Assembly (NCBI GenBank): GCA_029259155.1
Contig: JAPDJI010000020.1
Location: 1-64,000, forward strand
Direction of reading: 5' to 3'
Length of the DNA: 64,000 nucleotides
From: Candidatus Methanomethylicia archaeon
GTDB lineage: Archaea > Thermoproteota > Methanomethylicia > Nezhaarchaeales > B40-G2
In this document: positions 1 through 64,000 of the stretch, one piece after another
How positions within the stretch are numbered: position 1 is the first letter of the stretch
Layout of the letters: every line of letters starts with the position of its first letter
Position numbers and translations under genes: made by a program
Notes under the pieces: model-generated
Told to the model about the DNA's origin: nothing
What the model saw: the letters and a program-made list of their open reading frames with translations, nothing else
The model's database searches: none

Positions 1-930
1 AATCCTCCATCCTTTACGTAACCCTCCTAAGAGGACCTTAGACTTAGTATTACGGAAGAGCTCCGTCACATCAGCGAAGGCGTAGTTTAGATCAGACGGC
101 GTAACCCCTCTACGCTTAAGCTCCTCCGCTATTTTCAATAGGTTTAACTGTCTGACCACCTCGAACTCAATGATTTTAGGTAAAAGATCAAGGTCCTGGA
201 CACCCTTGATCTCTATGCGAGCTCCATCTTTAATGGATACGTTGAGGTCCTGCCTTATAGTGCCTAAGCCCCTCTTCACCTTCCCCGTAGCTCTAAGTAA
301 CCTTCCTATCTTAAGGGCAACCCTCCTAGCTTGTTCAGGGCTCTTTATCTCAGGTGCTGTAGCCACCTCCACCAATGGTATACCAAGCCTATCCAACCTA
401 TACTGCACAGTATCTTCAAGCTCACCCATTTTACGAGCTGCATCCTCCTCTACGCATATGGTTTCTATCCTTACAGGGCCCTCTTCGTCTTCGACTACAG
501 CCTCAGGTCCGCCTATAGCTACAAGGAGAGTTCTTTGAAAGCCTGTGGTGTTGGAACCATCTATCACCACCTTCCTCATAACGCAGACCTGATCCACGGG
601 CTTAGCCTTCAGCAGCAACGCTACTTCTAAGGCAATGTCTAAGGCTTCCTGGTTCACGTCGTGAGGGGGCTCCTCATCCATCTCGACGAGGCATACTGAG
701 TCGTCGTAAGATTCGTAGAGGTACCTGCGACCACGTTTAAACTCAAAGAGAGCAGCTTCATCAACCTGTCCAAGCTCACTCTGCGTCGGTCTAAGCCTCC
801 TAAGAAACTTGACGTCGGGTTCATCGTCGCGGAGCTTCGTTGGACAGCCACAGAAAAGCTTGTGTTTAGTGTCAAGCTGTTGATGCAGCTCCAAGCCTAC
901 CTTCAAGCCTAGGGAGGAGTAGTCTAACAT
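1..930 (-). CDS. gatE: Glu-tRNA(Gln) amidotransferase subunit GatE, partial (runs off window start)
   Basis: Hand translation from ATG at 930: [30 protein letters not shown]...[18 protein letters not shown]...[12 protein letters not shown]; directly downstream of gatD; absent from ORF track because it has no stop in the window. Confidence 0.96.
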
Positions 931-934
931 GACG

Positions 935-2263
935 TCACCTCAAGTAATCGCTATGTTGAGTACGCTCCGTTAGCTCCCCTACCAAGTTAGTTAACATGAT
1001 CCTCTTCACTTCTTCTAGATCGCGATACTGGCCTAAAGTCCACATGAGCTTAACCAAAGCAGTCTCAGGAAGCATATCTCCTCCAGGCAACACACCCATG
1101 CGTAAAAGCTCTACACCTGTACGATATACGTTCATGTTGATCCTACCCCAGATACACTGCGATGTCATAACCACGACGACGCCGCTATCAATAGCCCTCT
1201 TAATCGAGTTAAAGGAGAGGTGAGGTGCATGACCAAGCCCCGTGCCCTCCAGTACGATACCCTTAATGCCCTTCTCCGCTAGGTAGTCGATAATAGAGCC
1301 GTCAAAGCCTGGGTGAACCTTAACCAAGGACACCTTATCCTCAAACTTTGCCTTCAAGGAAACTCTACGCTCCCGGTCACGTAGGCGGTGAGGTCGAGAA
1401 AGCAGTACGACCTCTCCTTTCTCCACCTTCGCTAACGGTGGGCTATTGATCGAGCGGAAAGTGTCTCTCCTACTTGTATGGCATTTCCTGACCTTCACTC
1501 CCCTATGTACTAGCGTATAAGTATCTCCTACCTCACCGTGCATGGTTACTACTACCTCAGCGAAGGGTGCCTTAGCTGCCACTGTGACCGCGTCCATGAG
1601 GTTCATGGCAGCATCCGATGAAGGTCTATCCGAAGATCTTTGAGCGCCCACAAGCACCACTGGGACCGGTAGATCTTGAAGAGCAAAGCTTAGAGCCGCC
1701 GCCGTATACCCCATGGTGTCAGTGCCGTGAGTAACCACTACACCTTCAACACCATCCTCTAACCGCTTAGCCACCGCCTCCGCAATCTCTGACCAAAGCT
1801 TAGGATGCATATCCTCGCTGAAGATGCTGAAAAGCACATGAGCATCTATGTTAGCTAAGTCCCCCAGCTCCGGCACTACGTTATAGAGATCTCTAGCGGT
1901 TAAAGCTGGGTAAACTGCACCGGTAACATAGTCAACCCTAGAAGCGATCGTGCCACCGGTACTTATAATGGAGACCTTGGGTAGCCCCTCCTTAACCTTC
2001 ACAGGTACCTCTGGAAGCTCAGGCTTAAATGAAGGATTCCTAGCGATCAGCTCTATCTTAACTCCAGGCTCTAATCTAATGCCTACGTTATACCCGTTAT
2101 CCAGCTTAACAACCACATGGTTATCGTCAGCTGGATCCGCCGGCGGCATCAATAATCCTTCAAAAATCAAGGACCCCTTAGTCAAACGCACCCGATCATG
2201 TATGGAGGCGCCTACTTTTTCCAGCTCACTAGAAGCCTTCCCCCAATAGCCTATCTCCTCCAA
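935..2263 (-). CDS. gatD: Glu-tRNA(Gln) amidotransferase subunit GatD
   Basis: [11 protein letters not shown]-terminal motif, asparaginase motifs TGGTIAS and [16 protein letters not shown]. Confidence 0.96.
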
Positions 2264-2297
2264 CCGAGGAGCCGCCCCTAACCGAAGAGAAAGAAGC

Positions 2298-2459
2298 CTA
2301 AGCTGAAGCCTGACTAGCTAAAGCCGGATACACTATGCGCCTAAAGTAGCGCTTCCTGAACCCAACTCTAGGGCTAGGCCTAGTACGTGGCCTAGGAGGT
2401 ATCTTCGGGGTTTGGCTCCTCACCTTACCCGCCTTGGTTAAACTACCGTGACTAGGCAT
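2298..2459 (-). CDS. rps30e: 30S ribosomal protein S30e (53 aa)
   Basis: Hand translation MPSHGSLTKAGKVRSQTPKIPPRPR...; below ORF-track cutoff. Confidence 0.93.
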   Translation of the reverse strand: MPSHGSLTKAGKVRSQTPKIPPRPRTRPSPRVGFRKRYFRRIVYPALASQASA

Positions 2460-2510
2460 GGATCTCTCCCAGGTAACCCTTAACTAGGCGTCGATATAAA
2501 TTCTTCTCAG

Positions 2511-3326
2511 CTACTCAATGGATACCTTCCTACCTGAAGCCTCCCTCCTAAATTTACCTAGCTCAGTCATTTTCAGTAGCTCCTCTAAGGTGAAAACAGG
2601 GCCGTCCACACATACCCTCATACCATTTATAGCGCAGGACCCGCAGAGCCCAACCCCACATTTAATGTATCTCTCTAGGCTGGCTTCAAGGCTAGTTTTA
2701 AACCTCGAAGCTATCTTGACCACTTCAAACAACATAGGTTCAGGCCCACAGGCATAGATCATGTCGAAGCTTTTCCCTGAGAGGAGGGAGTCGAGGACTT
2801 CATGTGCCCTACCTTTAATACCCTCTGAGCCGTCGTCTGTGGCCACAATGAGCTCGTCGACCACCTTAGAGAAGCGTTCCTTGAAGATTAAGGCTTCAGC
2901 AGTGGTAGCAGCCACTATGGCTGTGACCAGCCCTCCTTTAGCCTTGATCTCCTCGGCTAGAGGAGCAAGAGGAGCAACACCTACGCCTCCACCTATCGTC
3001 AAGGCTTTGAGCTTGGCTACGGTGAAGCCTCGCCCATAAGGTCCTCGGACACCTAGAAGAGAGCCTTTGCTTAATGCGTGGAGAGCCCTTGTTGTGTCGC
3101 CCACAGCCTTAACGGTTACTCCTATCAGCCTAGGAGGCTTAATGAGAGATAAGCTCATGGGTACCTCTTCTTGTCCCGGTAGCCACAACATTATGAATTG
3201 CCCAGGTTTTGCTTTAACAGCCATCACGGGACATTCTAGGATGAGGGTCTTAACCCCAGGAGCTTCGCATACGACCTCTACTACCTTGGCTACGGTTCGG
3301 CTATGCACGATGATCACCGTGAGCAA
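2511..3326 (-). CDS. pyrK: Dihydroorotate dehydrogenase electron transfer subunit
   Basis: KPGQFIM, RGPYG, GGGVG, CGP and CGVGLCGSC...C 2Fe-2S motif; adjacent to pyrD; true start probably a few codons downstream. Confidence 0.92.
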   Translation of the reverse strand: MLTVIIVHSRTVAKVVEVVCEAPGVKTLILECPVMAVKAKPGQFIMLWLPGQEEVPMSLSLIKPPRLIGVTVKAVGDTTRALHALSKGSLLGVRGPYGRGFTVAKLKALTIGGGVGVAPLAPLAEEIKAKGGLVTAIVAATTAEALIFKERFSKVVDELIVATDDGSEGIKGRAHEVLDSLLSGKSFDMIYACGPEPMLFEVVKIASRFKTSLEASLERYIKCGVGLCGSCAINGMRVCVDGPVFTLEELLKMTELGKFRREASGRKVSIE

Positions 3327-4215
3327 GGCCTACTAAGTCTCTAAGGGAAGTTAAACCCTGAAGCTCCAAGTAACGTCTAAGATCCTCAATTATGGAGGAC
3401 ACCACCTCAAGACCCTTCAAAGCTAAACAGGAGCCCAACTGTACTGCATGGGCTCCTGCCAACAAGAACTCTATCACATCCCTATGATCTAGGATACCCC
3501 CTACCCCTATTACAGGTATGCTTAAAGCTTCATAGAGTTGATAGACACATCTAACCGCAATAGGCTTGATAGCTGGGCCCGAAAGGCCACCATAAATGCT
3601 TGTCAGAGCAGGGCGCTTCAAGTCCACGTCTATGGACATGGCTCTAACCGTGTTAATAGCTGTCACACCATCTGCTCCAGCCCTCTCCACAGCCTTACCC
3701 ACCTCCACTAGATTGTTGGTCTCAGCCGATAACTTAGCGAAAACAGGGATGGACACCGAGTGTTTAACTCTGGCCATCGTTTCATAGGCTAGTCTAGGAT
3801 CCTGAGAGTATGTAAGTAATCCTCCAGCATGAGGACACGATAAGTTAAGCTCTATAGCGTCAGCCCCCGCCTCCTCCATCTTAAAGGCCACTCTAGCGAA
3901 CTCTTCTATGGAGCTGCCGAAGACGCTGACGATGACTGGCACCTTAGCCTCTTTAGCCACCTTAAGCTCCTCAACGAAGGCCTCCGCGCCGGGGTTAGCT
4001 AAGCCTATAGCATTAAGGTATCCAAAAGGAAGTTCAACAAGTACAGGGTTTGGATAGCCTTCCTTAGGCTCTAAGCTAATGGACTTCGTCACCACAGCGC
4101 CCATCCCGGCTTCAGCGAGCCTCTTTAACAATAGCCCGGTATTACCCATGATGCCGGATGCGTTCATGAAAGGATTGCTCAGCTTGAGCCCAGCCAACTC
4201 TAAGGAAAAGTCCAA
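3301..4215 (-). CDS. pyrD: Dihydroorotate dehydrogenase (class 1B) catalytic subunit
   Basis: NASG, TKS, NAIGLANPG, ELNLSCPH, GGLSG motifs. Confidence 0.95.
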   Translation of the reverse strand: MDFSLELAGLKLSNPFMNASGIMGNTGLLLKRLAEAGMGAVVTKSISLEPKEGYPNPVLVELPFGYLNAIGLANPGAEAFVEELKVAKEAKVPVIVSVFGSSIEEFARVAFKMEEAGADAIELNLSCPHAGGLLTYSQDPRLAYETMARVKHSVSIPVFAKLSAETNNLVEVGKAVERAGADGVTAINTVRAMSIDVDLKRPALTSIYGGLSGPAIKPIAVRCVYQLYEALSIPVIGVGGILDHRDVIEFLLAGAHAVQLGSCLALKGLEVVSSIIEDLRRYLELQGLTSLRDLVGLAHGDHRA

Positions 4216-4281
4216 GACTAGCCCCCAAGAAAATCGGTGCAGGGTTTAATTAACAGTTAAGCGATTATTGTAAACCGTTAA

Positions 4282-4752
4282 GGAAGAGGAGAGATCAAGC
4301 CTGGGTATGCTACCTACAGCGCTGCTGTTGAGCCTATCGTGAGCTGCCTAATCAGCCATGGAGTAGGTATAGTTCAACATCCTTGCCCTGAAACCTGCTG
4401 TGAAAGTTGGAGCCACCCAGCTCTCCCAGGCGTGGAGGGCAAGAAGAGGTATACTATACCTGCCATGAAAAGGTGTTATTGACGTTTAGCTAGGCTTGTC
4501 TGCGACTTGGTTCAGGAGCTTAGTAAAGGCGCTGAGCTGGTATGTATCGTAGGAGGGTCTAGGAGCCCTACCTGTGGGGTAGCTGAGGACGGTAAACCCT
4601 TCGGTGTCTTTTTAGAAGAACTCGTAGAGGAAATGCGTCTAAGAAACATGAAGGTGCCGCCTATAATAAGGACAAGCCGAGACCCTGAAACCAGGGAGGT
4701 TCTCATCGACAAAGTATTGGAGAGCTTGAAACCGGTCGTGGAGAAGGCTTGA
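4282..4752 (+). pseudogene. Decayed DUF523/TudS-like Cys-rich protein
   Basis: One frame reads ...GVGIVQHPCPE...KRCY*RLARLVCDLVQ...GSRSPTCGV...GVFLEEL; in-frame TGA at 4480-4482 and no N-terminal start. Confidence 0.65.
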
Positions 4753-4817
4753 TGAAGGGGTCAGTTCGTCGCGAGTACATCATTGAGGTTTTCTCTGCAG
4801 CCTGGGACGGCTTGACT

Positions 4818-5186
4818 TCATCCCCCGAGGCTTCCTCGCGAGCGCGCCTTAAGTGCCTTTCGGAGCTTCTTAAGGGTGCCGCTTACAAGCTCTACATGGA
4901 TCATGCAAGGCTCTTCTCCAAGCCGGTGTAGGGAAGCTACAGCCGCCCTCGTTAAAGTTATGTATCGATGTGAACATCGTAGAATAAGCCTTCCTTCCTG
5001 GCTTCGCGCTTCTACAAGCGAAACGTTGACGAGGGAAAGACCCTGTTTCCCGAAGAGCTTCCTAACGCCTTCCTCAACCTTCCTCCAAACCTCTTCAAGG
5101 TTTACTTCGCCCTGCCTAGAGACGTGAACACACAGCGATAAGTAACGTCGTCTATCTCTACGAAGCACGTTAATCCTCCTCGGCAA
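4818..5186 (-). CDS. rnp2: RNase P protein component 2 (Pop5/Rpp14)
   Basis: RRRY N-terminal motif, C-terminal VSGTLKKLR; adjacent to Rpp30. Confidence 0.88.
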   Translation of the reverse strand: MPRRINVLRRDRRRYLSLCVHVSRQGEVNLEEVWRKVEEGVRKLFGKQGLSLVNVSLVEARSQEGRLILRCSHRYITLTRAAVASLHRLGEEPCMIHVELVSGTLKKLRKALKARSRGSLGG

Positions 5187-5868
5187 TACTTACTCCAGGC
5201 AAAATGAAGCCAGAGCGTAGTTTGGAACGGTTTAAAGTTAAGCGTGTTAGAGGGATGGTTGATAAACCGTTGAGCGCCTTCTCCTCGTCTAAAGTGATCA
5301 AGGAGGCTAAGGCTGCCAGATCACGAGGAGCCCTCAACTCCAAGGGAGCCTTAGCACCAGACGCAAATACCACTTTTACTCTGTGTTTCCTAGCCACGTC
5401 GTAAGCTCTCCTATAGAGCCTTAGGAGCCGCGAAGAACATTCTTGCTCTATCAGAGGAACTAGGTCTACTTCGAGTAGAACCTTAGAGTTTTCCATGAGG
5501 CTTGCTACTCCTTCATCAAACACCTTAAGCTTAAGGTCGGAGGGTAAAACTAGGAAGTCTACCTTATTGTCTCTAGCTGCTGTCCTAGCTACCTCGATAT
5601 TCAAGGGATAGACACCTATTAACTCGAAGTTTCTACGCATGGATAGGAGCTTCCCCTTGAGCTCCCCTATGGAAGACGTAACGATGTCTAGGCGAGAAGT
5701 TACATCAAGCCCCATCTTTCTCCCTTTTTCCTTAAACTCCTTCAGCTCCTGAAGATCTCCAGTTCGAGAAACCGTAAAGGCTATGACCCTCCACTTAAGG
5801 TGGGCTGCTAGCTTAAGTACATCTTCATCTAGATAGAGGATCCGTGAGTCCATGAAGCGCCTAACCAT
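5170..5868 (-). CDS. rnp3: RNase P protein component 3 (Rpp30)
   Basis: SGAKAPLELRAPRDL motif; conserved rpl15e-rnp3-rnp2 context. Confidence 0.88.
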   Translation of the reverse strand: MVRRFMDSRILYLDEDVLKLAAHLKWRVIAFTVSRTGDLQELKEFKEKGRKMGLDVTSRLDIVTSSIGELKGKLLSMRRNFELIGVYPLNIEVARTAARDNKVDFLVLPSDLKLKVFDEGVASLMENSKVLLEVDLVPLIEQECSSRLLRLYRRAYDVARKHRVKVVFASGAKAPLELRAPRDLAALASLITLDEEKALNGLSTIPLTRLTLNRSKLRSGFILPGVSIAEED

Positions 5869-6296
5869 TAGGCAAGCCCCACTTCACTTAGATAGCTCCT
5901 CAAGCTACGTCCTCTAGGCAAGGTTAAAGTTAGCTTGACCTTGATCGCTTCCCCCCTATCTACAAGTTTAAATTTCCCTGCATAGGCAGCACCTTTATCT
6001 AGCCTTAAGTATAAGCTCCTCGACTCTTCCATCCTAAGGTCTAAAGTAGCCCTTAGTATAGCCTTGTCTACCTCACTCATGGAGGAGGCTATGTATTTAA
6101 TGAAACACTCAGCATCCTCCCCTTTAAGCTCGGTCCTTAAGATAACTATCTGGTTATCGTAGTGACCCTTAACGACCTCGTATGAAACCTCCACTTTACC
6201 TCTAAGCTCTGGTGGGAGCAAGTTGAGCATCGCTTTGGAGACTTTATTGAGGTCTTCGGTGGCGTGGGAAAAAGCTTCAATGTAAGCTGAAGACAT
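5868..6296 (-). CDS. DUF54 family predicted RNA-binding protein
   Basis: HATED..KV, GHYDN.I and LYLRLDK motifs; usual neighbour of rnp3. Confidence 0.82.
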   Translation of the reverse strand: MSSAYIEAFSHATEDLNKVSKAMLNLLPPELRGKVEVSYEVVKGHYDNQIVILRTELKGEDAECFIKYIASSMSEVDKAILRATLDLRMEESRSLYLRLDKGAAYAGKFKLVDRGEAIKVKLTLTLPRGRSLRSYLSEVGLA

Positions 6297-6311
6297 ACTA
6301 AACCTACCGTT

Positions 6312-7106
6312 TCAAGTATAAGCTTCAGCATCCTCCCAACGCTTACTAAAAGCCTCCTTGAACACCTTGATCAAACCTTCATTCTCGGTGTAGTGAGGAC
6401 GGTAATATCTAGTTTTATGCTCCGTCGCCCATATGAGAAACACAAGCTTGCTATCGTCAACTATGGTGCCACGTAGGGGGTACCAAGGCTCTCTTTGAAC
6501 CCTTACCTCAGCACCTAGGTCTTTAAGCCTTTCAGCCGCTTTCCTAGACTCTTCATCAACCACCCTCATTAACACCTTGACCTTAACTCCTCTCGATTTT
6601 GCGCTTGAAAGCTCCTCGTAGACCTTGTCAAGCCACCCGAAACCAGCAGTAAAAATGTTCACTTCTCGCTGAGCCTCACTTAACATCTTGACCGTCTGAA
6701 GCTCCATGGAGCTTAAAGCTTCGAGCGGCTTCAAAAGCTCCTCTGGCTTAACTCCTAGATGTCTCTCGGCGTAGAAGCCTTCAAGTAAGCTGATTAGCTT
6801 AGATGCATCTCCCCTGAAATGTTCAAGCTTAGCGTTTAATTCCTCTATCTTGGCTTTCAGCAAAGCATTTACCGCTTCCTTTGGCTTAAGTGCTTCGTAG
6901 CTATTGTTGACGAAAGGTTTAAGGAGGCCTTTAGCCGTCATCGCTTTGAGCAGGGTCTCAGCTTCCCTTACGCTGCATCCTAGAAGCTTCACGGCGCCCT
7001 CAAGGTTAATGGAGCCATCCTCCAAGACCTTTAAGTAGAGTTTAGCTTCAGCTTTGGATACACCCATCCTTTCAAGCAAAGATAAAAGCTCATCTATGGA
7101 GGTCAA
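6312..7106 (-). CDS. TrmB-family transcriptional regulator
   Basis: N-terminal wHTH (GVSKAEAKLY...L.AKGL) and C-terminal RGVKVKVL...IVDD effector domain. Confidence 0.8.
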   Translation of the reverse strand: MTSIDELLSLLERMGVSKAEAKLYLKVLEDGSINLEGAVKLLGCSVREAETLLKAMTAKGLLKPFVNNSYEALKPKEAVNALLKAKIEELNAKLEHFRGDASKLISLLEGFYAERHLGVKPEELLKPLEALSSMELQTVKMLSEAQREVNIFTAGFGWLDKVYEELSSAKSRGVKVKVLMRVVDEESRKAAERLKDLGAEVRVQREPWYPLRGTIVDDSKLVFLIWATEHKTRYYRPHYTENEGLIKVFKEAFSKRWEDAEAYT

Positions 7107-7155
7107 GAAAACAACCCGAAGAGGATAAAGGCATAGCAGCTAATTAAAGTCTCCT

Positions 7156-7617
7156 CTAAGATCCTTTAAGGGGTAGCTTGGCCTGAAGCTCCTCATCGTT
7201 TTTAATTGAAGGGTGTGAGGGGTCGACCAGTATTACCTCAAACCATTTATGTCTACCGTCCTCACCCACCCAGTAGCTGCCAAGAACTTTCAAGTTCGGG
7301 TATTTACGGGCTGCTCTCTCCTCAGCTATTTCCCTTAAGCTTCTCCATGGAGAATAACCATAAACACCCATCCTTTTAGGTCTGCGACCGCTCCTAGGCC
7401 TCGGTTTCCTCAATCCTCCCTTCCTCACCTTAACCCTAACCACGACGAAGCCTACCTTCGCTTTATAACCCAGCGACCGAGCCCTATCAATCCTTGTAGG
7501 TTTTTCTACCCTAACTACCGTGGGCTGTCTTCTCCATTCTATTAAACGTCTCTTTAGGAGCTCAGCTAGGAAACCTTCACCAGGTTTCCTCCATGCCTTA
7601 GCCATGTATTTATACAA
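7156..7617 (-). CDS. rpl15e: 50S ribosomal protein L15e (short C-terminus)
   Basis: [41 protein letters not shown]. Confidence 0.95.
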
Positions 7618-7623
7618 AGCTCT

Positions 7624-7986
7624 TCACCCACCCTTCTTTTCTCCCCTTAAAGCCTTCAAAGCCTCTGCTCTCTCTTCAGGAGGGAGGTTCCTAATATAGA
7701 GGTGTCGGGGCTCCACCTTGATTAGCTCCTCTTTACTATCATAGACGTGAGCGTGACCCCTCGTCTTCCAGGCTCTAGCCCTCGTAGTTAACGATTTAAC
7801 AATCACGTGCTCCACGGGAACCCCGAGGAGCTCTGCTATGGTTTTCTTGATTATCCAGCGGTCAGGGGTCCCCGCCCCCTCATGAAACACAGTGAATAAT
7901 ACTTCACGCCTGTTAAGCAGAGGGTTCTCCCTAATTTCCTCCACCTTTAAGGAAGGTTTAGCTACAGTTTCGGTTTCTTCTGTCAT
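7624..7986 (-). CDS. rps24e: 30S ribosomal protein S24e
   Basis: ENPLLNRRE, H.GAGTP.R; ATG at 7986 preferred to the ORF-track start. Confidence 0.92.
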   Translation of the reverse strand: MTEETETVAKPSLKVEEIRENPLLNRREVLFTVFHEGAGTPDRWIIKKTIAELLGVPVEHVIVKSLTTRARAWKTRGHAHVYDSKEELIKVEPRHLYIRNLPPEERAEALKALRGEKKGG

Positions 7987-7999
7987 GGGGACCCCCTGT

Positions 8000-8539
8000 T
8001 CATGAATGCACCTCAACAGGCACGAAGTTGTTTATTAATTTTTCGAAGAAACGCTTAGCGTCTTCATCCGCCACCACGAGCACCACGCCTTCGTCGGGCT
8101 GTCCATACATTATAAAGGAGCCTCTCGGCGCGTAGAGCACCGCCGGTATGGTCAATAAGTCCTCTTCCCCTTCAACAACGATTAGTACTCCCCCACCCTC
8201 AGTAACACATCGTTTGACCGTTTCAAGGGCTTCAAAAGTAATGAAACCTGGAGGATTACTTACCTTAACCACTCTACGAAAGATGCTTGGTGGAGGCTTT
8301 TCACGTTGAACTCTCTTGGTTTTAAGGTCCGCTATTGCCACATCAAGCCTCAAGTTAAACTTCAAGGAGTCCCCGACAACTATGTCCCCTACGGCCACGA
8401 TACGTTGCGGCCTAAGCCTCTCCGCTTCCCTCAAGATAATTGAGTAAATCTCTTCCAACTCGCCCTTTAGAAGTCTTCCAAGAGGCTTCTGAAGAGAAGG
8501 TCTAAGTTCTTCAGGTAGCCTAAGAGCCTTCATCGACAC
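8000..8539 (-). CDS. GTP-dependent dephospho-CoA kinase (DUF359 family)
   Basis: VGDIV, D.KTKR, NPPG.IT, GEEDLL, YGQPDEG motifs; spt4-rps24e context. Confidence 0.88.
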   Translation of the reverse strand: MSMKALRLPEELRPSLQKPLGRLLKGELEEIYSIILREAERLRPQRIVAVGDIVVGDSLKFNLRLDVAIADLKTKRVQREKPPPSIFRRVVKVSNPPGFITFEALETVKRCVTEGGGVLIVVEGEEDLLTIPAVLYAPRGSFIMYGQPDEGVVLVVADEDAKRFFEKLINNFVPVEVHS

Positions 8540-8545
8540 CTTCGC

Positions 8546-8755
8546 CTAACGCACCTTTAAGGCATAGCGCCCAGGCTTAGTTATGTTTAGAAGCTGAGCA
8601 ACCTTAGACTTCTCCGGATCTATGACTGAAACACAGCCGCTCCAGTCTGTTGAGAAGATAGTGCCCTTACAGACTGGGCAGACGTTTACATCCATGGAGA
8701 CCAGCGCCTTACACTTAACGCATGCCTTAAGCCTACCGGTACCTCTACTGCTCAT
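8546..8755 (-). CDS. spt4: Transcription elongation factor Spt4 (RpoE'')
   Basis: ACVKC...CPVC...WSG...DPEKSKVA...PGRYALKVR; ATG at 8755. Confidence 0.93.
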   Translation of the reverse strand: MSSRGTGRLKACVKCKALVSMDVNVCPVCKGTIFSTDWSGCVSVIDPEKSKVAQLLNITKPGRYALKVR

Positions 8756-8756
8756 C

Positions 8757-9353
8757 TCAGACCCCTGCTGGCTTCTTTGGCTTGGCTCCCTTAACAGGCG
8801 TTCTAGCCTTCTCAACGTCCTCTTCTATCCACTCTAATTTACCTAGGAAAGGCTGCCTCATGGTTAGGCCTACCTTACACTCCCTGAAACTTCCGCTCGA
8901 GAGGCTTACAGTGACTATCCTAGCCCTCACTATGTCCCCTTTCTGAAGCACTCTCCTACTGTTCTTACATATTAAAGCCCCTCTCTTACCGTCGTACGAG
9001 ATATAGTCATCAGCCACCTGTGAGACGTGAACTAGCCCCTCGAGAGGTCCTAGCCTCAGGAAAGTCCCGAAGGAGGTTACCTCAGTCACCTCGGCTTCAA
9101 CCACCTCATGCTCAAGGGGCTTATAGGTTAAAAGCTTAAATACCGCTTTATGGTAGGTGGCTCCATCACCATGCACCAACTTACCTATGGGCGACACCTT
9201 AACGTCGACGACCGCTAAAATACCTCCCAAGGTCTTATTCATGGTACCCTCGTACGCCTCTTTCAAGACCTCCATAGCTGCCCTCTCGAGGGAACCCCTA
9301 AACTTATCCGGAGGAATCCTGACGATGTCGCTAACCTCAACCAGATAGTACAT
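8757..9353 (-). CDS. rpo7: RNA polymerase subunit Rpo7 (RpoE')
   Basis: VRIPP, GDGATY, S1 domain, GLTMRQPFLGKLEWI. Confidence 0.96.
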   Translation of the reverse strand: MYYLVEVSDIVRIPPDKFRGSLERAAMEVLKEAYEGTMNKTLGGILAVVDVKVSPIGKLVHGDGATYHKAVFKLLTYKPLEHEVVEAEVTEVTSFGTFLRLGPLEGLVHVSQVADDYISYDGKRGALICKNSRRVLQKGDIVRARIVTVSLSSGSFRECKVGLTMRQPFLGKLEWIEEDVEKARTPVKGAKPKKPAGV

Positions 9354-9405
9354 GAAGAATCTCCTTAGCCTCAGGAAGGCTACGCGAAATTTAAACCTTT
9401 TACCT

Positions 9406-9846
9406 TCACTTAGACGTTAAAGCTTCAACTTCACCTTCAAGGGTTAATCGTTTGCCTCCTCTCAGATACACCGTGGGGACACCTAGCTCCTTGAGCCTCC
9501 TTCTCAATTCTCTGTCGTTGGTAGCCACTACCCATCCATGCTTACTCGAAGCCTCAGCAATGGCGTCGTCGACTTTAGCTTGAAGAGGCACACCAACCAC
9601 CTCCACGTTCCACTCCTTCATCAACATTAACGCAAGCTTAGCTCTGCGTCTCTCAGATGGTCTACCTAATGAAGCCAGCCTCTCTAACTCCTCCACCACG
9701 TGGTTTATGGTTAAGAGCTTGTAGCTGCGCCCTAAGACCCTGTCGAGCTCGCTCAGTACGTTAATCCTTTTCACGGAAGGAAGCATGAGAAAGTTGGAGT
9801 CTAAGAGGACGTAGAGCTGGGAAGACACAAAAAACGCCCTATTCAA
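9406..9846 (-). CDS. PIN-domain (Fcf1/Utp24-like) nuclease
   Basis: LLDSNFL, V.EEL, VDD, VATNDRELR; conserved position between eif2g and rpo7. Confidence 0.88.
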   Translation of the reverse strand: MNRAFFVSSQLYVLLDSNFLMLPSVKRINVLSELDRVLGRSYKLLTINHVVEELERLASLGRPSERRRAKLALMLMKEWNVEVVGVPLQAKVDDAIAEASSKHGWVVATNDRELRRRLKELGVPTVYLRGGKRLTLEGEVEALTSK

Positions 9847-11119
9847 TCATGCCGTACCCTATTAACCTAAACCTTCCACCTATTTGTCTGCTGATAGCTA
9901 CTCGAGAACCCACTTCAGCGCATACAGGCCTCCTCAGCTTAACGCGCACCTTGTTCTCTGAGAGAGGCATGGCAGTGCCTATGGTGGTGGCAGTCCCTAC
10001 GTTAAGCATCAACAACTCGTTCGCTTTTATCTTCTCCACTTTCACTTGCTCGGCCGTACCCACAGCCTTTTCTAAAAGGTATACTTCTAGGTCTAGCTCC
10101 CACCAAACCTCAGGTAGAGTACCAGGCTTGCCCACAATGTTCCCTACGAGAGAGTCTGCCTTGGTTAAGGAAGGGTCTAACGTCGTCCCAACACCTATAA
10201 GGCCTCCAGGCCTAGCAGCCTCCAAGTTAACGTCACCTCCTCTTAAGCTGACCACCTCCGTGAATAGCGGTTCATACTCCACCCTTCCACCACCCTTCTC
10301 TACCCTTAAGCCAGGCCTGATCTCCACCTCTTCACCCACCCTCAGTACTCCTTGAACAATCGATCCTCCTAGAACACCTCCTTTAAGTTCCTCGGGAGTG
10401 GTGCCGGGCTTATTCACGTCAAAGGACCTGGCAACATACATCCTTGGAGGCTTAGACTCATCCCTTACAGGCGTCGGCATGAGCTCGTCTATGGCTTGGA
10501 GGAGGACGTCTACGTTGACGCCGTGCAGAGCCGAGATAGGTATGATAGGCGCGTCCTGGGCTGGAGAGTCCTTAATAAAAGCGAGGATCTGCTGGTAGTG
10601 TTCTAGGATCTTTTCCTTAGGCACTACGTCTATCTTGTTCTGAACCACTATTATTTTGTTAACACCTATAATCTCCAAGGCTTTAAGGTGTTCACGTGTC
10701 TGAGGCTGAGGACAAGGAGTGGTAGCATCGATGACTAGGAGAGCACCATCCATTAAGGTGGCTCCAGCCAACATCGTAGCCATTAACATCTCGTGTCCTG
10801 GACAATCCACAAAGCTGAATTTCCTGAGAAACATTAGCGGAGAACCACAGTGTTTACACGTCCAGCCTGAAAGGTGAAGAGTCGTATAACATTGAGGAGG
10901 AGGACAGTTGGGACACTTTAAAGCTACAACGTCTGAATATCCCAGTCTTAAGGTTACCCCTCTCCTCATCTCCTCGGAGTGTCTAGCAGCCCATACACCT
11001 GATAGGATCCAGGCAAGGGTGGTTTTACCGTGGTCTACGTGGCCTGTGGTGCCTATATTGAGCACGGACTGAGAACGTCCCGCAAGCTCCTTAGCTTCAT
11101 TGATGCTCTGCCTCTTCAC
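9839..11119 (-). CDS. eif2g: Translation initiation factor aIF2 gamma subunit
   Basis: GHVDHGKT, DCPGH, NKID, RSFDVNKPG; GTG at 11119 behind GGAGG chosen as start. Confidence 0.95.
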   Translation of the reverse strand: MKRQSINEAKELAGRSQSVLNIGTTGHVDHGKTTLAWILSGVWAARHSEEMRRGVTLRLGYSDVVALKCPNCPPPQCYTTLHLSGWTCKHCGSPLMFLRKFSFVDCPGHEMLMATMLAGATLMDGALLVIDATTPCPQPQTREHLKALEIIGVNKIIVVQNKIDVVPKEKILEHYQQILAFIKDSPAQDAPIIPISALHGVNVDVLLQAIDELMPTPVRDESKPPRMYVARSFDVNKPGTTPEELKGGVLGGSIVQGVLRVGEEVEIRPGLRVEKGGGRVEYEPLFTEVVSLRGGDVNLEAARPGGLIGVGTTLDPSLTKADSLVGNIVGKPGTLPEVWWELDLEVYLLEKAVGTAEQVKVEKIKANELLMLNVGTATTIGTAMPLSENKVRVKLRRPVCAEVGSRVAISRQIGGRFRLIGYGMIE

Positions 11120-11465
11120 CTCCCTCCTCCACAATCACCATGTTAACTTGGACTATGTCCTCGGTTATGGTGTTCCCTCTAACCATGACGCGCTTCCTCA
11201 TCCCCTCTTTCTTAGGGTGAAAGCCGGGGGGGTCTGAGAGTAAGACCCTGTATTTACCGCCTCCAGGTATGTCGTGGCGCATGGGGAAACCGCTTTTATC
11301 GCTACCGCCTGTTATCTTGAGCTTAACTCCTGGATAGCCGTAAGTAGCGCCGTCAACCACGTCGCCTATCCTCAAACCTATTAAGGCGTAAGCTTGAGGG
11401 CCCTCTACGACCACTTGTTTAGCCTCACCTGTTTTAGGGTTCGAGATCACTAGCTTGAACGACAC
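11097..11465 (-). CDS. rps6e: 30S ribosomal protein S6e
   Basis: ITGGSDKSGFPMR, RVMVRGNTI. Confidence 0.96.
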   Translation of the reverse strand: MSFKLVISNPKTGEAKQVVVEGPQAYALIGLRIGDVVDGATYGYPGVKLKITGGSDKSGFPMRHDIPGGGKYRVLLSDPPGFHPKKEGMRKRVMVRGNTITEDIVQVNMVIVEEGGEEAEHQ

Positions 11466-11523
11466 CCATCACACCTCGATGCTAGGTTACTGCAAGAGAG
11501 ACCCTTAAATAAGCTTCCGAACA

Positions 11524-13334
11524 TCACCTCATAGAGGCTTTTGACCTAACCTCCTCGAGCTCTTGGAGAGCTTGAAGCTCATCTTCTGTAAGTTCTCCCT
11601 TATACTTGGAAAGAAGAAGCTTGACTTGATGTCCAGGGACATCCACGTAGAGGACGTCTCCCTCCTTAATCTGTCTACCAACCATCACATCTCCTTTGAT
11701 GGACACTGCCACAGCATACCCCTTCACCGCCTCGTCGACGGGTTTACCCTTATCCTGTATCTGCATTACTATTCCAACGCTTTTGCCGTCATCCTTAATG
11801 AGTGGGTAGCCAGGTCTTATCCGGCCTAACTGAACTTCCACGCCCACGATGGCTGGGTCACTTCTCCTGAATACGTAGCCTGGCAGGAGCTTTATCTTCC
11901 CAGGCCTTATGAGGGAGGCGAACTCTCTTCTACGCTCCTCCTCTCTTAGATGGCTTACCCATTTCTGATAGTCGTCGAAAACCCTGTAGATCACGTTGCT
12001 CCTAAAGACAGGGATCCCTCTCGACTTAATCTCCTCTTCAACCTCGGGCAAGGCCTTAACGTTGAAGGCCAAGATCACCCCCAGCGTCTTGTCCACGTCC
12101 CTAACTATGGAGGCCTCGATCACATCCCTCTTGGTAATAGGACCTACATCAGCCATCCTGATAGGTATACCTAACTCCCTGAGCTTACTAACCATAGCCT
12201 CGAGGGAGCCTAGCGTATCGGCCTTCACCACTACTCCTTCAGCTTCAGTCGAGAACCTTATGCTAGCCAGTTCCTCAATTAGAGTTTTCTTAAGTCCCTC
12301 GACCTCAGCCTCGCTCGAAGCAACTAGCAGAGGCGAGCCTGCTACTACTTCTCCTAAGCCGGGAGCTACGATTCTTACCCCGGCTGCGGCGTAAACCTTA
12401 TCCACCGACTTAAAGCGGTCTTCAGGATCCCTCATTTCATCTAAAGGCTTAGGGAGGAGGAGGGCTCTAACCCTCGTCACCACTGGGCCTGTTAACCCGC
12501 CGAGCACGATGATATCGTTGCGTTTAAGCACACCGTCATGTATGATGGCGTCAACCACCACACCTAGCCCAGGAAGCTCCCTGCACTCAAGCACAGCTCC
12601 CCTAGCTGGACCTTTAGAAACATGTAGCCTACCCATCATATACCTCTGTGTAAGCCCAGCCAGGACAAGGAGAAGGTCAGGGATACCTTCACCTGTTAGA
12701 GCGCTTGTAGGCACGATGGCAAGGGTCTTCGTGAAGTCCTTAACCCTATCATAACGCTCAGCGTTAAAGCCCTCATAGGAAAACTGCTCTACGATCCTAT
12801 AAGTCAACTCCTCAACTCTACGCTGAACCTCAGGGCTTTGAGCCTTAAAGGACTCGATGAAAGACGCATACTCACGCGGCTTCCACCCCAAGATGCGGTC
12901 TATCTTATTGGCCGCGACCACGAAGGGTACCCTACGCTCCTTAAGTATCCTTAAACTCTCATAGGTTATCTCCTCGAAGCCTTCAAGGATATCTATAACT
13001 AGGATAGCTATGTCAGCTATCGACCCTCCTCTCCTACGGAGGTTAACGAAAGCCTCATGACCAGGAGTATCTATCACTAAGAAGCCAGGTATCTTAATCT
13101 CTGCCTTAAACGCCTTGAGTAAAGGGCCACAGAGACGTTCAAGCGCTGTCCAAGGGAGGAAGGAAGCGCCTATATGCTGGGTTTACCATCCAGCAGGGCC
13201 CCCCGCTGGATCATGGCCCCAACCTCCCTGAACATGGTGGCCGTCCCCCTTATTTTATCGAGGAGAAGCGTTTTACCGACGTCCACGTGGCCCAGTACAC
13301 ATATGATAGGCGATCTGACGTACTCTTCAGTCAT
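11524..13334 (-). CDS. infB: Translation initiation factor aIF5B (IF2), two exons (13334-13212 and 13182-11524), 593 aa after splicing
   Basis: Exon 1 [22 protein letters not shown]...REVGAM, exon 2 TQHIGASF...IDTPGHEAF...NKID; frames join only when the 29-nt BHB insert is removed. Confidence 0.93.
13183..13211 (-). other. 29-nt BHB intron in infB pre-mRNA
   Basis: GUUGGG-GCCA-UG^A-UCCAGCGGG-GGGC-CCUGCUGGA-UGGU-AA^A-CCCAGC: 6-bp outer helix, 4-bp central helix, two 3-nt bulges, 9-bp inner helix. Confidence 0.9.
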
Positions 13335-13385
13335 TAGACCCCTCCTCCAAGCTACTTCTAGCGGCGCGTTTCATTAACTTTTGCC

Positions 13386-13832
13386 TTAACTAAGCCAGAA
13401 AGCATCAGCCCTATCGTAGCTATAGATCTCATTGTCCTTAAAGAACACCTTGATCTCGCGTTGAGCGCTCTCCAGAGAATCTGAGGCGTGGACTACGTTT
13501 TTAGTCAAAGATAGTCCAAGGTCCCCTCTAATGGTTCCTGGAGGAGAAGATTTAGGATCCGTTGAGCCGATTAGTCTCCTAACCACCTCGATGGCCTTCT
13601 CCCCCTCCACCACCATTGCGACTACGGGGGACGAGGTTATGTGAGAGACGAGGTCGTTGAAGAAAGCTTTACCTTTATGTACGCTATAGAGCTCCTCCGC
13701 CTCCTCCTTGCTAAGCCACTTCAGCTTGAGCCCAGCTATCTTTAGCCCTTTAGCCTCAACCCTCCTTATGACTTCACCGATCAATCCTCTGACTACACCG
13801 TCGGGCTTAACTAAGAGGAGGGTGCGCTCCAT
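13386..13832 (-). CDS. ndk: Nucleoside diphosphate kinase
   Basis: [27 protein letters not shown]. Confidence 0.97.
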
Positions 13833-13840
13833 GAGGCTTC

Positions 13841-14041
13841 CTACCTCCTACGAGCTTGAGCTTCCTCCCTGGTCTTCTTAGCCCACTTAATCTTGGCAGG
13901 CTTACGCCTCAACTTTAACATGTTCTTCCTACACTTACCGGAGCAGAAGAAGAATACAGTGCCATCCCTCTTCACATACATGATGCCTGTCCCAGGTTCT
14001 ATTGTAGCGTTGCAGAAGGAACACTTAGCTGCTCTAAGCAT
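13841..14041 (-). CDS. rpl24e: 50S ribosomal protein L24e
   Basis: CSFC..IEPGTG.MYVKRDG...FCSGKC; ATG at 14041. Confidence 0.95.
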
Positions 14042-14139
14042 TACAGGTCCCTCCCCACGTAAAGTAGAGCTTAGCTTTAAGTTTAGCTCGCCTCCATACA
14101 CGTAACGCTTAAATTCTTGCCTTTACCTCCACGCCTGGT

Positions 14140-14361
14140 ATGAGCAAAACTACTGGAGACGAGGCCACGCCGGCAGAGGTTGTCCAAATAATCGGTAGGA
14201 CAGGGGTTACAGGAGAGGTTATCCAGGTTAGGTGTCGTATACTTGAAGGTAGAGATAAAGGCAGGATTTTGACCCGGAACGTTAAGGGCCCTGTAAGGGT
14301 TGGAGATATACTGATGCTTAGAGAAACTGAGCGTGAAGCTAGGAAGCTAACGCCAAGGTAG
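14140..14361 (+). CDS. rps28e: 30S ribosomal protein S28e (opposite strand to neighbours)
   Basis: [18 protein letters not shown]...[22 protein letters not shown]. Confidence 0.96.
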
Positions 14362-14371
14362 ATTCCTTAGC

Positions 14372-14821
14372 TTACGACTTACGCTTCCTTCGTTTAGGTT
14401 TCTCCTCAGCCTCAGCAGGTGCAGCTTCCGCTTCCTCGCTAGGAGCACCTTTAACCCTGATCTCCTCCACCTTCTTCACGATCTCATCGATCAGTGACTT
14501 AGCTTCGCCCTCCTCCACTATGCAAGCAGAGGCAGCTTTAACCTCAATACCGCAAGCTTGCCCTAATCTATCCTTGCTTGGAACGTAGATGTAGGAGATC
14601 TTCTTCTCCTCGCAGAGGAGAGGTAGGTGAGCTACCACCTCTGGAGGGTCGACGTCCTCTGCGATGACCACCAGCTTAGCTAAGCCACGTTCCACTGCTT
14701 TCGTAGTCTCATTGGTGCCTTTCCTAACCTTCCCGGTGTCCTTAGCTATCCTCACTGCCTCGTATGCTTTCTCAGCTAAGTCCGAGGGAACCTCAAACCT
14801 TACATAGAAAGGTTTGGACAA
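14372..14821 (-). CDS. rpl7ae: Ribosomal/sRNP protein L7Ae
   Basis: [37 protein letters not shown]; charged C-terminal tail. Confidence 0.97.
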
Positions 14822-14828
14822 GATCTTA

Positions 14829-14860
14829 CGCCTCCTCTCACACTCATCAATTCATGGGCG
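14829..14860 (-). promoter_or_regulatory. Putative K-turn in rpl7ae 5' UTR overlapping the Shine-Dalgarno
   Basis: CGCC-CAU-GA-AUU...GAG-GA-GGCG: C-stem CGCC/GGCG, 3-nt bulge, tandem GA/AG; TATATA box at 14886-14891. Confidence 0.65.
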
Positions 14861-14960
14861 AGTAACGATATAGCGTTAAGCGGGGTATATATGCTTTCCC
14901 ACTCTTGCATAGGAAGGTTTTAGGTGTAGGGAGGACGAGTTCTCCGTAGAGGGTCTAAGA

Positions 14961-16694
14961 ATGGAACTTGACCTTAACGTTATACTAAGGAAACATGCTC
15001 TTAGAAACGCTATACTTCATGGAGGAAAAGCGGACGTCAACGCCGTGGTTAAGAAACTTCTCGCTGAGAGGCCTGAAGTAAGGTCTAGGTTGAGGGAGCT
15101 TATCGACGTGGTTAGAAAGACAGTCGACGAAGTCAACAGCTTAACGCTCGATGAGCAGCGAAGAATCTTGGAAGAAGAGTTCCCCGAGGTGTTGGAGAAG
15201 CCGGGAAAGGAAGAGAGGAAGTTACCTCCACTGCCCGCAGCGGAGGGCTTCGAGAAAGTGGTTACTAGGTTCGCTCCTGAACCTAATGGGTTTCTCCACT
15301 TAGGCCATGCTAAGGCAGCAGTGCTTTCTTACGAGTACGCTAAGATGTACGGCGGCACCTTCATCTTAAGGTTTGAAGACACCAACCCCAAAGCCGAGAA
15401 GGCCGAGTTCTATGAAGCGATAAAGGAAGACTTAAGAGCCTTAGGCCTTTCATGGGACGTGGAGAAGGTTGTTTCTGACGACATCGAGTTCATGTACGGC
15501 ATAGCCAAGTCTCTCCTAGAGAGAGGGCTTAGCTATGTTTGTATTTGTCCAACCAAGGAGCTTAGGGAGAAACGTAGGCGAGGAGAGGAGTGCGTTTGCC
15601 GGCACTCTAACGCGTCACGAAACCTAGAGCTATTTGACGGGATGCTTGAAGGAAAGTTTAGTGAAGGCGAAGCCGTGGTTAGGCTTAAGACAAGCATGAA
15701 GGCGAGGAACTATGCTCTCCGAGACCCTGTGATCTTGAGGATCATCGACTACCCACATCCTTTGAAAGGAGATAGATACCACGTTTACCCCACCTACGAC
15801 TTTGCATGTGCCGTTGAGGATCATGAACTACGTGTAAGCCACATCTTAAGGTCCATAGAGTTCGTAATGAGGGTAGACATCCAGGAGGAGATCTTCAAAG
15901 CCATGGGCTGGCCTATGCCCGTGGCCATACAGTTCGGTAGGCTTAACATGGAGGGGGTCCCACTGTCAAAGAGGAAGATAACGCCGTTGATAAAGGATGG
16001 ACTTGTAAAGGGATGGGATGACCCCCGCCTAGCTACCTTAAGAGGTCTGTGGAGGAGAGGAATACGCCCAGAGGCGGTGAAGAAGCTCATCCTAGATGTA
16101 GGACCAAGCAAAGCTAACGCCCTCATAACCTGGGAGCTGCTAAGCTCATACAATAGGAAGGTGGTGGACCCCATAGCTAATAGGTTCTTCTTCGTCCCCC
16201 ACCCGAAGTTAATGATCGTTTCAGGCACGCCTCCCATAAGCTCAGTGAAGATCAAGCTACACCCTAACTTCCCTGAGCGAGGCTTTAGGGAGCTACATGT
16301 CGATGGGTTGGGAGGAGAGGTTAAGGTCTTCGTTGATGGAGAGGAGGTCGCGCAGCTAGCTAAGCGCAAGTTTAGGTTGATAGGGCTCTTCAACGTGGAG
16401 GTCCAAGAAATAGAAGAAGTGGTACACGCCAGGTATGCCGGTGACGAACTCATAGATCCTAAGGTTCAGTGGGTTCCTGCCGAACGTAACGTTAAGGTAA
16501 GCTTAACCATCCCCACAAAGCTATTCCTAAACGGAGGAATAAACCTAGAGAGCTTAAAAGTGATGGATGGGCTCGGAGAAGAGACCTGCTCATCCTTAAA
16601 GCCGGGGGACCTCGTCCAGTTTGAGAGGATAGGCTTCGCCAGAATAGATGAGGTGGAAGATAAAGAAGTGAAAGCTATCCTCACTCACAGGTGA
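14961..16694 (+). CDS. gltX: Glutamyl-tRNA synthetase
   Basis: TRFAPEPNGFLHLGH, RFEDTNP, PTYDF, LSKRK, GWDDPRL, QFERIGF. Confidence 0.96.
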   Translation: MELDLNVILRKHALRNAILHGGKADVNAVVKKLLAERPEVRSRLRELIDVVRKTVDEVNSLTLDEQRRILEEEFPEVLEKPGKEERKLPPLPAAEGFEKVVTRFAPEPNGFLHLGHAKAAVLSYEYAKMYGGTFILRFEDTNPKAEKAEFYEAIKEDLRALGLSWDVEKVVSDDIEFMYGIAKSLLERGLSYVCICPTKELREKRRRGEECVCRHSNASRNLELFDGMLEGKFSEGEAVVRLKTSMKARNYALRDPVILRIIDYPHPLKGDRYHVYPTYDFACAVEDHELRVSHILRSIEFVMRVDIQEEIFKAMGWPMPVAIQFGRLNMEGVPLSKRKITPLIKDGLVKGWDDPRLATLRGLWRRGIRPEAVKKLILDVGPSKANALITWELLSSYNRKVVDPIANRFFFVPHPKLMIVSGTPPISSVKIKLHPNFPERGFRELHVDGLGGEVKVFVDGEEVAQLAKRKFRLIGLFNVEVQEIEEVVHARYAGDELIDPKVQWVPAERNVKVSLTIPTKLFLNGGINLESLKVMDGLGEETCSSLKPGDLVQFERIGFARIDEVEDKEVKAILTHR

Positions 16695-17793
16695 AAGCCC
16701 TAGCTCTACGCGTAGCCAATCTAGACACTTCTATCCCTCGTGCCCTCAACCACTCCGCGGTCCGCCCCGTAATCACCACGTCAGCTTTCTTGAGGTCCTC
16801 TACGCTACATGAACCTGTGAGGAACATCGCTAACCTAAGCTCCTCCATTATCCTCTCAAGAAACTCTATTACCGCCCATCCTCCAGCTAAAGCTGGCCTA
16901 AGGAGGGGTAAGGCCATTCCAGCCATGTCAGCCCCAAGCGAAAGGGCCTTGGCGGAGTCAAGGCCCGACCTAACACCTCCTGAACCTATAATGGGCAAAG
17001 ACGTGGCCTCCCTGACCTCTACGATGCTTACAGCTGTAGGAACACCCCAATCCCTAAACCTCATCCCTACGCTATGCTTCCTTTCATCACCATTGCTTAG
17101 GGCACGGTAAGCCTCGATAACAGCCCAGCTGGTACCTCCAGCCCCAGCCACGTCGATAGCTGAAACTCCAGCCTTCTCGAGAGCCATAGCTTCTTCACGC
17201 GCTATGCCGCTACCGGTCTCCTTAACTATCACAGGGACGCCTACGTTCTTAGAGAGCTCGTTGATGGACTCTAAGACCCTTTTAAACTTGGCTTCACCTT
17301 CAGGCTGCACTGCTTCTTGAAGAGGATTGAGGTGTACTGCTACTGCATTGGCTTCCACCATGTCTATTGCCTGTTTAACGAAGTCTAAGCCTTCACTCGT
17401 CAATTGCACCGCCCCAACGTTAGCAGCTATGAATACATCGGGAGCCACTTCTCTGACTGTCTTAAAGGAGGCCTTTAAGCCAGAGTCCTCTAACGCTGGC
17501 CTCTGACTGCCAAGCTCGAGGAGAAGGCCTAGATGTTGAGCAGCCTCAGCCAATGATCTATTAATAACAGCAGCTAGTTTAGGTCCCCCTGTCAACGCTG
17601 AGATGGTTAATGGAGCCTTAAACCTTCTCCCGAGAAAACGAACTTCCATAGACACCTCTTCTAAGTCTAGTTCAGGTATGCAGCGGTGTACGAGGTATAT
17701 ATCATCAAAGCCTGAGCGTAAACTGGCGGCTTCCACATCCTTTTCTAAACAAACCCAAATGTGTTCTAGCTTACGCCTACTTGAAACATCCAC
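16681..17793 (-). CDS. fni: Type 2 isopentenyl-diphosphate isomerase
   Basis: RKLEH, GSQR, HLNPLQE.VQPEG, KETG.G, AGAGGTSW. Confidence 0.95.
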   Translation of the reverse strand: MDVSSRRKLEHIWVCLEKDVEAASLRSGFDDIYLVHRCIPELDLEEVSMEVRFLGRRFKAPLTISALTGGPKLAAVINRSLAEAAQHLGLLLELGSQRPALEDSGLKASFKTVREVAPDVFIAANVGAVQLTSEGLDFVKQAIDMVEANAVAVHLNPLQEAVQPEGEAKFKRVLESINELSKNVGVPVIVKETGSGIAREEAMALEKAGVSAIDVAGAGGTSWAVIEAYRALSNGDERKHSVGMRFRDWGVPTAVSIVEVREATSLPIIGSGGVRSGLDSAKALSLGADMAGMALPLLRPALAGGWAVIEFLERIMEELRLAMFLTGSCSVEDLKKADVVITGRTAEWLRARGIEVSRLATRRARAFTCE

Positions 17794-18639
17794 TTAAACC
17801 ACCATTAATGAAGCGTAGCCTACCACAGAGGAGTAGTCCTTAGTTACGTCACCGGAAGTGGCATACTTAAGTAGCTCAGCCTTAGAGGCTCCAAAGCTTA
17901 AGCTGGCTATTATCATGGAGGCTACGGGGCCATAACCACACATAGAGATAGCCTCACGCTCCACCACCTCTATCAAGCCTTTAGCGTCCATCTTCAAGAT
18001 GGCTTCGATGGCCATCCTATCCTTTGCCTCAGCTGACCTCTGACTTTCATAGTGTGTAAAGTCCGTGGACGCTATCACCACCACGTTTCTCCCAGCAGCA
18101 GCGCTCGCTATGGCCCTCCCAACGTCTATGCATGCTTCGTAAGCTTGGATCATCATGCATATAGGCACTATCTTAACCTTCTCCCCGTAGATGTAGGTGA
18201 GGAAAGGTAGCTGAACCTCGATGGAGTGTTCGTTTAGGTGGGCTTCCTCATCCACCGATATTAAGCTAGCTGCTCCTTGGATCCTTGAGGCCAGCTCAGT
18301 GTCTATTTCAACCTCTCCTAGTGGGCAGCTCCAAGAGCCATCCACCATTATTGATATACCTGCCCCCCAGCCTGTATGGTTAGGCCCTATGATAATCGCT
18401 GTGTCCGGGATTCCGTCTTCAGCAAGCGCCAAGTAGGCTTGAGCGGCTACAGGCCCTGAATACATGAGGCCTGCGTGAGGCACCACTAGTCCCTTAATTC
18501 TCCGAGGGCCTTCTTTCTCCACCTTAGGAAGCTTGCCTGGACCTAAAGAGCTGAGGAAGCAGTGTTCAATTCTCTTTTTAAGGGCGTCGGGGTCAGCCTC
18601 ATAGAAATAGCCAGCTACAGCAGGCCTTCTAACTCCCAT
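17794..18639 (-). CDS. MEMO1-family protein
   Basis: RRPAVAGYFY, PHAG.MYSG, GPNH, EHSIEVQLPF, STDFTHY, MCGYGP. Confidence 0.92.
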   Translation of the reverse strand: MGVRRPAVAGYFYEADPDALKKRIEHCFLSSLGPGKLPKVEKEGPRRIKGLVVPHAGLMYSGPVAAQAYLALAEDGIPDTAIIIGPNHTGWGAGISIMVDGSWSCPLGEVEIDTELASRIQGAASLISVDEEAHLNEHSIEVQLPFLTYIYGEKVKIVPICMMIQAYEACIDVGRAIASAAAGRNVVVIASTDFTHYESQRSAEAKDRMAIEAILKMDAKGLIEVVEREAISMCGYGPVASMIIASLSFGASKAELLKYATSGDVTKDYSSVVGYASLMVV

Positions 18640-18648
18640 CTAGACCCC

Positions 18649-19296
18649 CTACTCTACGCCTTCCTCCACCTTGGCCTCGAACTCCTCGAGAGGCGTAGGT
18701 AGATCGGCATCCGGCGGTATAACTCCCCGCTCCCTCAAAACCTGCCTTGTTAAGAGCCAGTAGGTCAAGGCTAAAGCTTTCCTTCCTTTATTGTTGACAG
18801 GTATCATGAGGTCGACGAAGAAGACGTCGTTATCGGTGTCGCATAAAGCTACTATGGGGACACCTATCTGAGAAGCTTCTATCAGTGCTTGTTCGTCGGC
18901 TCTAGGGTCAGTTATCAACACCACGTCTGGCTCAACATAGGTAGGAAGGTTGGGGTTCGTGAATGAGCCAGGTATGAATCGGTTAATGAGAGGCCTAGCT
19001 CCTGTGAGCTGACAGAACTTTAACACGCATGGGACGCCGTACTGTCTAGAGGAGACTGCAGCTATCTTAGGTGGATCATAGCGAGCTAGAAACTTAGCGG
19101 CTATCCTAATGCGTTCATCAATCTTGCCCACATCTATTACACATAGCCCATCAGGCCTAACTCGGTAGATGAAGGGTTTAAGGAAGCGGCTTTTGATATG
19201 AGTACCTATATGTAAGCCTGCTGCTAAGTAAACCTCCAACGGTATGAGGAGCTCTATCTTCTTCTCCTCACCTTCCTTATCTCCCGTGGATGACAT
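18649..19296 (-). CDS. rps2: 30S ribosomal protein S2
   Basis: [31 protein letters not shown]. Confidence 0.96.
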
Positions 19297-19341
19297 GTCA
19301 ACCAGCCGCTAAGGCAAGCCGGATCCTTTAATAGTTAACGG

Positions 19342-20604
19342 TTAATCTAAGAGGAGGGTGCTCATGGAGGCTGAGGGAAGCCCCTCCTCTATTCTGATCA
19401 GTTCATTTAGTTTTGCTATGCGCTCCCCGCCAACCACTCCAGTCTTGATAAGGGGGGCTGAGAAGCCTACTGCTATATGGGCCAACGCTTCATCCTCAGT
19501 CTCGCCTGAGCGGTGGGAGACTACGATGATAAAACCATTAGATTTAGCCAAGCTAACAGTGTTGAAGGCGTCGGTTAAAGTGCCTACCTGATTAGGCTTA
19601 ATTATTATGGCGTTAGCCGCCTTCAACTCCACCCCTCTCCTAAGCCTCTCTACATTGGTGGTGAAAAGGTCATCTCCACAGACTAAACAAGGCTTAACCA
19701 GCTTAGTTAGCTTAGCGAAGCTATCGTAGTCCTCTTCATGGAAGGGGTCTTCAACGTAGAGGAGCCTAAAGTCCTTGACAAGCCCCTCAATAAAAGCTAA
19801 CTGCTCATCGGGTGTACGGTTAACCCCCTCACCGGCGTAGCGGTAAACTTTACTTGACTCATCCCACAGCGAGGATGCAGCTACATCTATACCAAGCCCT
19901 ACTTTACATCCTAGCTCGTCTCCTACTTCATCGCACACCTCGCGTACAATCCCTAATGCTTGTTCAGCGCTAAGCTTAGCCACCCAGGCGCCTTCATCAG
20001 TCTTGCCTCCGGAAAAAGTCGGGTCAAGCTTAGCTATGCGTTTAGGGAGCCTTCGATGTACCTCCGCGTTCACCCTGAGCGCCACATGCGCAGAGGAAGC
20101 ATTCAAGGGGAACACAAGTATTTCTTGGATGTCTAAGGCCTTAGCAGCAGCATGTTTACCTCCTCCCAAAACGTTGCCTAAAGGTGCAGGTATAGTAGTA
20201 GCCAATGCACCTCCAAGCCACCTATAAAGCGGAAGACCCAGAGAGGAGGCTGCTGCCTTAGCAGCAGCAATGGAGCAGGCTATAGCCATCGAGCCTCCTA
20301 TCCTAGAGAAGTTCGGCGTGCCGTCCACCTCCTTCAAGGCTTCATCTACTCCTTTCTGGTCCGAGGCGTCCATACCAACCAGCTTAGGTGCGACCAGTTC
20401 TTCGAAAAGCCTTAAAGCCTCATCCACTCCTCCACGAGGGAAAGCCACTGCTTCGTGGACACCTACGCTCGCACCTGCTGGAGCTGAGTAACGTCCATAG
20501 CCACCGGTAGTTTCAAGCTCCACCTCTATGGTCAAGCTACCTCGACTATCAAATACCTTACGTGCCCTAGCAGCCTCAATGACAGCTAAGCCATCCAAAA
20601 GCAA
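19342..20604 (-). CDS. eno: Enolase
   Basis: DSRG, EDPF, GDDL, IKPNQVGT, SHRSGET, KLNELIRIEE. Confidence 0.96.
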   Translation of the reverse strand: MLLDGLAVIEAARARKVFDSRGSLTIEVELETTGGYGRYSAPAGASVGVHEAVAFPRGGVDEALRLFEELVAPKLVGMDASDQKGVDEALKEVDGTPNFSRIGGSMAIACSIAAAKAAASSLGLPLYRWLGGALATTIPAPLGNVLGGGKHAAAKALDIQEILVFPLNASSAHVALRVNAEVHRRLPKRIAKLDPTFSGGKTDEGAWVAKLSAEQALGIVREVCDEVGDELGCKVGLGIDVAASSLWDESSKVYRYAGEGVNRTPDEQLAFIEGLVKDFRLLYVEDPFHEEDYDSFAKLTKLVKPCLVCGDDLFTTNVERLRRGVELKAANAIIIKPNQVGTLTDAFNTVSLAKSNGFIIVVSHRSGETEDEALAHIAVGFSAPLIKTGVVGGERIAKLNELIRIEEGLPSASMSTLLLD

Positions 20605-20653
20605 ACCCCATGCAGTGATAAAGCGATACGCTAGATAAAAGTAACCCGGCGCC

Positions 20654-20857
20654 TCAGTAGCTAGGCCTCTTAAACTTTAACACTTCATCTATGGCTTCTA
20701 TGTGGCTAATGAGCATCCTCCTACAGCAATACCTTGTCACTCCTAGGTCATCGAGAACTTTACCTGGCGCTTCCCCTTCCTTAACCCTTCGGCTGAACTC
20801 CTCCCAGAGGTGGCCTATGGGCCTACCGCAAGTAAAACACCTTACAGGTATTATCAC
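20654..20857 (-). CDS. rpo10: RNA polymerase subunit Rpo10 (RpoN)
   Basis: [10 protein letters not shown]...RYCCRRM. Confidence 0.97.
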
Positions 20858-20896
20858 GTTAACTCACCTCCTACTCTCTCCTTCTCCACAAGGAAG

Positions 20897-21350
20897 TTAC
20901 CGGAAGTTACCTATAGCTATTGCATCCAACCCTGTACTGAAAAACGTCCGTATAGCGTCTTGAGGCGTAAGGACTATGGGCTTACCTTTATCATTAAATG
21001 AGGTGTTCAGCACTACCGGTATTGATTTCTCCGACTCGAAGTTTTCGATCAGCTTATAGTACTTAGGGTTTACGTCGCGCTCAAGGATCTGCGGCCGAAC
21101 CGTGCCATCTACATGGTTCGTTGCAATAATCTCCTTCAGCTTACCATCTCTAACCTTTAAGCTGAATAGCATAAACCTAACTAAGAAGAAGACCTCTAAA
21201 TATTCTTTAGCTGCCCTATTAAGCATGGTTTGGGCGAAAACCCTCCAAGGCTCCCTATGCTTAACCTCGTTGTTCACCTTATCTTTCATTGAAGATAGCC
21301 ATGGTCTGCAAGAATACTCCTATTCCCCAGAGCTCTCTAGGATACTCGAA
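20897..21350 (-). pseudogene. NodU/CmcH-family carbamoyltransferase, C-terminal remnant
   Basis: Frameshifted RALGNRSILAD followed by VKHREPWR, HVDGTVRPQ, VLNTSFN..GKPIV.TP.DA. Confidence 0.85.
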
Positions 21351-21703
21351 ATTAACTGGCACTTCACAAGGCCAGCCTTTAAGCCACGGCTTAACACTCA
21401 AAGACCCCCCAAGCCAAGCAAAACAAAGCCAACTTTAAAACCCCACACCACCCAAAGCCCTAAAAGGCCCTATGACTGAGCTCGCCCTCAGAGATGGAAG
21501 GGCGGTGCGCAATTACGAACTTAATCGTCACGTACGCTTAAAATGCCCATTAAGGGGCGGCCTTTTTTCTTACGCCTGCAGCACCTCTAGGTGTGTTTAA
21601 GACAGCAAAGGTTTATCAAGCCATTACTCCTCGGGCCTCCTTAATCTTCGTCGATGAGGGCTTTAACTTTAAAGAAGGTATGTGCGAGGTGCGTGGAGGG
21701 AGC

Positions 21704-23068
21704 CTATTCTCTAGCCTTCCACTGCGGTAACACATAGTCCTCCAGCCCAGCAAGTTTAACTCCAGCTATCGCTGCAGCTTCAACGGTTATCGCCCTTAAA
21801 TCCTCCTTGTTAAACTCCTTAACGCTCTTGTGGCCACACGCAGCCGCCAGCTGTGAAACCTCCTTAGTTACTGAATGCGTAAAGTTCACGATCCACTGTG
21901 CAGCTTGGTCGATGCCCTTACCTCCACCAAGCCTCTTCCTCAACTCTGGATCCTGCGTACATATACCTGCTTGACAATTGCCCGTCGAGCATTGACCGCA
22001 CATAGTACATCCAGCGGCGATCTCGATAGCCGACACCATGGCAACTGCGTCAGCGCCTAGGGCTAACGCTTTAGCTACGTCGGCGCCGTCCCTGAAACCG
22101 CCCATGGCTATTAACGCCACATCCTCCCTGACGCCAGCATCCTTCAGCGCTTGGACAGCAGCCGATATGATGGCCAGCGTCGGCAATCCCAAGGATTGGA
22201 TAGCTTGTTGTGGGCTCGCGCCGGTACCACCATACTTGCCGTCAATAGCTATGAAGTCGACGTCGCATTGCGTGGCGGCGTTAACTTCCCTACGTACATT
22301 GCCAGGGCCTAGCTTAACGCCTATGGGCTTTTCATAGCCCACGATGTCCCTTAATATATTGATCACCCTCTTGAGGTCGTCAACCGTCCTGATGTCTACG
22401 TGCCTGGCCGGGCTTAGACAGTCAGTGCCTTTTGGTATACCCCTAGTGTACGCAACCTCGTCGGTGACCTTCTCGCCTAGTAAATGCCCCCCAAACCCGG
22501 GCTTAGCTCCTTGACCGTACTTGATCTCTATGCCATCTGAGTTAATGAGGTACTCTACTGATACGCCCCATCTACCAGACGCAAACTGTACTAAGAGGTA
22601 GCCGTTAGGCTTAACATACTCATACTCTAGCCACTTAATCCTACCATCCTCCGCTCTCTCAGCAACCATGCCACCTTCCCCAGTGTTTGAGGCTGTGCCA
22701 ACCAGGTTGGCTGCCTTAGCGCATGCCAGCTTAAACTCCCTGCTGGTGGCGCCATAGCTCATGGCACCTATCATTATTGGAGTCTTCAGTTTGATAGGCC
22801 TCTTAACTCTACCATTACCGATGGTTACCGTTGTGTCGACGCTCTCCCTATACTGATCGACCGGTGGCGGCGTGCCCAGCCCATGGACAGGCACCAACTG
22901 CAAGTCATCAAAGTCTGGTAGTTTACCGCTGTAGCCAAAGCCTCTAATAATATATTTCCCGGTCTCAGCCCTATACCTTATTTCCTCTAGGACAGCCTTG
23001 TATATACTCGCTCCATAGCGCTTACCTACGATCTTAGCATAAAGCGGGTGCGCCATACGAGCCTGCAC
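21704..23068 (-). CDS. FMN-binding glutamate synthase family protein (GltB2/GlxD-like)
   Basis: MSYGA, NTGEGG, QFASGRWG, EIKYGQGAKPG.GGHL, C..C..C..G.C.AGICTQ. Confidence 0.9.
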   Translation of the reverse strand: MQARMAHPLYAKIVGKRYGASIYKAVLEEIRYRAETGKYIIRGFGYSGKLPDFDDLQLVPVHGLGTPPPVDQYRESVDTTVTIGNGRVKRPIKLKTPIMIGAMSYGATSREFKLACAKAANLVGTASNTGEGGMVAERAEDGRIKWLEYEYVKPNGYLLVQFASGRWGVSVEYLINSDGIEIKYGQGAKPGFGGHLLGEKVTDEVAYTRGIPKGTDCLSPARHVDIRTVDDLKRVINILRDIVGYEKPIGVKLGPGNVRREVNAATQCDVDFIAIDGKYGGTGASPQQAIQSLGLPTLAIISAAVQALKDAGVREDVALIAMGGFRDGADVAKALALGADAVAMVSAIEIAAGCTMCGQCSTGNCQAGICTQDPELRKRLGGGKGIDQAAQWIVNFTHSVTKEVSQLAAACGHKSVKEFNKEDLRAITVEAAAIAGVKLAGLEDYVLPQWKARE

Positions 23069-23758
23069 CTAGCCATAAAACGGTCTCAACTTGATAGGTA
23101 TGATCTTCCTAAATCCCTCGACATTGGTATTTATGCCGTATTTACCTAGTAGCGCTTTAAGCTTCTCCCTATCTTGATCTGTTAAGCTTACCTCTTGGGC
23201 GTTATTTCCTAGACCTTTACACTCACCAGCTATGAAAATTTCACCCCCAACGATCCAATCCCCTAAAGCTTCACCTGCATCCCCGGTAATCACTACCGTA
23301 CCACCTACCATGTAGAGCCCTACACTATCGCCCACTGAGCCGTCAACTATCACCGTTGCCCCCTTTAATAGCTGACCTACACCATCGCCCGCGTCTCCGT
23401 AAACCACCACCGTACCCCCATATGCGTATACACCTATATGATTGCCTGCGGAGCCCCTAACTACCACTTCACCGGCCCACGCGTTGTCTGCCAAGTATGC
23501 TCCCGCGTTACCATTGATTACTATTTTAGGCCCCATTTCACCGCGCTCTTTCTGCTCTCTTCTACCTATTAACATTGCTGCGCGTTCTCCGATATTACCT
23601 TCAACCTCAACCTCGCCACCATCAATCCCCGCTGCCAACCCATAGACTCTTTCAGCGTTCTTAACCTTAACCTTAAAGCCCTTAGCGATAGCCTCCCTTA
23701 TCCTGGCGTTTACTTCCTTTAATGAGAGCCGATAAGCATCTATAAGAACCTCGCCCAT
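23069..23758 (-). CDS. GXGXG beta-helix protein (GltB3/GlxC/FwdC-like)
   Basis: Repeated G.AG..G...GG.V units; directly upstream of the FMN subunit. Confidence 0.85.
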   Translation of the reverse strand: MGEVLIDAYRLSLKEVNARIREAIAKGFKVKVKNAERVYGLAAGIDGGEVEVEGNIGERAAMLIGRREQKERGEMGPKIVINGNAGAYLADNAWAGEVVVRGSAGNHIGVYAYGGTVVVYGDAGDGVGQLLKGATVIVDGSVGDSVGLYMVGGTVVITGDAGEALGDWIVGGEIFIAGECKGLGNNAQEVSLTDQDREKLKALLGKYGINTNVEGFRKIIPIKLRPFYG

Positions 23759-24076
23759 TCTGCATCAATGGTGCAAGCTAGCGCTTGCGATGGATATAAA
23801 TTTTACGGTGACGTTGCATGAAAGCTTTAATATTGTAAGAGCGGCATAGCCGTGACGTCGTTAACATCGAGGTGACAGAAGCAGGGCCCTCTACGTTGTT
23901 CACATGAGATAGACGTAGAGGGTAACATGATGAAGAGGCTCTAAGAAATAGTGTGGTAGAGCAAAGTGATGAAACGTGGGTACGTTGCTTTAAAGTCCAT
24001 TAAAGTCCACTACGGCGGGAATGTTGACGCAAGGCCAACTTTAAAGAGCAACGTTATAGAATTAAGTTTAAGCTCT

Positions 24077-24302
24077 CTACGCGAAGCATAGAAGAAAAAA
24101 GACTGCGATGTAGTATAGTTCATCAGGACGAATTCCAGGGGTTTTTAAGCAAAACTTAATAGCGTTGATAGGGGCGAACTCTAGGCGCGTGCTTAATGCC
24201 TATGAAGCGCTCTTCCTCAACAGCCGCGATCAGTTCACCATCCTTAATCTAGACAGCAGCGTTATTCCATGATATCGGCCTTGTAATGCCAAGAATGTAC
24301 AT
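24077..24302 (-). pseudogene. NodU/CmcH-family carbamoyltransferase, N-terminal remnant
   Basis: MYILGITRPISWNNAAV*IKDGELIAAVEEERFIGIKHAP, then frameshifted PINAIKFCL; TAG at 24251-24249. Confidence 0.85.
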
Positions 24303-24363
24303 AGAATTCCGAATCTTCTACGGCTTTACGTACCACTATATGAAGATTCTAGGACAAAGTTGA

Positions 24364-24771
24364 TTAACGATAAGACTTCTGCCTCTTGGCTCTTGCCGAC
24401 CTTCCTCTAGGCTTCTTAGGCTCGGCTTGGCGAGGATCCCCTACGAGCATGTGTCTATCATACTCCATGAAAACCTTCTCGAGTTCGGGCTTTTCAAACC
24501 ACTTCACAAAGCCCCTGGCAATGGCTATCCTAGCCGCTACGGCCTGCCCCATGAAGCCTCCACCCTTCACATCCACCTTAATATCCACAGCGTTGCGAAG
24601 ATCGTCGCCAACGAGAAGTAGAGGTTCCATTATCTTCAACCTGGCCATCTCAGGCTGATAAATTTCCAAGGGGATTCCGTTTATGTAGACCCTGCCCCTG
24701 CCCGGCTTAAATACAGCCCTAGCAATAGCTGTCTTCCGTTTTCCTGAGATCACAAGGACCTGTTTAGCCAG
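24364..24771 (-). CDS. rps9: 30S ribosomal protein S9
   Basis: [30 protein letters not shown]; start uncertain (CTG at 24771 or GTG at 24753). Confidence 0.93.
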
Positions 24772-24807
24772 CTCTAAACCCCCCTAGCTCATGCTTCACG
24801 GAGGCTT

Positions 24808-25263
24808 TTAAGCCTTAGGAGGAGGCCAGCCGAAAAGAGCCGCCAGCTCACCCACTGTCATGAACTTTCGTAGTGATAGCTTAGAGGCGTCAGCCTCCTC
24901 CACCTTGATCATAGGTGACCCTTCATACTCCCTAGGCACACCTATGTAAACCTTTAACCTCTTGTAGGCCTCAAGCCCCCTTGGTTTCTTGTAGGGTAGC
25001 ATACCCCTTACCGTTAACTTAACTATTAAGTCCGGCCTCCTGATTTTCTTAGGCCCTTTCTCAGGGTCCTTAAGCCTCCTCTTAGCGAGCACATGATCCT
25101 TATACTCCTCCACGATGCTCTTCTTACTTCCTGAAATCACAGCCTTCTCAGCGTTTACAATCACTATTCTCTCGCCAGCTAGTAGCCTCTTAGCTACGTG
25201 GCTAGCCATCCTGCCCAGGATAAGGTTGGAGGCATCTATCACCACGGTGCTCAACGAGGTCAC
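24808..25263 (-). CDS. rpl13: 50S ribosomal protein L13
   Basis: IDA..LILGRMAS.VAK, VRGMLP. Confidence 0.95.
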   Translation of the reverse strand: MTSLSTVVIDASNLILGRMASHVAKRLLAGERIVIVNAEKAVISGSKKSIVEEYKDHVLAKRRLKDPEKGPKKIRRPDLIVKLTVRGMLPYKKPRGLEAYKRLKVYIGVPREYEGSPMIKVEEADASKLSLRKFMTVGELAALFGWPPPKA

Positions 25264-25628
25264 CTCATAATCTTGACCCTAGACCCTTTAGGGTTTAGCT
25301 TAACCAGCTCCTTTATCGTCAACCATCTTCCTCTAGCGTCCTCAATCTTCTCCTTAGCCTTCTTGGAGAAGCTGAAGGCAGCCACCGTGACAGGGTGGTC
25401 TAGAGAACCTGCGCCCAACACTTTACCCGGCACGACGACTACATCGCCCTCCTCAGTATACCTGTTGATACGGCTTAGGTTGACCGCTACTCGCTTCCTC
25501 CTAGGTTTAGCTAGCCTTCTAGCTACGTCAAGCCATATCCTAGCCCCATTAGCCCTCCAAGCCTTTCTCAGAAAGTAAATCAGCGACCTTAGCTGAGGGT
25601 TAGTGGCCTTAACCTCCACTTTAGCCAC
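25260..25628 (-). CDS. rpl18e: 50S ribosomal protein L18e
   Basis: VNLSRINR, VVPGKVLGAG, NPKGS. Confidence 0.95.
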   Translation of the reverse strand: MAKVEVKATNPQLRSLIYFLRKAWRANGARIWLDVARRLAKPRRKRVAVNLSRINRYTEEGDVVVVPGKVLGAGSLDHPVTVAAFSFSKKAKEKIEDARGRWLTIKELVKLNPKGSRVKIMR

Positions 25629-26445
25629 CTCCAGTCATCTTAGAAAGTTGAAAATTAAACTCCTCAGCCTTAGCCCTTAACACGTGGACCGCCTTTAACA
25701 CTATATCTGAGACCTTAAGGGTACCAGTGGACTCAACGAGAAAGACGAAGGTGGATTCATCCCATCCAACCTTCAAAGCTCCTTTTTCACAAACCCTCTC
25801 GCACTCCCTACATAAAGTACAGTCCACTACATTGGAGACCTTCACCGAGCCTTCTGAAAGCTTCAGCAATCCTTTAGGGCAGCTCTCGACGCAGGCACCG
25901 CATCCATCACACAGTGAGAGGTCCACCGCTATGACAGGCATGTACTTATAGGCACAAGCCGATGTGGGCTGCCACTTAGCATGGTCTTTTCCTAGCCCTA
26001 ACGTGGCGTAGGCTTCAAGCACGATGCTTTGACCTTGGCTAAGCTTAACGATAGGGATGTTATCGTAGACCGGCGCTACTTCTGGATCCTCAGGTTTCAG
26101 GTCGCTTGAGTAGACCGTTTTAGCTCCTTCCCCCTCCCACTTAACGTCCAAGTATAACCTAGCCTGGCAGAGTGAGCAGCCTGCCCCACCGCATTTACAC
26201 TCCTTCGACATAACGTAGCCGTCTTTAGGTGTCTTCAGAGGTATCATGGCTAACCGATGCGCCAAAATCTCGTCGTAGAGCACTGAGGAGTTCTCTATGA
26301 TGGCTACTTCATCTATGGCCATGCAGGGCACTTCAGCTATCATAATCCTCCTGAGCGCGTTGATAAAAGCTACATTAACCCCTCTCACGATGAAGCGTGC
26401 CTTGAAGTCGTCGAGCTCTAATACAGTTATCTCCAACACGTCCAC
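25621..26445 (-). CDS. rpo3: RNA polymerase subunit Rpo3 (RpoD) with ferredoxin-like insert
   Basis: NALRR, EILAHRLAMIP, HAKWQP; CDGCGAC...CP and CTLCREC...C. Confidence 0.96.
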   Translation of the reverse strand: MDVLEITVLELDDFKARFIVRGVNVAFINALRRIMIAEVPCMAIDEVAIIENSSVLYDEILAHRLAMIPLKTPKDGYVMSKECKCGGAGCSLCQARLYLDVKWEGEGAKTVYSSDLKPEDPEVAPVYDNIPIVKLSQGQSIVLEAYATLGLGKDHAKWQPTSACAYKYMPVIAVDLSLCDGCGACVESCPKGLLKLSEGSVKVSNVVDCTLCRECERVCEKGALKVGWDESTFVFLVESTGTLKVSDIVLKAVHVLRAKAEEFNFQLSKMTGGG

Positions 26446-26463
26446 CTTTAGGTGTAGTTTAAG

Positions 26464-26856
26464 CTATACCCTCCTACCCCTTCTACCTCCAGGCCTCCTA
26501 ATATGGTCATGCGGCAGAGGGGTTACATCCTCGATCTGCCCGATAAAAAGCCCAGCCCTAGCTAAGGCTCTTATAGCTGCCTGTGCGCCAGGACCGGGAG
26601 TTTTAGGGCCGCTTCCTCCTGCCGCTCTAACCCTTATGTGGACCGCGTTTATGCCCTTCTCCAAAGCTTGATGAGCAGCTCTAGTAGCCGCCAACATGGC
26701 TGCGTAGGGGGAAGGCTTTTCCCTATCAGCCTTGACTACCATGCCCCCAGAGGCTTTAGCTATCGTCTCAGCGCCTGTCAAGTCAGTTATCAGGATTAAA
26801 GTGTTGTTGAAGCTCGAGTAAATGTGAGCTATACCCCATTTAAGACCTGACATCAA
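26464..26856 (-). CDS. rps11: 30S ribosomal protein S11
   Basis: [32 protein letters not shown]. Confidence 0.97.
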
Positions 26857-26870
26857 CCTGCACCTCCAAC

Positions 26871-27362
26871 TTAGCTAGGAGGAAGCGAGGCGTAGACGCT
26901 TCGCGGCGAGTAGCAAACCTTATCCTCTTCATCGCGGCCGACGATATAGCCTGGACAAGAAACCACTTGGTCCCCTATAGCTATGTGGCCGTGAGTTATG
27001 AGTTGACGGGCTTGATGGATAGTTTTAGCTAATCCCTTCCTGTAAACTACAGTCTGCAGCCTCCTTTCCAGTAGGTCGTTGACGGTAAGGCTAAGGACAT
27101 CGTCGAGCGTCGCCCCTGGGGGGAGAAGGTTCATCTTGACAAGTTTCTCTATTAGCTGGCACCTCCTCTCCTCGTCGGCCATGGCTAGGAGCCGCCTGGC
27201 TTGGTAGCGGATCTTCTCGATGATGTACTTCGCCTTCCACAGTTCATGCTTATTCCTTAAACCGTACTTGCCTAGAAGCTCGAGCTCCTGCTGGAGGACC
27301 TCACGTCTCCAAGGGTGGCGAGGGCCACGCCATTTCTTACGCTGCCGCTTAGGGTCACCCAC
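26871..27362 (-). CDS. rps4: 30S ribosomal protein S4
   Basis: [30 protein letters not shown]; GTG at 27362. Confidence 0.96.
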
Positions 27363-27373
27363 GTCAAGCCACC

Positions 27374-27829
27374 TCACTTAGGCTTCCTAGCAACTCCAAT
27401 AGTTCTTCCCTTACGGCCTGTCGTCCTAGTCCTCTGTCCTCTAACCTTTAACCCCCAAGCATGTCTAAGTCCTCTCCAACACTTTATCTTCTTCATGAAG
27501 TCGATGTCGCTCTTAACCGCAAACTCCCAGTCAGCGCCTATCAGATGTAGGTCATCGCCCGTTTGAGGGTCACGTTGCCTATTCAAAACCCAGCTCGGGA
27601 TACCGTGCTTTAATGGATCTGCCAGCACTTCTTCTATCTTCTTTACGTTTTGATCTGTGAGGTAGCCAACCCTCATGTTAGGGTCTATCCCAGCCGTCCT
27701 AAGGATTATTCTGGCTAAGTTGAGCCCAACCCCTCTGATAAGGGCTAAACCATGTACAACCTTAAGAGTCCCATCTACGTCTAACCCAGCTATCCTAACT
27801 ATGTGCCTAAACTCTCCTCCTGCACTCAT
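27374..27829 (-). CDS. rps13: 30S ribosomal protein S13
   Basis: RGLRH..GLKVRGQRTRTTGR. Confidence 0.97.
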   Translation of the reverse strand: MSAGGEFRHIVRIAGLDVDGTLKVVHGLALIRGVGLNLARIILRTAGIDPNMRVGYLTDQNVKKIEEVLADPLKHGIPSWVLNRQRDPQTGDDLHLIGADWEFAVKSDIDFMKKIKCWRGLRHAWGLKVRGQRTRTTGRKGRTIGVARKPK

Positions 27830-27933
27830 TCCCGCCTTAACCCCTTCCTTGCAGGGAGGGAAGAAGGGGGGATGTTAATAAAGCCTTTCCTACATGCGGA
27901 GCTAGGCGTCCATCACCAGGTACAAACTAGGTA

Positions 27934-28037
27934 CGCCGGGGGTGGGACTTGAACCCACGAGGCCCGTAAAGGACCATAGGCTATACGGGGGACGCCTCTC
28001 CAGGCCTACCCCTTCGACCTATCTCGGGCACCCCGGC
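27934..28037 (-). tRNA. tRNA-Ser(GGA) with 15-nt intron at 37/38 (27997-27983)
   Basis: Acceptor GCCGGGG/CCCCGGC, G73, long variable arm, anticodon stem TAGGC/GCCTA; relaxed BHB (C.U mismatch in the central helix). Confidence 0.92.
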
Positions 28038-28070
28038 ATGATGGAGAGCCGCTCAGCTTCATATAAAGCT

Positions 28071-29071
28071 TTACGTCGTTTTACTCTTCCTCCATAGAGG
28101 AGGGTAAGTCCCAGGCTCCATGATCACCCTAGTGGTCCTAGCCACTAAGCCATGTTCAGCCTCTAAAATCTCCTCCGCTGACATTAAGGCTGAGGCTAAC
28201 GCTACTAACTCCCCTTTCTGGGTCATCAACGCTACTTCAGAGCCTTTCTTGATATCGCTCGTTAACCTTAGTACTCCTGGGGCGGCTAAGCTAGCGCCGT
28301 GACATATGGCGTCAACCGCCGTGTCTCTAACCACTATCTTAGGTACTTCCTCCACAACCTTCTCCATAGGCTGCACAGCCCTCCTAAGCCAAGCCTCGTC
28401 TCCGGTCTCCCTCCATAGATCATAGGCATCTTTAAGGTCGTGAAGGGTAACCAGCGTAGAATCCTCTTTAAAGGAGCCGCTTCGCGTACGTCTAAGCTCC
28501 TTCATGTGAGCCCCCACGCCAAGTATGAGGCCTATATCGTGGCAAAGCTTCCTGACATAAGTCCCGGCTTCACAGTGTACTTGCATGAGCACGAGGTTTC
28601 CTTGAACCTCCAGTACTTTAAGTTCGTAGATACGCCTAACCCTAAGCCTCCTCTTCACCGAGGCTCTCAGAGGAGGTTTCTGGTAGATAGGGCCTGTAAA
28701 CTCGCTGCAAACCTTCTTGACTTGGTCTTCGGGGACTGCTCCATGAAGCTGCATCAAGCAGATGTACTCCTTGGACACCTTGGACATCAACCAGAGCAGC
28801 TTCCTAGCTTTATTAAGGGCTATGGGCAGGATCCCTGTAACCTTAGGATAACCCCGCCTCCTCGATGAGGCTCTAGGGTCCCTCCATGCCCAGCCCTCTC
28901 CACACCCAATATTCGCTTAACCCAAGCGGTCACTTCATGGCTAGTTGGGCCAGGAGGCTTATCCAGGTTAATGACCCCTTTCTCCAAGTGCTGCTGGATG
29001 GTCCTCTCCTCAGGTCTACAACCATAATCCCAGAGAGGCTCCTCCTCATCTTTAACCAAGTACTCGTGCAT
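28071..29071 (-). CDS. cbf5: H/ACA pseudouridine synthase Cbf5, two exons (29071-28873 and 28849-28071), 325 aa after splicing
   Basis: DKPPGPTSHE, GHGGTL-D-PKVTG restored by removing 23 nt, GTYVR, PUA domain. Confidence 0.95.
28850..28872 (-). other. 23-nt BHB intron in cbf5 pre-mRNA splitting the catalytic Asp codon
   Basis: GGGA-CCCU-AG^A-GCCUC-AUCGAG-GAGGC-GGGG-UU^A-UCCU; the join gives G+AU = Asp. Confidence 0.93.
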
Positions 29072-29121
29072 CGATGCACCCTGCGAAAAGACATGAAGCT
29101 GCTTGATAAGCTTTAGCTTCA

Positions 29122-29406
29122 CTAAGCCAGTTGAGGTTTAACCTTAACCTTCATGAAGTTCAGCTTACCCTCAGCCTCCAACGCCCGCTTAACCTCGTCG
29201 TCAGAAGCTCCCTTTGAAACCTTAACCGTGTCCTCGAGGGGTATAAGGTGCTTAATGTTAGCCCTTCTACGCTTAACTCCACTGATCTCCTTAGGCCCAG
29301 TGACCAACGCGAAGTTGTCATCTATTAAGTCAACTATCACGCACTTTAACCCAGCTTCACGCCCCGTCGTCTTGACGCAAATCCTACCCACCTCGATCGA
29401 CGGCAA
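29122..29406 (-). CDS. rpl14e: 50S ribosomal protein L14e
   Basis: EVGRICVKTTGREAG.KCVIVD, GVKRRR.NIKHL. Confidence 0.95.
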   Translation of the reverse strand: MPSIEVGRICVKTTGREAGLKCVIVDLIDDNFALVTGPKEISGVKRRRANIKHLIPLEDTVKVSKGASDDEVKRALEAEGKLNFMKVKVKPQLA

Positions 29407-29436
29407 GGCATACCCTCCTTTAGCCCTCTACCACCT

Positions 29437-30009
29437 TCAAAGAGAGGGTTTTAAACCTGCTCCTCCCACCCTCGATTCGGCTAGCAGAGCTATGAGGCTT
29501 AACACCACGTTGGCTACCTCCTCCTTGCCCCACTTAGCTGTGTTAATAACTAGGTCGAAAACGGATAGATCTGAGGTATCGATACCATAGAGCTCGAGGT
29601 ACCTTCTCCTATTGCTCTCCTCCCTCTTCACTACCTGGCGTAGAGCCTCAGCTTGACTTAAACCATCTCTTTTGGCTATGCGCTCCGCCCTGACCATTAA
29701 GGGAGCGGTGAAGAAAACCTTGACGTCCGCCACGTCCCTAAGCAGCCAGCCAGCTAAGTGACTATCGATAACTACGCCTCCCTCCATAGCTGCTCGATAG
29801 ACCGCCTCATCAACCTCAAGGTCTATCGAGGGGTCAAGCTCGGCTTGACGGTGGAGCTCTAAGAGGCTTAAGCCACGCTCCTCCGCCATCTTCCTGAAAA
29901 GTTGCCCCGAGGAAACATGGCGCAGCCCAAGCTTCTCGGATATAATCTTGGCGTAGGTTGTCTTCCCAGATCCTGGCTGACCACTCACCGCGATAACTAG
30001 CTTCTTCAC
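29437..30009 (-). CDS. cmk: Cytidylate kinase
   Basis: SGQPGSGKTT, SSG.LFR.MA, DS.LAGW; GTG at 30009; rpl34e-cmk-rpl14e context. Confidence 0.9.
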   Translation of the reverse strand: MKKLVIAVSGQPGSGKTTYAKIISEKLGLRHVSSGQLFRKMAEERGLSLLELHRQAELDPSIDLEVDEAVYRAAMEGGVVIDSHLAGWLLRDVADVKVFFTAPLMVRAERIAKRDGLSQAEALRQVVKREESNRRRYLELYGIDTSDLSVFDLVINTAKWGKEEVANVVLSLIALLAESRVGGAGLKPSL

Positions 30010-30281
30010 TTCTTCTGCCCCAAGATTGCTCTTTGAAGCCCAAGCTTTAAACATGAAGGGCAGAGGTAGCCTCCATAGGGCCTCGTCGGTCTACGTGAAC
30101 TCTTAGGTAAAGCTCTAAGCTCATGAGGTAGCAGGCGTGGAACCCCTCCTAGCTGTGCACCGCATATTGCACATTTAGCTGGCTTAGGCTTCTCTCGTTT
30201 ATAGTGCACCGCAGTACCGCCTCCCGGCAGTTTAACCTTCACCTTCTTCTTGGAGCACACCCTTAACCCAGGCCTAGGCAT
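30006..30281 (-). CDS. rpl34e: 50S ribosomal protein L34e
   Basis: MPRP.LR, PGG, CAICG, RP.RPYGGYLC..C. Confidence 0.95.
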   Translation of the reverse strand: MPRPGLRVCSKKKVKVKLPGGGTAVHYKREKPKPAKCAICGAQLGGVPRLLPHELRALPKSSRRPTRPYGGYLCPSCLKLGLQRAILGQKK

Positions 30282-30292
30282 CCCACACACCT

Positions 30293-30790
30293 TCAATCGG
30301 TACTAGTGTAGGAGAGGCCTAGTAGCCTCTGAAATATAGGCACTACGCCTCCGTTAGCTATAAGGTACCAGTAGATGAAGGGGATGCCTCTGTCCAAGAG
30401 GGGGAAGAAGGCTACGTAGCCAGGGAATACGTTGACGAGGATGAGGAAGAGTATCCAGAAAGGGATGAGGTATATCATCATGGGCTTCATGGACTTAGCC
30501 ATGATCTCCGCGTTGAGCTTATTAATGTAGGCCTGCTTCTTCATCAACTTGGACATAAGCTTCTTGTCGCCGCTCTTCCTAGCCCTAAAAAACTCCCTCC
30601 TCCACTCAGCTACTTCCCTATATTGCTCAGCTAGCTCCTCAACGTTGACCATGGCCCTCTGGATCCCGAAGTGGAAAAGGGTCAGCCCAGCGCATATCAG
30701 GACGATGGTTACTGCTGATAGCGGAGGCTCCGCCCACACGCCCAGCGCCTGTTTAATCCATTCGCTTAAGCCCTGCAAAAACTCGAACAT
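30293..30790 (-). CDS. DUF106 (EMC3/TMCO1/Oxa1-superfamily) membrane protein
   Basis: TM, coiled-coil, KPM motif, TMs, WY; downstream of secY. Confidence 0.82.
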   Translation of the reverse strand: MFEFLQGLSEWIKQALGVWAEPPLSAVTIVLICAGLTLFHFGIQRAMVNVEELAEQYREVAEWRREFFRARKSGDKKLMSKLMKKQAYINKLNAEIMAKSMKPMMIYLIPFWILFLILVNVFPGYVAFFPLLDRGIPFIYWYLIANGGVVPIFQRLLGLSYTSTD

Positions 30791-30824
30791 CCCTAAGACC
30801 CCCTCCTTGAAAACCTAAGCTAAC

Positions 30825-32246
30825 TTACCTTCCTAATATTTTTTCAAGCATCGGGTACATCTCCATGGCCTGCTCCCTCGCTATAATCTCATAGTACTGG
30901 TAAAGTATCTCAACCGTTAATAAAATACCTATCCCTGAGCCGATGGCACCTAGGAGGTCAGCGAAGGCAGCCAGCAAACCTATGAAGAGGCCGCTTATGA
31001 TGGTTAGCGAAGACACGTAGCGCTGAAGCAGCTTCTCTAAGATCTTGGGTGACTGCCTAAAGCCAGGCACCTGGAGCCCAGCTCTAACCAGCTGTTCCGC
31101 TTGATCTTTAGCCGACATACCCGAGGACTCCACCCAGGCGATGGCGAAGAACACGCATAGCAGGCAAAGCATTACCGTGTATATCAGTACATGGATCGCA
31201 CCTTCAGGGCTCTGAAGAGCGATCAAGCCCCTCGGAGGCGATAGGTAGTAGACCAGCCCTCCCATAGGGACAGGGCCTCTATCAGTCATGTTAAACGTGC
31301 CCAAGAGGTTTAAGATAGGGTTGGTGTTGGTTGGGTTCCACTTAGACCACACTATTTGGCTTATCACTTGAAGGTTAGCGTAGAGCGCTCCAGCCAGGAT
31401 GACTGGGATGTTTGAGACGTAGAGGAACTTTAAGGGTACATTAGCCCTGATACCGCCATACCTAGTAAAGGAGACAGGCACCTCAACCCTAACCGTCTCA
31501 AAGTAGAGGACGATAAAGAGCACAGCCAACATGGCTAAGAAGCCAGTCATATCAGGGAAGGGGTAACGGTTGAAGCTACTCAACACGTCTCCACGTAGAA
31601 TTGAGTGGCCAAACGCTAGTATAGCTCCTAGAGGTTCACCTCCACGCTCAGGCACCGCTAGCGGAGAGAAAAGCCCCCAGAAAACATGTTGAGAAACACC
31701 AGCCGCTATGAAAAGGCTCACTCCACTACCGAGCCCCCAACCCGCCTGAACCATTTCATCAAGCAGGATTATCACGATGCCAGCGGCGAAGAGCTGAAGG
31801 AAAACCGCCACCTGGTTGCTGGGAGTCATAGGGCCGAAGAAGCCGGCGATTATGAAGACGAAGGCCTCGACTGCCGTCACTATGATAGATAGCAGCTTCT
31901 GAGCGCCGGTGAACAGCGCCCTCTCATGGGGGTCCGAGAGATCGATCTCCAGGAGCCTAGAGCCTACTAGAAGCTGCATGATTAAGCCGGCCGTCACGAT
32001 AGGGCCTATGCCCAGCTGCATGAGAGTGCCGTTCCTAGCAGCGAAGATAATGTTCATGAACAAGAACTCTGCCAGTCGGCCGCGCTCCGCTATCCCGAAG
32101 AGAGGGACCTGGCACATGATGAAGTATATGGTCAGCACCATGCCTGTCCAGAACAGCTTAGTCCTGAAACTAACCCTGCGTTTAGGCCTCTTTACCTCAG
32201 GGAGGAAGCGTAAGGTGGGTTCAATGAGCTCTAATGCTTTAGCCAT
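30825..32246 (-). CDS. secY: Preprotein translocase SecY
   Basis: LGIGPIVTAGLIMQLL, GSGVSLFI, YVSNIPVIL, PGFR. Confidence 0.97.
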   Translation of the reverse strand: MAKALELIEPTLRFLPEVKRPKRRVSFRTKLFWTGMVLTIYFIMCQVPLFGIAERGRLAEFLFMNIIFAARNGTLMQLGIGPIVTAGLIMQLLVGSRLLEIDLSDPHERALFTGAQKLLSIIVTAVEAFVFIIAGFFGPMTPSNQVAVFLQLFAAGIVIILLDEMVQAGWGLGSGVSLFIAAGVSQHVFWGLFSPLAVPERGGEPLGAILAFGHSILRGDVLSSFNRYPFPDMTGFLAMLAVLFIVLYFETVRVEVPVSFTRYGGIRANVPLKFLYVSNIPVILAGALYANLQVISQIVWSKWNPTNTNPILNLLGTFNMTDRGPVPMGGLVYYLSPPRGLIALQSPEGAIHVLIYTVMLCLLCVFFAIAWVESSGMSAKDQAEQLVRAGLQVPGFRQSPKILEKLLQRYVSSLTIISGLFIGLLAAFADLLGAIGSGIGILLTVEILYQYYEIIAREQAMEMYPMLEKILGR

Positions 32247-32259
32247 CGCTCACCGACCA

Positions 32260-32706
32260 TCAGGGGCCCTGAATCACCTGTCCTCCAGCAGCCTTTATCT
32301 TCTCCATAGCCCTCTCCGTGAATGATTGAGCCTTAACCACCAAAGGCCTCGTAACCCTACCTTCACCCAACACTTTCAGGAAGCCCAGTTTAAAGCCGTC
32401 TAGTAGAGGCTTACCTTCATAGGTCTCAAGAAGACCTTCCTTATCCATCCTATTAGCCAGCTCCTCAAGCTGGCTTACGTTAACCTCAGGGTAACGCCAC
32501 GTCACTTCAAGAGGACGCTTGAAACCTCTCTTACCGAAGTAGCCCCTCGCATACTTCAACACCCAGCTCCACTTATGCTTATGCATCCCTGCATGTCCCC
32601 TCCCACCCTTCCTACCGCTCCTCCTATGCTGAGCTATCCTACCCCAGCCGCAGCTACGCGTCCCCCTGTACTTCCTTGAAGCCTTCTTCCGCCGTGGAAT
32701 ATACAC
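32260..32706 (-). CDS. rpl15: 50S ribosomal protein L15
   Basis: RK.RG.R..GWG...HR.SG.KGGRG.AG, KVLGEG, EKIKAAGG. Confidence 0.95.
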   Translation of the reverse strand: MYIPRRKKASRKYRGTRSCGWGRIAQHRRSGRKGGRGHAGMHKHKWSWVLKYARGYFGKRGFKRPLEVTWRYPEVNVSQLEELANRMDKEGLLETYEGKPLLDGFKLGFLKVLGEGRVTRPLVVKAQSFTERAMEKIKAAGGQVIQGP

Positions 32707-32750
32707 AGCGAAAACCTCCGCTATCGAGGGGGACCGGAGGGTTAAAGAGA

Positions 32751-33323
32751 TTACTCTACCACGATCCTCGTCCCGCGCTCCCTGCCCTTCTCCAGCTTCT
32801 CCAGCTTAACCTCCAATACACCATTCTTATAGGAAGCCTTAGCCGTATCAGGCTTTACGCGTGCAGGGAGCTTAACCTCCTTGTAGTACTTACGCCGCTC
32901 CGTGTCCACCGAGATAACCAGCTCATCCTCAGAGGCGTGGAGCTTAATGTCCTCTTTATTAACACCCGGAAGCTCTGCGTAAACCTTAATGTAATCCCCC
33001 TCGTCCATCACGTCTACTAAAGGCTCCGTCTCCTCCTGGATCATAGGGCCCTTGGGCGTCGGCCTAACGTTACCGAACTCCCTAACCACCGGTTTACCGT
33101 CAGGGCCTACGGTAACGCTAAAGCCATAGATAAAAGGCCCCTGCTGCTTCTCGCTGGGAAGCTTAGCGAATTCACGTTCAAAGATACGAGACATCATCTC
33201 CTCCATGCGCTCAAATTCACGTTCAAACTCGTCGAATATATCGAACCACCAGCGCCTACGCCTCCTACTACTCCACTCATCGAACAAGCTCTTCACCACA
33301 CAAGCCTTCCGCGCCAGCTTCAT
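32751..33323 (-). CDS. hsp20: Small heat shock protein Hsp20
   Basis: YGFSVTVGPDGKP.VREFGN, EPLVDV, AELPGV, YKNGVLEV, IVVE tail. Confidence 0.93.
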   Translation of the reverse strand: MKLARKACVVKSLFDEWSSRRRRRWWFDIFDEFEREFERMEEMMSRIFEREFAKLPSEKQQGPFIYGFSVTVGPDGKPVVREFGNVRPTPKGPMIQEETEPLVDVMDEGDYIKVYAELPGVNKEDIKLHASEDELVISVDTERRKYYKEVKLPARVKPDTAKASYKNGVLEVKLEKLEKGRERGTRIVVE

Positions 33324-33429
33324 AAACTTACCTCTACCTCAGAAACTCCATAAACTCATGATTTGTCCTCTACGATGTCTCGTCCCTCACCTTATTAGCT
33401 ACCTTATAGTAATCCCTCGTCCTTTGATT

Positions 33430-34909
33430 TTAAATTCTCTTCCTCGTCAAGAAATCCTTCGTCCTTAACAGCCTCACCGGGTATGGGTGAGTCCAAGAAT
33501 ATGCCTTCCTTAATGCCATGCACCTTCTATTAAGCTCCATAAACTCTGCCATTAACATCGTAGGCGGGTTTTGAAACACGATCCTTCTGACCGAACGATC
33601 CTCAACGTCCCTTATATTTCGGTAACCATACTCCAACGAACCTACAAAGCTTCTTGGAAGAAGCTCTGTTATGTCCACCGCTCTCTCCAACGTGACCTTG
33701 GCGGATAGCCTATTATATTGGTTCAATTCGAGGGAAAACTTCCTTCCTCAGTTAACGTTGCTTGAATGTAATATCTCTATATATCATCACGCATATGTTT
33801 AAGGTCCACGAAAGGCTGATTGATCGTTTTTGAGCCGTAAGGCGCCCCGATGGCATCCAGTAGCCTCCCAATGAGGGGGTCAGCATAGGAAACTAGGACT
33901 TTGTGAGCCTTAAAGGGGCCGCTAAAGCCTCCACCTAACTCTTCAACCCTACATTTTAGGTAGTGATGTAAAACTGGGTCACTATTATAGTACTCTATGC
34001 TCTTAGTCTTCGTCCTCGTATAACCTTCGTTAATGATGTGGATAGCCATTTTAAAGAGGCTGGGATTGTTAAGGTCGATGGGATAATTTGGGTTAATAAT
34101 GGCCAGCCTTTTCTCAAGCTCGACATAAGGTATCTTAAGGTCTTCACATAGCTTCTTTAAAGTCCCCACTTCAATAGGCTTTACACGTTCTTCCTTTGAA
34201 AGGTATGTATAGTAGTCATACCATGTCTTTAGTAGACTTAGTGTCTTCAATATGTAACTTCGTAAGCTTTTTTCACCGATTTCCTTGATTTTCTCAGCTA
34301 CGAGTTCTTTGAGCTTCTTCACATCGACGTTATGGGCAATATTAGCGGGCTCCTGCCACCAATGATAAAAGCGGCTCAAGATGTCGATGAGGTCTTGCTC
34401 CTCAAGCCTATGAAGACGTCGAGCCGTTGGTTCACTTAAGATGGAAGTCAACGTCTCCATAAAACTGCCCTTCCACTTAGCTTTGATGACCTCAGCAGCC
34501 TCAACGTCATCGAGCATCAGGTAAGTCAGGGCGTCGCTTAACATTCTACTCTCTGTAATTGATAGAGTGTTTTTGACCTCCCTGATCTCCTTTATCTCCC
34601 CTGTACGCCAATCTATCCTATATACCGGTTTGCCTTGACGTAAAGCATATTCAATCTCATTAGCAACCCCAGCCGTAACGAAGCCACCGAGATCACCATA
34701 AATAACTAAGTCGCATGTATCGATTAATTGGAAGAAGAAGTCCATGTCTCCATGAGAGATCCCCCGTCAAATCTTGGAAATCTGCTCGGGTTTACCACTT
34801 CAGCGTTAGGGAAGAATTTCTTGATTAACTCCACTTCCTTACGCTCACGAATAGTGTCGTAAGTTTCTACTGGATGAGCGTAATAGACCTTTAACAACTC
34901 TTCTCTCAA
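33430..34909 (-). pseudogene. Broken gene: N-terminal nucleoside 2-deoxyribosyltransferase-like domain plus C-terminal LAGLIDADG-like domain
   Basis: VYYAHP...VVNPS / CDLVI...TAGVANEIEYA...KPVY; MAIHIINEGY and (W)RYYIQATLTEEGS; frameshift near 34762, TAG at 33779-33777, frameshift near 33735. Confidence 0.6.
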
Positions 34910-35169
34910 CCTTCGTCCAATTCTTCTTCCTCTTCTTCAGGCTTGACTATCGTGAACTCGTACCTTCTACCTACGGGAGTACTTGAGACTATGATAAGCC
35001 CTCTATTGAAGGCTTCATTCCATATATCTTCAATTTCCTCGTCGGTGTACCCCTTCGCCTGTAGGTAAGGCTTGAACTCACGTTCAAGTATCCAAGACTT
35101 ATTGAAGTGCTTGAAAAGCATGTCTATGATGTCCCTCAACTCCTCATCAGTAAAGCTCCTCCCACCCAC
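34906..35169 (-). CDS. Small acidic hypothetical protein (possible wHTH)
   Basis: 87-aa ORF whose stop overlaps the start of the next gene; Glu-rich tail. Confidence 0.6.
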   Translation of the reverse strand: MGGRSFTDEELRDIIDMLFKHFNKSWILEREFKPYLQAKGYTDEEIEDIWNEAFNRGLIIVSSTPVGRRYEFTIVKPEEEEEELDEG

Positions 35170-35258
35170 ACAGCTCGCCCACCATCAACTAAGCTACAAG
35201 CCTTAAAAACCCCGCTAATCGCCTCCAAGGCCACAAACCTCGAAGAGATGAAAAGATA

Positions 35259-35333
35259 TGCGGCCGCCGGGATTTGAACCCGGGCCACTAGCTCGGGAGG
35301 CTAGGGTCCTAGACCAGGCTAGACAACGGCCGC
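35259..35333 (-). tRNA. tRNA-Gly(CCC)
   Basis: GCGGCCG/CGGCCGC, A73, anticodon arm CTAGC-CT-CCC-GA-GCTAG, GTTCAAAT. Confidence 0.96.
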
Positions 35334-35648
35334 CGTCCTGCGTAGTTACCCGCTTCTTTTGGGCTTATTAATTTTTCATTATTGGGTGTCTTCATTGCCT
35401 TATCTTGCTGGGTGTGGGCTGGCCTTGGACTTGGAGCGGATGCAGCTGTGGGGGGTTGCTTTCACGTGGAGCTTGATGTAAAGAAGTTGATGGGGATTTA
35501 TCGTGTTTGAACATCGTGCTTGGCTGGCTGTTTATTAATTTGACGTCTACGTTGAGGCTAAGGGCTCTACGTGTTTAGGTCCCGCTAGGACATCTCTCTT
35601 TTTCCGCATATCTTTAACAAAGAGCATTCTCCTTTATGGAGGGGGCAA

Positions 35649-35722
35649 TGGGCCGGCCCGGACTCGAACCGGGGACCAACCGCGCGTCAGGCGGTTATCC
35701 TAACCAGCTAGACGACCGGCCC
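35649..35722 (-). tRNA. tRNA-Val(GAC)
   Basis: GGGCCGG/CCGGCCC, A73, anticodon arm ACCGC-CT-GAC-GC-GCGGT. Confidence 0.96.
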
Positions 35723-35884
35723 TGTCATGAAGGGAGGGGGAGGCTCCTATATAGCCTTAACCTTTCCATTTATCCGTTAGGGGTGTTGGTTTCGCTTCGT
35801 TAGTTTTTGTGCCAGGTTTAATTTTCTATTCACTAACACGTAATGCATATATCCTTGAGTCTTAGGTTTAGTTTGGTTGAGGTT

Positions 35885-36640
35885 ATGCCTGTGGAGAGAG
35901 TTGAGACCGGAATTCCAGGTATGGATCAGGTGTTGAGGGGCGGTTTGCCGAGGCGCAACGTGGTTTTGCTTTCAGGTGGTCCAGGGACGGGTAAGTCGAT
36001 TTTTGGTCAACAGTTCCTCTACAACGGCCTCCTTAGAGGAGAGGCGGGGGTTTTCGTAGCTCTTGAGGAGCACCCGGTACAGGTGCGGCTGCTTATGTCT
36101 CAGTTCGGCTGGGATGTTAAGGAGTTTGAGGCTAAAGGCAGCTTCGCTATAGTTGACGCCTTCACCGCAGGGATAGGGGAGGCTGCTAAGAGAGAGCGCT
36201 ATGTGGTCAAGTCGGTGGATGACTTCCCCTCCCTCATAGATATGCTTAGGCTAGCGGTTAAGGAGGTTGGAGCTGAACGCGTAGTGGTGGACTCGGTTAC
36301 GACTCTCTACATCACTAAGCCAGCCATGGCCCGAGGCATGGTAATGCAGCTCAAACGCGTATTATCCGGGCTAGGTTGTACCTCCTTCCTCATCTCTCAG
36401 GTCAGCGTGACGGAGAGGGGGTTTGGAGGGCCTGGTGTAGAGCATGCAGCAGACGGTATCATAAGGCTTGACCTGGACGAGATCGATGGCAGGCTTTACC
36501 GTAGCCTCATAGTTTGGAAGATGAGGGGCACCGCCCACTCTATGGCTAGGCATCCCTTCGAGATAACGGATAAGGGCATAATAATATACCCTGACAGGCA
36601 CCTCTCGGTATCGAGAAAAGCTTCGTCGGAGGCTGATTAA
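35885..36640 (+). CDS. KaiC-like (RAD55/RecA-superfamily) ATPase
   Basis: [33 protein letters not shown]; ATG at 35885. Confidence 0.92.
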
Positions 36641-36642
36641 GG

Positions 36643-37095
36643 ATGAGCGGGGAAATATCCCTCTCTCCTGTCGGTAGGGAGGAGATCCATAAGCTTGAGG
36701 CCGCCCTCCTCGTAGGCACATTGTTTAGGCCAGAGGTGTTGCAGGCCTTAAAGGACCCTGCCGAGCGCTTGACATGGGTTGACTCGCTGGCGGTGGCCGC
36801 TGCAGCCTTGGCTAGGTCGAAGGCGAGGATGAGCGTGTCAGAGATAGCGGAGGAGCTAGGTAGGACGGAGGCTACGATAAGGAGCCACCTTACTGGGAAG
36901 ACTAAGGCTGGTCAACTCGTCCAGCAGACCTATGAGAAGTTCCTTCGCGAAGGCGTTAAGATAGAGATGGCTGCGGAGGAGACTGAGCTGAGAAGGATGC
37001 TCGAAGAGGAGAGGCGTAGACGAGAGGAGGTTGAGAGTAGGCTTAAAAGGGTGAGGGAGGCGCTCAACGAGCTTGTAAAAGAGCTTGGAGAATAA
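36643..37095 (+). CDS. KaiC-associated HTH regulatory protein
   Basis: ERLTWVDSLAVAA.ALAR, IAEELGRTEATIR.HL.G.TKAG. Confidence 0.8.
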   Translation: MSGEISLSPVGREEIHKLEAALLVGTLFRPEVLQALKDPAERLTWVDSLAVAAAALARSKARMSVSEIAEELGRTEATIRSHLTGKTKAGQLVQQTYEKFLREGVKIEMAAEETELRRMLEEERRRREEVESRLKRVREALNELVKELGE

Positions 37096-37098
37096 GCC

Positions 37099-40000
37099 AT
37101 GAAGGCTCTGTTCAAACAGGCATGTCCCAACTGTAGAGGCGATATAAGCGATGATAGGCTTCTAGCCGGTCTACCCTGCCATCGCTGCTTAGACGAGGAA
37201 GAAGCCGCCGAGCTGCTTAAAAAAGTGGAGGAAGGACAGGACCTTAAGAAGCTAGTTTTAGAGGCCCTTGAAGGCAAAGGTAGGCTTAAGCACTACGCGG
37301 AGGTGGCTAAGCCCCAGTTCAAGGCAGAGGAGTTTAACAACTTCTTTAAGAAAGCGCTAGGCCTACCGCTTTGGAGCGCTCAGCGAACATGGGCTAAGCG
37401 TGTTTTAACGGGTAGGAGCTTTGCTATCGTAGCGCCCACAGGGGTTGGCAAGACAGTCTTCGGCTTAGCTATGGCAGCCTACCTCGCCTCTAAAGGCGAG
37501 AAATGCTACGTGGTTTCACCGACGACTTTACTCATAGAGCAGGCTCGTAGAAGGATGGAGGAGATCCTCGAAGCCTCCGGCTTAAAGCAGTTGAAGGTAG
37601 CTTACTACTCAACAGCTCTTCATAGGGCAGAGAAGATAGAGGAGGCCGACCGGATAAAGAAGGGAGACTTCGATATATTGATAACCACCTCCAGCTTCTT
37701 GGCCAGAAACTTCGAGGAGCTTAAACGTAGAAGGTTCGGGTTCATCTTCGTGGATGACGTAGACGCCATTCTTAAGGCGTCTAAAAACATCGATAGGGTC
37801 CTCGTCCTCCTAGGCTTTAAGGAGGAGGACGTGGAGAAGGCCCTAGAGCTCTTAAAGCTTAGGGGAGAGCTTGCTAGAGCTTTGAGACGTCGTGAAGAGT
37901 CAGCGGTGGAGGAGCTTAGAGGAAGGTATGAGCAGCTCAGCAAGGAGGTAGCTAGGCGTCTTAAGAGAAGGAAGCCAGGGCTGCTTGTGGTATCCACGGC
38001 TACCGGCAGAGCCAGGGGGATTAGGGTCAAGCTATTCCGAGAGCTACTAGGCTTTGAGGTGGGTTCGAGGGCTGAGGCCATAAGGAACATTCAGGACATA
38101 TACCTTAAGCCTAAGGAGAACCTGGATGAAGAGGTTGCCGAGCTGGCTAAAAAGCTTGGGCCTGGAGGCTTAGTCTTCATCCCCCTCGATAGAGGGGTTG
38201 AGAGCGCTGACCGCATAGCTAAGATGTTAGCGAAGAAAGGGGTCAAGGCTGAGGTAGTGTACGCTAAAGGCAAGAAGGAGAGGATAGCTGCCTTCGCCAA
38301 GGGCGAGGTAGACGTCCTCATAGGCATGGCCAGCTACTACGGCCTCCTCGTCAGGGGCTTAGACCTCCCTGAAAGGGTGCGTTACGCTATCTTCGCAGGC
38401 GTGCCTAAGATGAGATTTAGCCTAGAGGTTAAGGAGGCCTACCCCTCAAGGGTGCTTCAACTGCTCCTCGACGTGAAAGATGCCTTAACGGGAGACGAAC
38501 AAGTAACAGCGCTTCGACTGATCGGCAGGGTTAGGAGGCTGCTTTGGAGGCTTACACCAGCTAGCTTCAGGGAGCTTAAGGAAGCCTTAGAGAAGGGCGT
38601 GGAGCCTCCGAGTTGGCTTAAACAAGCTTACTCAACGGTTAAGGAAGCTGCCGACTTCCTGTTTCAAGCCCTCTCCCGAAGCGAAGTTAGGGAGAAGTTG
38701 AGGAAGTCTACCCACCTATCCTTCACCGAGGAGGAAGGAAGAGTAACTGTCACTGTCCCAGACGTCCCCACTTACATTCAAGCTTCAGGCAGGACCTCAA
38801 GGATGTACGCTGGAGGAGTCTCAAAGGGAGTCTCCATCGTGGTGGTAGACGACGAAAAAGTGTTTACAGGATTAGCTAGACAAACGAGGTGGCTGGCGGA
38901 TGAAGTCAGATGGGTTAGCTTAGAGGAGGTGGACCTTAAAGGGTTAATGAAGGAGGTGGACGATGACCGAGAACGCGTAAGGAGGCTTTTAAGCGGCGAA
39001 GTTAAGGCGGAAGGCTTCGACCCTGTTAAGTCGGTGCTTTTGATAGTTGAGTCACCGACTAAGGCCAAGACCATAGCGGGCTTCTTCGGTAAGCCTTCAA
39101 GGAGGAGGCTGGGCGAGGTTACAGCCTACGAGGTAGGCACAGGGAAGTACATATTGAACGTGGTGGCTACAGGAGGCCACGTCTACGACCTCGTCCCTGA
39201 GGGAGGCTACTATGGAGTTAAACGTGAAGAAGACAGGTTCATCCCCATATACTCCTCCATTAAGAGATGCCTATCCTGCGGAGAACAGTTCGTGGGTCAC
39301 GCTAAATGCCCGGTTTGCGGCGGCGATAAGCTTCGAGACGCTTGGCGTACCATAGAGGCCCTTAGAAACCTAGCCGGCGAATTCGACTTAACCTATTTAG
39401 GCACTGACCCTGATAACGAAGGAGAGAAGATAAGCTGGGATATAGCCTGCTCGCTGAGGCCATACTCTAACATCCTTAAGAGGGTGGAGTTCCACGAGGT
39501 AACAAGGCCAGCCCTACTACGAGCCCTAGAGGAGCTCAGGGACATTAAGGAGGGCTTCGTGGAAGCTAACATAGTTAGGAGGATTGAGGATCGATGGATA
39601 GGCTTCGAGCTCAGCCATAGACTGTGGAAGAAGTTTGGAAGCAAACATCTCTCAGCTGGCCGAGTTCAGACACCGGTGTTAGGCTGGATCATCGAGAGGT
39701 TTGAGGAGTTTAAGCGTAGCCGACGCCTAGTGTACGACGTAGACCTAAGCGTCAACTACAGGTTAACCTTGGACACGGTGCCAAGCAACCTAAGCCCAGA
39801 GCAAGTGGTAGAGAGGCTTCGACAAGCCACATGTAAGGTAGTTGAAAAGGAGGAGGTTGAAGAGGAGGTCTCACCCCAACCCCCCTTCACCACCGACGCC
39901 TTACTCAAAGAAGCCTCCGCCAGGCTTAGGATGGGGGCGGCAGAGACCATGTCGCTGGCCCAAGACCTCTTCGAGCTCGGTTTAATAACGTATCATAGGA

Positions 40001-40767
40001 CAGATAATACGAGAGTCTCAGCCACAGGTAGGCAGATAGCCAAGGAATACGTTAAGGAGCACTTCGGCGAAGAGCTTTACCAAGCAAGAGAATGGCCTGG
40101 TGAAGGAGCACATGAATGCATTAGGCCTACTAGGCCGCTGGACGTGGAACAGCTGCGCACCCTCGTCGAGACCGAGGCGTTGATGTTAACGAAAAGGCCT
40201 ACTAGAAGGCATTACGCCCTCTACGACCTAATCTTCAGAAGGTTCATAGCAAGCCAGATGTCTAGAGCTAGGGTTAAGAGGCTTAAAGCCAAACTGGACA
40301 TAGCAGGTTTTGCCAAGGAAGTAGAGGGAGTAGTTGACATACTGGAGCCTGGCTTCACGCTCATCTATAGGCCTCCATGGTACATCCTTCCACCCGGCCT
40401 GGAAGGCGCAAGAGTGGTTAACGTAAGCAAGAGGGAGACAGCCACCATCCTACCCTTCACGCAGGGAGAGGTGATAGCGTTGATGAAGGAGAAGGGCATC
40501 GGTAGACCATCCACCTACGCTAAGATCATAGATACCCTCCTAAAACGCAAGTATGTGGTGGAGTCTAAGACGGGGAGGCTTATACCCACATCGAGAGGTC
40601 TTAAGGTCTACAGCTACCTATCCTCCACCTTCGGGGAGCTCGTATCGGAGAGGCGTACCGCCTTACTGGAAAGCTTAATGGATATGATAGAGCGCGGTGA
40701 AGCCGATTACCAAGCCATCCTCGAGGAGCTATACTCAGAGATGAAGCATCTACCTCGATACGCTTAG
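37099..40767 (+). CDS. rgy: Reverse gyrase
   Basis: CPNC...C..C zinc finger, APTGVGKT, DDVD, QASGRTSR, VESPTKA, DPDNEGE, ITYHRTD, GIGRPSTY. Confidence 0.97.
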   Translation: MKALFKQACPNCRGDISDDRLLAGLPCHRCLDEEEAAELLKKVEEGQDLKKLVLEALEGKGRLKHYAEVAKPQFKAEEFNNFFKKALGLPLWSAQRTWAKRVLTGRSFAIVAPTGVGKTVFGLAMAAYLASKGEKCYVVSPTTLLIEQARRRMEEILEASGLKQLKVAYYSTALHRAEKIEEADRIKKGDFDILITTSSFLARNFEELKRRRFGFIFVDDVDAILKASKNIDRVLVLLGFKEEDVEKALELLKLRGELARALRRREESAVEELRGRYEQLSKEVARRLKRRKPGLLVVSTATGRARGIRVKLFRELLGFEVGSRAEAIRNIQDIYLKPKENLDEEVAELAKKLGPGGLVFIPLDRGVESADRIAKMLAKKGVKAEVVYAKGKKERIAAFAKGEVDVLIGMASYYGLLVRGLDLPERVRYAIFAGVPKMRFSLEVKEAYPSRVLQLLLDVKDALTGDEQVTALRLIGRVRRLLWRLTPASFRELKEALEKGVEPPSWLKQAYSTVKEAADFLFQALSRSEVREKLRKSTHLSFTEEEGRVTVTVPDVPTYIQASGRTSRMYAGGVSKGVSIVVVDDEKVFTGLARQTRWLADEVRWVSLEEVDLKGLMKEVDDDRERVRRLLSGEVKAEGFDPVKSVLLIVESPTKAKTIAGFFGKPSRRRLGEVTAYEVGTGKYILNVVATGGHVYDLVPEGGYYGVKREEDRFIPIYSSIKRCLSCGEQFVGHAKCPVCGGDKLRDAWRTIEALRNLAGEFDLTYLGTDPDNEGEKISWDIACSLRPYSNILKRVEFHEVTRPALLRALEELRDIKEGFVEANIVRRIEDRWIGFELSHRLWKKFGSKHLSAGRVQTPVLGWIIERFEEFKRSRRLVYDVDLSVNYRLTLDTVPSNLSPEQVVERLRQATCKVVEKEEVEEEVSPQPPFTTDALLKEASARLRMGAAETMSLAQDLFELGLITYHRTDNTRVSATGRQIAKEYVKEHFGEELYQAREWPGEGAHECIRPTRPLDVEQLRTLVETEALMLTKRPTRRHYALYDLIFRRFIASQMSRARVKRLKAKLDIAGFAKEVEGVVDILEPGFTLIYRPPWYILPPGLEGARVVNVSKRETATILPFTQGEVIALMKEKGIGRPSTYAKIIDTLLKRKYVVESKTGRLIPTSRGLKVYSYLSSTFGELVSERRTALLESLMDMIERGEADYQAILEELYSEMKHLPRYA

Positions 40768-41903
40768 AGCAGGAAGGACGCGATGCGAGCCTTAAGGCTA
40801 CCATGCATCACCGACCTACTCCATAAAACCTCCACGCCGACCTTTGAGGCCGCCTTGAGGAAACTGTCGTAAGAAGCTGTTATCAAAGTCACTCTTGCTC
40901 CACGAGCAGCCTCCTTTAAGCTACGGAGAAGTTTAAGGTAAAAATCAGCGATCCTTTTAAGCGAAGGCCCCGACCTCACGCCGTAGGGAGGGTTCAAGAC
41001 CAGGTAGGCAGGTTGATAGTCTAGAATCTCCCTCAGCCTAAGCGCATCGCCAACCTCCAGCTTAATCGTGTCATCGACGCCCGCCGACCTAGCATTAAGC
41101 ATAGCTCCCTGGACATGCTTAGCTGAGCAGTCTAAGCCGTGAATAGGGTACGCCTCAAAGTTAATGCCCTCAGCCAAGTCCTCCGCAACCACAGCTTCGA
41201 GCTCCTTATCTATGAAGCAAAGCTTCCGGTAGGCAAACGTCTTCCTGTAAATCCCTGGAGGCACCTTTCTAGCCATTAAGGCAGCCTCGATAACTATAGT
41301 CCCTCCCCCACACATAGGGTCTAAGAGAGGAGCAGTATCTTGCCAGCCGCTTAACTTAAGCATAGAGGCAGCTATAGTACTCCTCAAAGCAGCAGGGTGG
41401 TCGTATACCCTATAGTTCCTCATATGTAAAGAGGGGCCTGTAAGGTCTATGCCTAGCGTGAAGTCGTTTTCCTTAAGCATACATTGGATCACGACGTCAG
41501 GGTCGTCGAGGTTTACCTTAAGCCTCGACCCCTTTAAGGCCATGTACGTGTCTATTACTGCCTGCCCTACCTTCGAAGCCACGTCGAGGCTTGTGAAGCT
41601 ATGCTTGCCTTTCCTCTCAGCTCTAACAGCAAAGCTCTGGGCTGGTTCAATAAAGCTTGGATAGTCCACCGCAGCCGCCGTACGGTAAACCTCTTCCAAG
41701 CTCTCTATCGTTGACCTAACAAGGATGAGCACTACTCTATGAAGCATTCTAGAGGCGAGGTTAAGCTTAATGGCTCCCTTGAGGCTTGACTCAAAGAAAA
41801 CCCTCCCAAGGCCTACTGATGCTTTGACCCCTAACAGCTCCTCTACCTCCCTAGCAGCTACGTCCTCCAACCCTCTGTTCGTAGTGGCGTAGAAGCTGAA
41901 CAA
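40764..41903 (-). CDS. trm14: THUMP-domain tRNA m2G6 methyltransferase (Trm14-like)
   Basis: GLED, THUMP domain, LH.RNYR...HPAAL, DPMCGGGT, NPPYG; TTG at 41903 (ORF-track start runs into tRNA-Ala). Confidence 0.85.
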   Translation of the reverse strand: MFSFYATTNRGLEDVAAREVEELLGVKASVGLGRVFFESSLKGAIKLNLASRMLHRVVLILVRSTIESLEEVYRTAAAVDYPSFIEPAQSFAVRAERKGKHSFTSLDVASKVGQAVIDTYMALKGSRLKVNLDDPDVVIQCMLKENDFTLGIDLTGPSLHMRNYRVYDHPAALRSTIAASMLKLSGWQDTAPLLDPMCGGGTIVIEAALMARKVPPGIYRKTFAYRKLCFIDKELEAVVAEDLAEGINFEAYPIHGLDCSAKHVQGAMLNARSAGVDDTIKLEVGDALRLREILDYQPAYLVLNPPYGVRSGPSLKRIADFYLKLLRSLKEAARGARVTLITASYDSFLKAASKVGVEVLWSRSVMHGSLKARIASFLL

Positions 41904-42029
41904 GCATCCACACCGAGGCTGGGCAGTAATATGAGGTTGGTGGTTAAAAACAACTACTTCAAGCACTGGCAACCGGGATGAAGCGAAGAAATTTAAAAGA
42001 AGATACGTAATCCACATACCTTGCCTAAA

Positions 42030-42104
42030 GGGCCGGTAGTTCAGGGGTAGAATACCCGCCTTGCGAGCGGGTGGTCGCGGGTTCAAGTCCCGCCCGGTCC
42101 ACCA
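42030..42104 (+). tRNA. tRNA-Ala(TGC), CCA encoded
   Basis: GGGCCGG/CCGGTCC with G3.U70, anticodon arm CCCGC-CT-TGC-GA-GCGGG. Confidence 0.96.
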
Positions 42105-42513
42105 TTTTACGTGGATGTAAGAGTTGAAGTTTAAAGACTTGTTCCAAGTTGCATGGGTTTTTACAACAGTTTTTTCATAGAATTATCCAACAGCCAGGAA
42201 AACCTGTTGACTGAGCTGAACATGTTTGAGGTTAGATCATTTGATTAGGATACCAGGCTTATGGTCCTCGAGCACCTGAGGCAGGAGCAGTTAAAGGTCC
42301 CTCTACCCATCTCACATCGAGTTTAGCGAGACCAAAGTAGCTCTTGCCATCTCTATACACTACATCAAAGTAAGTTAAAGCTCAAAGTTAGGCTAATGCT
42401 ACAACTATAATTACCCAACCTGACTTTGAGGATGAAAAGCGATGTAGAGACAGATTAAAGGAGTAGGTTTAAAGTTCCCTCTGCTCAAGGTCCTGGGCGA
42501 GGTTGCTAGGCTA

Positions 42514-43626
42514 TTGAATCGATGGAGATGTCTCCTAAAGCTAAACGATATCCCGCGTGGACATATGTTCATCCTTGTGTCCATAGCTTTGGTTGAAGCA
42601 TTAACCCACTTCGGCGCCATGCCAGGAGACCATCCCCAATACTTCAACGTCACTAAATTCTTCTTAGGTCAGGAACCTCTAATCACCAAGGTTAGAATAG
42701 TCCGACCCCTCGTGCCCTTGCTGGCTGCCCCCTTCTCTCTTGTCATGCCTCTACCTTATGCCTACGGTGTTGTCAACACAGCGTTTTACTTACTCACAGG
42801 AGTTGCTTGCTATGCTCTGACGCTTAAGCTTACAAAATCTAAGTTGACAGCGCTATACTCAGGTGTGCTTGTGTTAACGTCCTTCCCCATGATCGCCTAC
42901 GGAGCAGCTTCAAGCAAAGAGGGAGCTGGGCTCTTCTTTCAAATGCTGGCAGCACTACTCGCCTTAAAGCTGGCTGAGGGCAAAGGCGTCGTTAAGGCGC
43001 TCGCTTACGGCTTAATAGCAGGGGTTGGAATGCTGTCCATGGAGATCGTGATTCCAGCAGTAGCCTTCGGCCTCCTCCTACTCTCAAGGAATAGAATGTT
43101 TAAGGAGGCAGCGGCTTGGCTCATCACCGCTGTCCTCCCATCCGTCTTCGTAGGGGCCCTATTTAACTATTCGATTATTTCATGGTATCTTCAAGGAGGC
43201 ATCGAGTACGCTAGCAAGCTCGGCTTGTTATCCTTAAGTGCTTGGTTCAACCCTTCACTGAGGCTTCGTCACTTAGTTGAAGGTCTCTCACCATTCGTCT
43301 GCCTATTCATGGTGGTTGGCCTAGCTAAATTAAGAGGCGAAGCCAACACTGTGAACCTGTTCGTCTTGATGATAATTCCTGGCGTCGCCGCCTACTTCGC
43401 TTGGCCCCCTGTCACGTCAAGGCAGGTGATAACAATGTCCTACGCAATCTACTGGGTAGCTGCTCGAGGTTTAGCCTCATTAGGAAAGAAGCCCTGGATC
43501 CAAGTCACCTTACTTTTAGTTAACGCCATCCTATGCAATTACCTAGCGTTTAAATGGTACTCAACGTGCTTTTACCTAGAGACCTTGGGCCCTTGGAAGG
43601 GTTTCTCGGTCCCTTGGCCCCCTTGA
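42514..43626 (+). CDS. Multi-pass membrane protein, possibly GT-C (PMT/ArnT-like) glycosyltransferase
   Basis: About 10 hydrophobic segments, GD..QY after the first TM followed by RPLVP. Confidence 0.55.
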   Translation: MNRWRCLLKLNDIPRGHMFILVSIALVEALTHFGAMPGDHPQYFNVTKFFLGQEPLITKVRIVRPLVPLLAAPFSLVMPLPYAYGVVNTAFYLLTGVACYALTLKLTKSKLTALYSGVLVLTSFPMIAYGAASSKEGAGLFFQMLAALLALKLAEGKGVVKALAYGLIAGVGMLSMEIVIPAVAFGLLLLSRNRMFKEAAAWLITAVLPSVFVGALFNYSIISWYLQGGIEYASKLGLLSLSAWFNPSLRLRHLVEGLSPFVCLFMVVGLAKLRGEANTVNLFVLMIIPGVAAYFAWPPVTSRQVITMSYAIYWVAARGLASLGKKPWIQVTLLLVNAILCNYLAFKWYSTCFYLETLGPWKGFSVPWPP

Positions 43627-44508
43627 TTAAAGCCTTGCTAAACAGCTTGTAATAAAAAAGCTAAGCATCTAAAGAAATAATATCCCTTGGTTCAGCTGCA
43701 AGATAATTTTCAATGGTGAAGTCGATGGATTCTAAGTCCCCATACTTGTTGACGTTCCTAATCTATGCCTTGGCTCCTGTTATTACATCGCCGAATCGTT
43801 GATAGTGCATGATCAAAATCTACAGTGGAAAGTTTTATTGGTTACTGTTAATAAAGATTAACTAGATGGAGTAAAAGTTATTGAGTGTCTAACACGTAAA
43901 CTCCCATGAAGGTCCTCTGATTGTCTTAATGGTATCTCCCTCAGCTATGAAGATGGACTCACCTAAAACTTCTATGTCTGCGGGGAGCAGCTGTAAGTTT
44001 CAACGACCCGTCCATCCACGATGACGTATACAGCGTTCTCCACTGCCACATATAACGCGTTACCTACTAACTCAGCGTCGACTGGGTTTTGGACCTCATA
44101 GCCCAGGATGACAGTGTTGTTAAAGCCTACAATACTCATGCGGTCAAGTAGGCATATTAAGTTTGCTTCATTACCGACGGCGTCCACGTCCTTAACGCCA
44201 CTTAGCCCAGTAAGTCTCCACTATATCGCTCCGGTGAGAGACATTACGTAGACCTCATCCTCCTCTGCTACGAGTATTCGATCTATACTTAGGAAAGCCA
44301 CATCTATAGGTTTCAACTCATGGTTAGCCCCACAGCCTCCTCCCGGTCGAGTCTACGATCCTTAAACCTGAACCATCAGCGATCAATAGAGCCATTAACG
44401 CTAAACGCGACATACGTCGTAGGAAAGTATAAAGCAGATATTTAATGCATTTCGTCACATAGGAAAAACCTAAAGGATTGTTTAACGAAAAATGACGAGG
44501 TGGCCTAA

Positions 44509-44661
44509 GTGAGGGTGAAGCTAAAGATCGACGGGGAGGAGGTCCCTTTAAATCCCTTCGTCACGAAGATCTTCGGAAACCTGCTTCAAGCCATGGTCGC
44601 TTCACTACATGGCATTAATGAAGCTTGGAGAGAAGCTGTTCTTGAGGTGGAGAGGGATTAA
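44509..44661 (+). CDS. 50-aa protein resembling the small C-terminal domain of MobB-like proteins
   Basis: Hand translation MRVKLKIDGEEVPLNPFVTKIFGNLLQAMVASLHG...; ends 3 nt before the ferredoxin gene. Confidence 0.65.
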   Translation: MRVKLKIDGEEVPLNPFVTKIFGNLLQAMVASLHGINEAWREAVLEVERD

Positions 44662-44664
44662 GCC

Positions 44665-45072
44665 TTGGCTAAGAGGCTGAGCATAATCGATGTGGACCGC
44701 TGCGTAGGTTGTCAATGCTGTATGTTCGCCTGTACACGCCGTTTAGGCTACGCAGGGCTGGGGAAGTCTGCGATAAAGATTAGGTCTGCTGGCGGCGTAG
44801 AGAGGGGCTTTGTGGTAATAGTCTGTCGAGCCTGCCCTGACCCTCCTTGTGCCAAGGTTTGCCCTGTAGACGCCATTACTCTAAGGAAGGGGGGAGGGGT
44901 GCTGGTCAACGCGTCGATATGTATAGGTTGCGAGCTTTGCCGTGAAGCTTGTCCCTTCAACGCAGTCGGCTGGGATGATGAAGCCAACAAACCAGTAATC
45001 TGCGTGCACTGTGGACAATGCGTGGAGTTTTGTCCACATAATGTATTGAGGGTGGAGGAGGTGACTGCTTAA
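44665..45072 (+). CDS. 4Fe-4S ferredoxin-like subunit
   Basis: Four Cys clusters (CVGCQCC...C, CRAC...CP, CIGCELC...CP, CVHCGQC...CP). Confidence 0.92.
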   Translation: MAKRLSIIDVDRCVGCQCCMFACTRRLGYAGLGKSAIKIRSAGGVERGFVVIVCRACPDPPCAKVCPVDAITLRKGGGVLVNASICIGCELCREACPFNAVGWDDEANKPVICVHCGQCVEFCPHNVLRVEEVTA

Positions 45073-46832
45073 TGGATGCTTTACCCCGCAGGGTGCTCTA
45101 CATAGACCTCGACCACCGAAGGTTCAAGGTAGAGGATAGGGAAGACCTCTTCAAGCATCGCCTTGGAGGGATCGGCGTTGCGATAAGGCTTCTAACAGAG
45201 GAGTGCCCCAAGGCAGCTGATCCCTTAAGCCCTGACAACGTGGTCGTGTTTGCCGTCGGTCCTCTGACAGGCATCCTCCCCTTAGCCTCTAAGACGGTGG
45301 CCGTCTTCAAGTCGCCTCTAACCAAGACCTTAGGGGAGAGCCATGCTGGCGGTAGGAGCGCGGTGGCCATTAGGTCGGCGGGGTATGGAGCCATCGTGAT
45401 CAAGGGAGCCAGCTCCACCCCCGTCTACTTGGTCATAGATAAGGAAGGGGTAAGGTTCAGGGATGCCTCAGGGCTATGGGGAGTAGCTAGCAGCTTCACT
45501 GTGGGCAGGGTTATACGTGAACGAGAGGCAGGAGCAGGGCTTAGGACAATAATGAGGATTGGTAAGGCAGGAGAAAAGCTGGTGGCTTATGCCTCAGTGA
45601 TAACCGAAACCTACAGACACTTTGGTAGGCACGGCTTAGGGGCGGTCTTTGGAAGCAAGAAGCTTAAGGCAATAGTCGTTCAGGGAGACCAGACAGTAAA
45701 GGTAGCTAACCCAGCGAGCTACAGAGACCTTTACAGTAGGGTGTTTAACGAAGCAGTCAAGTCCAGCTTGATGAAGAAGTACCACGACCTAGGCACCGCC
45801 GCTAACATCATCCCCTTAAACCACATAAAAGCGCTGCCCACTAAAAACCTTACCCAACAGGGCTTTGAAGGAGCTGAGGAAATCTCAGGTGAGAGCTTAG
45901 CTGAAAAATACTTAGGTAGACGTATCGCGTGTAGCCACTGCCCTGTCGCCTGCATCCACCTAGCTGCTTTAAGAGAGCCCTACGTCGATGAGCCTTACTT
46001 CTATAAAACCACCTTCGTAAGCTACGACTACGAGCTCCTCTACGCCCTCGGCTCCATGATAGGGGTTTCCGACGTGTCCAGCCTCCTGAAGCTGATACAT
46101 GAAGTAGATAAACTAGGGCTAGACGCCATGAGCACTGGCGTAGCGCTAGCTTGGGCTACGGAAGCCTACATGAAGGGGTTGATAAACGAGAAGGATACTC
46201 TAGGCCTTGAGTTTAAGTGGGGAAGCTCGGAGGCCTACCTTAAAGCCGTGAGCTACATAGTCGATCAACCCAACGAGTTCTACGCCTCCCTCGCTAAAGG
46301 AGCGGAGGCGGCGGCTTCAAGGTACGGCGGCCTAGACTACGCGCTATGTTTCGGAGGACTTGAAATGCCAGGCTACCAGACAGGCCTAGCTGCCTATGTA
46401 GGCTTCTTCACAGGTGCACGGCACAGCCACCTAGACTCGGGAGGCTATAGCTTAGACCAGAAAGCCTTGAAGGAGAAGAAGAGGTTAACGACGGAGGAGG
46501 TTGCCTCTATCCTTCTAAAGGAGGAGGCTTGGAGGCAAATACTGAGCAGCCTCGTAGTATGCTTCTTCGCTAGGGAGATCTATAGGCCAGGGCTAGTAGC
46601 TGAAGCCTTAAGCCTACTAGGCTTACACCTCAGCGTAGAAGACCTAGACAAGCTAGGCTTAGAGATATTGAAGGAGAAACAGAGCTTTAAGTTAAGGGAG
46701 GGCTTTGACCCAAGAAGGCTGAGAATACCTAAGAGGATATTGGAGGCGTCGACGCCTCTAGGCCCAGTAAACGAGGAAGATCTGAGAGAAGCCATAGCTA
46801 AGTACTTCGAGAAGCTAGAGCTTGGCAGCTGA
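45072..46832 (+). CDS. Tungsten-dependent aldehyde:ferredoxin oxidoreductase family protein
   Basis: KSPLT..LGES.AGG, GR.GLGAVFGSKKLKAI, C..CPVAC, DYE, GLDAMS.G. Confidence 0.92.
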   Translation: MDALPRRVLYIDLDHRRFKVEDREDLFKHRLGGIGVAIRLLTEECPKAADPLSPDNVVVFAVGPLTGILPLASKTVAVFKSPLTKTLGESHAGGRSAVAIRSAGYGAIVIKGASSTPVYLVIDKEGVRFRDASGLWGVASSFTVGRVIREREAGAGLRTIMRIGKAGEKLVAYASVITETYRHFGRHGLGAVFGSKKLKAIVVQGDQTVKVANPASYRDLYSRVFNEAVKSSLMKKYHDLGTAANIIPLNHIKALPTKNLTQQGFEGAEEISGESLAEKYLGRRIACSHCPVACIHLAALREPYVDEPYFYKTTFVSYDYELLYALGSMIGVSDVSSLLKLIHEVDKLGLDAMSTGVALAWATEAYMKGLINEKDTLGLEFKWGSSEAYLKAVSYIVDQPNEFYASLAKGAEAAASRYGGLDYALCFGGLEMPGYQTGLAAYVGFFTGARHSHLDSGGYSLDQKALKEKKRLTTEEVASILLKEEAWRQILSSLVVCFFAREIYRPGLVAEALSLLGLHLSVEDLDKLGLEILKEKQSFKLREGFDPRRLRIPKRILEASTPLGPVNEEDLREAIAKYFEKLELGS

Positions 46833-46996
46833 GGGACATATTTCAGGTCAGCTTGCCTAAACGTAGGAAGCAAAAATGGTCAATAAACGCCTAGAGTCAA
46901 AGGTCCATGGACACATCGTTACGTTGCCTCATCCAAAAAGAGGCGCAAACAATATAACAAGCCTTTAAAAGGAGAGGAAGGGCCCGGCTACCCTGT

Positions 46997-47127
46997 GCCA
47001 GCCCATAGAAGAGGGCCACGAACGGGTGGTGTAGGGGTTAACACAACGGCCTGTGGAGCCGTGGATCCCGGGTTCGAGACAGTCTTCCCCATAAAGGGGG
47101 GCTGCGAGAATCCCGGCCCGGGCCCCA
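46997..47127 (+). tRNA. tRNA-His(GTG) with two non-canonical introns (3/4: 47000-47022; 59/60: 47079-47110), CCA encoded
   Basis: Spliced product: GCCCGGG-TG-GTGT...ACAC-A-ACGGC-CT-GTG-GA-GCCGT-GGATC-CCGGG-TTCGAGT-CCCGG-CCCGGGC-C-CCA; both inserts form strict BHBs. Confidence 0.9.
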
Positions 47128-47201
47128 TCATTACCTCCTTAACTCTCAGCAACCATAGCAGTCCGTTACCTAAGAAATGTCGGTGAGAGGAGGAGAAGGC
47201 T

Positions 47202-48014
47202 TTGAACCCCTCAGAGCTTCTCGAGGTGGCGGTGGAAGCTGTAAAGAAGGCTAAGGAGGCTGCTTGTGAAGCTTTGGTTAAGGGAGGTAGGGCTAGGGTT
47301 AAGGTGGGGGCTTCAGGAGATGAGACCTTAGAGGCCGATGAGGCCGCGGAGGAAGCCATTCTTGAGGTGCTTAAAGCTAGGCTACAGGGAGCTACGGTGA
47401 TAAGCGAGGAGCTAGGCATAGCTGATCTTGGCGGTGGTGGACCCCCCTACGTCTTCGTAGATCCTTTAGATGGAAGCCTCAATGCTAAGCGCGGCTACCC
47501 CTGCTTTTCATCCATGGTGGCCTTTGCCTCTAAGCCTAGGCTGATCGAAGTGCAGGCCATGGCTGTGGTGAACATGCTTACAGGAGACCTCTACTGGACA
47601 GTCAAAGGGGAAGGAGCGTTCCTCAACGGTGTCAAGGTCTCAGCTTCGAGTTGTGCCAAGCTAAGTGAAGCTTTAGTGAGCTTAGATTTCTCAAAGCGTA
47701 ATAGGCCTGAGGGCTACGTATCTAAGATAGCCTCCATAATAGAGGAGGCGCGCCACGTAAGGTTTCTTGGCAGCAATTCACTTGAGGTCTGTTTAGTGGC
47801 TTGCGGCGCTTGCGATGCGTTCATCGACCTTAGAGGTGGTTTGAGGCTCCTCGACGTGGCGGGGCCCCTCCTCATGGTCAGGGAGGCTGGAGGCATCGTT
47901 CACGTAGAGCCTGGAGGCTTAGAGGTTGAGGTGGATGTTAAGCGTAAAGCAAGTTTAATTGCCGCCTCCACGGACAAGCTCTTACACGAGATATTAGGTT
48001 TGGTAAAGGCCTAA
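47202..48014 (+). CDS. suhB: Inositol monophosphatase / FBPase family protein
   Basis: SEE, VDPLDGS.N, R.LGS, DVAG. Confidence 0.9.
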   Translation: MNPSELLEVAVEAVKKAKEAACEALVKGGRARVKVGASGDETLEADEAAEEAILEVLKARLQGATVISEELGIADLGGGGPPYVFVDPLDGSLNAKRGYPCFSSMVAFASKPRLIEVQAMAVVNMLTGDLYWTVKGEGAFLNGVKVSASSCAKLSEALVSLDFSKRNRPEGYVSKIASIIEEARHVRFLGSNSLEVCLVACGACDAFIDLRGGLRLLDVAGPLLMVREAGGIVHVEPGGLEVEVDVKRKASLIAASTDKLLHEILGLVKA

Positions 48015-48680
48015 AGCCTCCTCGTATGCATGGAGGAGAATAGAGGAGACTATCCAAGCCTCCAAGGGTTCAGGGTAGAGTGAAACCGTTTCGTTAGCGA
48101 AGCTGTAGAGGTAATGTGAAAAATCTCCTCTATGGAAGCCTCCCACGATCACCAGGGGCTTTTCGTGCTTAATGAGCAGGCCTGCAACTTCGCGTGGACA
48201 TACTAGACGCCCCTTCTCCGTTAAAAGGACGGTATAGCTAGGTTTCGCTTCATCAATTATTAGCTTAAAGCCGCTGCCGATAACACGTATTAAAGGCTCA
48301 CCTTCCTCAGGTACTCTACCAGCCTTAAGGAGCTGTTCCATTAAGCCTACGAAGCGTGGATAGTTCTTCGGAAGCCTAGTTTCAGGTTTTATCTCCACTA
48401 CGAGGTCGTTAACGGTATGCACGTATATTCTCATCAAGCCTCTTCGACACAGCGGCGTGCCTAAAAGGTATAGAAGCGTGGTATGTACAATGTCGGGCCT
48501 ACCGCGTTTTTCCCATCCTTGAAGGCCTTTCATGGCAGCGTAGTGAAGCGAAATATCTAGAAGAGTCTCTCCTGGCTTCTTTCCTCGCTTTTCAGCGTTG
48601 CGTTTAACCGCTGGATGCTTCCAGATTTCTCTAGGTACTAGCTCAAGCGAGGCTTCAGCCAGAGCAAATATGAGGGTCAC
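47994..48680 (-). CDS. nep1: rRNA pseudouridine methyltransferase Nep1/Emg1
   Basis: LLDISLH, RGRPDIVH, RLPKNY.RF.GLMEQL, GGF.RGDF. Confidence 0.93.
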   Translation of the reverse strand: MTLIFALAEASLELVPREIWKHPAVKRNAEKRGKKPGETLLDISLHYAAMKGLQGWEKRGRPDIVHTTLLYLLGTPLCRRGLMRIYVHTVNDLVVEIKPETRLPKNYPRFVGLMEQLLKAGRVPEEGEPLIRVIGSGFKLIIDEAKPSYTVLLTEKGRLVCPREVAGLLIKHEKPLVIVGGFHRGDFSHYLYSFANETVSLYPEPLEAWIVSSILLHAYEEALGLYQT

Positions 48681-48724
48681 GTAACCCCGATGGGTAGAAA
48701 AGCTTGCTTGAATAAAAGGGTTTA

Positions 48725-49099
48725 GTGAGGGGCTTGAGGCCTAGACGAAGGCGAAGGCGTGAAGCCTTAATAATGAAGGACATAGCCTTACAGAGGGTTA
48801 AGAGACTCTTCCAGCTAGCAGAAGAAGCGTTTAGGGAGAATCCTTCGCTTTCAAACCGCTACGTGGAGCTGGCTAGGCTCATAGCTATGAGAAGCAGGAT
48901 ACGCATACCTCGAGAATTAAGAAGGAGGTTTTGCCATAAATGTGGCTGTTATCTTCAACCAGGAGTTAACTGCCGGGTTAGGTTGGCTAAACGCAGAAGC
49001 CCACATGTAGCTATAACCTGCCTTGCCTGCGGCCACGTTCATAGGATCCCATTGACAAGCGTAAGTGGGAAAACCTTTTTTAGCGCTGTAGATGGCTAA
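48725..49099 (+). CDS. rnp4: RNase P protein component 4 (Rpp21)
   Basis: IA.QR..RLF, RYV, FCHKC...PG...CLACG. Confidence 0.92.
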   Translation: MRGLRPRRRRRREALIMKDIALQRVKRLFQLAEEAFRENPSLSNRYVELARLIAMRSRIRIPRELRRRFCHKCGCYLQPGVNCRVRLAKRRSPHVAITCLACGHVHRIPLTSVSGKTFFSAVDG

Positions 49100-49136
49100 A
49101 GCTAGCTTTAACCATCTGAGTTAAGCGGGTTTAACT

Positions 49137-49604
49137 ATGTCAGCAGTAGAGATGGTCCCTCCACAGGTGCTCATAGAGCAGCTGGCTAAGTACCTGAAGG
49201 AAAACGTAGCTGAGGTTAAGCCTCCTTCCTGGGCCCCTTACGTCAAGACAGGGGTCCATAAAGAAAGGCTCCCTGAAGACCCTGACTGGTGGTATGTAAG
49301 GTGCGCCGCTATTCTACGCAAGCTATACCTCTACGGCCCTGTGGGCATAGAAAGGTTGAGGGTAGCTTTCGGGGGTAGACAGCGCGTAGGGGTTAGAGGC
49401 AGGGAGCATTTCAGGAAGGGTAGTGGAGCTATCGTGCGTAAGGCTTTACAACAGCTTGAGCAAGCCAAGCTGGTGGTGAAGGAGGGGAATAAGGGGAGAA
49501 AGCTAAGTCCTCAAGGAGTATCCCTCCTCGACCGGCTAGCGCTCAGGATGCTGAGGGACCTACAGAAACAGATGCCTGAGCTCAGGAAATACCTGGGTAA
49601 GTAG
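49137..49604 (+). CDS. rps19e: 30S ribosomal protein S19e
   Basis: VKTG.HKER.P, WWYVR.A, RKALQQLE. Confidence 0.96.
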   Translation: MSAVEMVPPQVLIEQLAKYLKENVAEVKPPSWAPYVKTGVHKERLPEDPDWWYVRCAAILRKLYLYGPVGIERLRVAFGGRQRVGVRGREHFRKGSGAIVRKALQQLEQAKLVVKEGNKGRKLSPQGVSLLDRLALRMLRDLQKQMPELRKYLGK

Positions 49605-49662
49605 TCTCGCGGCGATAGGTTTAGAGATACCCTTAAACCACTAGGACTGGGGGCTCTCTGAT

Positions 49663-50010
49663 TTGAGCGACGAGGAATTAACAGACGAGGAACTTGAAGA
49701 AATTCAGCGCAGAAAAATGCTACAGTACCAGCAGATGGCAGCTGAAGCTCAGCGAAGAGCAGAGCTTCAGAGACAAATGGAGTTAGCTAAGCAGAGTTTA
49801 CTGCGACAAATACTGACGCCAGAGGCTAGAAGTAGGCTTGCAAACATCAAGATGGTACGCCCTGAGTTCGCGGAACAGCTTGAAGCTCAGCTCATTCAGC
49901 TGGCTCAGGCAGGTAGGCTTAGGATACCGGTGACCGATGAAGTGTTGAAGGAAGTACTTAAAAACATCCAGCTGCGAGCTAAGAGAGACTGGAGGATCCA
50001 GAGGGTTTAA
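49663..50010 (+). CDS. PDCD5-like DNA-binding protein
   Basis: LRQILTPEARSRLANIKMVRPE.A..LE.QLIQLA. Confidence 0.93.
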   Translation: MSDEELTDEELEEIQRRKMLQYQQMAAEAQRRAELQRQMELAKQSLLRQILTPEARSRLANIKMVRPEFAEQLEAQLIQLAQAGRLRIPVTDEVLKEVLKNIQLRAKRDWRIQRV

Positions 50011-50022
50011 GGAGGGCTGAAG

Positions 50023-50178
50023 GTGGCTCGTAATAAACCAGGCGCCAAAAAGCTGCGCCTAGCAAAGGCAGGTAAACAGAACAGTGCGGTGCCGGCATGG
50101 GTCATCATTAAGACGAGGAGGAAGTTTAGGAGCCACCCTAAGCGACGGCACTGGAGAAGAACAAAGCTGAAGGTGTAG
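50023..50178 (+). CDS. rpl39e: 50S ribosomal protein L39e (51 aa)
   Basis: Hand translation [31 protein letters not shown]...[14 protein letters not shown]. Confidence 0.95.
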
Positions 50179-50182
50179 AAGC

Positions 50183-50464
50183 TTGTCGGAGGAAGCAAAA
50201 ATAGTGGAGGAAAGGCTTCTCGTAATACCTCTGAAGAGGGCATACTACTACACGCGTTGGAGAAGGGTGGAGAAGGCGGTCAAGCTGCTTAAGGAAAAAG
50301 TGGCTAAACACATGAAAGCTAAGGAGGTTAAGCTGTCCACCGCCGTCAATGAGGCTTTATGGAGTAGAGGTGCACAAAAACCTCCCAGAAGGCTGGAGGT
50401 CAAGGCGGTTAAGGACGAGGACGGCGTGGTCTGGGTCCACTTACAGAGCGAGGAAACCTCCTAG
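50183..50464 (+). CDS. rpl31e: 50S ribosomal protein L31e
   Basis: IPLKR, VNEALWSRG..KPPR. Confidence 0.93.
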   Translation: MSEEAKIVEERLLVIPLKRAYYYTRWRRVEKAVKLLKEKVAKHMKAKEVKLSTAVNEALWSRGAQKPPRRLEVKAVKDEDGVVWVHLQSEETS

Positions 50465-50475
50465 AAGCGACCAGT

Positions 50476-51147
50476 ATGTCTGTTGAAGCCCTCGATGTCT
50501 ATGGAAGCGTATGTGTAGGGGCTTTCTGTTTCGCTAACCACTCGTTAGCCATAATACCCGACGAAGCCCCCAAGAAGCTTCAAGAAGCTTTAGAGGAGAA
50601 CTTGAAGGTCAAGGTGGTACGTGTAAAGGTAGCCGATTCCCCTCTAGTTGGGATATTGGTAGCTGGCAACGAGAACGGTATTCTTCTACCTAGAAGCGCG
50701 CTGCCCGAGGAGGTTGAGGTTGTAAAGCGCGAAGGAGAAGGTTTAAACGTTGAGGTAGTGGACAGCAAACGTACCGCTTTAGGTAACTTAATCCTAGCTA
50801 ACGATAAAGCAGCCTTAATACACCCAGACCTTACTGATAGGGAAGCTAAAAGAGTAGAAGATGTATTGGGGGTAGAGGTGGTGAGAGGAGCCATAGCGGG
50901 GATACCTTTCGTAGGATCCACAACGCTGTTAAATAATAGAGGGCTACTCACACATCCCTTAGCAGGAGAGGATGAACTGAAGTGGTTGGAGGAGCTGTTT
51001 AAGGTCAAGGCGGAGGGAGGTACCATTAACCATGGCTCACCCCTACTAAGGGTGGGGGCGGTGGTTAATGACCATGGAGCTCTCGTAGGCTCCTTAACCA
51101 CAGGCTTGGAAATCGCTAAATTGGAGAGGGTATTACTGGCCCCCTAA
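50476..51147 (+). CDS. eif6: Translation initiation factor 6
   Basis: G.L..GN.NG, ALGNLILAND, GTIN.G; conserved context. Confidence 0.93.
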   Translation: MSVEALDVYGSVCVGAFCFANHSLAIIPDEAPKKLQEALEENLKVKVVRVKVADSPLVGILVAGNENGILLPRSALPEEVEVVKREGEGLNVEVVDSKRTALGNLILANDKAALIHPDLTDREAKRVEDVLGVEVVRGAIAGIPFVGSTTLLNNRGLLTHPLAGEDELKWLEELFKVKAEGGTINHGSPLLRVGAVVNDHGALVGSLTTGLEIAKLERVLLAP

Positions 51148-51163
51148 CTGGAGGAGGTAGGCT

Positions 51164-51379
51164 TTGGTGGAGGTAAAGGAGTTTCTAGTAGAGGGGGAAG
51201 TTAGGCTTAAGGATGGTTGGAAGAAGTTTAAGGTTAAGCGAAGAGGCATTAAAGAAGAGGATGTTAAGGAGAAGGTGTACTCCGACATGGGGGGAAGATT
51301 TAAGGTTAAGCGGAGCGCCGTGAAGATCTATAAGGTGCAGGCTTTGGAGGGTGAGGAGGTTGTCGAAGACGCCGCCTAG
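51164..51379 (+). CDS. rpl18a: 50S ribosomal protein L18a/LX
   Basis: EKVYS.MGG..KVKR..VKI; between eif6 and pfdA. Confidence 0.88.
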   Translation: MVEVKEFLVEGEVRLKDGWKKFKVKRRGIKEEDVKEKVYSDMGGRFKVKRSAVKIYKVQALEGEEVVEDAA

Positions 51380-51794
51380 CGAAGAAGACCTACAGAGCCT
51401 CGTGGTGGAGTATAGGGTCCTCCAAGACATGAGCGTTGATCTACAGCAGAGGGTTAACGTCATCTCCGCTTTCATAAGTGAGCTTCAGGCTGCTGCCAAC
51501 ACCGTCGAGGAGGTTAGCAAGGTAGGTGAAGGAGCAGAGGTATTGATACCGATTGGTGGAGCTTCATACATTAGAGCTAAGCTTGCTAATCAGGGCAAAG
51601 CCGTGGTAGGTTTAGGGGCAGGGGTGGCTATAGAGAAGGAGCTTTCTGAGGCGAAGAAACACCTGGAAGACCGTATAGGTGAGCTTCAACAAGCGCTTGC
51701 TTCAGTGCAGCGCCAGCTCATGAACGTGGCGGCGAGGATGGCCCAGATAGAGCCAAAAATCAGGGAGGCATTGGAAGCTAGGAGGACAGCCTAG
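51360..51794 (+). CDS. pfdA: Prefoldin alpha subunit
   Basis: Coiled coils flanking LIPIGGASY...VGLGAGVAIEK. Confidence 0.92.
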   Translation: MSKTPPSEEDLQSLVVEYRVLQDMSVDLQQRVNVISAFISELQAAANTVEEVSKVGEGAEVLIPIGGASYIRAKLANQGKAVVGLGAGVAIEKELSEAKKHLEDRIGELQQALASVQRQLMNVAARMAQIEPKIREALEARRTA

Positions 51795-51809
51795 GCAGGA
51801 GAGGCTGAG

Positions 51810-52718
51810 ATGTTTGAGAAGCTTAGAAAAAGTTTCCAGTCGTTTGTTGAGAGCTTAAGCACGAAGCAGTTAAGTGAAGAAGAACTGGAGGAGCCTCTCC
51901 AAGAGCTCCTATTTTCACTGGTTGAAAGCGACGTGGCTTTACCTGTGGCCGAAGAGCTGATAGATAGGTTAAAGAAAAGCCTGGTAGGCTTGAAGGTTGG
52001 AAGGTTCTCTGACGTTGAGGATGTGGTTAAAGGAACCTTAAAGAAAACCCTCCTCGACCTGCTTAGAAGCGCTGAGCCCATCGATTTCTTGGGTGAAGCC
52101 AGAAAAGCTAAGGAAAATGGAGAGGTCTTTAAAGTGGTGCTCGTAGGGCCTAACGGTCACGGTAAGACCTTAACCGCCGCTAAGTTAGCCAAGCTTCTTC
52201 TATCTAATAGCTATACAACGGTTTTAGCATGCAGCGATACCTTCAGAGCTGGAGCCGAGGAACAACTGGAGGAACATGGAAGAAAGCTTGGAGCCAGAGT
52301 GGTCAAGCACCGTTATGGAGCTGATCCAGCAGCTGTAGCCTTCGACGCCGTGTCGCACGCAAAAGCTAGAGGCCTACATGCAGTCATAGTGGACACGGCT
52401 GGTAGGCTTCAGACCGATAGGCCTTTGATGGATGAAATGCGGAAGATAATCCGAGTGGTTACCCCTCACCTCGTCCTATTCGTTGGGGACGCCTTAACTG
52501 GTAATGACGCCCTCGACCAAGCAGAGAAGTTTAATAGCGCTGTGGGCATAAACGGCAGCATCCTAACTAAGCTTGACGCTGATGCCAAGGGAGGAGCAGC
52601 GGTGTCGATTATCTACGCCACGAAAAAACCGATACTTTTCTTCGGGGTAGGTCAAGGCTATGATGACCTAATACCTTTTAGCCCTGAGTGGCTGGTGGAG
52701 CGTATCGTGGCGAGCTAG
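51810..52718 (+). CDS. ftsY: SRP receptor FtsY
   Basis: GPNGHGKT, DTFRAGA, DTAGR, TKLDADAKGG, GVGQGYDDL. Confidence 0.96.
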   Translation: MFEKLRKSFQSFVESLSTKQLSEEELEEPLQELLFSLVESDVALPVAEELIDRLKKSLVGLKVGRFSDVEDVVKGTLKKTLLDLLRSAEPIDFLGEARKAKENGEVFKVVLVGPNGHGKTLTAAKLAKLLLSNSYTTVLACSDTFRAGAEEQLEEHGRKLGARVVKHRYGADPAAVAFDAVSHAKARGLHAVIVDTAGRLQTDRPLMDEMRKIIRVVTPHLVLFVGDALTGNDALDQAEKFNSAVGINGSILTKLDADAKGGAAVSIIYATKKPILFFGVGQGYDDLIPFSPEWLVERIVAS

Positions 52719-52736
52719 GTGAGAAGCTTGGTAAAC

Positions 52737-53660
52737 ATGAAAAACCGGGACTTACTAACCCTCCAAGACTTCAGTGCTGAGGAGCTCCTACACATACTCG
52801 AGTGGTCTAAGGAGCTTAAGAAAAACCCTGGAAAAGCTGGGCGTCCTCTGGAGGGCCGTCAGGTCGCATTGATCTTTGAAAAACCTTCCACTAGGACTAG
52901 GGTTTCACTAGAGGTTGCTGTAAACCAGCTTGGAGGCAACGCGATTTACTTGTCCACTTCTGAAAGTCAGTTGAAGCGTGGGGAAACCATAGCTGACACG
53001 GCTAGGGTTCTCGATAGATACGTGGACGCAGTCGCTGCGAGGGTATCCAGCCATACATGGCTAGAGGAGTATGCGTTGCATTCCCGAAAACCCGTTATAA
53101 ACGCGTTGAGCGACCTTTACCACCCCCTACAGGCCATCGCCGACCTCTTCACTGTGTGGGAACGTAAAGGACGTTTAAGGGGAGTTAAACTAGCCTACGT
53201 AGGTGACGGAGGAGCTAATACTTGTCACAGCTTGCTCATAGCGTGTTCTAAGCTGGGAGTAGATATGGTGGTAGCCTGCCCAGAGCCATTTAGCCCTCGA
53301 AGAGAGGTTATCGAGGCGGCTCTCACCAACGCTTATCGTAGTGGCAGTAAGGTAGAGGTGGTTAAGGACCCGAGGAAAGCCGTGGAGGAGGCAGACGTAA
53401 TATATACTGATGTATTTGTGAGCATGGGGAAAGAGGCTGAGGCCGAAGAGAGAAAAGCTGCTTTTCTACCAAACTATAGGGTGGACGAAAAGCTAGTACA
53501 CATAGCTAAAGAAGACTACATCTTCATGCACTGCCTCCCAGCTCATAGAGGAGAAGAGGTCGTAGACGAGGTCTTAGACGACCCTGAACACTCAGCCGTA
53601 TGGGATCAAGCTGAAAACAGGTTACATACAGCTAAGGCGGTATTCTCCCTCCTCCTATAG
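52737..53660 (+). CDS. argF: Ornithine carbamoyltransferase
   Basis: FEKPSTRTR, HPLQ, SMG, HCLPAHRG, QAENR. Confidence 0.95.
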   Translation: MKNRDLLTLQDFSAEELLHILEWSKELKKNPGKAGRPLEGRQVALIFEKPSTRTRVSLEVAVNQLGGNAIYLSTSESQLKRGETIADTARVLDRYVDAVAARVSSHTWLEEYALHSRKPVINALSDLYHPLQAIADLFTVWERKGRLRGVKLAYVGDGGANTCHSLLIACSKLGVDMVVACPEPFSPRREVIEAALTNAYRSGSKVEVVKDPRKAVEEADVIYTDVFVSMGKEAEAEERKAAFLPNYRVDEKLVHIAKEDYIFMHCLPAHRGEEVVDEVLDDPEHSAVWDQAENRLHTAKAVFSLLL

Positions 53661-54508
53661 TGATGGCTTTGAAGCTGATAGTTACATCGTCAAAAGACCC
53701 CGCCAGCTTAAACATCAAAAGAGCCTTAATGGACTTGGTAGACTTCAAGGAATCGAGCTTAAACTTTGACGGAGCCCCGATCATGTTCCGTGGCGACGTA
53801 GCCCTAGTCACTGTAGACAAGGAGCTCATCCACGCCGACCACATAGACGGATTACTAGACGCTGAGCTCGCGGTCTTCGCGTCAAGACATGAATCCTCAT
53901 CCAAGCTACCATCGCTCCTAACACACATCCCAGGTAACTGGACCTTGAAGGCTGAGGCTGGAGGTAAGCCCAAGAGCCTATGCAGAGCTTGCCCCAGCGT
54001 TCTAAAGGAGACCCTCCTAGAACTAGAAGCTCAGCGCAGGAGGCTTGGGCTACACGAATGGCTATGCGGTGTAGAGGCAACCCATCATGGACCTTACCTA
54101 GAGAAAACTCCAGCTATCTTCGTAGAGATAGGTAGCAGTGAGGAGGAATGGTTAAACAAGACAGCAGCCATAGCGGTCGCTAACGCCATATTGAAAGCTG
54201 TGTCAAGCAAAGTTAGCTACAGGCCGTTACTCTGCTTTGGAGGAACACACTATGCTCCAAAGTTCACTAAGCTCATGTTGGAGACGGCATGGACAGCTGC
54301 ATACATAGCTCCTAAGTATGTCGTAGATGAGCTTGACGAAGCTATTCTAGCACACGCTCTTCAACGCAGCTGCGAGACAGTAGAGGCCGCTGCCTTAGAC
54401 TGGAAAGGGCTTAAAGGAGCTCAAAGGGAAGCTTTAATAAAGCTGCTGAGTAAGGTAGGGTTGAAGGTATGTAAGGCTGATGAGCTTTTTGAGCGAGAAG
54501 GTATATAA
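53660..54508 (+). CDS. dtdA: D-aminoacyl-tRNA deacylase (archaeal DTD2)
   Basis: SRH.S, H.PGN, EATHHGP, FVEIGS, GGTHY, DWK. Confidence 0.92.
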   Translation: MMALKLIVTSSKDPASLNIKRALMDLVDFKESSLNFDGAPIMFRGDVALVTVDKELIHADHIDGLLDAELAVFASRHESSSKLPSLLTHIPGNWTLKAEAGGKPKSLCRACPSVLKETLLELEAQRRRLGLHEWLCGVEATHHGPYLEKTPAIFVEIGSSEEEWLNKTAAIAVANAILKAVSSKVSYRPLLCFGGTHYAPKFTKLMLETAWTAAYIAPKYVVDELDEAILAHALQRSCETVEAAALDWKGLKGAQREALIKLLSKVGLKVCKADELFEREGI

Positions 54509-54549
54509 AGTGCGCCTTCAATAGGCGTGTGGACCTCATAAGGTAGGCG

Positions 54550-54735
54550 GTGCTAATGAGGATACGCAGCTTCATCGAGGATACTATGCGCGTACTAAGG
54601 GTAGTGAGGAAACCAAGCCGCTCTGAGTACTGGGTATTGTTCCGCGTATGCGTGCTCGGCATGACAGTGATAGGTATCTATGGTTTCCTCATACTCTACC
54701 TCTCAACTATCATCGCCGCAGCCGTAGGGCTCTAG
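54550..54735 (+). CDS. secE: Protein translocase SecE / Sec61 gamma
   Basis: RVLRVVRKP...EY followed by one TM. Confidence 0.92.
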   Translation: MLMRIRSFIEDTMRVLRVVRKPSRSEYWVLFRVCVLGMTVIGIYGFLILYLSTIIAAAVGL

Positions 54736-54749
54736 CAAGGTGATAGGGG

Positions 54750-55223
54750 TTGTCGCTAAGGACTGGGGAGTTTCTATACCTTGTGAGGACAACGGTGGGC
54801 CAGGAGAGAAACGTCATGTTCATAGCTGAGGGAAGGATCGAGAGGGAGGGACTCCCTATACGGTCATTAGTGTGTATCGAAACCCTTAGAGGCTACGTGC
54901 TAGCTGAGGCAGACGCTCCTCATTATGTTGAGAAGGCCTTCTCCAACATTAAACATGTGAAGGGGGTTTCATTAAGAAAAATCAGCTTATCTGATCTCGA
55001 AGTCTTCCTGGTACCTAAACCAGCCATTGAGGGCATAGAGGTCGACGACATCGTGGAGATCACCGGAGGGCCCTTTAGAGGAATGAAAGGCCGAATAGTT
55101 AGGGTAGATAAAAGCAAAGAAGAGGTAACCCTGGAGCTTCTCGAAGCCCCCTACGCCCTACCTATAACCGTGCACGCCGATTACGTCAGGGTCAGCGAGA
55201 AAGCTTCAAGGAGGGCTGGCTGA
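54750..55223 (+). CDS. spt5: Transcription elongation factor Spt5
   Basis: TTVGQE, GYVLAE, KOW GPFRG. Confidence 0.95.
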   Translation: MSLRTGEFLYLVRTTVGQERNVMFIAEGRIEREGLPIRSLVCIETLRGYVLAEADAPHYVEKAFSNIKHVKGVSLRKISLSDLEVFLVPKPAIEGIEVDDIVEITGGPFRGMKGRIVRVDKSKEEVTLELLEAPYALPITVHADYVRVSEKASRRAG

Positions 55224-55714
55224 TGGGCGTCAAGAAAACCTTCAAGTTCATCATAGAGGGCGGTAGAGCCACTGCAGGCCCCCCTATAGGGCCAGCTTTA
55301 GGCCCATTAGGGCTTAACTTAATGGAGGTGGTCAACAACATAAACGAAGCCACCAAGGACTTCGCTGGTATGAGAGTACCCGTAGAGGTCGAGGTGGACG
55401 TAGACGAGAAGGCCTTCCAGGTGAAGGTAGGTATACCCACCACGACCGCGTTGATAGCTAAAGAACTAAAGGTGGAAAAAGGCTCCTCCAAGCCTGGCAG
55501 CGAGAAGGTAGGAGACCTGACCATGGAGCAGCTCGTCAAGATAGCTAAGATAAAACGTCCAGGGCTACTAGCCAAGACGTTTAAGGCAGCGGTAAAAGAG
55601 GTCTTGGGCACGTGCCTTAGCATGGGGGTCACGGTCGAAGGGAAGAATCCAAAGGTGGTCCAGAGGGAGATAGATCAAGGCCTTTACGACGAGCTATTAA
55701 AGGAGGAAGATTAA
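55223..55714 (+). CDS. rpl11: 50S ribosomal protein L11
   Basis: GG.AT.GPPIGPALGP, GTC.SMG. Confidence 0.97.
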   Translation: MGVKKTFKFIIEGGRATAGPPIGPALGPLGLNLMEVVNNINEATKDFAGMRVPVEVEVDVDEKAFQVKVGIPTTTALIAKELKVEKGSSKPGSEKVGDLTMEQLVKIAKIKRPGLLAKTFKAAVKEVLGTCLSMGVTVEGKNPKVVQREIDQGLYDELLKEED

Positions 55715-55715
55715 G

Positions 55716-56384
55716 GTGAGCGTAGAGCTGGAAGCTTTAAAGGTAGCCATAGAAGAGGCTAAGAAGCTCGCCAAGGCTAGGAGGTTCAAGCAGTCCGTGG
55801 ACCTTATCATCAGTTACAGCGACCTCTCGACGAAGCAGCCAGAGGCAAAGATAAACGAAACCATAGAGCTGCCCCACGTCTCACCTGAGAGGAAGGCTAA
55901 GGTATGCGTCATAGCTGAAGGAGATCTAGCCATTAAGGCCAAGGAGGCAGCCGACGCTGTGATAGGGAAGGAGGAGCTGAATAAAGCTCAAGGTGACCGT
56001 AAATATGCACGTAGTTTAGCTAGGAACTTTAACTTCTTCATAGCCCAGGTCGACCTCATGCCCCTCATAGGTAGGTCCCTGGGACCAGTACTAGGGCCTA
56101 GAGGCAAGATGCCTACACCTTTACCTGGCACCGCTGACCCCATCCCATTGATCAGGAAGCTTCAAAACTCCGTTAGGGTCAGGATCAAAGACAGCCCTGT
56201 AGTGCAGTGCTCCATCGGGAGTGAAGACATGCCTGTGGATCAGCTAGCTGAGAACGCTAAGACCCTAATAGAAAGCGTAGAGGATAGGCTTAAGGTCCCC
56301 CACCATATTGGAGGAGTCTTCGTGAAGCTTTCCATGGGGCCAGCCGTGCCTGTCAAGATAGAGAAAAGGAGGAAGGCGGCTTGA
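55716..56384 (+). CDS. rpl1: 50S ribosomal protein L1
   Basis: F.QSVD, LGPRGKMP, KLSMGP. Confidence 0.96.
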   Translation: MSVELEALKVAIEEAKKLAKARRFKQSVDLIISYSDLSTKQPEAKINETIELPHVSPERKAKVCVIAEGDLAIKAKEAADAVIGKEELNKAQGDRKYARSLARNFNFFIAQVDLMPLIGRSLGPVLGPRGKMPTPLPGTADPIPLIRKLQNSVRVRIKDSPVVQCSIGSEDMPVDQLAENAKTLIESVEDRLKVPHHIGGVFVKLSMGPAVPVKIEKRRKAA

Positions 56385-57253
56385 AAACCCTAAGTTTCCA
56401 GGTTTCTCCTAGGGCAAGGAAAGAAGCCTTGGTTAAGACCTTGATGGACCTACTGGAAAAATATAGAGTCGTAGCCATAGCCGACGTAACAGGGCTACGC
56501 GCAAACCAGTTTCAGAGGCTGAGGATGAAGCTGAGAGGTATAGCGGAGGTGAAGATGGCCAAGAACACCTTGATGAGGATAGCCATAGAGAGGCTCCTCG
56601 ATAAGAAACCTGAGCTGAAAAAGCTAGCTGAGTATTTGACAGGGTCTAACGCCTTCGTCTTCACTAATGAAAGCGCCTTCGCACTCTACATGCTTCTGGA
56701 GCGCAACAAGGTGTCAGCTAAGGCTAAACCTGGCGATAAAGCCTCAAAGGACATATACATACCGGCGGGCAACACAGGACTCCCCCCTGGACCTATTCTG
56801 AGCATGTTCAAGATGCTAAAGGTACCCACGAGGATAGAGGAAGGATCCATCTACGTGTCTAAGGACACCTTGGTCCTTAAAAAAGGAGAAGTTATTTCCA
56901 GAGAAGCCGCCGACTTACTGTCGAAGCTTGGCATAGAACCCATTGAGGTAGGGTTAAAGGTGAAGACGGCTTACGAAGACGGCTTAATCTTGACAGAGCA
57001 GGACCTAGCCTTAGACCTAGAGGCATACAAGGGTCAGCTTGCTGAAGCATACTCTAATGCTTTAAGGTTGAGCATAGCTGTAACCTATCCAACCGTCGAC
57101 AACGCTGAGCTGCTCCTAGCTAAGGCACAGAGCGAAGCCTGGAACCTAGCGGTTAACGCAGCTCTACCAGTCAAGGAGGCAGTAGAGATGCTGCTTCAAC
57201 GAGCTGAGGCGGAGGCAAGAGCCCTTGAAGCCATCTTGCCTAAAGCTTCCTAA
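56381..57253 (+). CDS. rpl10: 50S ribosomal protein L10 (P0)
   Basis: KNTL, PAGNTG.PPGP, LGIEP. Confidence 0.95.
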   Translation: MKTLSFQVSPRARKEALVKTLMDLLEKYRVVAIADVTGLRANQFQRLRMKLRGIAEVKMAKNTLMRIAIERLLDKKPELKKLAEYLTGSNAFVFTNESAFALYMLLERNKVSAKAKPGDKASKDIYIPAGNTGLPPGPILSMFKMLKVPTRIEEGSIYVSKDTLVLKKGEVISREAADLLSKLGIEPIEVGLKVKTAYEDGLILTEQDLALDLEAYKGQLAEAYSNALRLSIAVTYPTVDNAELLLAKAQSEAWNLAVNAALPVKEAVEMLLQRAEAEARALEAILPKAS

Positions 57254-57310
57254 CGTTTATAAGGGAGGCACTACCCCTAGTGTCGACAACCCCCCTTGGA
57301 GAGGGTGACT

Positions 57311-57640
57311 ATGGAATACGTTTATGCAGCTCTGCTCCTACATCATGCAAAGAAAGGAATAACAGAGGAAGGGCTCAAGAGCATTTTAGAGTCTGCTGGC
57401 GTAGAGGTTGATGAAGTTAGAGTTAAGGCGCTGGTGGCAGCCCTAAAGGAGGTTAACATAGACGAGGCTATCAAAGCTGCAGCCCTACCGGTAGTTGCAC
57501 CTGCAGCTGTGGCTGCTGGTACCGCTCCTGCTACCCAGCCTTCAGGAGCTCCAGCAGAAGAAGAAAAGAAAGAAGAGGAGAAGAAAGAGGAAGTCTCAGA
57601 GGAGACCATGGCTGAGGGGCTTAGTGCCCTCTTCGGTTAA
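57311..57640 (+). CDS. rpl12: 50S ribosomal protein L12 (P1)
   Basis: [11 protein letters not shown], Ala hinge, acidic tail, GLSALFG. Confidence 0.96.
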
Positions 57641-57693
57641 CGTTGCATGTTTAAAACCCATCTACCTAAACCATAGCCACGAAGGCCTCTACT

Positions 57694-60416
57694 ATGCCCG
57701 GCCGAGAAGAGGACTATAGGTTAACGTTCTTCTTGGAAAATGGATTTGTACGTAGAAGATGTAGTAGGTGTGGGACCTATTTCTGGACTTTAGACCCTGA
57801 TCGACAGGACTGCGGCGATGCTCCGTGCATGAAGTACATGTTTATAGGCAACCCCCCTCTACGTAAGCCTTACACCCTAGCTGAGATGCGTAAAGCTTTC
57901 TTAAGCTTCTTCGAGAAGCATGGACACACCGTTATCAACCCCTACCCCGTGGTAGCTAGGTGGAGGGAAGACCTTTACTTAACCATAGCTAGCGTAGCTC
58001 TCTTCCAACCCTTCGTAACGGAAGGCGTAGTGCCTCCTCCAGCTAACCCTCTCGTAGTGTCGCAGCCTTGCATAAGGCTCCTGGACATAGACCGTGTAGG
58101 GGCAACCGCTGGGAGACATCTAACCATCTTCGAGATGGGTGGTGCACATGCCTTTAACTATGAGCATGATTGGAAGTATTGGAAGGACCGTACCGTGGAG
58201 CTATGCCACCTCTTCCTGACCGAGGAGCTGGGGCTTAAACCTGAGCTAGTGACCTATAAAGAAGACTTCTGGGAGGGGGGCGGCAACGCTGGGCCTGACG
58301 TTGAAGCTTGTGTTGAAGGACTAGAACTAGCCACGCTAGTTTTCATGACGTACCGTGTGAAAAATGGAACTTACGAAGAAATGCCCGTTAAAGTAGTGGA
58401 TACGGGCTACGGCATAGAGAGGTTTACTTGGGCCTCCACCGGCCATCCTACAGCGTTCCACTCGATCTATGGTTCCTTGCTCGACCGATTCATGGACTCC
58501 CTAGGGGTAAAAGAAGTAATAGACTGGAGGATAGTAGCAGACGCGGTTAAGGAGCTCTCCTCATTACCCGTAGAGGAGGGGTTAAAGCCCGAAGTTAGAG
58601 CTAAAACAGCGGTTAAGCTAGGTGTAGAGGCTAACCAGCTAGAAGCGATGCTCAAGGCAGCGGAGAGAGCCTGCGCGCTGCTTGACCACACCAAATGCTT
58701 GGCCTTCATGTTAACTGACGGCGTAGTGCCATCTAACACTGGTGAAGGATACTTAGCAAGGCTAGTGCTTCGTAGAGCCCTTAGGCTACTTAGGGCTCTA
58801 AAAGTGGAGGTTAGGCTGGGCGACTTAGTAGCCTGGCAACTCGAATACTGGAGCCGAGATTACCCGAGGCTTATGGAAAGAGCCGACATTGTGTTGGAGG
58901 AGGTAGAGCTTGAAGAAAAACGCTATGAAGAGACTTTATCGAGAGGTAGCAGGCTTATTGAACGTAGCTTAAAGGAGCTGGCTAAAGGAGGCGTAGAGGT
59001 GCTCTTAGAGCTCTACGACTCCCATGGCATACCGCCGGAACTCGTCAGTGAAGTAGCGAGGGAAAAGGGCGTAGAGGTGCAGGTTCCAGGAGACTTTTAC
59101 ACCATGGTGGCAAAGCTGCATGAAAAGCCTAAGCTTCAAGCAGAAGTTGCTAAAGTCGATCTATCGGAGCTTCAAGGAATACCTTCCACGAAACTACTAT
59201 TCTACGAGAACCCCTACTTGATGAGGTTTAAGGCCAAAGTACTCAAATGCCCAGCTGGATGGGTGGTCCTCGACGCTACATGCTTCTACCCTGAAGGAGG
59301 AGGGCAGCCCTCGGATCAGGGCTATCTACGCTTCAACGGTAAGGAGGTTCAGGTCGTAGAGGTTGTTAAGGAGGGCGACGTGGTCCTCCATAAGGTGGAA
59401 GGCAAGGTTCCTGAAGGCATAGAGGTGGAAGGCGTTGTAGATGAAAAACGTAGATTAAGCTTGATGAGACATCACACAGCCACCCATATCATCGTAGGAG
59501 CAGCTAGACAGCTCCTAGGAGACCATGTATGGCAAGCCGGCGCTCAGAAAGGAGTAGACCGAAGCAGGATCGATTTAACCTTCCACCGCAGGATCACGAA
59601 AGAGGAGCTAAGGGAGATAGAGAGGATCGCAAACGAGGTAGTGATGAAAGGTCTACCGGTGAAGGCTGAGTTCATGAAGAGGGAGGAAGCCGAAGCCCTT
59701 TACGGCTTAGTTCTATACCAGGGAGGCGTAGTTCCAGGAAGATACATCAGGGTCGTGGACATCGCTGGCTGGAATGCACAGGCATGCGGCGGCACCCACG
59801 TCACCTCTACAGGCGAGGTAGGTCCCATCAAAATTGTGAGAGCATATAGGATACAGGATGGCGTGGAGAGGATCGAGTTCACCGCTGGTCTAAGCGCCTA
59901 GACTACATGCAGCAGACGGAGGAGCAGCTGAGGAAAGTGGCGGAGACTCTTCAAGTACCTACCGAGAAAGTGGTCGAGGCGGTTGAACAAGTTAAGGAAG
60001 AGCTTAAGGTAGCTAGGAAAACCATAGAGAAGTCGAGGGAGAAGCTAGCCTCATACATAGCCTCGTCGCTCTTAGAATCAGCTGAACACGTAGGTAAGGT
60101 TGTCTATGTGGGATATAAGGGGCGCGAGGAAGAGGCTGAGGACTTGATCAAGATAGGAGAGGAGGTTGTTAAGAAGGAGCCTTTAGCCGTATGCGTCCTC
60201 ATCGCAGGGACGGAGAGAGCTTTAGTAGTAGTGATGTCTGGCCCAGAGGCCGTAAAGGTAGGAGCCCACGCAGGTAAGCTAGCACGTATAGCCTCAGAAG
60301 CTCTTGGAGGCAAAGGAGGAGGGAGAGAGAGCCTAGGGCAAGGTGGAGGGCCTAGGCCTGAAAAGGTCGAAGAAGCGTTGAGACAAGTTAAAGAGGCTCT
60401 AGCAGCGCTCAGCTAA
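57694..60416 (+). CDS. alaS: Alanyl-tRNA synthetase, broken by an apparent 1-nt deletion at about 59898 (ORFs 57694-59901 and 59907-60416)
   Basis: GRHLT.FEM, GYGIER, HHTATH and CGGTH editing motifs; C-Ala domain (GGKGGG) continues in the -1 frame as ...SA-LDYMQQ. Confidence 0.9.
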
Positions 60417-60441
60417 TTAAGCTCCTCTCTATCACTAAAGC

Positions 60442-60544
60442 GGGCCCGTAGCGCAGCACGGACACATATGCCGTGAAGCGCGGCGGCCTTCTATACATCG
60501 TTGAGGAAAGCCGTCGGTCCCGGGTTCAAATCCCGGCGGGCCCG
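60442..60544 (+). tRNA. tRNA-Arg(TCT) with two introns (D-loop about 20a/21: 60464-60476; 37/38: 60494-60508)
   Basis: GGGCCCG/CGGGCCC, G73, A20; central helices ACGG/CCGT and CTTC/GAGG with 3-nt bulges. Confidence 0.92.
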
Positions 60545-60718
60545 CATTTAATATTAAAATAGTAATGTAGTATATAGATTTAAGATGTAAGCGGGAGCTT
60601 TTAGCGAGCCGCCTTCTACATTATCAAGTCGTACTAGACTTAATCTCTAAGCCCTATTAGTCCATCAGCATTTACGTAGCCTTAGTTAAACACCCCTGAC
60701 CTGAATCGAAGATCAACG

Positions 60719-61726
60719 TTACACCATGTCTCGAGAGGCTCCTAGCCTCAAATGTTCCCATCCTCTGGGCTCAACGGTCCTCGTGGATCCTTCAACGTAT
60801 ACTTGCACCTTTCGATCCGCAACAGCTTCACCGATTCTTATCAGCTTCCCGCCCGCCTTGTCCACGGCATCAGCAGCCATCGACCAGCTGTCTCGAGCTA
60901 TGGTGACCAGCAGCTCAAACTCTTCGCCTCCATAGAGAGCTAGATCGACAGGGTCGAGGTCAAACTCCTCAGCAAAGATCTGCGCCTCCTCAGCTATGGG
61001 GACCTCTTCCACGACGAAGCCTACACCACTTGCTCTTGAAAGTTCAAATAAGCTGGCAGCTAAGCCATCGCTCGAGTCTATCGAGGCTGTAGCTACGCCT
61101 GTAGAGGCTAGGGCTAAGCCTTCCTTCAACCTAGCCTTAGGCATGGTCAACGACTCCCATAAACTATCACGCAGCTTAGAGCTGCTCGGGGTAAGCTTGC
61201 GCTCATACATGAGGAGAGCTGCCGCCGTCTTCCCGAAGAGGCCTGTGACCGCTAGGATATCTCCAGGCTTAGCTCCACTCCTCGACGTTAGGTTGCCTTC
61301 AACTAACCCCAACGCCGCGACGTCAACTATCACCGTGGAGGCTTCATTTGTGTCCCCGCCCACAATGTAGGCATCGTACTCCCTTGCCCCCGAGTTTAAC
61401 CCTCTCATAAGCTCTAAAGCCTCGTCTAAGCCAAGCTGAGGAGGCAGCCCTAGGGAGGCAAGGATAGTTAAAGGCTTAGCCCCCTTGGCAGCCATGTCGC
61501 TTATACATGACACCACAGCTTTTCGTCCAGCTTGCCAATAGCTCATACCTCTAGGTACGTCGGTATCCCACACCAACATATCACAGGATAAGGCGAGGCG
61601 TACCCCCCTAATCTCCATGGCAGCCACGTCGTCATTATAGGGTAGGAGCATGCCCCCAAACTTATCCAGGGCTCTCACGAACACCTCGATTAAGCGGCGC
61701 TCTCCAAGCTCAGACAGCTTAACCAT
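60719..61726 (-). CDS. thiL: Thiamine-monophosphate kinase
   Basis: LGER.LI, DD.A, SDMAAKGA.P, GGDT, D.SDGL, GGEEFEL. Confidence 0.95.
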   Translation of the reverse strand: MVKLSELGERRLIEVFVRALDKFGGMLLPYNDDVAAMEIRGVRLALSCDMLVWDTDVPRGMSYWQAGRKAVVSCISDMAAKGAKPLTILASLGLPPQLGLDEALELMRGLNSGAREYDAYIVGGDTNEASTVIVDVAALGLVEGNLTSRSGAKPGDILAVTGLFGKTAAALLMYERKLTPSSSKLRDSLWESLTMPKARLKEGLALASTGVATASIDSSDGLAASLFELSRASGVGFVVEEVPIAEEAQIFAEEFDLDPVDLALYGGEEFELLVTIARDSWSMAADAVDKAGGKLIRIGEAVADRKVQVYVEGSTRTVEPRGWEHLRLGASRDMV

Positions 61727-61828
61727 GACCCCTCGATAGTTTAAGGCTATGCTTGACTTAAAAACCTAGTAGCTACCCATACCGCGCAGATGCTCGATGT
61801 CGACTTCACCGACCACAGATAGTGAGCT

Positions 61829-62671
61829 CTAATGTTTAACGCCCATCTTTTCTACGAGGGCCTCAACGTCCTCCTCCGCCTTCTCTCCATGAATAGGCTT
61901 GCCTTCAAGGCAGGCCTCGAAGATCTCAGGGTCATACCTGATGAAGCCAGCAACGTTAACGCCCCTATTCCCTAAGTCCTCCATCAGCTTCAAGGCCACA
62001 TTCTCCGAGGGAACCTTATTGAGGACAACGTAGATGTTCTTGATCCCCGCTTCTGCGGCAAGCCTACTCATCTCTTCAGTTATCCTTATCGACTCGAGGG
62101 AAGGCTCGGTAACGATCACCATGCTGTCTACGTTGGCTTCAACCCCTCTACCGAAATGTTCCAGCCCAGCCTCAGTGTCTACCAACACCACTTCATCGTC
62201 CTTTAAGCGCAGCTTGCCTAGAAACTCCCGGCTTAGAAAACCCATGGGGCAAGCACAGCCTTCCGAGAACCTGTTTATCTTACCTATGAGTAGCAGCTTT
62301 AAGCCGTCATCCTCCACGAGGTAAGGAGGAGAAAGCTCGCTTAGCGAGACCACATCTCGATCAAGGATGTTTACCGAAGACTTCCCTCTCGCTGCGAGGA
62401 AGGTCTTCGGAGACATCTTTCGTTTCAGGCCCTGTCTCCCGCCAGCGAGCTCCATCAAGGGTGTAGGAAGCTGTTTGAAGCCTAGCATCCAGTAGAGGCC
62501 CCTATTCGATTCATCAGCATCCACCACCAACACCTTTAGCCCCCTTTTCCTGAAAGCCTTCGCTAACAAAGCCGTGACCACGCTCTTGCCACAACCCCCC
62601 TTCCCAGACACTGCTATGCGGCCTAGCCTCACCGTTAAGCCCCCCATAGCTTCATAGAGTTTAACCTCCAT
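61829..62671 (-). CDS. cooC: CooC/AcsF-like nickel-insertion ATPase
   Basis: GKGGCGKS, VDAD, GCACP, DTEAGLEHFGRG, NKV. Confidence 0.85.
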   Translation of the reverse strand: MEVKLYEAMGGLTVRLGRIAVSGKGGCGKSVVTALLAKAFRKRGLKVLVVDADESNRGLYWMLGFKQLPTPLMELAGGRQGLKRKMSPKTFLAARGKSSVNILDRDVVSLSELSPPYLVEDDGLKLLLIGKINRFSEGCACPMGFLSREFLGKLRLKDDEVVLVDTEAGLEHFGRGVEANVDSMVIVTEPSLESIRITEEMSRLAAEAGIKNIYVVLNKVPSENVALKLMEDLGNRGVNVAGFIRYDPEIFEACLEGKPIHGEKAEEDVEALVEKMGVKH

Positions 62672-62772
62672 TCCTTTAAAGCGTTACTTAACCATTACAG
62701 CGCATCACCACGGATCGAGGCAAAGTTCCATGGACAGCTTTAAATCCTCGTAGCTGCAAATAACCAGCGTAC

Positions 62773-64000
62773 ATGAAAATCGTCTTAGTAGACGGGTACA
62801 GCGATGAGCCTTCAGGTCTAGGTGTGCCGCCGTACCTAGACGTCTACGCTAGGTATGTGGCAGGCGCAGCGTGGGAACATGACCCCTATAGCGAGGTGTT
62901 TTACTTAACCATAGATCAGGTAAGGGAAAAGCCAGATCTCTACGTTAAGACTGCTTCCAAAGCCGACCTCCTAGTTTTCCTCGCTGGAGTATGTGTGCCA
63001 GGCAAGTACCTAGGCGGGGAGCCCATCAAGCTAGCGGAGCTAAGGAGGTATCCATTGATGGTTGAGGGGCCAGTCAAGGTGCTCGGAGGCCCAGCTGCCA
63101 AGTTCGGTATAGGGGTGGAGGGAGGGAGGGTGGCCAAGCTACCCAGTGAAGTAGCTAATAGTTTCGACTTAGTCGTTAACGGCGATATAGAAGTCGTGGT
63201 ATCAGATCTGCTCAGGGAGAGATTAAACGTAGAGGCCGTGGACCCCTCTAGGGCGAGAAGGAGCTTCAAGGAAGTAGAGGGTAAAGCTGTAAGAGGAGCT
63301 AAAGTAGTTAAACAGCATCCATGCTATGGACGAAACCTCATAGTTGAGCTGGAGACGTATCGAGGGTGTCCTAGATTCCTTGTAGGTGGATGCTCGTTTT
63401 GTATAGAGCCTCTTTACGGACCTCCTGATTTTAGGAAACCTGAAGACGTGGCAGCTGAGGTGGCAGCCCTATATTCGGAGGGCGTAGATAGGTTTAGGGT
63501 AGGTAGACAGCCTGATCTACTATGTTACATGGCCATAGGGGTAGGGGAACAAGAGTACCCTAAGCCTAACTTGAACGCCATAGAGAAGCTGTTCAGAGGT
63601 ATTAGAGCGTCAGCACCTCTCCTTGAAACTCTTCACATCGACAACGTGAACCCAGGAACCATAGCGCACCACCCTGAGGAGGCTGCTGAAGCGCTTAAAA
63701 TCGTGGTCAAGTACCATACGCCAGGCGACGTCGCCGCCATGGGCGTGGAGAGCGTGGACCCCAACGTGATGAAAGCTAACAACTTAAAGGTAGAGGCCGA
63801 GGAGGCATTGAGAGCTGTTGAGCTGGTCAACCGCATTGGTGCTCAGCGAGGCTACAACGGCCTCCCACACCTCTTACCGGGCATCAACTTCGTCTACGGC
63901 TTGATCGGCGAGACCAAGAAGACCTTTGAGTTGAACCTAGAGTTCATGAAGGAAGTCCTACGCAGAAACCTACTCGTCAGGAGGATAAACCTGCGTCAGG
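62773..64000 (+). CDS. Radical SAM protein (COG1031-like), partial (runs off window end)
   Basis: Hand translation MKIVLVDGYSDEPSGLGVPPY...PGKYLGG...ETYRGC.R....CSFC.EP...FRVGRQ. Confidence 0.85.
   Translation, partial: MKIVLVDGYSDEPSGLGVPPYLDVYARYVAGAAWEHDPYSEVFYLTIDQVREKPDLYVKTASKADLLVFLAGVCVPGKYLGGEPIKLAELRRYPLMVEGPVKVLGGPAAKFGIGVEGGRVAKLPSEVANSFDLVVNGDIEVVVSDLLRERLNVEAVDPSRARRSFKEVEGKAVRGAKVVKQHPCYGRNLIVELETYRGCPRFLVGGCSFCIEPLYGPPDFRKPEDVAAEVAALYSEGVDRFRVGRQPDLLCYMAIGVGEQEYPKPNLNAIEKLFRGIRASAPLLETLHIDNVNPGTIAHHPEEAAEALKIVVKYHTPGDVAAMGVESVDPNVMKANNLKVEAEEALRAVELVNRIGAQRGYNGLPHLLPGINFVYGLIGETKKTFELNLEFMKEVLRRNLLVRRINLRQ

Follow-up and report, generated by a model that had tools for sequence, protein, structure and literature searches.

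In the 64,000-nucleotide stretch of archaeal DNA that we analysed (the window), the gene for the translation factor aIF5B is interrupted by 29 nt at positions 13183-13211 of the minus strand, which very probably constitute a true archaeal bulge-helix-bulge (BHB) intron that the tRNA-splicing machinery would excise. This reading of the aIF5B pre-mRNA, put forward in a preliminary description of the sequence, is supported by the protein junction, by the conservation and covariation of the insert, by the EndA and RtcB encoded in the genome, and by contigs from a relative. The features on which the analysis is built are the following.

13212-13334, minus strand: aIF5B exon 1, 41 codons, with its ATG at 13334 and including the P-loop GHVDVGKT, from the open reading frame (ORF) list.
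13183-13211, minus strand: probable BHB intron of 29 nt in aIF5B, from the sequence, the ORF after removal, the homologues and covariation.
11524-13182, minus strand: aIF5B exon 2, 552 codons and a stop, whose first codon is the switch-I Thr of TQHIG.
13176-13223, minus strand: the whole BHB motif, parsed genome by genome, with pair counts and an RNAalifold consensus.
28850-28872: cbf5 BHB intron of 23 nt, inside the same window.

According to the ORF list, the frame that opens at the ATG at 13334 contains the P-loop but extends for no more than 54 aa, and the remainder of aIF5B lies in a different frame, in which the longest ORF with a start codon begins at 13077 and encodes 517 aa; no start codon is found at the head of exon 2. 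The 29-nt insert separates the P-loop from the switch-I Thr, and deleting positions 13183-13211 produces a single ORF of 593 aa that reads ...EVGAM|TQHIGASF... across the junction. In profile searches, exon 1 corresponds to positions 6-44 of the 598 positions of NCBIfam NF003078 (aIF5B/IF-2; E 1.9e-14) and exon 2 to positions 45-592 (E 9.9e-231), and because the two matches abut at 44|45, no residue of aIF5B is missing or extra. The preliminary description was accurate on the location of the insert, on the P-loop in a separate upstream frame, on the end of the unspliced frame after 54 aa, and on the restoration of the frame by cutting after the second base of each bulge. It had also considered an intact second infB; the genome, which is 94% complete, contains a single aIF5B gene, with exon 2 as the sole strong match and a second match that is weak (19.3 bits, E 3.7e-4).

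At the RNA level, the region around the insert forms a strict BHB, with two 3-nt bulges on opposite strands, a 4-bp helix between them and helices on either side. The outer helix of 6 bp joins 13223-13218 with 13181-13176 (GUUGGG/CCCAGC), the central helix of 4 bp joins 13217-13214 with 13188-13185 (GCCA/UGGU), the bulges are UGA (13213-13211) and AAA (13184-13182), and the inner stem has 9 bp and a 4-nt loop. The intron extends from the third base of the first bulge, through the stem-loop and along the 3' side of the central helix, to the second base of the second bulge; from the sequence alone the cut site is uncertain by 1 nt, as A is the first base of the intron and also of exon 2. RNAalifold, applied to 39 homologues with the proposed structure withheld, returned a 3-nt bulge, a 4-bp helix and a 3-nt bulge. 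The proposed extension of the outer helix (AGGGAG/CUUCCU) did not hold up, as it could form only across an internal loop of 9 nt and does not appear in the RNAalifold consensus. The minimum free energy structure from ViennaRNA contains the outer two helices and the stem, drawn slightly differently from the proposed BHB, and in single-sequence folding the stability of the 96-nt region of the intron is not unusual (z = -0.76).

The BHB motif alone is weak evidence for an intron. A loose version of the motif (4+4+4 bp) matches 3840 times in the 1.55-Mb genome, which is about the base-pairing expectation, and 46 of these 3840 matches restore an ORF, compared with 400 of 38400 random deletions. With a filter of 80 open codons on each side, the scan recovered the cbf5 intron and missed the one in aIF5B, which has 41 codons upstream. 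As a means of finding further mRNA introns the genome-wide scan was rejected: matches restored an ORF no more often than random deletions did. Among its candidates, the one at window positions 23036-23071 looks like two adjacent genes with glutamate-synthase domains, the one at C3:2057-2088 seems to be a glycosyltransferase gene with a simple frameshift, and those at C29:2126-2151 and C3:71339-71373 are unconvincing. For aIF5B it is the combination that is beyond chance: the exact repair of an essential gene at 44|45, the presence of an insert at that site in 41 genomes, and the covariation.

Our survey of the class comprised 62 genomes, 60 of them with aIF5B and 58 with a readable site. An insert of 22-33 nt is present at exactly the site of the window in 41 of the 58, and none is present in the other 17. 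The position of the insert is conserved and its length and sequence are not, and the central helix retains all four pairs in 40 of the 41 homologues. The Gly-Ala codons that pair within the BHB are GGG GCC in all 41 intron-bearing genes and vary in intron-less ones. In four intron-less genomes of an intron-bearing family (G022, G024, G034 and G048), the predicted junction is found exactly; some alleles in genera g12 and g20 lack the intron, as do all of those in g14.

The covariation set consists of 41 sequences, 38 of them distinct. Double compensatory changes were observed in 9 of the 9 pairs of the inner stem, and 93.2% of cells are paired, as against 29-44% when the partner strand is slid. 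The covariation score is 0.466, compared with 0.171 in shuffles, and none of 500 shuffles reached the observed value. The outer and central helices, whose pairs either are invariant or switch between G-C and G-U or between U-A and U-G, rest on conservation.

Beyond the class, an intron at the same site of aIF5B was found in at least 12 genomes from at least 5 further families. A second intron site, within the P-loop, was found in two families, and in all, BHB introns at the two G-motif sites of aIF5B occur in at least 11 families. The phylum-wide protein search covered the best 150 of 402 matches, and the pattern search was limited to the exon flanks GGGGSSATR...ACYCARCAYRT, making this distribution a lower bound. 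In the aIF5B tree, from which G033 and G048 were left out for having less than 500 aa, deep branches were not resolved and long branches were joined (G229 with f6), so that it provides neither a count of gains nor a root. The expectation that relatives would carry variable inserts that keep the BHB was borne out. The preliminary description, which is supported in calling an intron, had one case in view; the aIF5B intron is in fact old and widely distributed in several Thermoproteota lineages.

Evidence of removal at the RNA level comes from Methanosuratincola. Two RNA-Seq runs (X2 and X3) each gave one contig across L051:6600-7900 from which exactly 27 letters are absent at 6914, and these letters are the predicted homologous aIF5B intron. 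The same 27 nt are retained in the DNA-like run X1 and in 8 of the 8 readable Methanosuratincola genomes. This evidence of splicing consists of assembled contigs, not reads, and concerns the homologous intron of a relative rather than the organism of the window, for which we infer that the aIF5B mRNA is spliced as well.

The contigs might instead derive from a strain whose DNA had lost the intron, in which case splicing would not have been observed, and we regard this as highly improbable. Over 1301 positions, the RNA-run contigs, which are assembled and come from a non-identical strain, show 11 differences to the reference; among the genomes compared, the reference is the sole one to align at more than 90%, it carries 0 of the 11 variants, and no genome matched. 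Loss alleles within two sister genera, and throughout another genus of the class, are compatible with such a strain, and contigs cannot reveal minor forms. Against this, the 27 nt are kept in every readable genome of the genus and in run X1, which has 2 of the 11 variants in common with the RNA-run contigs, and the runs that lack them are exactly the two labelled as RNA-Seq. Even if a loss strain had been sequenced, the case that the comparison of genomes makes for a functional BHB would be unaffected.

A second alternative is that the insert is removed or skipped in another way, by translational bypassing, programmed frameshifting or a different RNase. The role of EndA as the cutter is deduced from the motif, and the combination of a stable hairpin with stop codons behind it bears a superficial resemblance to the bypass in gene 60 of phage T4. 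The absence of the 27 nt from the RNA-library contigs, however, places the removal at the level of RNA (or DNA) and not at the ribosome, and ATG before the insert and ACC after it do not match each other as take-off and landing codons should. One frameshift rule cannot fit inserts of 22-33 nt that fall in all three phases, and the features that are conserved, 3-nt bulges separated by 4 bp, are those that define an EndA substrate. Taken together, these observations leave the second alternative scarcely probable.

That the gene is simply broken, whether because it is a pseudogene, because sequencing or assembly went wrong or because the protein is made as two separate polypeptides, has a practically negligible probability. 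Gene callers do make two ORFs of it, and public gene calls for aIF5B of the relatives are 490-565 aa long and without the P-loop. But this is the sole aIF5B gene of the genome, and within the class the interruption recurs in 41 assemblies that are independent of one another and include two closed genomes (contrary to the assembly artefact considered in the preliminary description). Conservation at the protein level is seen in both exons and covariation at the RNA level in the insert, 28 of 28 in-frame inserts contain stop codons, and a separate second polypeptide would have to begin at an exon head without a start codon. A self-splicing group I or group II intron was also rejected, given that Rfam has no match in window positions 12900-13500 at E up to 1 and that 29 nt are too short for a ribozyme intron.

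The enzymes expected for a BHB intron removed by the tRNA-splicing machinery are encoded in the same genome. It has an alpha-like EndA ORF (183 aa) and a beta-like one (209 aa), two paralogues that score above the Pfam cut-off, one of them aligning to the catalytic half and the other to the beta, or structural, half of the NCBIfam models. RtcB is also encoded (593 bits), and ARAGORN called introns in 13 of 41 tRNA genes. The proposed action of EndA, based on the motif, and of RtcB on the aIF5B intron would be as follows. Exon 1 would contribute its final 10 bases, which would form 4 bp with the intron's 3' end and 6 bp with the start of exon 2, and the hairpin of the intron would form the inner helix, leaving the two 3-nt bulges exposed on opposite strands. 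A heteromeric EndA of alpha and beta subunits would cut after the second base of each bulge, RtcB would join the exons, and the excised intron would probably be circularised and leave as a small circle. An aIF5B that has the P-loop as well as switch I would be made from the spliced mRNA only, and the unspliced mRNA would give the 54-aa peptide.

The geometry of the motif is equal to that of the BHB introns of archaeal tRNAs and rRNAs, and the enzymes are presumably equal too; the difference is that the exons of aIF5B are mRNA, so that the helices are made of codons and the constraints on RNA and protein overlap. In the unconventional splicing of the eukaryotic HAC1/XBP1 mRNA, an RtcB-type ligase rejoins the mRNA in animals. 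HAC1/XBP1 resembles aIF5B in that an mRNA is cut at stem-loops independently of the spliceosome and the change of frame alters the protein, and differs in that the endonuclease is IRE1 instead of EndA and the process is regulated by stress (see also the available text of PMC13149111). In Haloferax volcanii, HVO_1309 likewise has an EndA substrate within an mRNA, demonstrated through circRNA-seq and in vitro cleavage, but according to the available text of that study its BHB intron is in the 5' UTR and its splicing restores no reading frame (Schwarz et al. 2020, PMC7714728).

A close parallel is the intron in the crenarchaeal cbf5 pre-mRNA (Watanabe et al. 2002; Yokobori et al. 2009, PMC2738675). 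As far as the available text of the latter paper goes, cbf5 also has a short BHB intron within the coding sequence, and both introns are cut, in aIF5B by prediction, between the second and third bases of the bulge, are situated at the codon of a key residue of the catalytic site (the catalytic Asp in cbf5), and are found in lineages with a heteromeric EndA and with lineage-specific, precise loss. The differences are that the host of the new intron is a translational GTPase, that most cbf5 introns have an unconventional BHB (same source) whereas that of aIF5B is strict, and that the aIF5B intron is found in Nezhaarchaeales, Methanomethylicales and other Thermoproteota. With aIF5B as its host, it works alike but is not a member of the cbf5 mRNA intron family, whose own representative lies separately at 28850-28872; within the class, the cbf5 interruption and the aIF5B intron are differently distributed.

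In agreement with the earlier suggestion that an infB intron had not been reported, no description of an intron in aIF5B or infB was found in the literature searched, whose coverage mostly excluded subscription journals and supplements. In its available text, Schwarz et al. 2020 (PMC7714728) states that cbf5 is the only archaeal protein-coding gene recorded to need splicing, and in that of a 2025 paper on the endonuclease (PMC12397907) the matches to pre-mRNA, mRNA or protein-coding are cbf5 papers in the reference list only.

The intron lies 123 nt from the start codon, and splicing must outrun transcription-coupled ribosomes, a circumstance that we counted as unfavourable. It is conceivable, and in our opinion unlikely, that the aIF5B intron is a control point and not only a tolerated passenger. 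Because 41 codons precede the intron, exon codons form part of its helices and stops are present in all 28 in-frame inserts, a ribosome that arrived ahead of EndA would melt the BHB and yield the 54-aa stub. If the intron were a control point, the output of aIF5B would go down with fast initiation on its own mRNA and up with slow initiation, which would constitute an autoregulatory loop; the supply of aIF5B would be tied to the capacity of EndA and RtcB, and it would be through selection and not by accident that introns recur at two G-motif sites in at least 11 families.

As a genuine BHB intron, the insert would place the gene of aIF5B, an essential and universally conserved translation factor, beside cbf5 as the second protein-coding gene of archaea with a known need for splicing, and the splicing of mRNA by the tRNA machinery would not be a one-gene curiosity. 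Methanosuratincola offers cultured hosts in which the splicing of aIF5B can be studied. The public calls without a P-loop expose a systematic annotation error, and short introns may be hidden in other archaeal genes regarded as “frameshifted”. With its overlapping RNA and protein constraints and its repeated precise loss, the aIF5B intron provides a clean system for the study of intron gain and loss.

The aIF5B gene (infB) of the window is encoded on the minus strand and is interrupted. In the ORF list, the frame that opens with the ATG at 13334 reaches a stop after 54 aa, and the rest of the protein lies in a different frame, where the longest ORF with a start codon begins only at 13077. The bulge-helix-bulge (BHB) layout proposed in the preliminary description is present on the minus strand and, as read from the sequence, comprises the following elements:

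13223-13218, minus strand: GUUGGG, 5' strand of the outer helix
13217-13214, minus strand: GCCA, 5' strand of the central helix
13213-13211, minus strand: UGA, bulge 1
Between bulge 1 and UGGU, minus strand: inner helix, a 9-bp hairpin with a GGGC loop
13188-13185, minus strand: UGGU, 3' strand of the central helix
13184-13182, minus strand: AAA, bulge 2
13181-13176, minus strand: CCCAGC, 3' strand of the outer helix

In-silico deletion of 13183-13211 yields the single 593-aa ORF that had been predicted. Profile matches place exon 1 (41 aa) at positions 6-44 of the NCBI aIF5B model NF003078 and exon 2 (552 aa) at positions 45-592, so that no residue is lost or added at the junction, which falls directly 5' of the Thr in TQHIG, the switch-I/G2 motif of translational GTPases. 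The motif alone is no evidence beyond chance, since a loose BHB scan (outer, central and inner helices of 4 bp, G-U pairs allowed, 18-150 nt) gave 3840 occurrences in the 1.55-Mb genome; 46 of these 3840 restored an ORF, a rate judged no higher than that of random deletions (400 of 38400). Nor does the local fold of the BHB region exceed shuffles in stability (z = -0.76), and the case for the intron rests on context and comparison.

For this comparison, 62 genomes of the class Methanomethylicia were searched with the exon-2 protein, and the 5' regions were then compared. The gene was present in 60 of them; G053 and G059, in which contig ends cut the site, were left out, leaving 58 readable genomes. 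In 41 of the 58, an insert sits precisely at the boundary of the Met/Ile codon and the Thr codon, and there is none in the other 17. Insert lengths are 22 nt (4 genomes), 25 nt (4), 27 nt (16), 29 nt (3), 30 nt (8), 31 nt (2) and 33 nt (4), in keeping with the earlier expectation that relatives would carry inserts of variable length at the same infB site that retain the BHB (41/58, 22-33 nt). Among 185,579 species genomes, a pattern scan returned 34 loci, all labelled Candidatus Methanomethylicota, Methanomethylicus, Methanosuratincola, Nezhaarchaeota/-ales, or unclassified Thermoproteota or Nitrososphaerota; CP130488.1 (M. petrocarbonis LWZ-6) and CP186953.1 (M. verstraetei LCB70), both among them, are closed genomes. 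The relatives in the order to which the genome of the window belongs carry the label Nezhaarchaeales. The P-loop lies upstream in 33 of the 34, the exception being locus L065, which was not parsable.

The 41 insert sequences (38 distinct) were aligned with MAFFT, which confines the differences in length to the hairpin loop, so that a single structure string fits all 41. Paired cells amount to 93.2%; sliding the partner column by 1-3 lowers this to 28.7-43.8%. All nine inner-stem pairs have two-sided changes (122 cells versus 46.7 in shuffles), and the covariation score of 0.466, compared with 0.171 in shuffles, was reached by none of 500 shuffles. The outer and central helices are near-invariant or contain only G-C/G-U and U-A/U-G switches; their support is conservation, with no compensatory change. 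Run without a supplied structure on a wider alignment (39 distinct sequences), RNAalifold arrived at this same architecture of outer helix, 4-bp helix, two bulges of 3 nt each and stem; the extension of the outer helix by AGGGAG/CUUCCU suggested in the preliminary description was absent from this prediction. The helix-forming Gly and Ala codons are GGG GCC in all 41 intron-bearing genes.

RNA was compared at the aIF5B locus of a cultured relative, Methanosuratincola (L051:6600-7900), where 6914-6940 is the intron predicted from the sequence. In two RNA-Seq runs of 2024, X2 (depth figure 3203) and X3 (4151), a single contig spans the stretch with exactly 27 letters absent at 6914, a cut whose position is uncertain by as much as 3 nt because the first three bases of the intron repeat those of exon 2. 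A third run, X1, labelled metatranscriptomic WGS and flagged as probably DNA, covers 6600-7132 without gaps. The junction predicted for spliced RNA was found only in assembled contigs, and only for the 27-nt homologue of the relative. The strain behind these contigs has 11 differences from the reference over 1301 positions, and none of the genomes compared matches it; that its DNA already lacked the intron is highly improbable, given that all eight readable genomes of the genus retain it.

Ribosomal bypass or frameshifting across the insert does not fit, for the insert is absent from the RNA-library contigs, insert lengths occupy all three phases, and take-off and landing codons do not match. 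Nor does the idea of a pseudogene, of an artefact or of a protein made in two pieces, as aIF5B is single-copy in the genome of the window (a 47-contig MAG, 94% complete), the same interruption recurs in 41 independent assemblies, the insert displays RNA covariation, and no start codon heads exon 2. Ordinary BHB splicing acting on the aIF5B mRNA is the best-supported reading, and we consider it very probable.

All 28 introns of in-frame length in the class (27, 30 or 33 nt) carry an in-frame stop, at codon 2, 3, 4, 5, 6 or the last, compared with a mean stop frequency of 28% in composition-preserving shuffles. The relatedness of the genomes allows no valid P value, and the bulge itself partly fixes the terminal UAA/UAG, so that this excess is suggestive only; it fits possible selection against read-through of the unspliced message.

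In a sample of 401 genomes from the phylum Thermoproteota, a pattern made of the two exon contexts of the intron matched 55 genomes, and its reversed control matched 3. Intron-bearing members of the class account for 41 of the 55, and the matches in G121 and G282 fall outside aIF5B (G282 by position). Outside the class, 12 checked genomes (G229, G223, G193, G082, G103, G166, G117, G152, G076, G083, G090 and G181, of families f43, f40, f15, f22 and f23) have canonical BHBs of 17-24 nt at the same aIF5B site, in the exon context GGG GGG AT(A/G) (loci L100, L114, L115, L110-L113 and L119-L123); in f15, this is 1 of 17 genomes sampled. A second site lies within the P-loop GH(V/I)DxGKT, where the insert separates the His codon from the Val/Ile codon, with canonical BHBs of 17-22 nt in all six f22 genomes (L110-L113, L116, L118) and inserts of 29-31 nt with a relaxed 3' bulge (2-nt or offset) in both genomes of genus g60 of f29 (L101, L117). 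Four f22 genomes have both introns, and the out-of-class counts for both sites are lower bounds.

A tree of 63 spliced aIF5B proteins, from which G033 and G048 were excluded as partial, has introns in 15 of 15 members of a Nezhaarchaeales-like clade and in 26 of 29 of the clade of families f9 and f5, and at least four changes of intron state are needed. Since its deep branches are unresolved, no number of gains is claimed. The four intron-less f5 genomes read ...ATG|AC(C/G)CA..., the exact predicted ligation product, and in three of the four a paired base is relaxed (GGA, GGT GCA, ACG). The simplest reading is precise intron loss within f5 (G024 and G034, G022, and G048 outside the tree).

The genome of the window encodes RtcB and two paralogues of the splicing endonuclease EndA above the Pfam cut-off: a 183-aa ORF that aligns with the catalytic half of fused-EndA models, at their C-terminus, and a 209-aa ORF that aligns with their N-terminal half and also, though weakly, with beta-subunit models. 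Their sequences suggest a heteromeric enzyme, a type linked to cbf5 splicing in the available part of Yokobori et al. (PMC2738675). ARAGORN finds introns in 13 of 41 tRNA genes. The window also holds an interrupted cbf5:

About 28071-29137, minus strand: cbf5
28850-28872, minus strand: 23-nt insert splitting the catalytic Asp codon (G|AT)

The insert is a canonical BHB (outer GGGA/UCCU, central CCCU/GGGG, bulges AGA and UUA, 5-bp stem), and its removal joins ...GHGGTL to DPKVTGILPIAL. The position is that of the known cbf5 intron, here in a lineage that the 2009 survey did not include. Just downstream of cbf5, ARAGORN intron detection places a tRNA-Ser(GGA) with a 15-nt intron (27933-28038, minus), missed by the default scan. 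Across the class, open-frame length alone points to an interrupted cbf5 (260-291 aa open) in families f1, f2, f3, f4, f7 and f8 and to a gene that is mostly intact in f5 (over 320 aa). Families f1, f2, f3, f5 and f9 have the aIF5B intron, and f4, f6, f7 and f8 lack it; the family distributions differ, and the two mRNA introns would thus have different histories.

Two other candidates were rejected. At 23036-23071 (minus), a weak BHB-like motif with two central G-U pairs was judged a chance adjacency; it spans the stop and gap between adjacent glutamate-synthase-domain ORFs, and its removal would fuse both in frame. Outside the window, at C3:2057-2088 of the same genome (G000), the flanking translation of a family-1 glycosyltransferase frame change suggests a simple frameshift and no intron.

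No description of an aIF5B/infB intron was found in the full-text literature, a search with most subscription journals and supplements outside its scope; the preliminary description likewise knew of none. In their available parts, Yokobori et al. (2009; PMC2738675) report archaeal pre-mRNA splicing as confirmed for cbf5 alone, Schwarz (2020; PMC7714728) names cbf5 as the sole further example of a BHB intron and contributes a new case in a 5'-UTR, and a 2025 article on the same enzymes (PMC12397907) mentions pre-mRNA, mRNA or protein-coding genes only through cbf5 papers in its reference list. Annotation pipelines overlooked the intron: public aIF5B calls from close intron-bearing relatives have 490-565 aa and no match to PF01926, the P-loop domain (P0001-P0011, P0023, P0032, P0035, P0041, P0064 and P0066; one example is the 549-aa NCBI entry IF-2 [Candidatus Nezhaarchaeales archaeon]), whereas intron-less genes encode 590-612 aa.

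Only 123 nt separate the aIF5B intron from the start codon, and competition between splicing and coupled translation might be used for the control of aIF5B, which we regard as unlikely. In mechanism class the intron matches that of cbf5, but its host gene is new and essential, and its occurrence is widespread.

Follow-up and report, generated by a model that had tools for sequence, protein, structure and literature searches.

The question raised by this stretch of archaeal DNA is whether the short inserts that interrupt several of its genes are introns removed by the tRNA splicing machinery and, if so, how far such splicing extends through the genome. The window, as we call the whole analysed stretch of 64,000 nucleotides, derives from an uncultured hot-vent archaeon of a Nezhaarchaeales-like lineage, with an assembly of 47 contigs at 94% completeness. 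It holds seven introns of BHB type, one each in infB, tRNA-Ser and cbf5 and two each in tRNA-His and tRNA-Arg. A preliminary description had proposed these seven with the same positions and sizes, and ARAGORN run with its -i option, exon joining and restoration of the tRNAs bore this out; its reading of the two mRNA introns (29 nt in infB, 23 nt in cbf5) as frame-shifting held as well. We consider it probable, at roughly 0.85, that the seven window inserts and one further insert, in the gene for ribosomal protein uS5, are genuine archaeal BHB introns, three of them lying in protein genes of the translation apparatus and predicted to be spliced by EndA and RtcB. As read from their sequences, the interrupted protein genes are those for aIF5B and Cbf5 in the window and for uS5 on contig C13, all of them essential. 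Since the bare motif is common and proves nothing alone, the reality of the introns rests on exact restoration of frames and tRNAs and on covariation in relatives.

The infB gene, which encodes aIF5B, is divided as follows.

13212..13334, minus strand: infB exon 1, 41 codons ending ...EVGAM, with the P-loop GHVDVGKT; Pfam GTP_EFTU profile positions 4-34
13183..13211, minus strand: infB intron, 29 nt, canonical hBHBh' motif
11524..13182, minus strand: infB exon 2, 552 codons beginning TQHIGAS; Pfam GTP_EFTU 61-184, D2, IF-2 and D4

When the exons are joined at the canonical cuts they form one open frame of 593 codons, in which Pfam assigns exon 1 the P-loop portion of the GTPase domain and exon 2 the remainder of aIF5B. 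The motif comprises an outer helix (gttggg/cccagc, 6 bp), a central helix (GCCA/TGGT), bulges TG^A and AA^A (^ marks the predicted cut) and an inner helix of 9 bp, so that two 3-nt bulges on opposite strands enclose exactly 4 bp. The minimum-energy fold of the region given by RNAfold has pairing slightly off the BHB register. The intron lies directly 5' of the Thr of TQHIGAS, as the preliminary description had placed it, and we take this Thr to be the switch-I residue.

The cbf5 gene shows the same arrangement.

28873..29122, minus strand: cbf5 exon 1, DKCLD domain (Pfam), ending ...GHGGTL and the opening letter of the Asp codon; start codon uncertain
28850..28872, minus strand: 23-nt intron of cbf5, inserted after the first letter of the catalytic Asp codon
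28071..28849, minus strand: cbf5 exon 2, part of Pfam TruB_N, TruB_C_2 and PUA

Here the outer helix is ggga/tcct (4 bp), the central helix CCCT/GGGG, the bulges AG^A and TT^A and the inner helix gcctc/gaggc (5 bp), again with two 3-nt bulges and a 4-bp helix in exact form, and the joined exons give a frame of 342 codons. The cut register, ...cta g^at cct, falls within the Asp codon of GTLDP and places the insert in the known cbf5 intron family. The claim that this intron sits at the catalytic Asp codon is thus upheld: it splits that codon, at the position given in the part of PMC2738675 available to us.

A genome-wide search for BHB motifs whose removal restores a frame, which the preliminary description had called for, added a single case from beyond the window: on contig C13 the uS5 gene carries an intron of 28 nt. 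Canonical cuts restore the frame and bring ...VQKQTD together with AGELSRFKV..., as in the unbroken VQKQTDAGExSRFKV of relatives; on the Pfam Ribosomal_S5 profile, exon 2 starts at position 17. The outer and inner helices have 3 and 8 bp, respectively, around an exact core of two 3-nt bulges and a 4-bp helix. None of the three mRNA introns falls beyond the first third of its frame: they follow codon 41 of 593 (infB), 83 of 342 (cbf5) and about 64 of about 207 (uS5). A second copy of any of the three genes was not found in the genome.

Relatives carry inserts at the same sites. In 41 searched genomes of relatives the infB site is interrupted at 19 of 30 loci, and every one of the 15 genomes searched from the order has the interruption; the named public genomes have 12 interrupted, 57 uninterrupted and 3 unreadable loci out of 72. 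The infB inserts span 22-33 nt, those of 30 and 33 nt being multiples of three, and most contain in-frame stops. Across 21 distinct infB sequences, 94.1% of cells are paired as opposed to 31-38% after sliding the partner column; compensatory changes on both sides occur in 8 of the 9 inner-helix pairs, and none of 500 shuffles reached the covariation score. For uS5, a single site bears a 22-34-nt insert in 14 of the 30 loci of relatives, 98.1% of cells are paired, seven pairs have changed on both sides, and the score was again reached by 0/500 shuffles. One pair of its central helix combines a synonymous exon change, ACG to ACA, with a matching change on the intron side. The cbf5 gene is interrupted at 26 of 30 loci of the class. 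Our strict motif fits 6 of these 26 cbf5 loci and leaves out 3 of the 19 interrupted infB loci and 2 of the 14 interrupted uS5 loci.

The other window introns are in tRNA genes.

27933..28038, minus strand: tRNA-Ser(GGA), with a 15-nt intron at 27983-27997 in the canonical position 37/38 (ARAGORN -i)
46997..47127, plus strand: tRNA-His(GTG), with introns at 47000-47022 (23 nt) and 47079-47110 (32 nt)
60442..60544, plus strand: tRNA-Arg(TCT), with introns at 60464-60476 (13 nt) and 60494-60508 (15 nt); Rfam tRNA, 48.2 bits

The tRNA-Ser motif, aligned by hand, is relaxed, with one C.U mismatch in the central helix, and the strict scan missed it. In tRNA-His the 23-nt intron separates positions 3 and 4 of the acceptor stem, with the 5' leader contributing to the outer helix, and the 32-nt intron lies in the T loop; outer and inner helices measure 7/4 bp and 5/9 bp, respectively, and the BHB core is exact in both. 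ARAGORN calls a 76-nt tRNA-His starting at 46997 only with both introns removed, and Rfam detects a fragment (47020-47076, 24.7 bits). A 38-nt intron at the 5' end of this gene was also considered and ruled out, as the 23-nt BHB at 3/4 yields a proper acceptor stem. The tRNA-Arg introns, both with an exact core, are found in the D loop (13 nt, weak flanks of 2/2 bp) and at position 37/38 (15 nt, flanks of 7/1 bp), and a 76-nt tRNA-Arg is likewise called only when both are removed. By default, the tools found three (ARAGORN without the intron option) and four (Rfam at gathering scores) tRNAs in the window. Genome-wide, at least 13 of 41 ARAGORN tRNA calls have introns, with His and Arg(TCT) needing two cuts each.

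The genome encodes a matching set of enzymes. Two EndA-family genes match Pfam tRNA_int_endo, one catalytic and one structural. The catalytic, or alpha, subunit aligns with the A. pernix catalytic subunit at 2.6e-53, and over its full length with 3p1z_B; in a gapless alignment Lys39 and Lys41 stand opposite A. pernix K44 and R46 of the specificity loop. Both are named as loop residues in the accessible text of PMC3241643, where K44 is the conserved Lys of the Crenarchaea-specific loop. The second gene has a Gly aligned to the catalytic His of a M. kandleri construct. Genes for RtcB (1.3e-178) and Archease (8.2e-46) are also present. The predicted endonuclease is of the two-subunit (alpha-beta)2 crenarchaeal type with a specificity loop, in agreement with the heteromeric, broad-specificity enzyme that the preliminary description had expected.

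Together, the motif, frame restoration, site conservation, covariation and enzyme genes lead us to infer that the three pre-mRNAs are cleaved and ligated in vivo. In the pathway we propose, exon sequences flanking the intron would pair with each other as the outer helix, the end of the 5' exon and the 3' end of the intron would form the 4-bp central helix, and the intron body would fold as a hairpin. The (alpha-beta)2 endonuclease would cut each 3-nt bulge between its second and third bases. With help from Archease, RtcB would then join the exons, and the open frame would be present only in the spliced RNA. Of the 16 runs listed for this DNA, none is recorded as RNA. From these three cases, splicing is most likely constitutive. 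We suggest that the introns persist at these sites owing to invariant codons that supply the exon half of the motif; because these codons form that half, the BHB substrate would be unable to decay.

How widely does this apply? Under the strict definition (at least 3 bp in each of the outer and inner helices, intron of 11-150 nt) the motif matched 16154 times in the genome, and 10801 of these matches had a length indivisible by three. There were 147 compact motifs, where shuffles gave 106-122, so the bare motif is hardly enriched. Strict matches joining two frames of at least 50 codons came to 426, compared with 373 when the 3' cut was moved by one base, which is no enrichment. A relaxed scan returned 51056 motifs, of which 531 joined frames with coding-like flanks and 16 passed a compactness filter. 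Dropping the inner-helix demand gave 65666 motifs, 244 of them frame-joining and 66 of these without a start signal; among the 66, infB alone stood out when junction peptides were skimmed without a homology check. Candidates at C3:23669, C5:10653, C6:61404, C21:13186, C1:14344, C38:2600 (a VapB/VapC pair), C2:67456-67490, C2:75088-75118, C12:37613-37635, C2:114353-114379 and C8:3270-3292 were judged to be gene boundaries, antisense matches or read-through frames. Motif-plus-frame scans of the genome and reading of the candidates gave no convincing protein-gene intron beyond infB, cbf5 and uS5, and therefore the broad genome-wide splicing regime that had been put forward is not supported: three genes are left. 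The related idea that other genes annotated as frameshifted are spliced stood for uS5 and failed for a moaC-like gene, which has a plain 1-nt frameshift and no intron. Strict thresholds recover two of the five window tRNA introns, and the scan is blind to relaxed motifs, introns above 150 nt and in-frame introns without stops; because of its insensitivity to relaxed motifs, three spliced protein genes is a lower bound.

Two other readings leave the inserts unspliced. The assembly, in its 47 contigs and at 94% completeness, does contain plain frameshifts such as that in the moaC-like gene, and the inserts could be assembly or sequencing artefacts or mark decaying pseudogenes. We regard this as hardly credible, as the same inserts recur in dozens of other assemblies and in contigs of four other public runs, where both window mRNA introns are free of indels, and the interrupted genes are single-copy and essential with coding-type codon usage in both exons. 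One strain in the independent metagenome contigs does have a 1-nt deletion within the infB intron loop, which counts for splicing because such a loss could be tolerated only in an intron that is excised. The inserts might instead stay in the RNA, with the ribosome shifting frame or hopping over the hairpin (programmed frameshifting or bypassing). A stable hairpin does stand between two frames, and van Passel et al. formerly counted such genes as frameshifted, according to the excerpted text of PMC2738675. However, insert lengths of 22, 27, 29, 30, 31 and 33 nt in relatives vary so that no single frameshift fits, many inserts contain in-frame stops, and the two 3-nt bulges and 4-bp helix conserved exactly at the exon ends are an endonuclease signature and not a slippery site. 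We therefore find translational bypass very improbable.

Accepting BHB introns, a further question is whether they regulate. Splicing of the aIF5B, uS5 and Cbf5 mRNAs could be rate-limiting, so that the translation machinery would be produced at a pace set by EndA/RtcB capacity, which many tRNAs also need. All three genes serve translation or ribosome biogenesis, their introns lie early in the frames and are kept across an order, and the tRNA introns, with the double cuts in His and Arg(TCT), would draw on the same enzymes. Against this, three genes fall below a regulon-sized set, relatives L169 and L172 have the same exon protein sequence but no infB intron, and one family of the order (G004) has no uS5 intron; the introns are therefore dispensable. 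Such coupling seems unlikely to us. Equally doubtful is its fuller form, a small splicing-dependent checkpoint in which the endonuclease-ligase pair that matures tRNAs would gate synthesis of aIF5B, uS5 and Cbf5 (the rRNA/tRNA pseudouridine synthase), ribosome and factor output would follow tRNA supply, and BHB introns within ORFs would turn out, on a wider survey, to be regular in Thermoproteota genomes at present annotated as frameshifted. Constitutive splicing of the three introns is the reading we think most likely.

To cbf5 this work adds two cases: the introns of aIF5B and uS5 are both shared by many genomes, and covariation supports both. Splicing of protein genes by the tRNA machinery would then be recurring and no one-off, and less rare in archaea than thought, because only cbf5 of the three interrupted genes was previously known. 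Annotation pipelines will label such interrupted essential genes broken, and completeness estimates and gene trees of these lineages are therefore distorted. The introns, at 22-33 nt, also offer natural minimal substrates for asking how a broad-specificity endonuclease finds mRNA targets, perhaps with ribosomes already translating them. In titles and abstract starts among the open-access matches listed we found no report of an infB (aIF5B) intron, none from 2010 on of a uS5 intron, and, under archaeal pre-mRNA splicing, none of a protein-gene intron other than that of cbf5; nor did any of the listed matches on introns or the BHB motif mention aIF5B. The open-access literature searched likewise gave no report of introns in Nezhaarchaeota.

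The cbf5 pre-mRNA intron of Crenarchaeota was reportedly described by Watanabe et al. in 2002, and by its sequence the window intron is a member of this known family. The available portion of PMC2738675 describes a like arrangement, with a BHB in the frame, an insertion point after the first letter of the catalytic Asp codon, a length of tens of nucleotides and hosts with a heteromeric endonuclease, as predicted here from genes. In its table (Yokobori et al. 2009), as far as the source could be consulted, Thermoproteales, two thaumarchaea and Korarchaeum have no cbf5 intron, whereas here a Nezhaarchaeales-like lineage does, with 26 of 30 loci of the class. Since 2002 cbf5 has stood as the sole archaeal coding region cited with an endonuclease-type intron, as the consulted parts of PMC2738675 (2009) and PMC7714728 (2020) state, and the reference list of PMC12397907 (2025), the part of that paper available, includes cbf5 intron papers. 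The infB and uS5 introns differ in their host genes. The five window tRNA introns are ordinary members of the known non-canonical kind and nothing unusual: in the accessible sections of PMC3241643 and PMC5829648, Thermoproteota tRNAs have multiple introns per gene in the D loop, T loop and acceptor stem, and (alpha-beta)2 EndA has two subunits and a conserved lysine in the Crenarchaea-specific loop, as here. A further parallel is HVO_1309 of Haloferax volcanii, an mRNA substrate of the tRNA splicing endonuclease in the excerpts of PMC7714728, as we predict from sequence for these mRNAs; its BHB intron, however, lies in the 5' UTR in a host with a different EndA type, whereas the introns described here interrupt the reading frame.

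The infB gene, which encodes aIF5B, occupies two different frames on the minus strand, and the break between them coincides with a canonical bulge-helix-bulge (BHB) motif, in which exon pairs with exon in the outer helix and the intron hairpin forms the inner helix.

13334..13212, minus strand: infB exon 1, containing the P-loop and ending ...EVGAM
13211..13183, minus strand: infB intron, 29 nt, canonical BHB motif
13182..11524, minus strand: infB exon 2, starting TQHIGAS

The outer helix is gttggg/cccagc, the central helix GCCA/TGGT and the inner helix 9 bp long, with bulges read as TG-A and AA-A. Cutting after the second base of each bulge, a rule derived from the window's canonical tRNA-Arg 37/38 intron, removes exactly 29 nt and leaves a single 593-codon frame. 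On the exon side the motif consists of the V-G-A-M and T-Q-H codons; the 3′ end of the intron is the pairing partner of the conserved 5′ exon end, and the exons pair with each other.

An insert at exactly the same site was present in 12 of 72 loci from named public genomes (57 uninterrupted, 3 unreadable) and in 19 of the 30 loci drawn from a search of 41 genomes, comprising the window's own and those of 40 relatives. These 19 represent all 15 genomes of the order and four of another family; the order carries the insert throughout, family f5 in part. The inserts are 22, 27, 29, 30, 31 or 33 nt long; those of 30 and 33 nt keep the frame, yet most contain stop codons. Across 21 distinct sequences, 94.1% of cells were paired, as opposed to 31–38% with slid partners, eight of the nine inner-helix pairs had changed on both sides, and the covariation score was reached by 0 of 500 shuffles. 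In three of the 19 interrupted loci (L150, L154 and L156), a mismatch breaks the strict motif. In lineages lacking the intron, EPG or EAG mostly replaces EVG ahead of the site. Because two loci, L169 and L172, read EVGAM with the intron absent, the intron is dispensable. Both belong to family f5, in which L165, L167, L168 and L171 carry an intron of 22 or 27 nt and the exon protein sequence at the site (EVGAM / TQHIGAS) is near-identical with or without it, a case of recent gain or loss.

Contigs from four other public metagenome runs contain both mRNA introns of the window (infB and cbf5), and two long metagenome contigs cross both without any indel. A strain in run X5 (depth 5) lacks one base at window position 13199, in a G/C run of the infB intron loop, giving a 28-nt intron. 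At that depth it may be an error; only removal of the intron would make a one-base loss within the loop neutral.

The preliminary description had suggested that other frameshifted genes might be spliced. A whole-genome scan for strict motifs joining two open frames with coding-type codon usage bore this out for one gene, uS5, encoding a ribosomal protein and lying outside the window; its intron was the best match by codon score.

Contig C13 of the source genome (G000:C13), 32002-32029: uS5 intron, 28 nt

Exon 1 ends ...VQKQTD; exon 2 starts AGELSRFKV... and hits two Pfam profiles, Ribosomal_S5 (from position 17 of the profile onwards) and S5_C. In relatives without the insert the corresponding stretch is VQKQTDAGExSRFKV. 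The exon parts of the motif are Q-T and A-G codons. Of 30 relatives' loci, 14 (own genome, families f1 and f3) carry a 22–34-nt insert and 15 do not, while the remaining locus, in the relative G004, is unmatched by the search pattern, yet has a 228-codon open frame. The intron occurs in two of the order's three families. Among 14 sequences, 98.1% of cells were paired and seven pairs had changed on both sides, one of them a central-helix pair in which the intron base follows a synonymous change in the exon. Two uS5 loci (L085 and L086) fall outside the strict motif.

The beginning of uS5 exon 1 is itself odd. Around G000:C13 31800-31850 (L075:497-545), the stretch from the upstream stop through the conserved W-V-P-K-T offers no ATG, GTG or TTG apart from the GTG that encodes the Val of this motif. 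TAG ACG follows within a few bases of a GGAGGTG box both here and in the nearest relative (L084); in L083 the reading frame shifted one base earlier contains an ATG and closes after 12 codons. Exon 1 may have an unusual start codon or undergo a further recoding event.

The bare motif is no more than chance would supply, and the weight of the argument lies in the comparison with relatives: the genome holds 16154 strict BHB motifs, with 147 compact ones against 106–122 in shuffled genomes. Frame-joining motifs numbered 426, compared with 373 when, as a control, the 3′ cut was displaced by one base. We see no sign of the large, genome-wide EndA/RtcB mRNA splicing regime proposed earlier, and neither it nor its regulatory reading is supported. 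Filters and peptide reading reduced every further scan candidate to a gene boundary, an antisense match or a read-through frame. The scan is blunt, as its strict thresholds recover only two of the window's five tRNA introns and it is blind to in-frame introns without stops, long introns and relaxed motifs; three mRNA introns is therefore a lower bound.

In a moaC-like gene at G000:C2:107037-107089, outside the window, one frame ends ...AAKRT and the next reads TEIIPLCHPIPITAVKVSF; an intron was rejected here, as the break is a plain 1-nt frameshift. The alanyl-tRNA synthetase gene lies in two frames at 59860-59940: a 735-codon ORF stops at 59899-59901 and is followed, in another frame, by a DHHA1-domain ORF from 59907. 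This second frame remains open ahead of the ATG (...KRLDY precedes Met), as a 1-nt frameshift would leave it. A BHB intron would not fit into so short a gap, and the gene may be truly split, frameshifted or misassembled. On the minus strand at 20897-21319, a lone C-terminal carbamoyltransferase piece (Carbam_trans_C profile 38-166) lacks any upstream N-terminal part and resembles a remnant in decay; in other metagenomes the region 20700-21700 shows several between-strain indels (20873, 20892, 21405 and 21562).

The tRNA introns agree with the preliminary description, as do those of infB and cbf5, making up all seven that it had claimed.

tRNA-Ser: one intron, 15 nt
tRNA-His: 23-nt intron in the acceptor stem and 32-nt intron in the T loop
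tRNA-Arg: 13-nt D-loop intron and 15-nt intron at position 37/38

For tRNA-His, our own first guess of one 38-nt intron was wrong and the earlier reading of two was right. The base before G1 (46996) is T, hence the extra G-1 typical of tRNA-His is unencoded, and CCA is encoded after the discriminator base (47125-47127). Introns are frequent in the genome's tRNAs, with 13 of 41 ARAGORN calls carrying them, some of them doubtful.

The endonuclease is heteromeric, one of the two kinds to which the preliminary description had tied non-canonical intron positions. The genome has two EndA-family genes: a 183-aa alpha protein (G000:C1) that aligns along its entire length with the A. pernix catalytic subunit (2.6e-53), its Lys39 and Lys41 facing K44 and R46 in the Crenarchaea-specific loop, and a 209-aa beta protein (G000:C6) with Gly aligned to the catalytic His and a weak match to structural subunits. 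One catalytic subunit with the loop and one structural-like subunit place the enzyme in the (alpha-beta)2 type. This loop confers broad specificity (PMC3241643), and according to PMC5829648 non-canonical introns are cut only by (alpha-beta)2 and epsilon2 types. Genes for RtcB and Archease are also present. Most probably the endonuclease cuts both bulges, RtcB joins the exons, and the exon side of the substrate is preserved by invariant codons, which would be why the introns endure. In L074 (G000:C6:35961-39218), the structural subunit gene lies directly upstream, on the same strand, of a 432-aa ORF that reads as a putative histidyl-tRNA synthetase. Haloferax likewise has endA next to a tRNA synthetase gene, trpS1, with which it is paired according to PMC7714728.

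The window, G000:C2:1-64000, belongs to an assembly of 1.55 Mb in 47 contigs that is 94% complete. Reverse gyrase, archaeal ribosomal proteins, aIF2-gamma, RNase P protein subunits and SecY (Pfam) attest to its archaeal origin. Among named relatives, its aIF5B is closest to those from metagenome genomes labelled 'uncultured Nitrososphaerota archaeon', at 82% identity, and 'Candidatus Nezhaarchaeales archaeon', at 77%, and the window's DNA also occurs in hydrothermal-vent and sediment metagenomes.

In the portion of the open-access literature covered, none of the listed titles and abstract openings describes an intron in infB or uS5, and no publication links Nezhaarchaeota with introns. In 2009 Yokobori et al. 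(PMC2738675) stated that pre-mRNA splicing had been confirmed for cbf5 and no other gene, PMC7714728 named cbf5 in 2020 as the only such mRNA intron besides its own 5′-UTR intron, and a 2025 paper has cbf5 intron papers in its reference list (PMC12397907). The window's cbf5 (pseudouridine synthase) gene is split in the same manner as infB, and its intron is nearly class-wide.

28872..28850: cbf5 intron, 23 nt, outer helix ggga/tcct, central helix CCCT/GGGG, inner helix gcctc/gaggc

Its cut falls between letters 1 and 2 of the Asp codon in GTLDP, exactly the boundary that PMC2738675 gives for known cbf5 introns. Neither the cbf5 intron nor those of the tRNAs depart from kinds already described; those in infB and uS5 are new cases of a known phenomenon, the BHB intron in a protein gene, and have strong comparative support.
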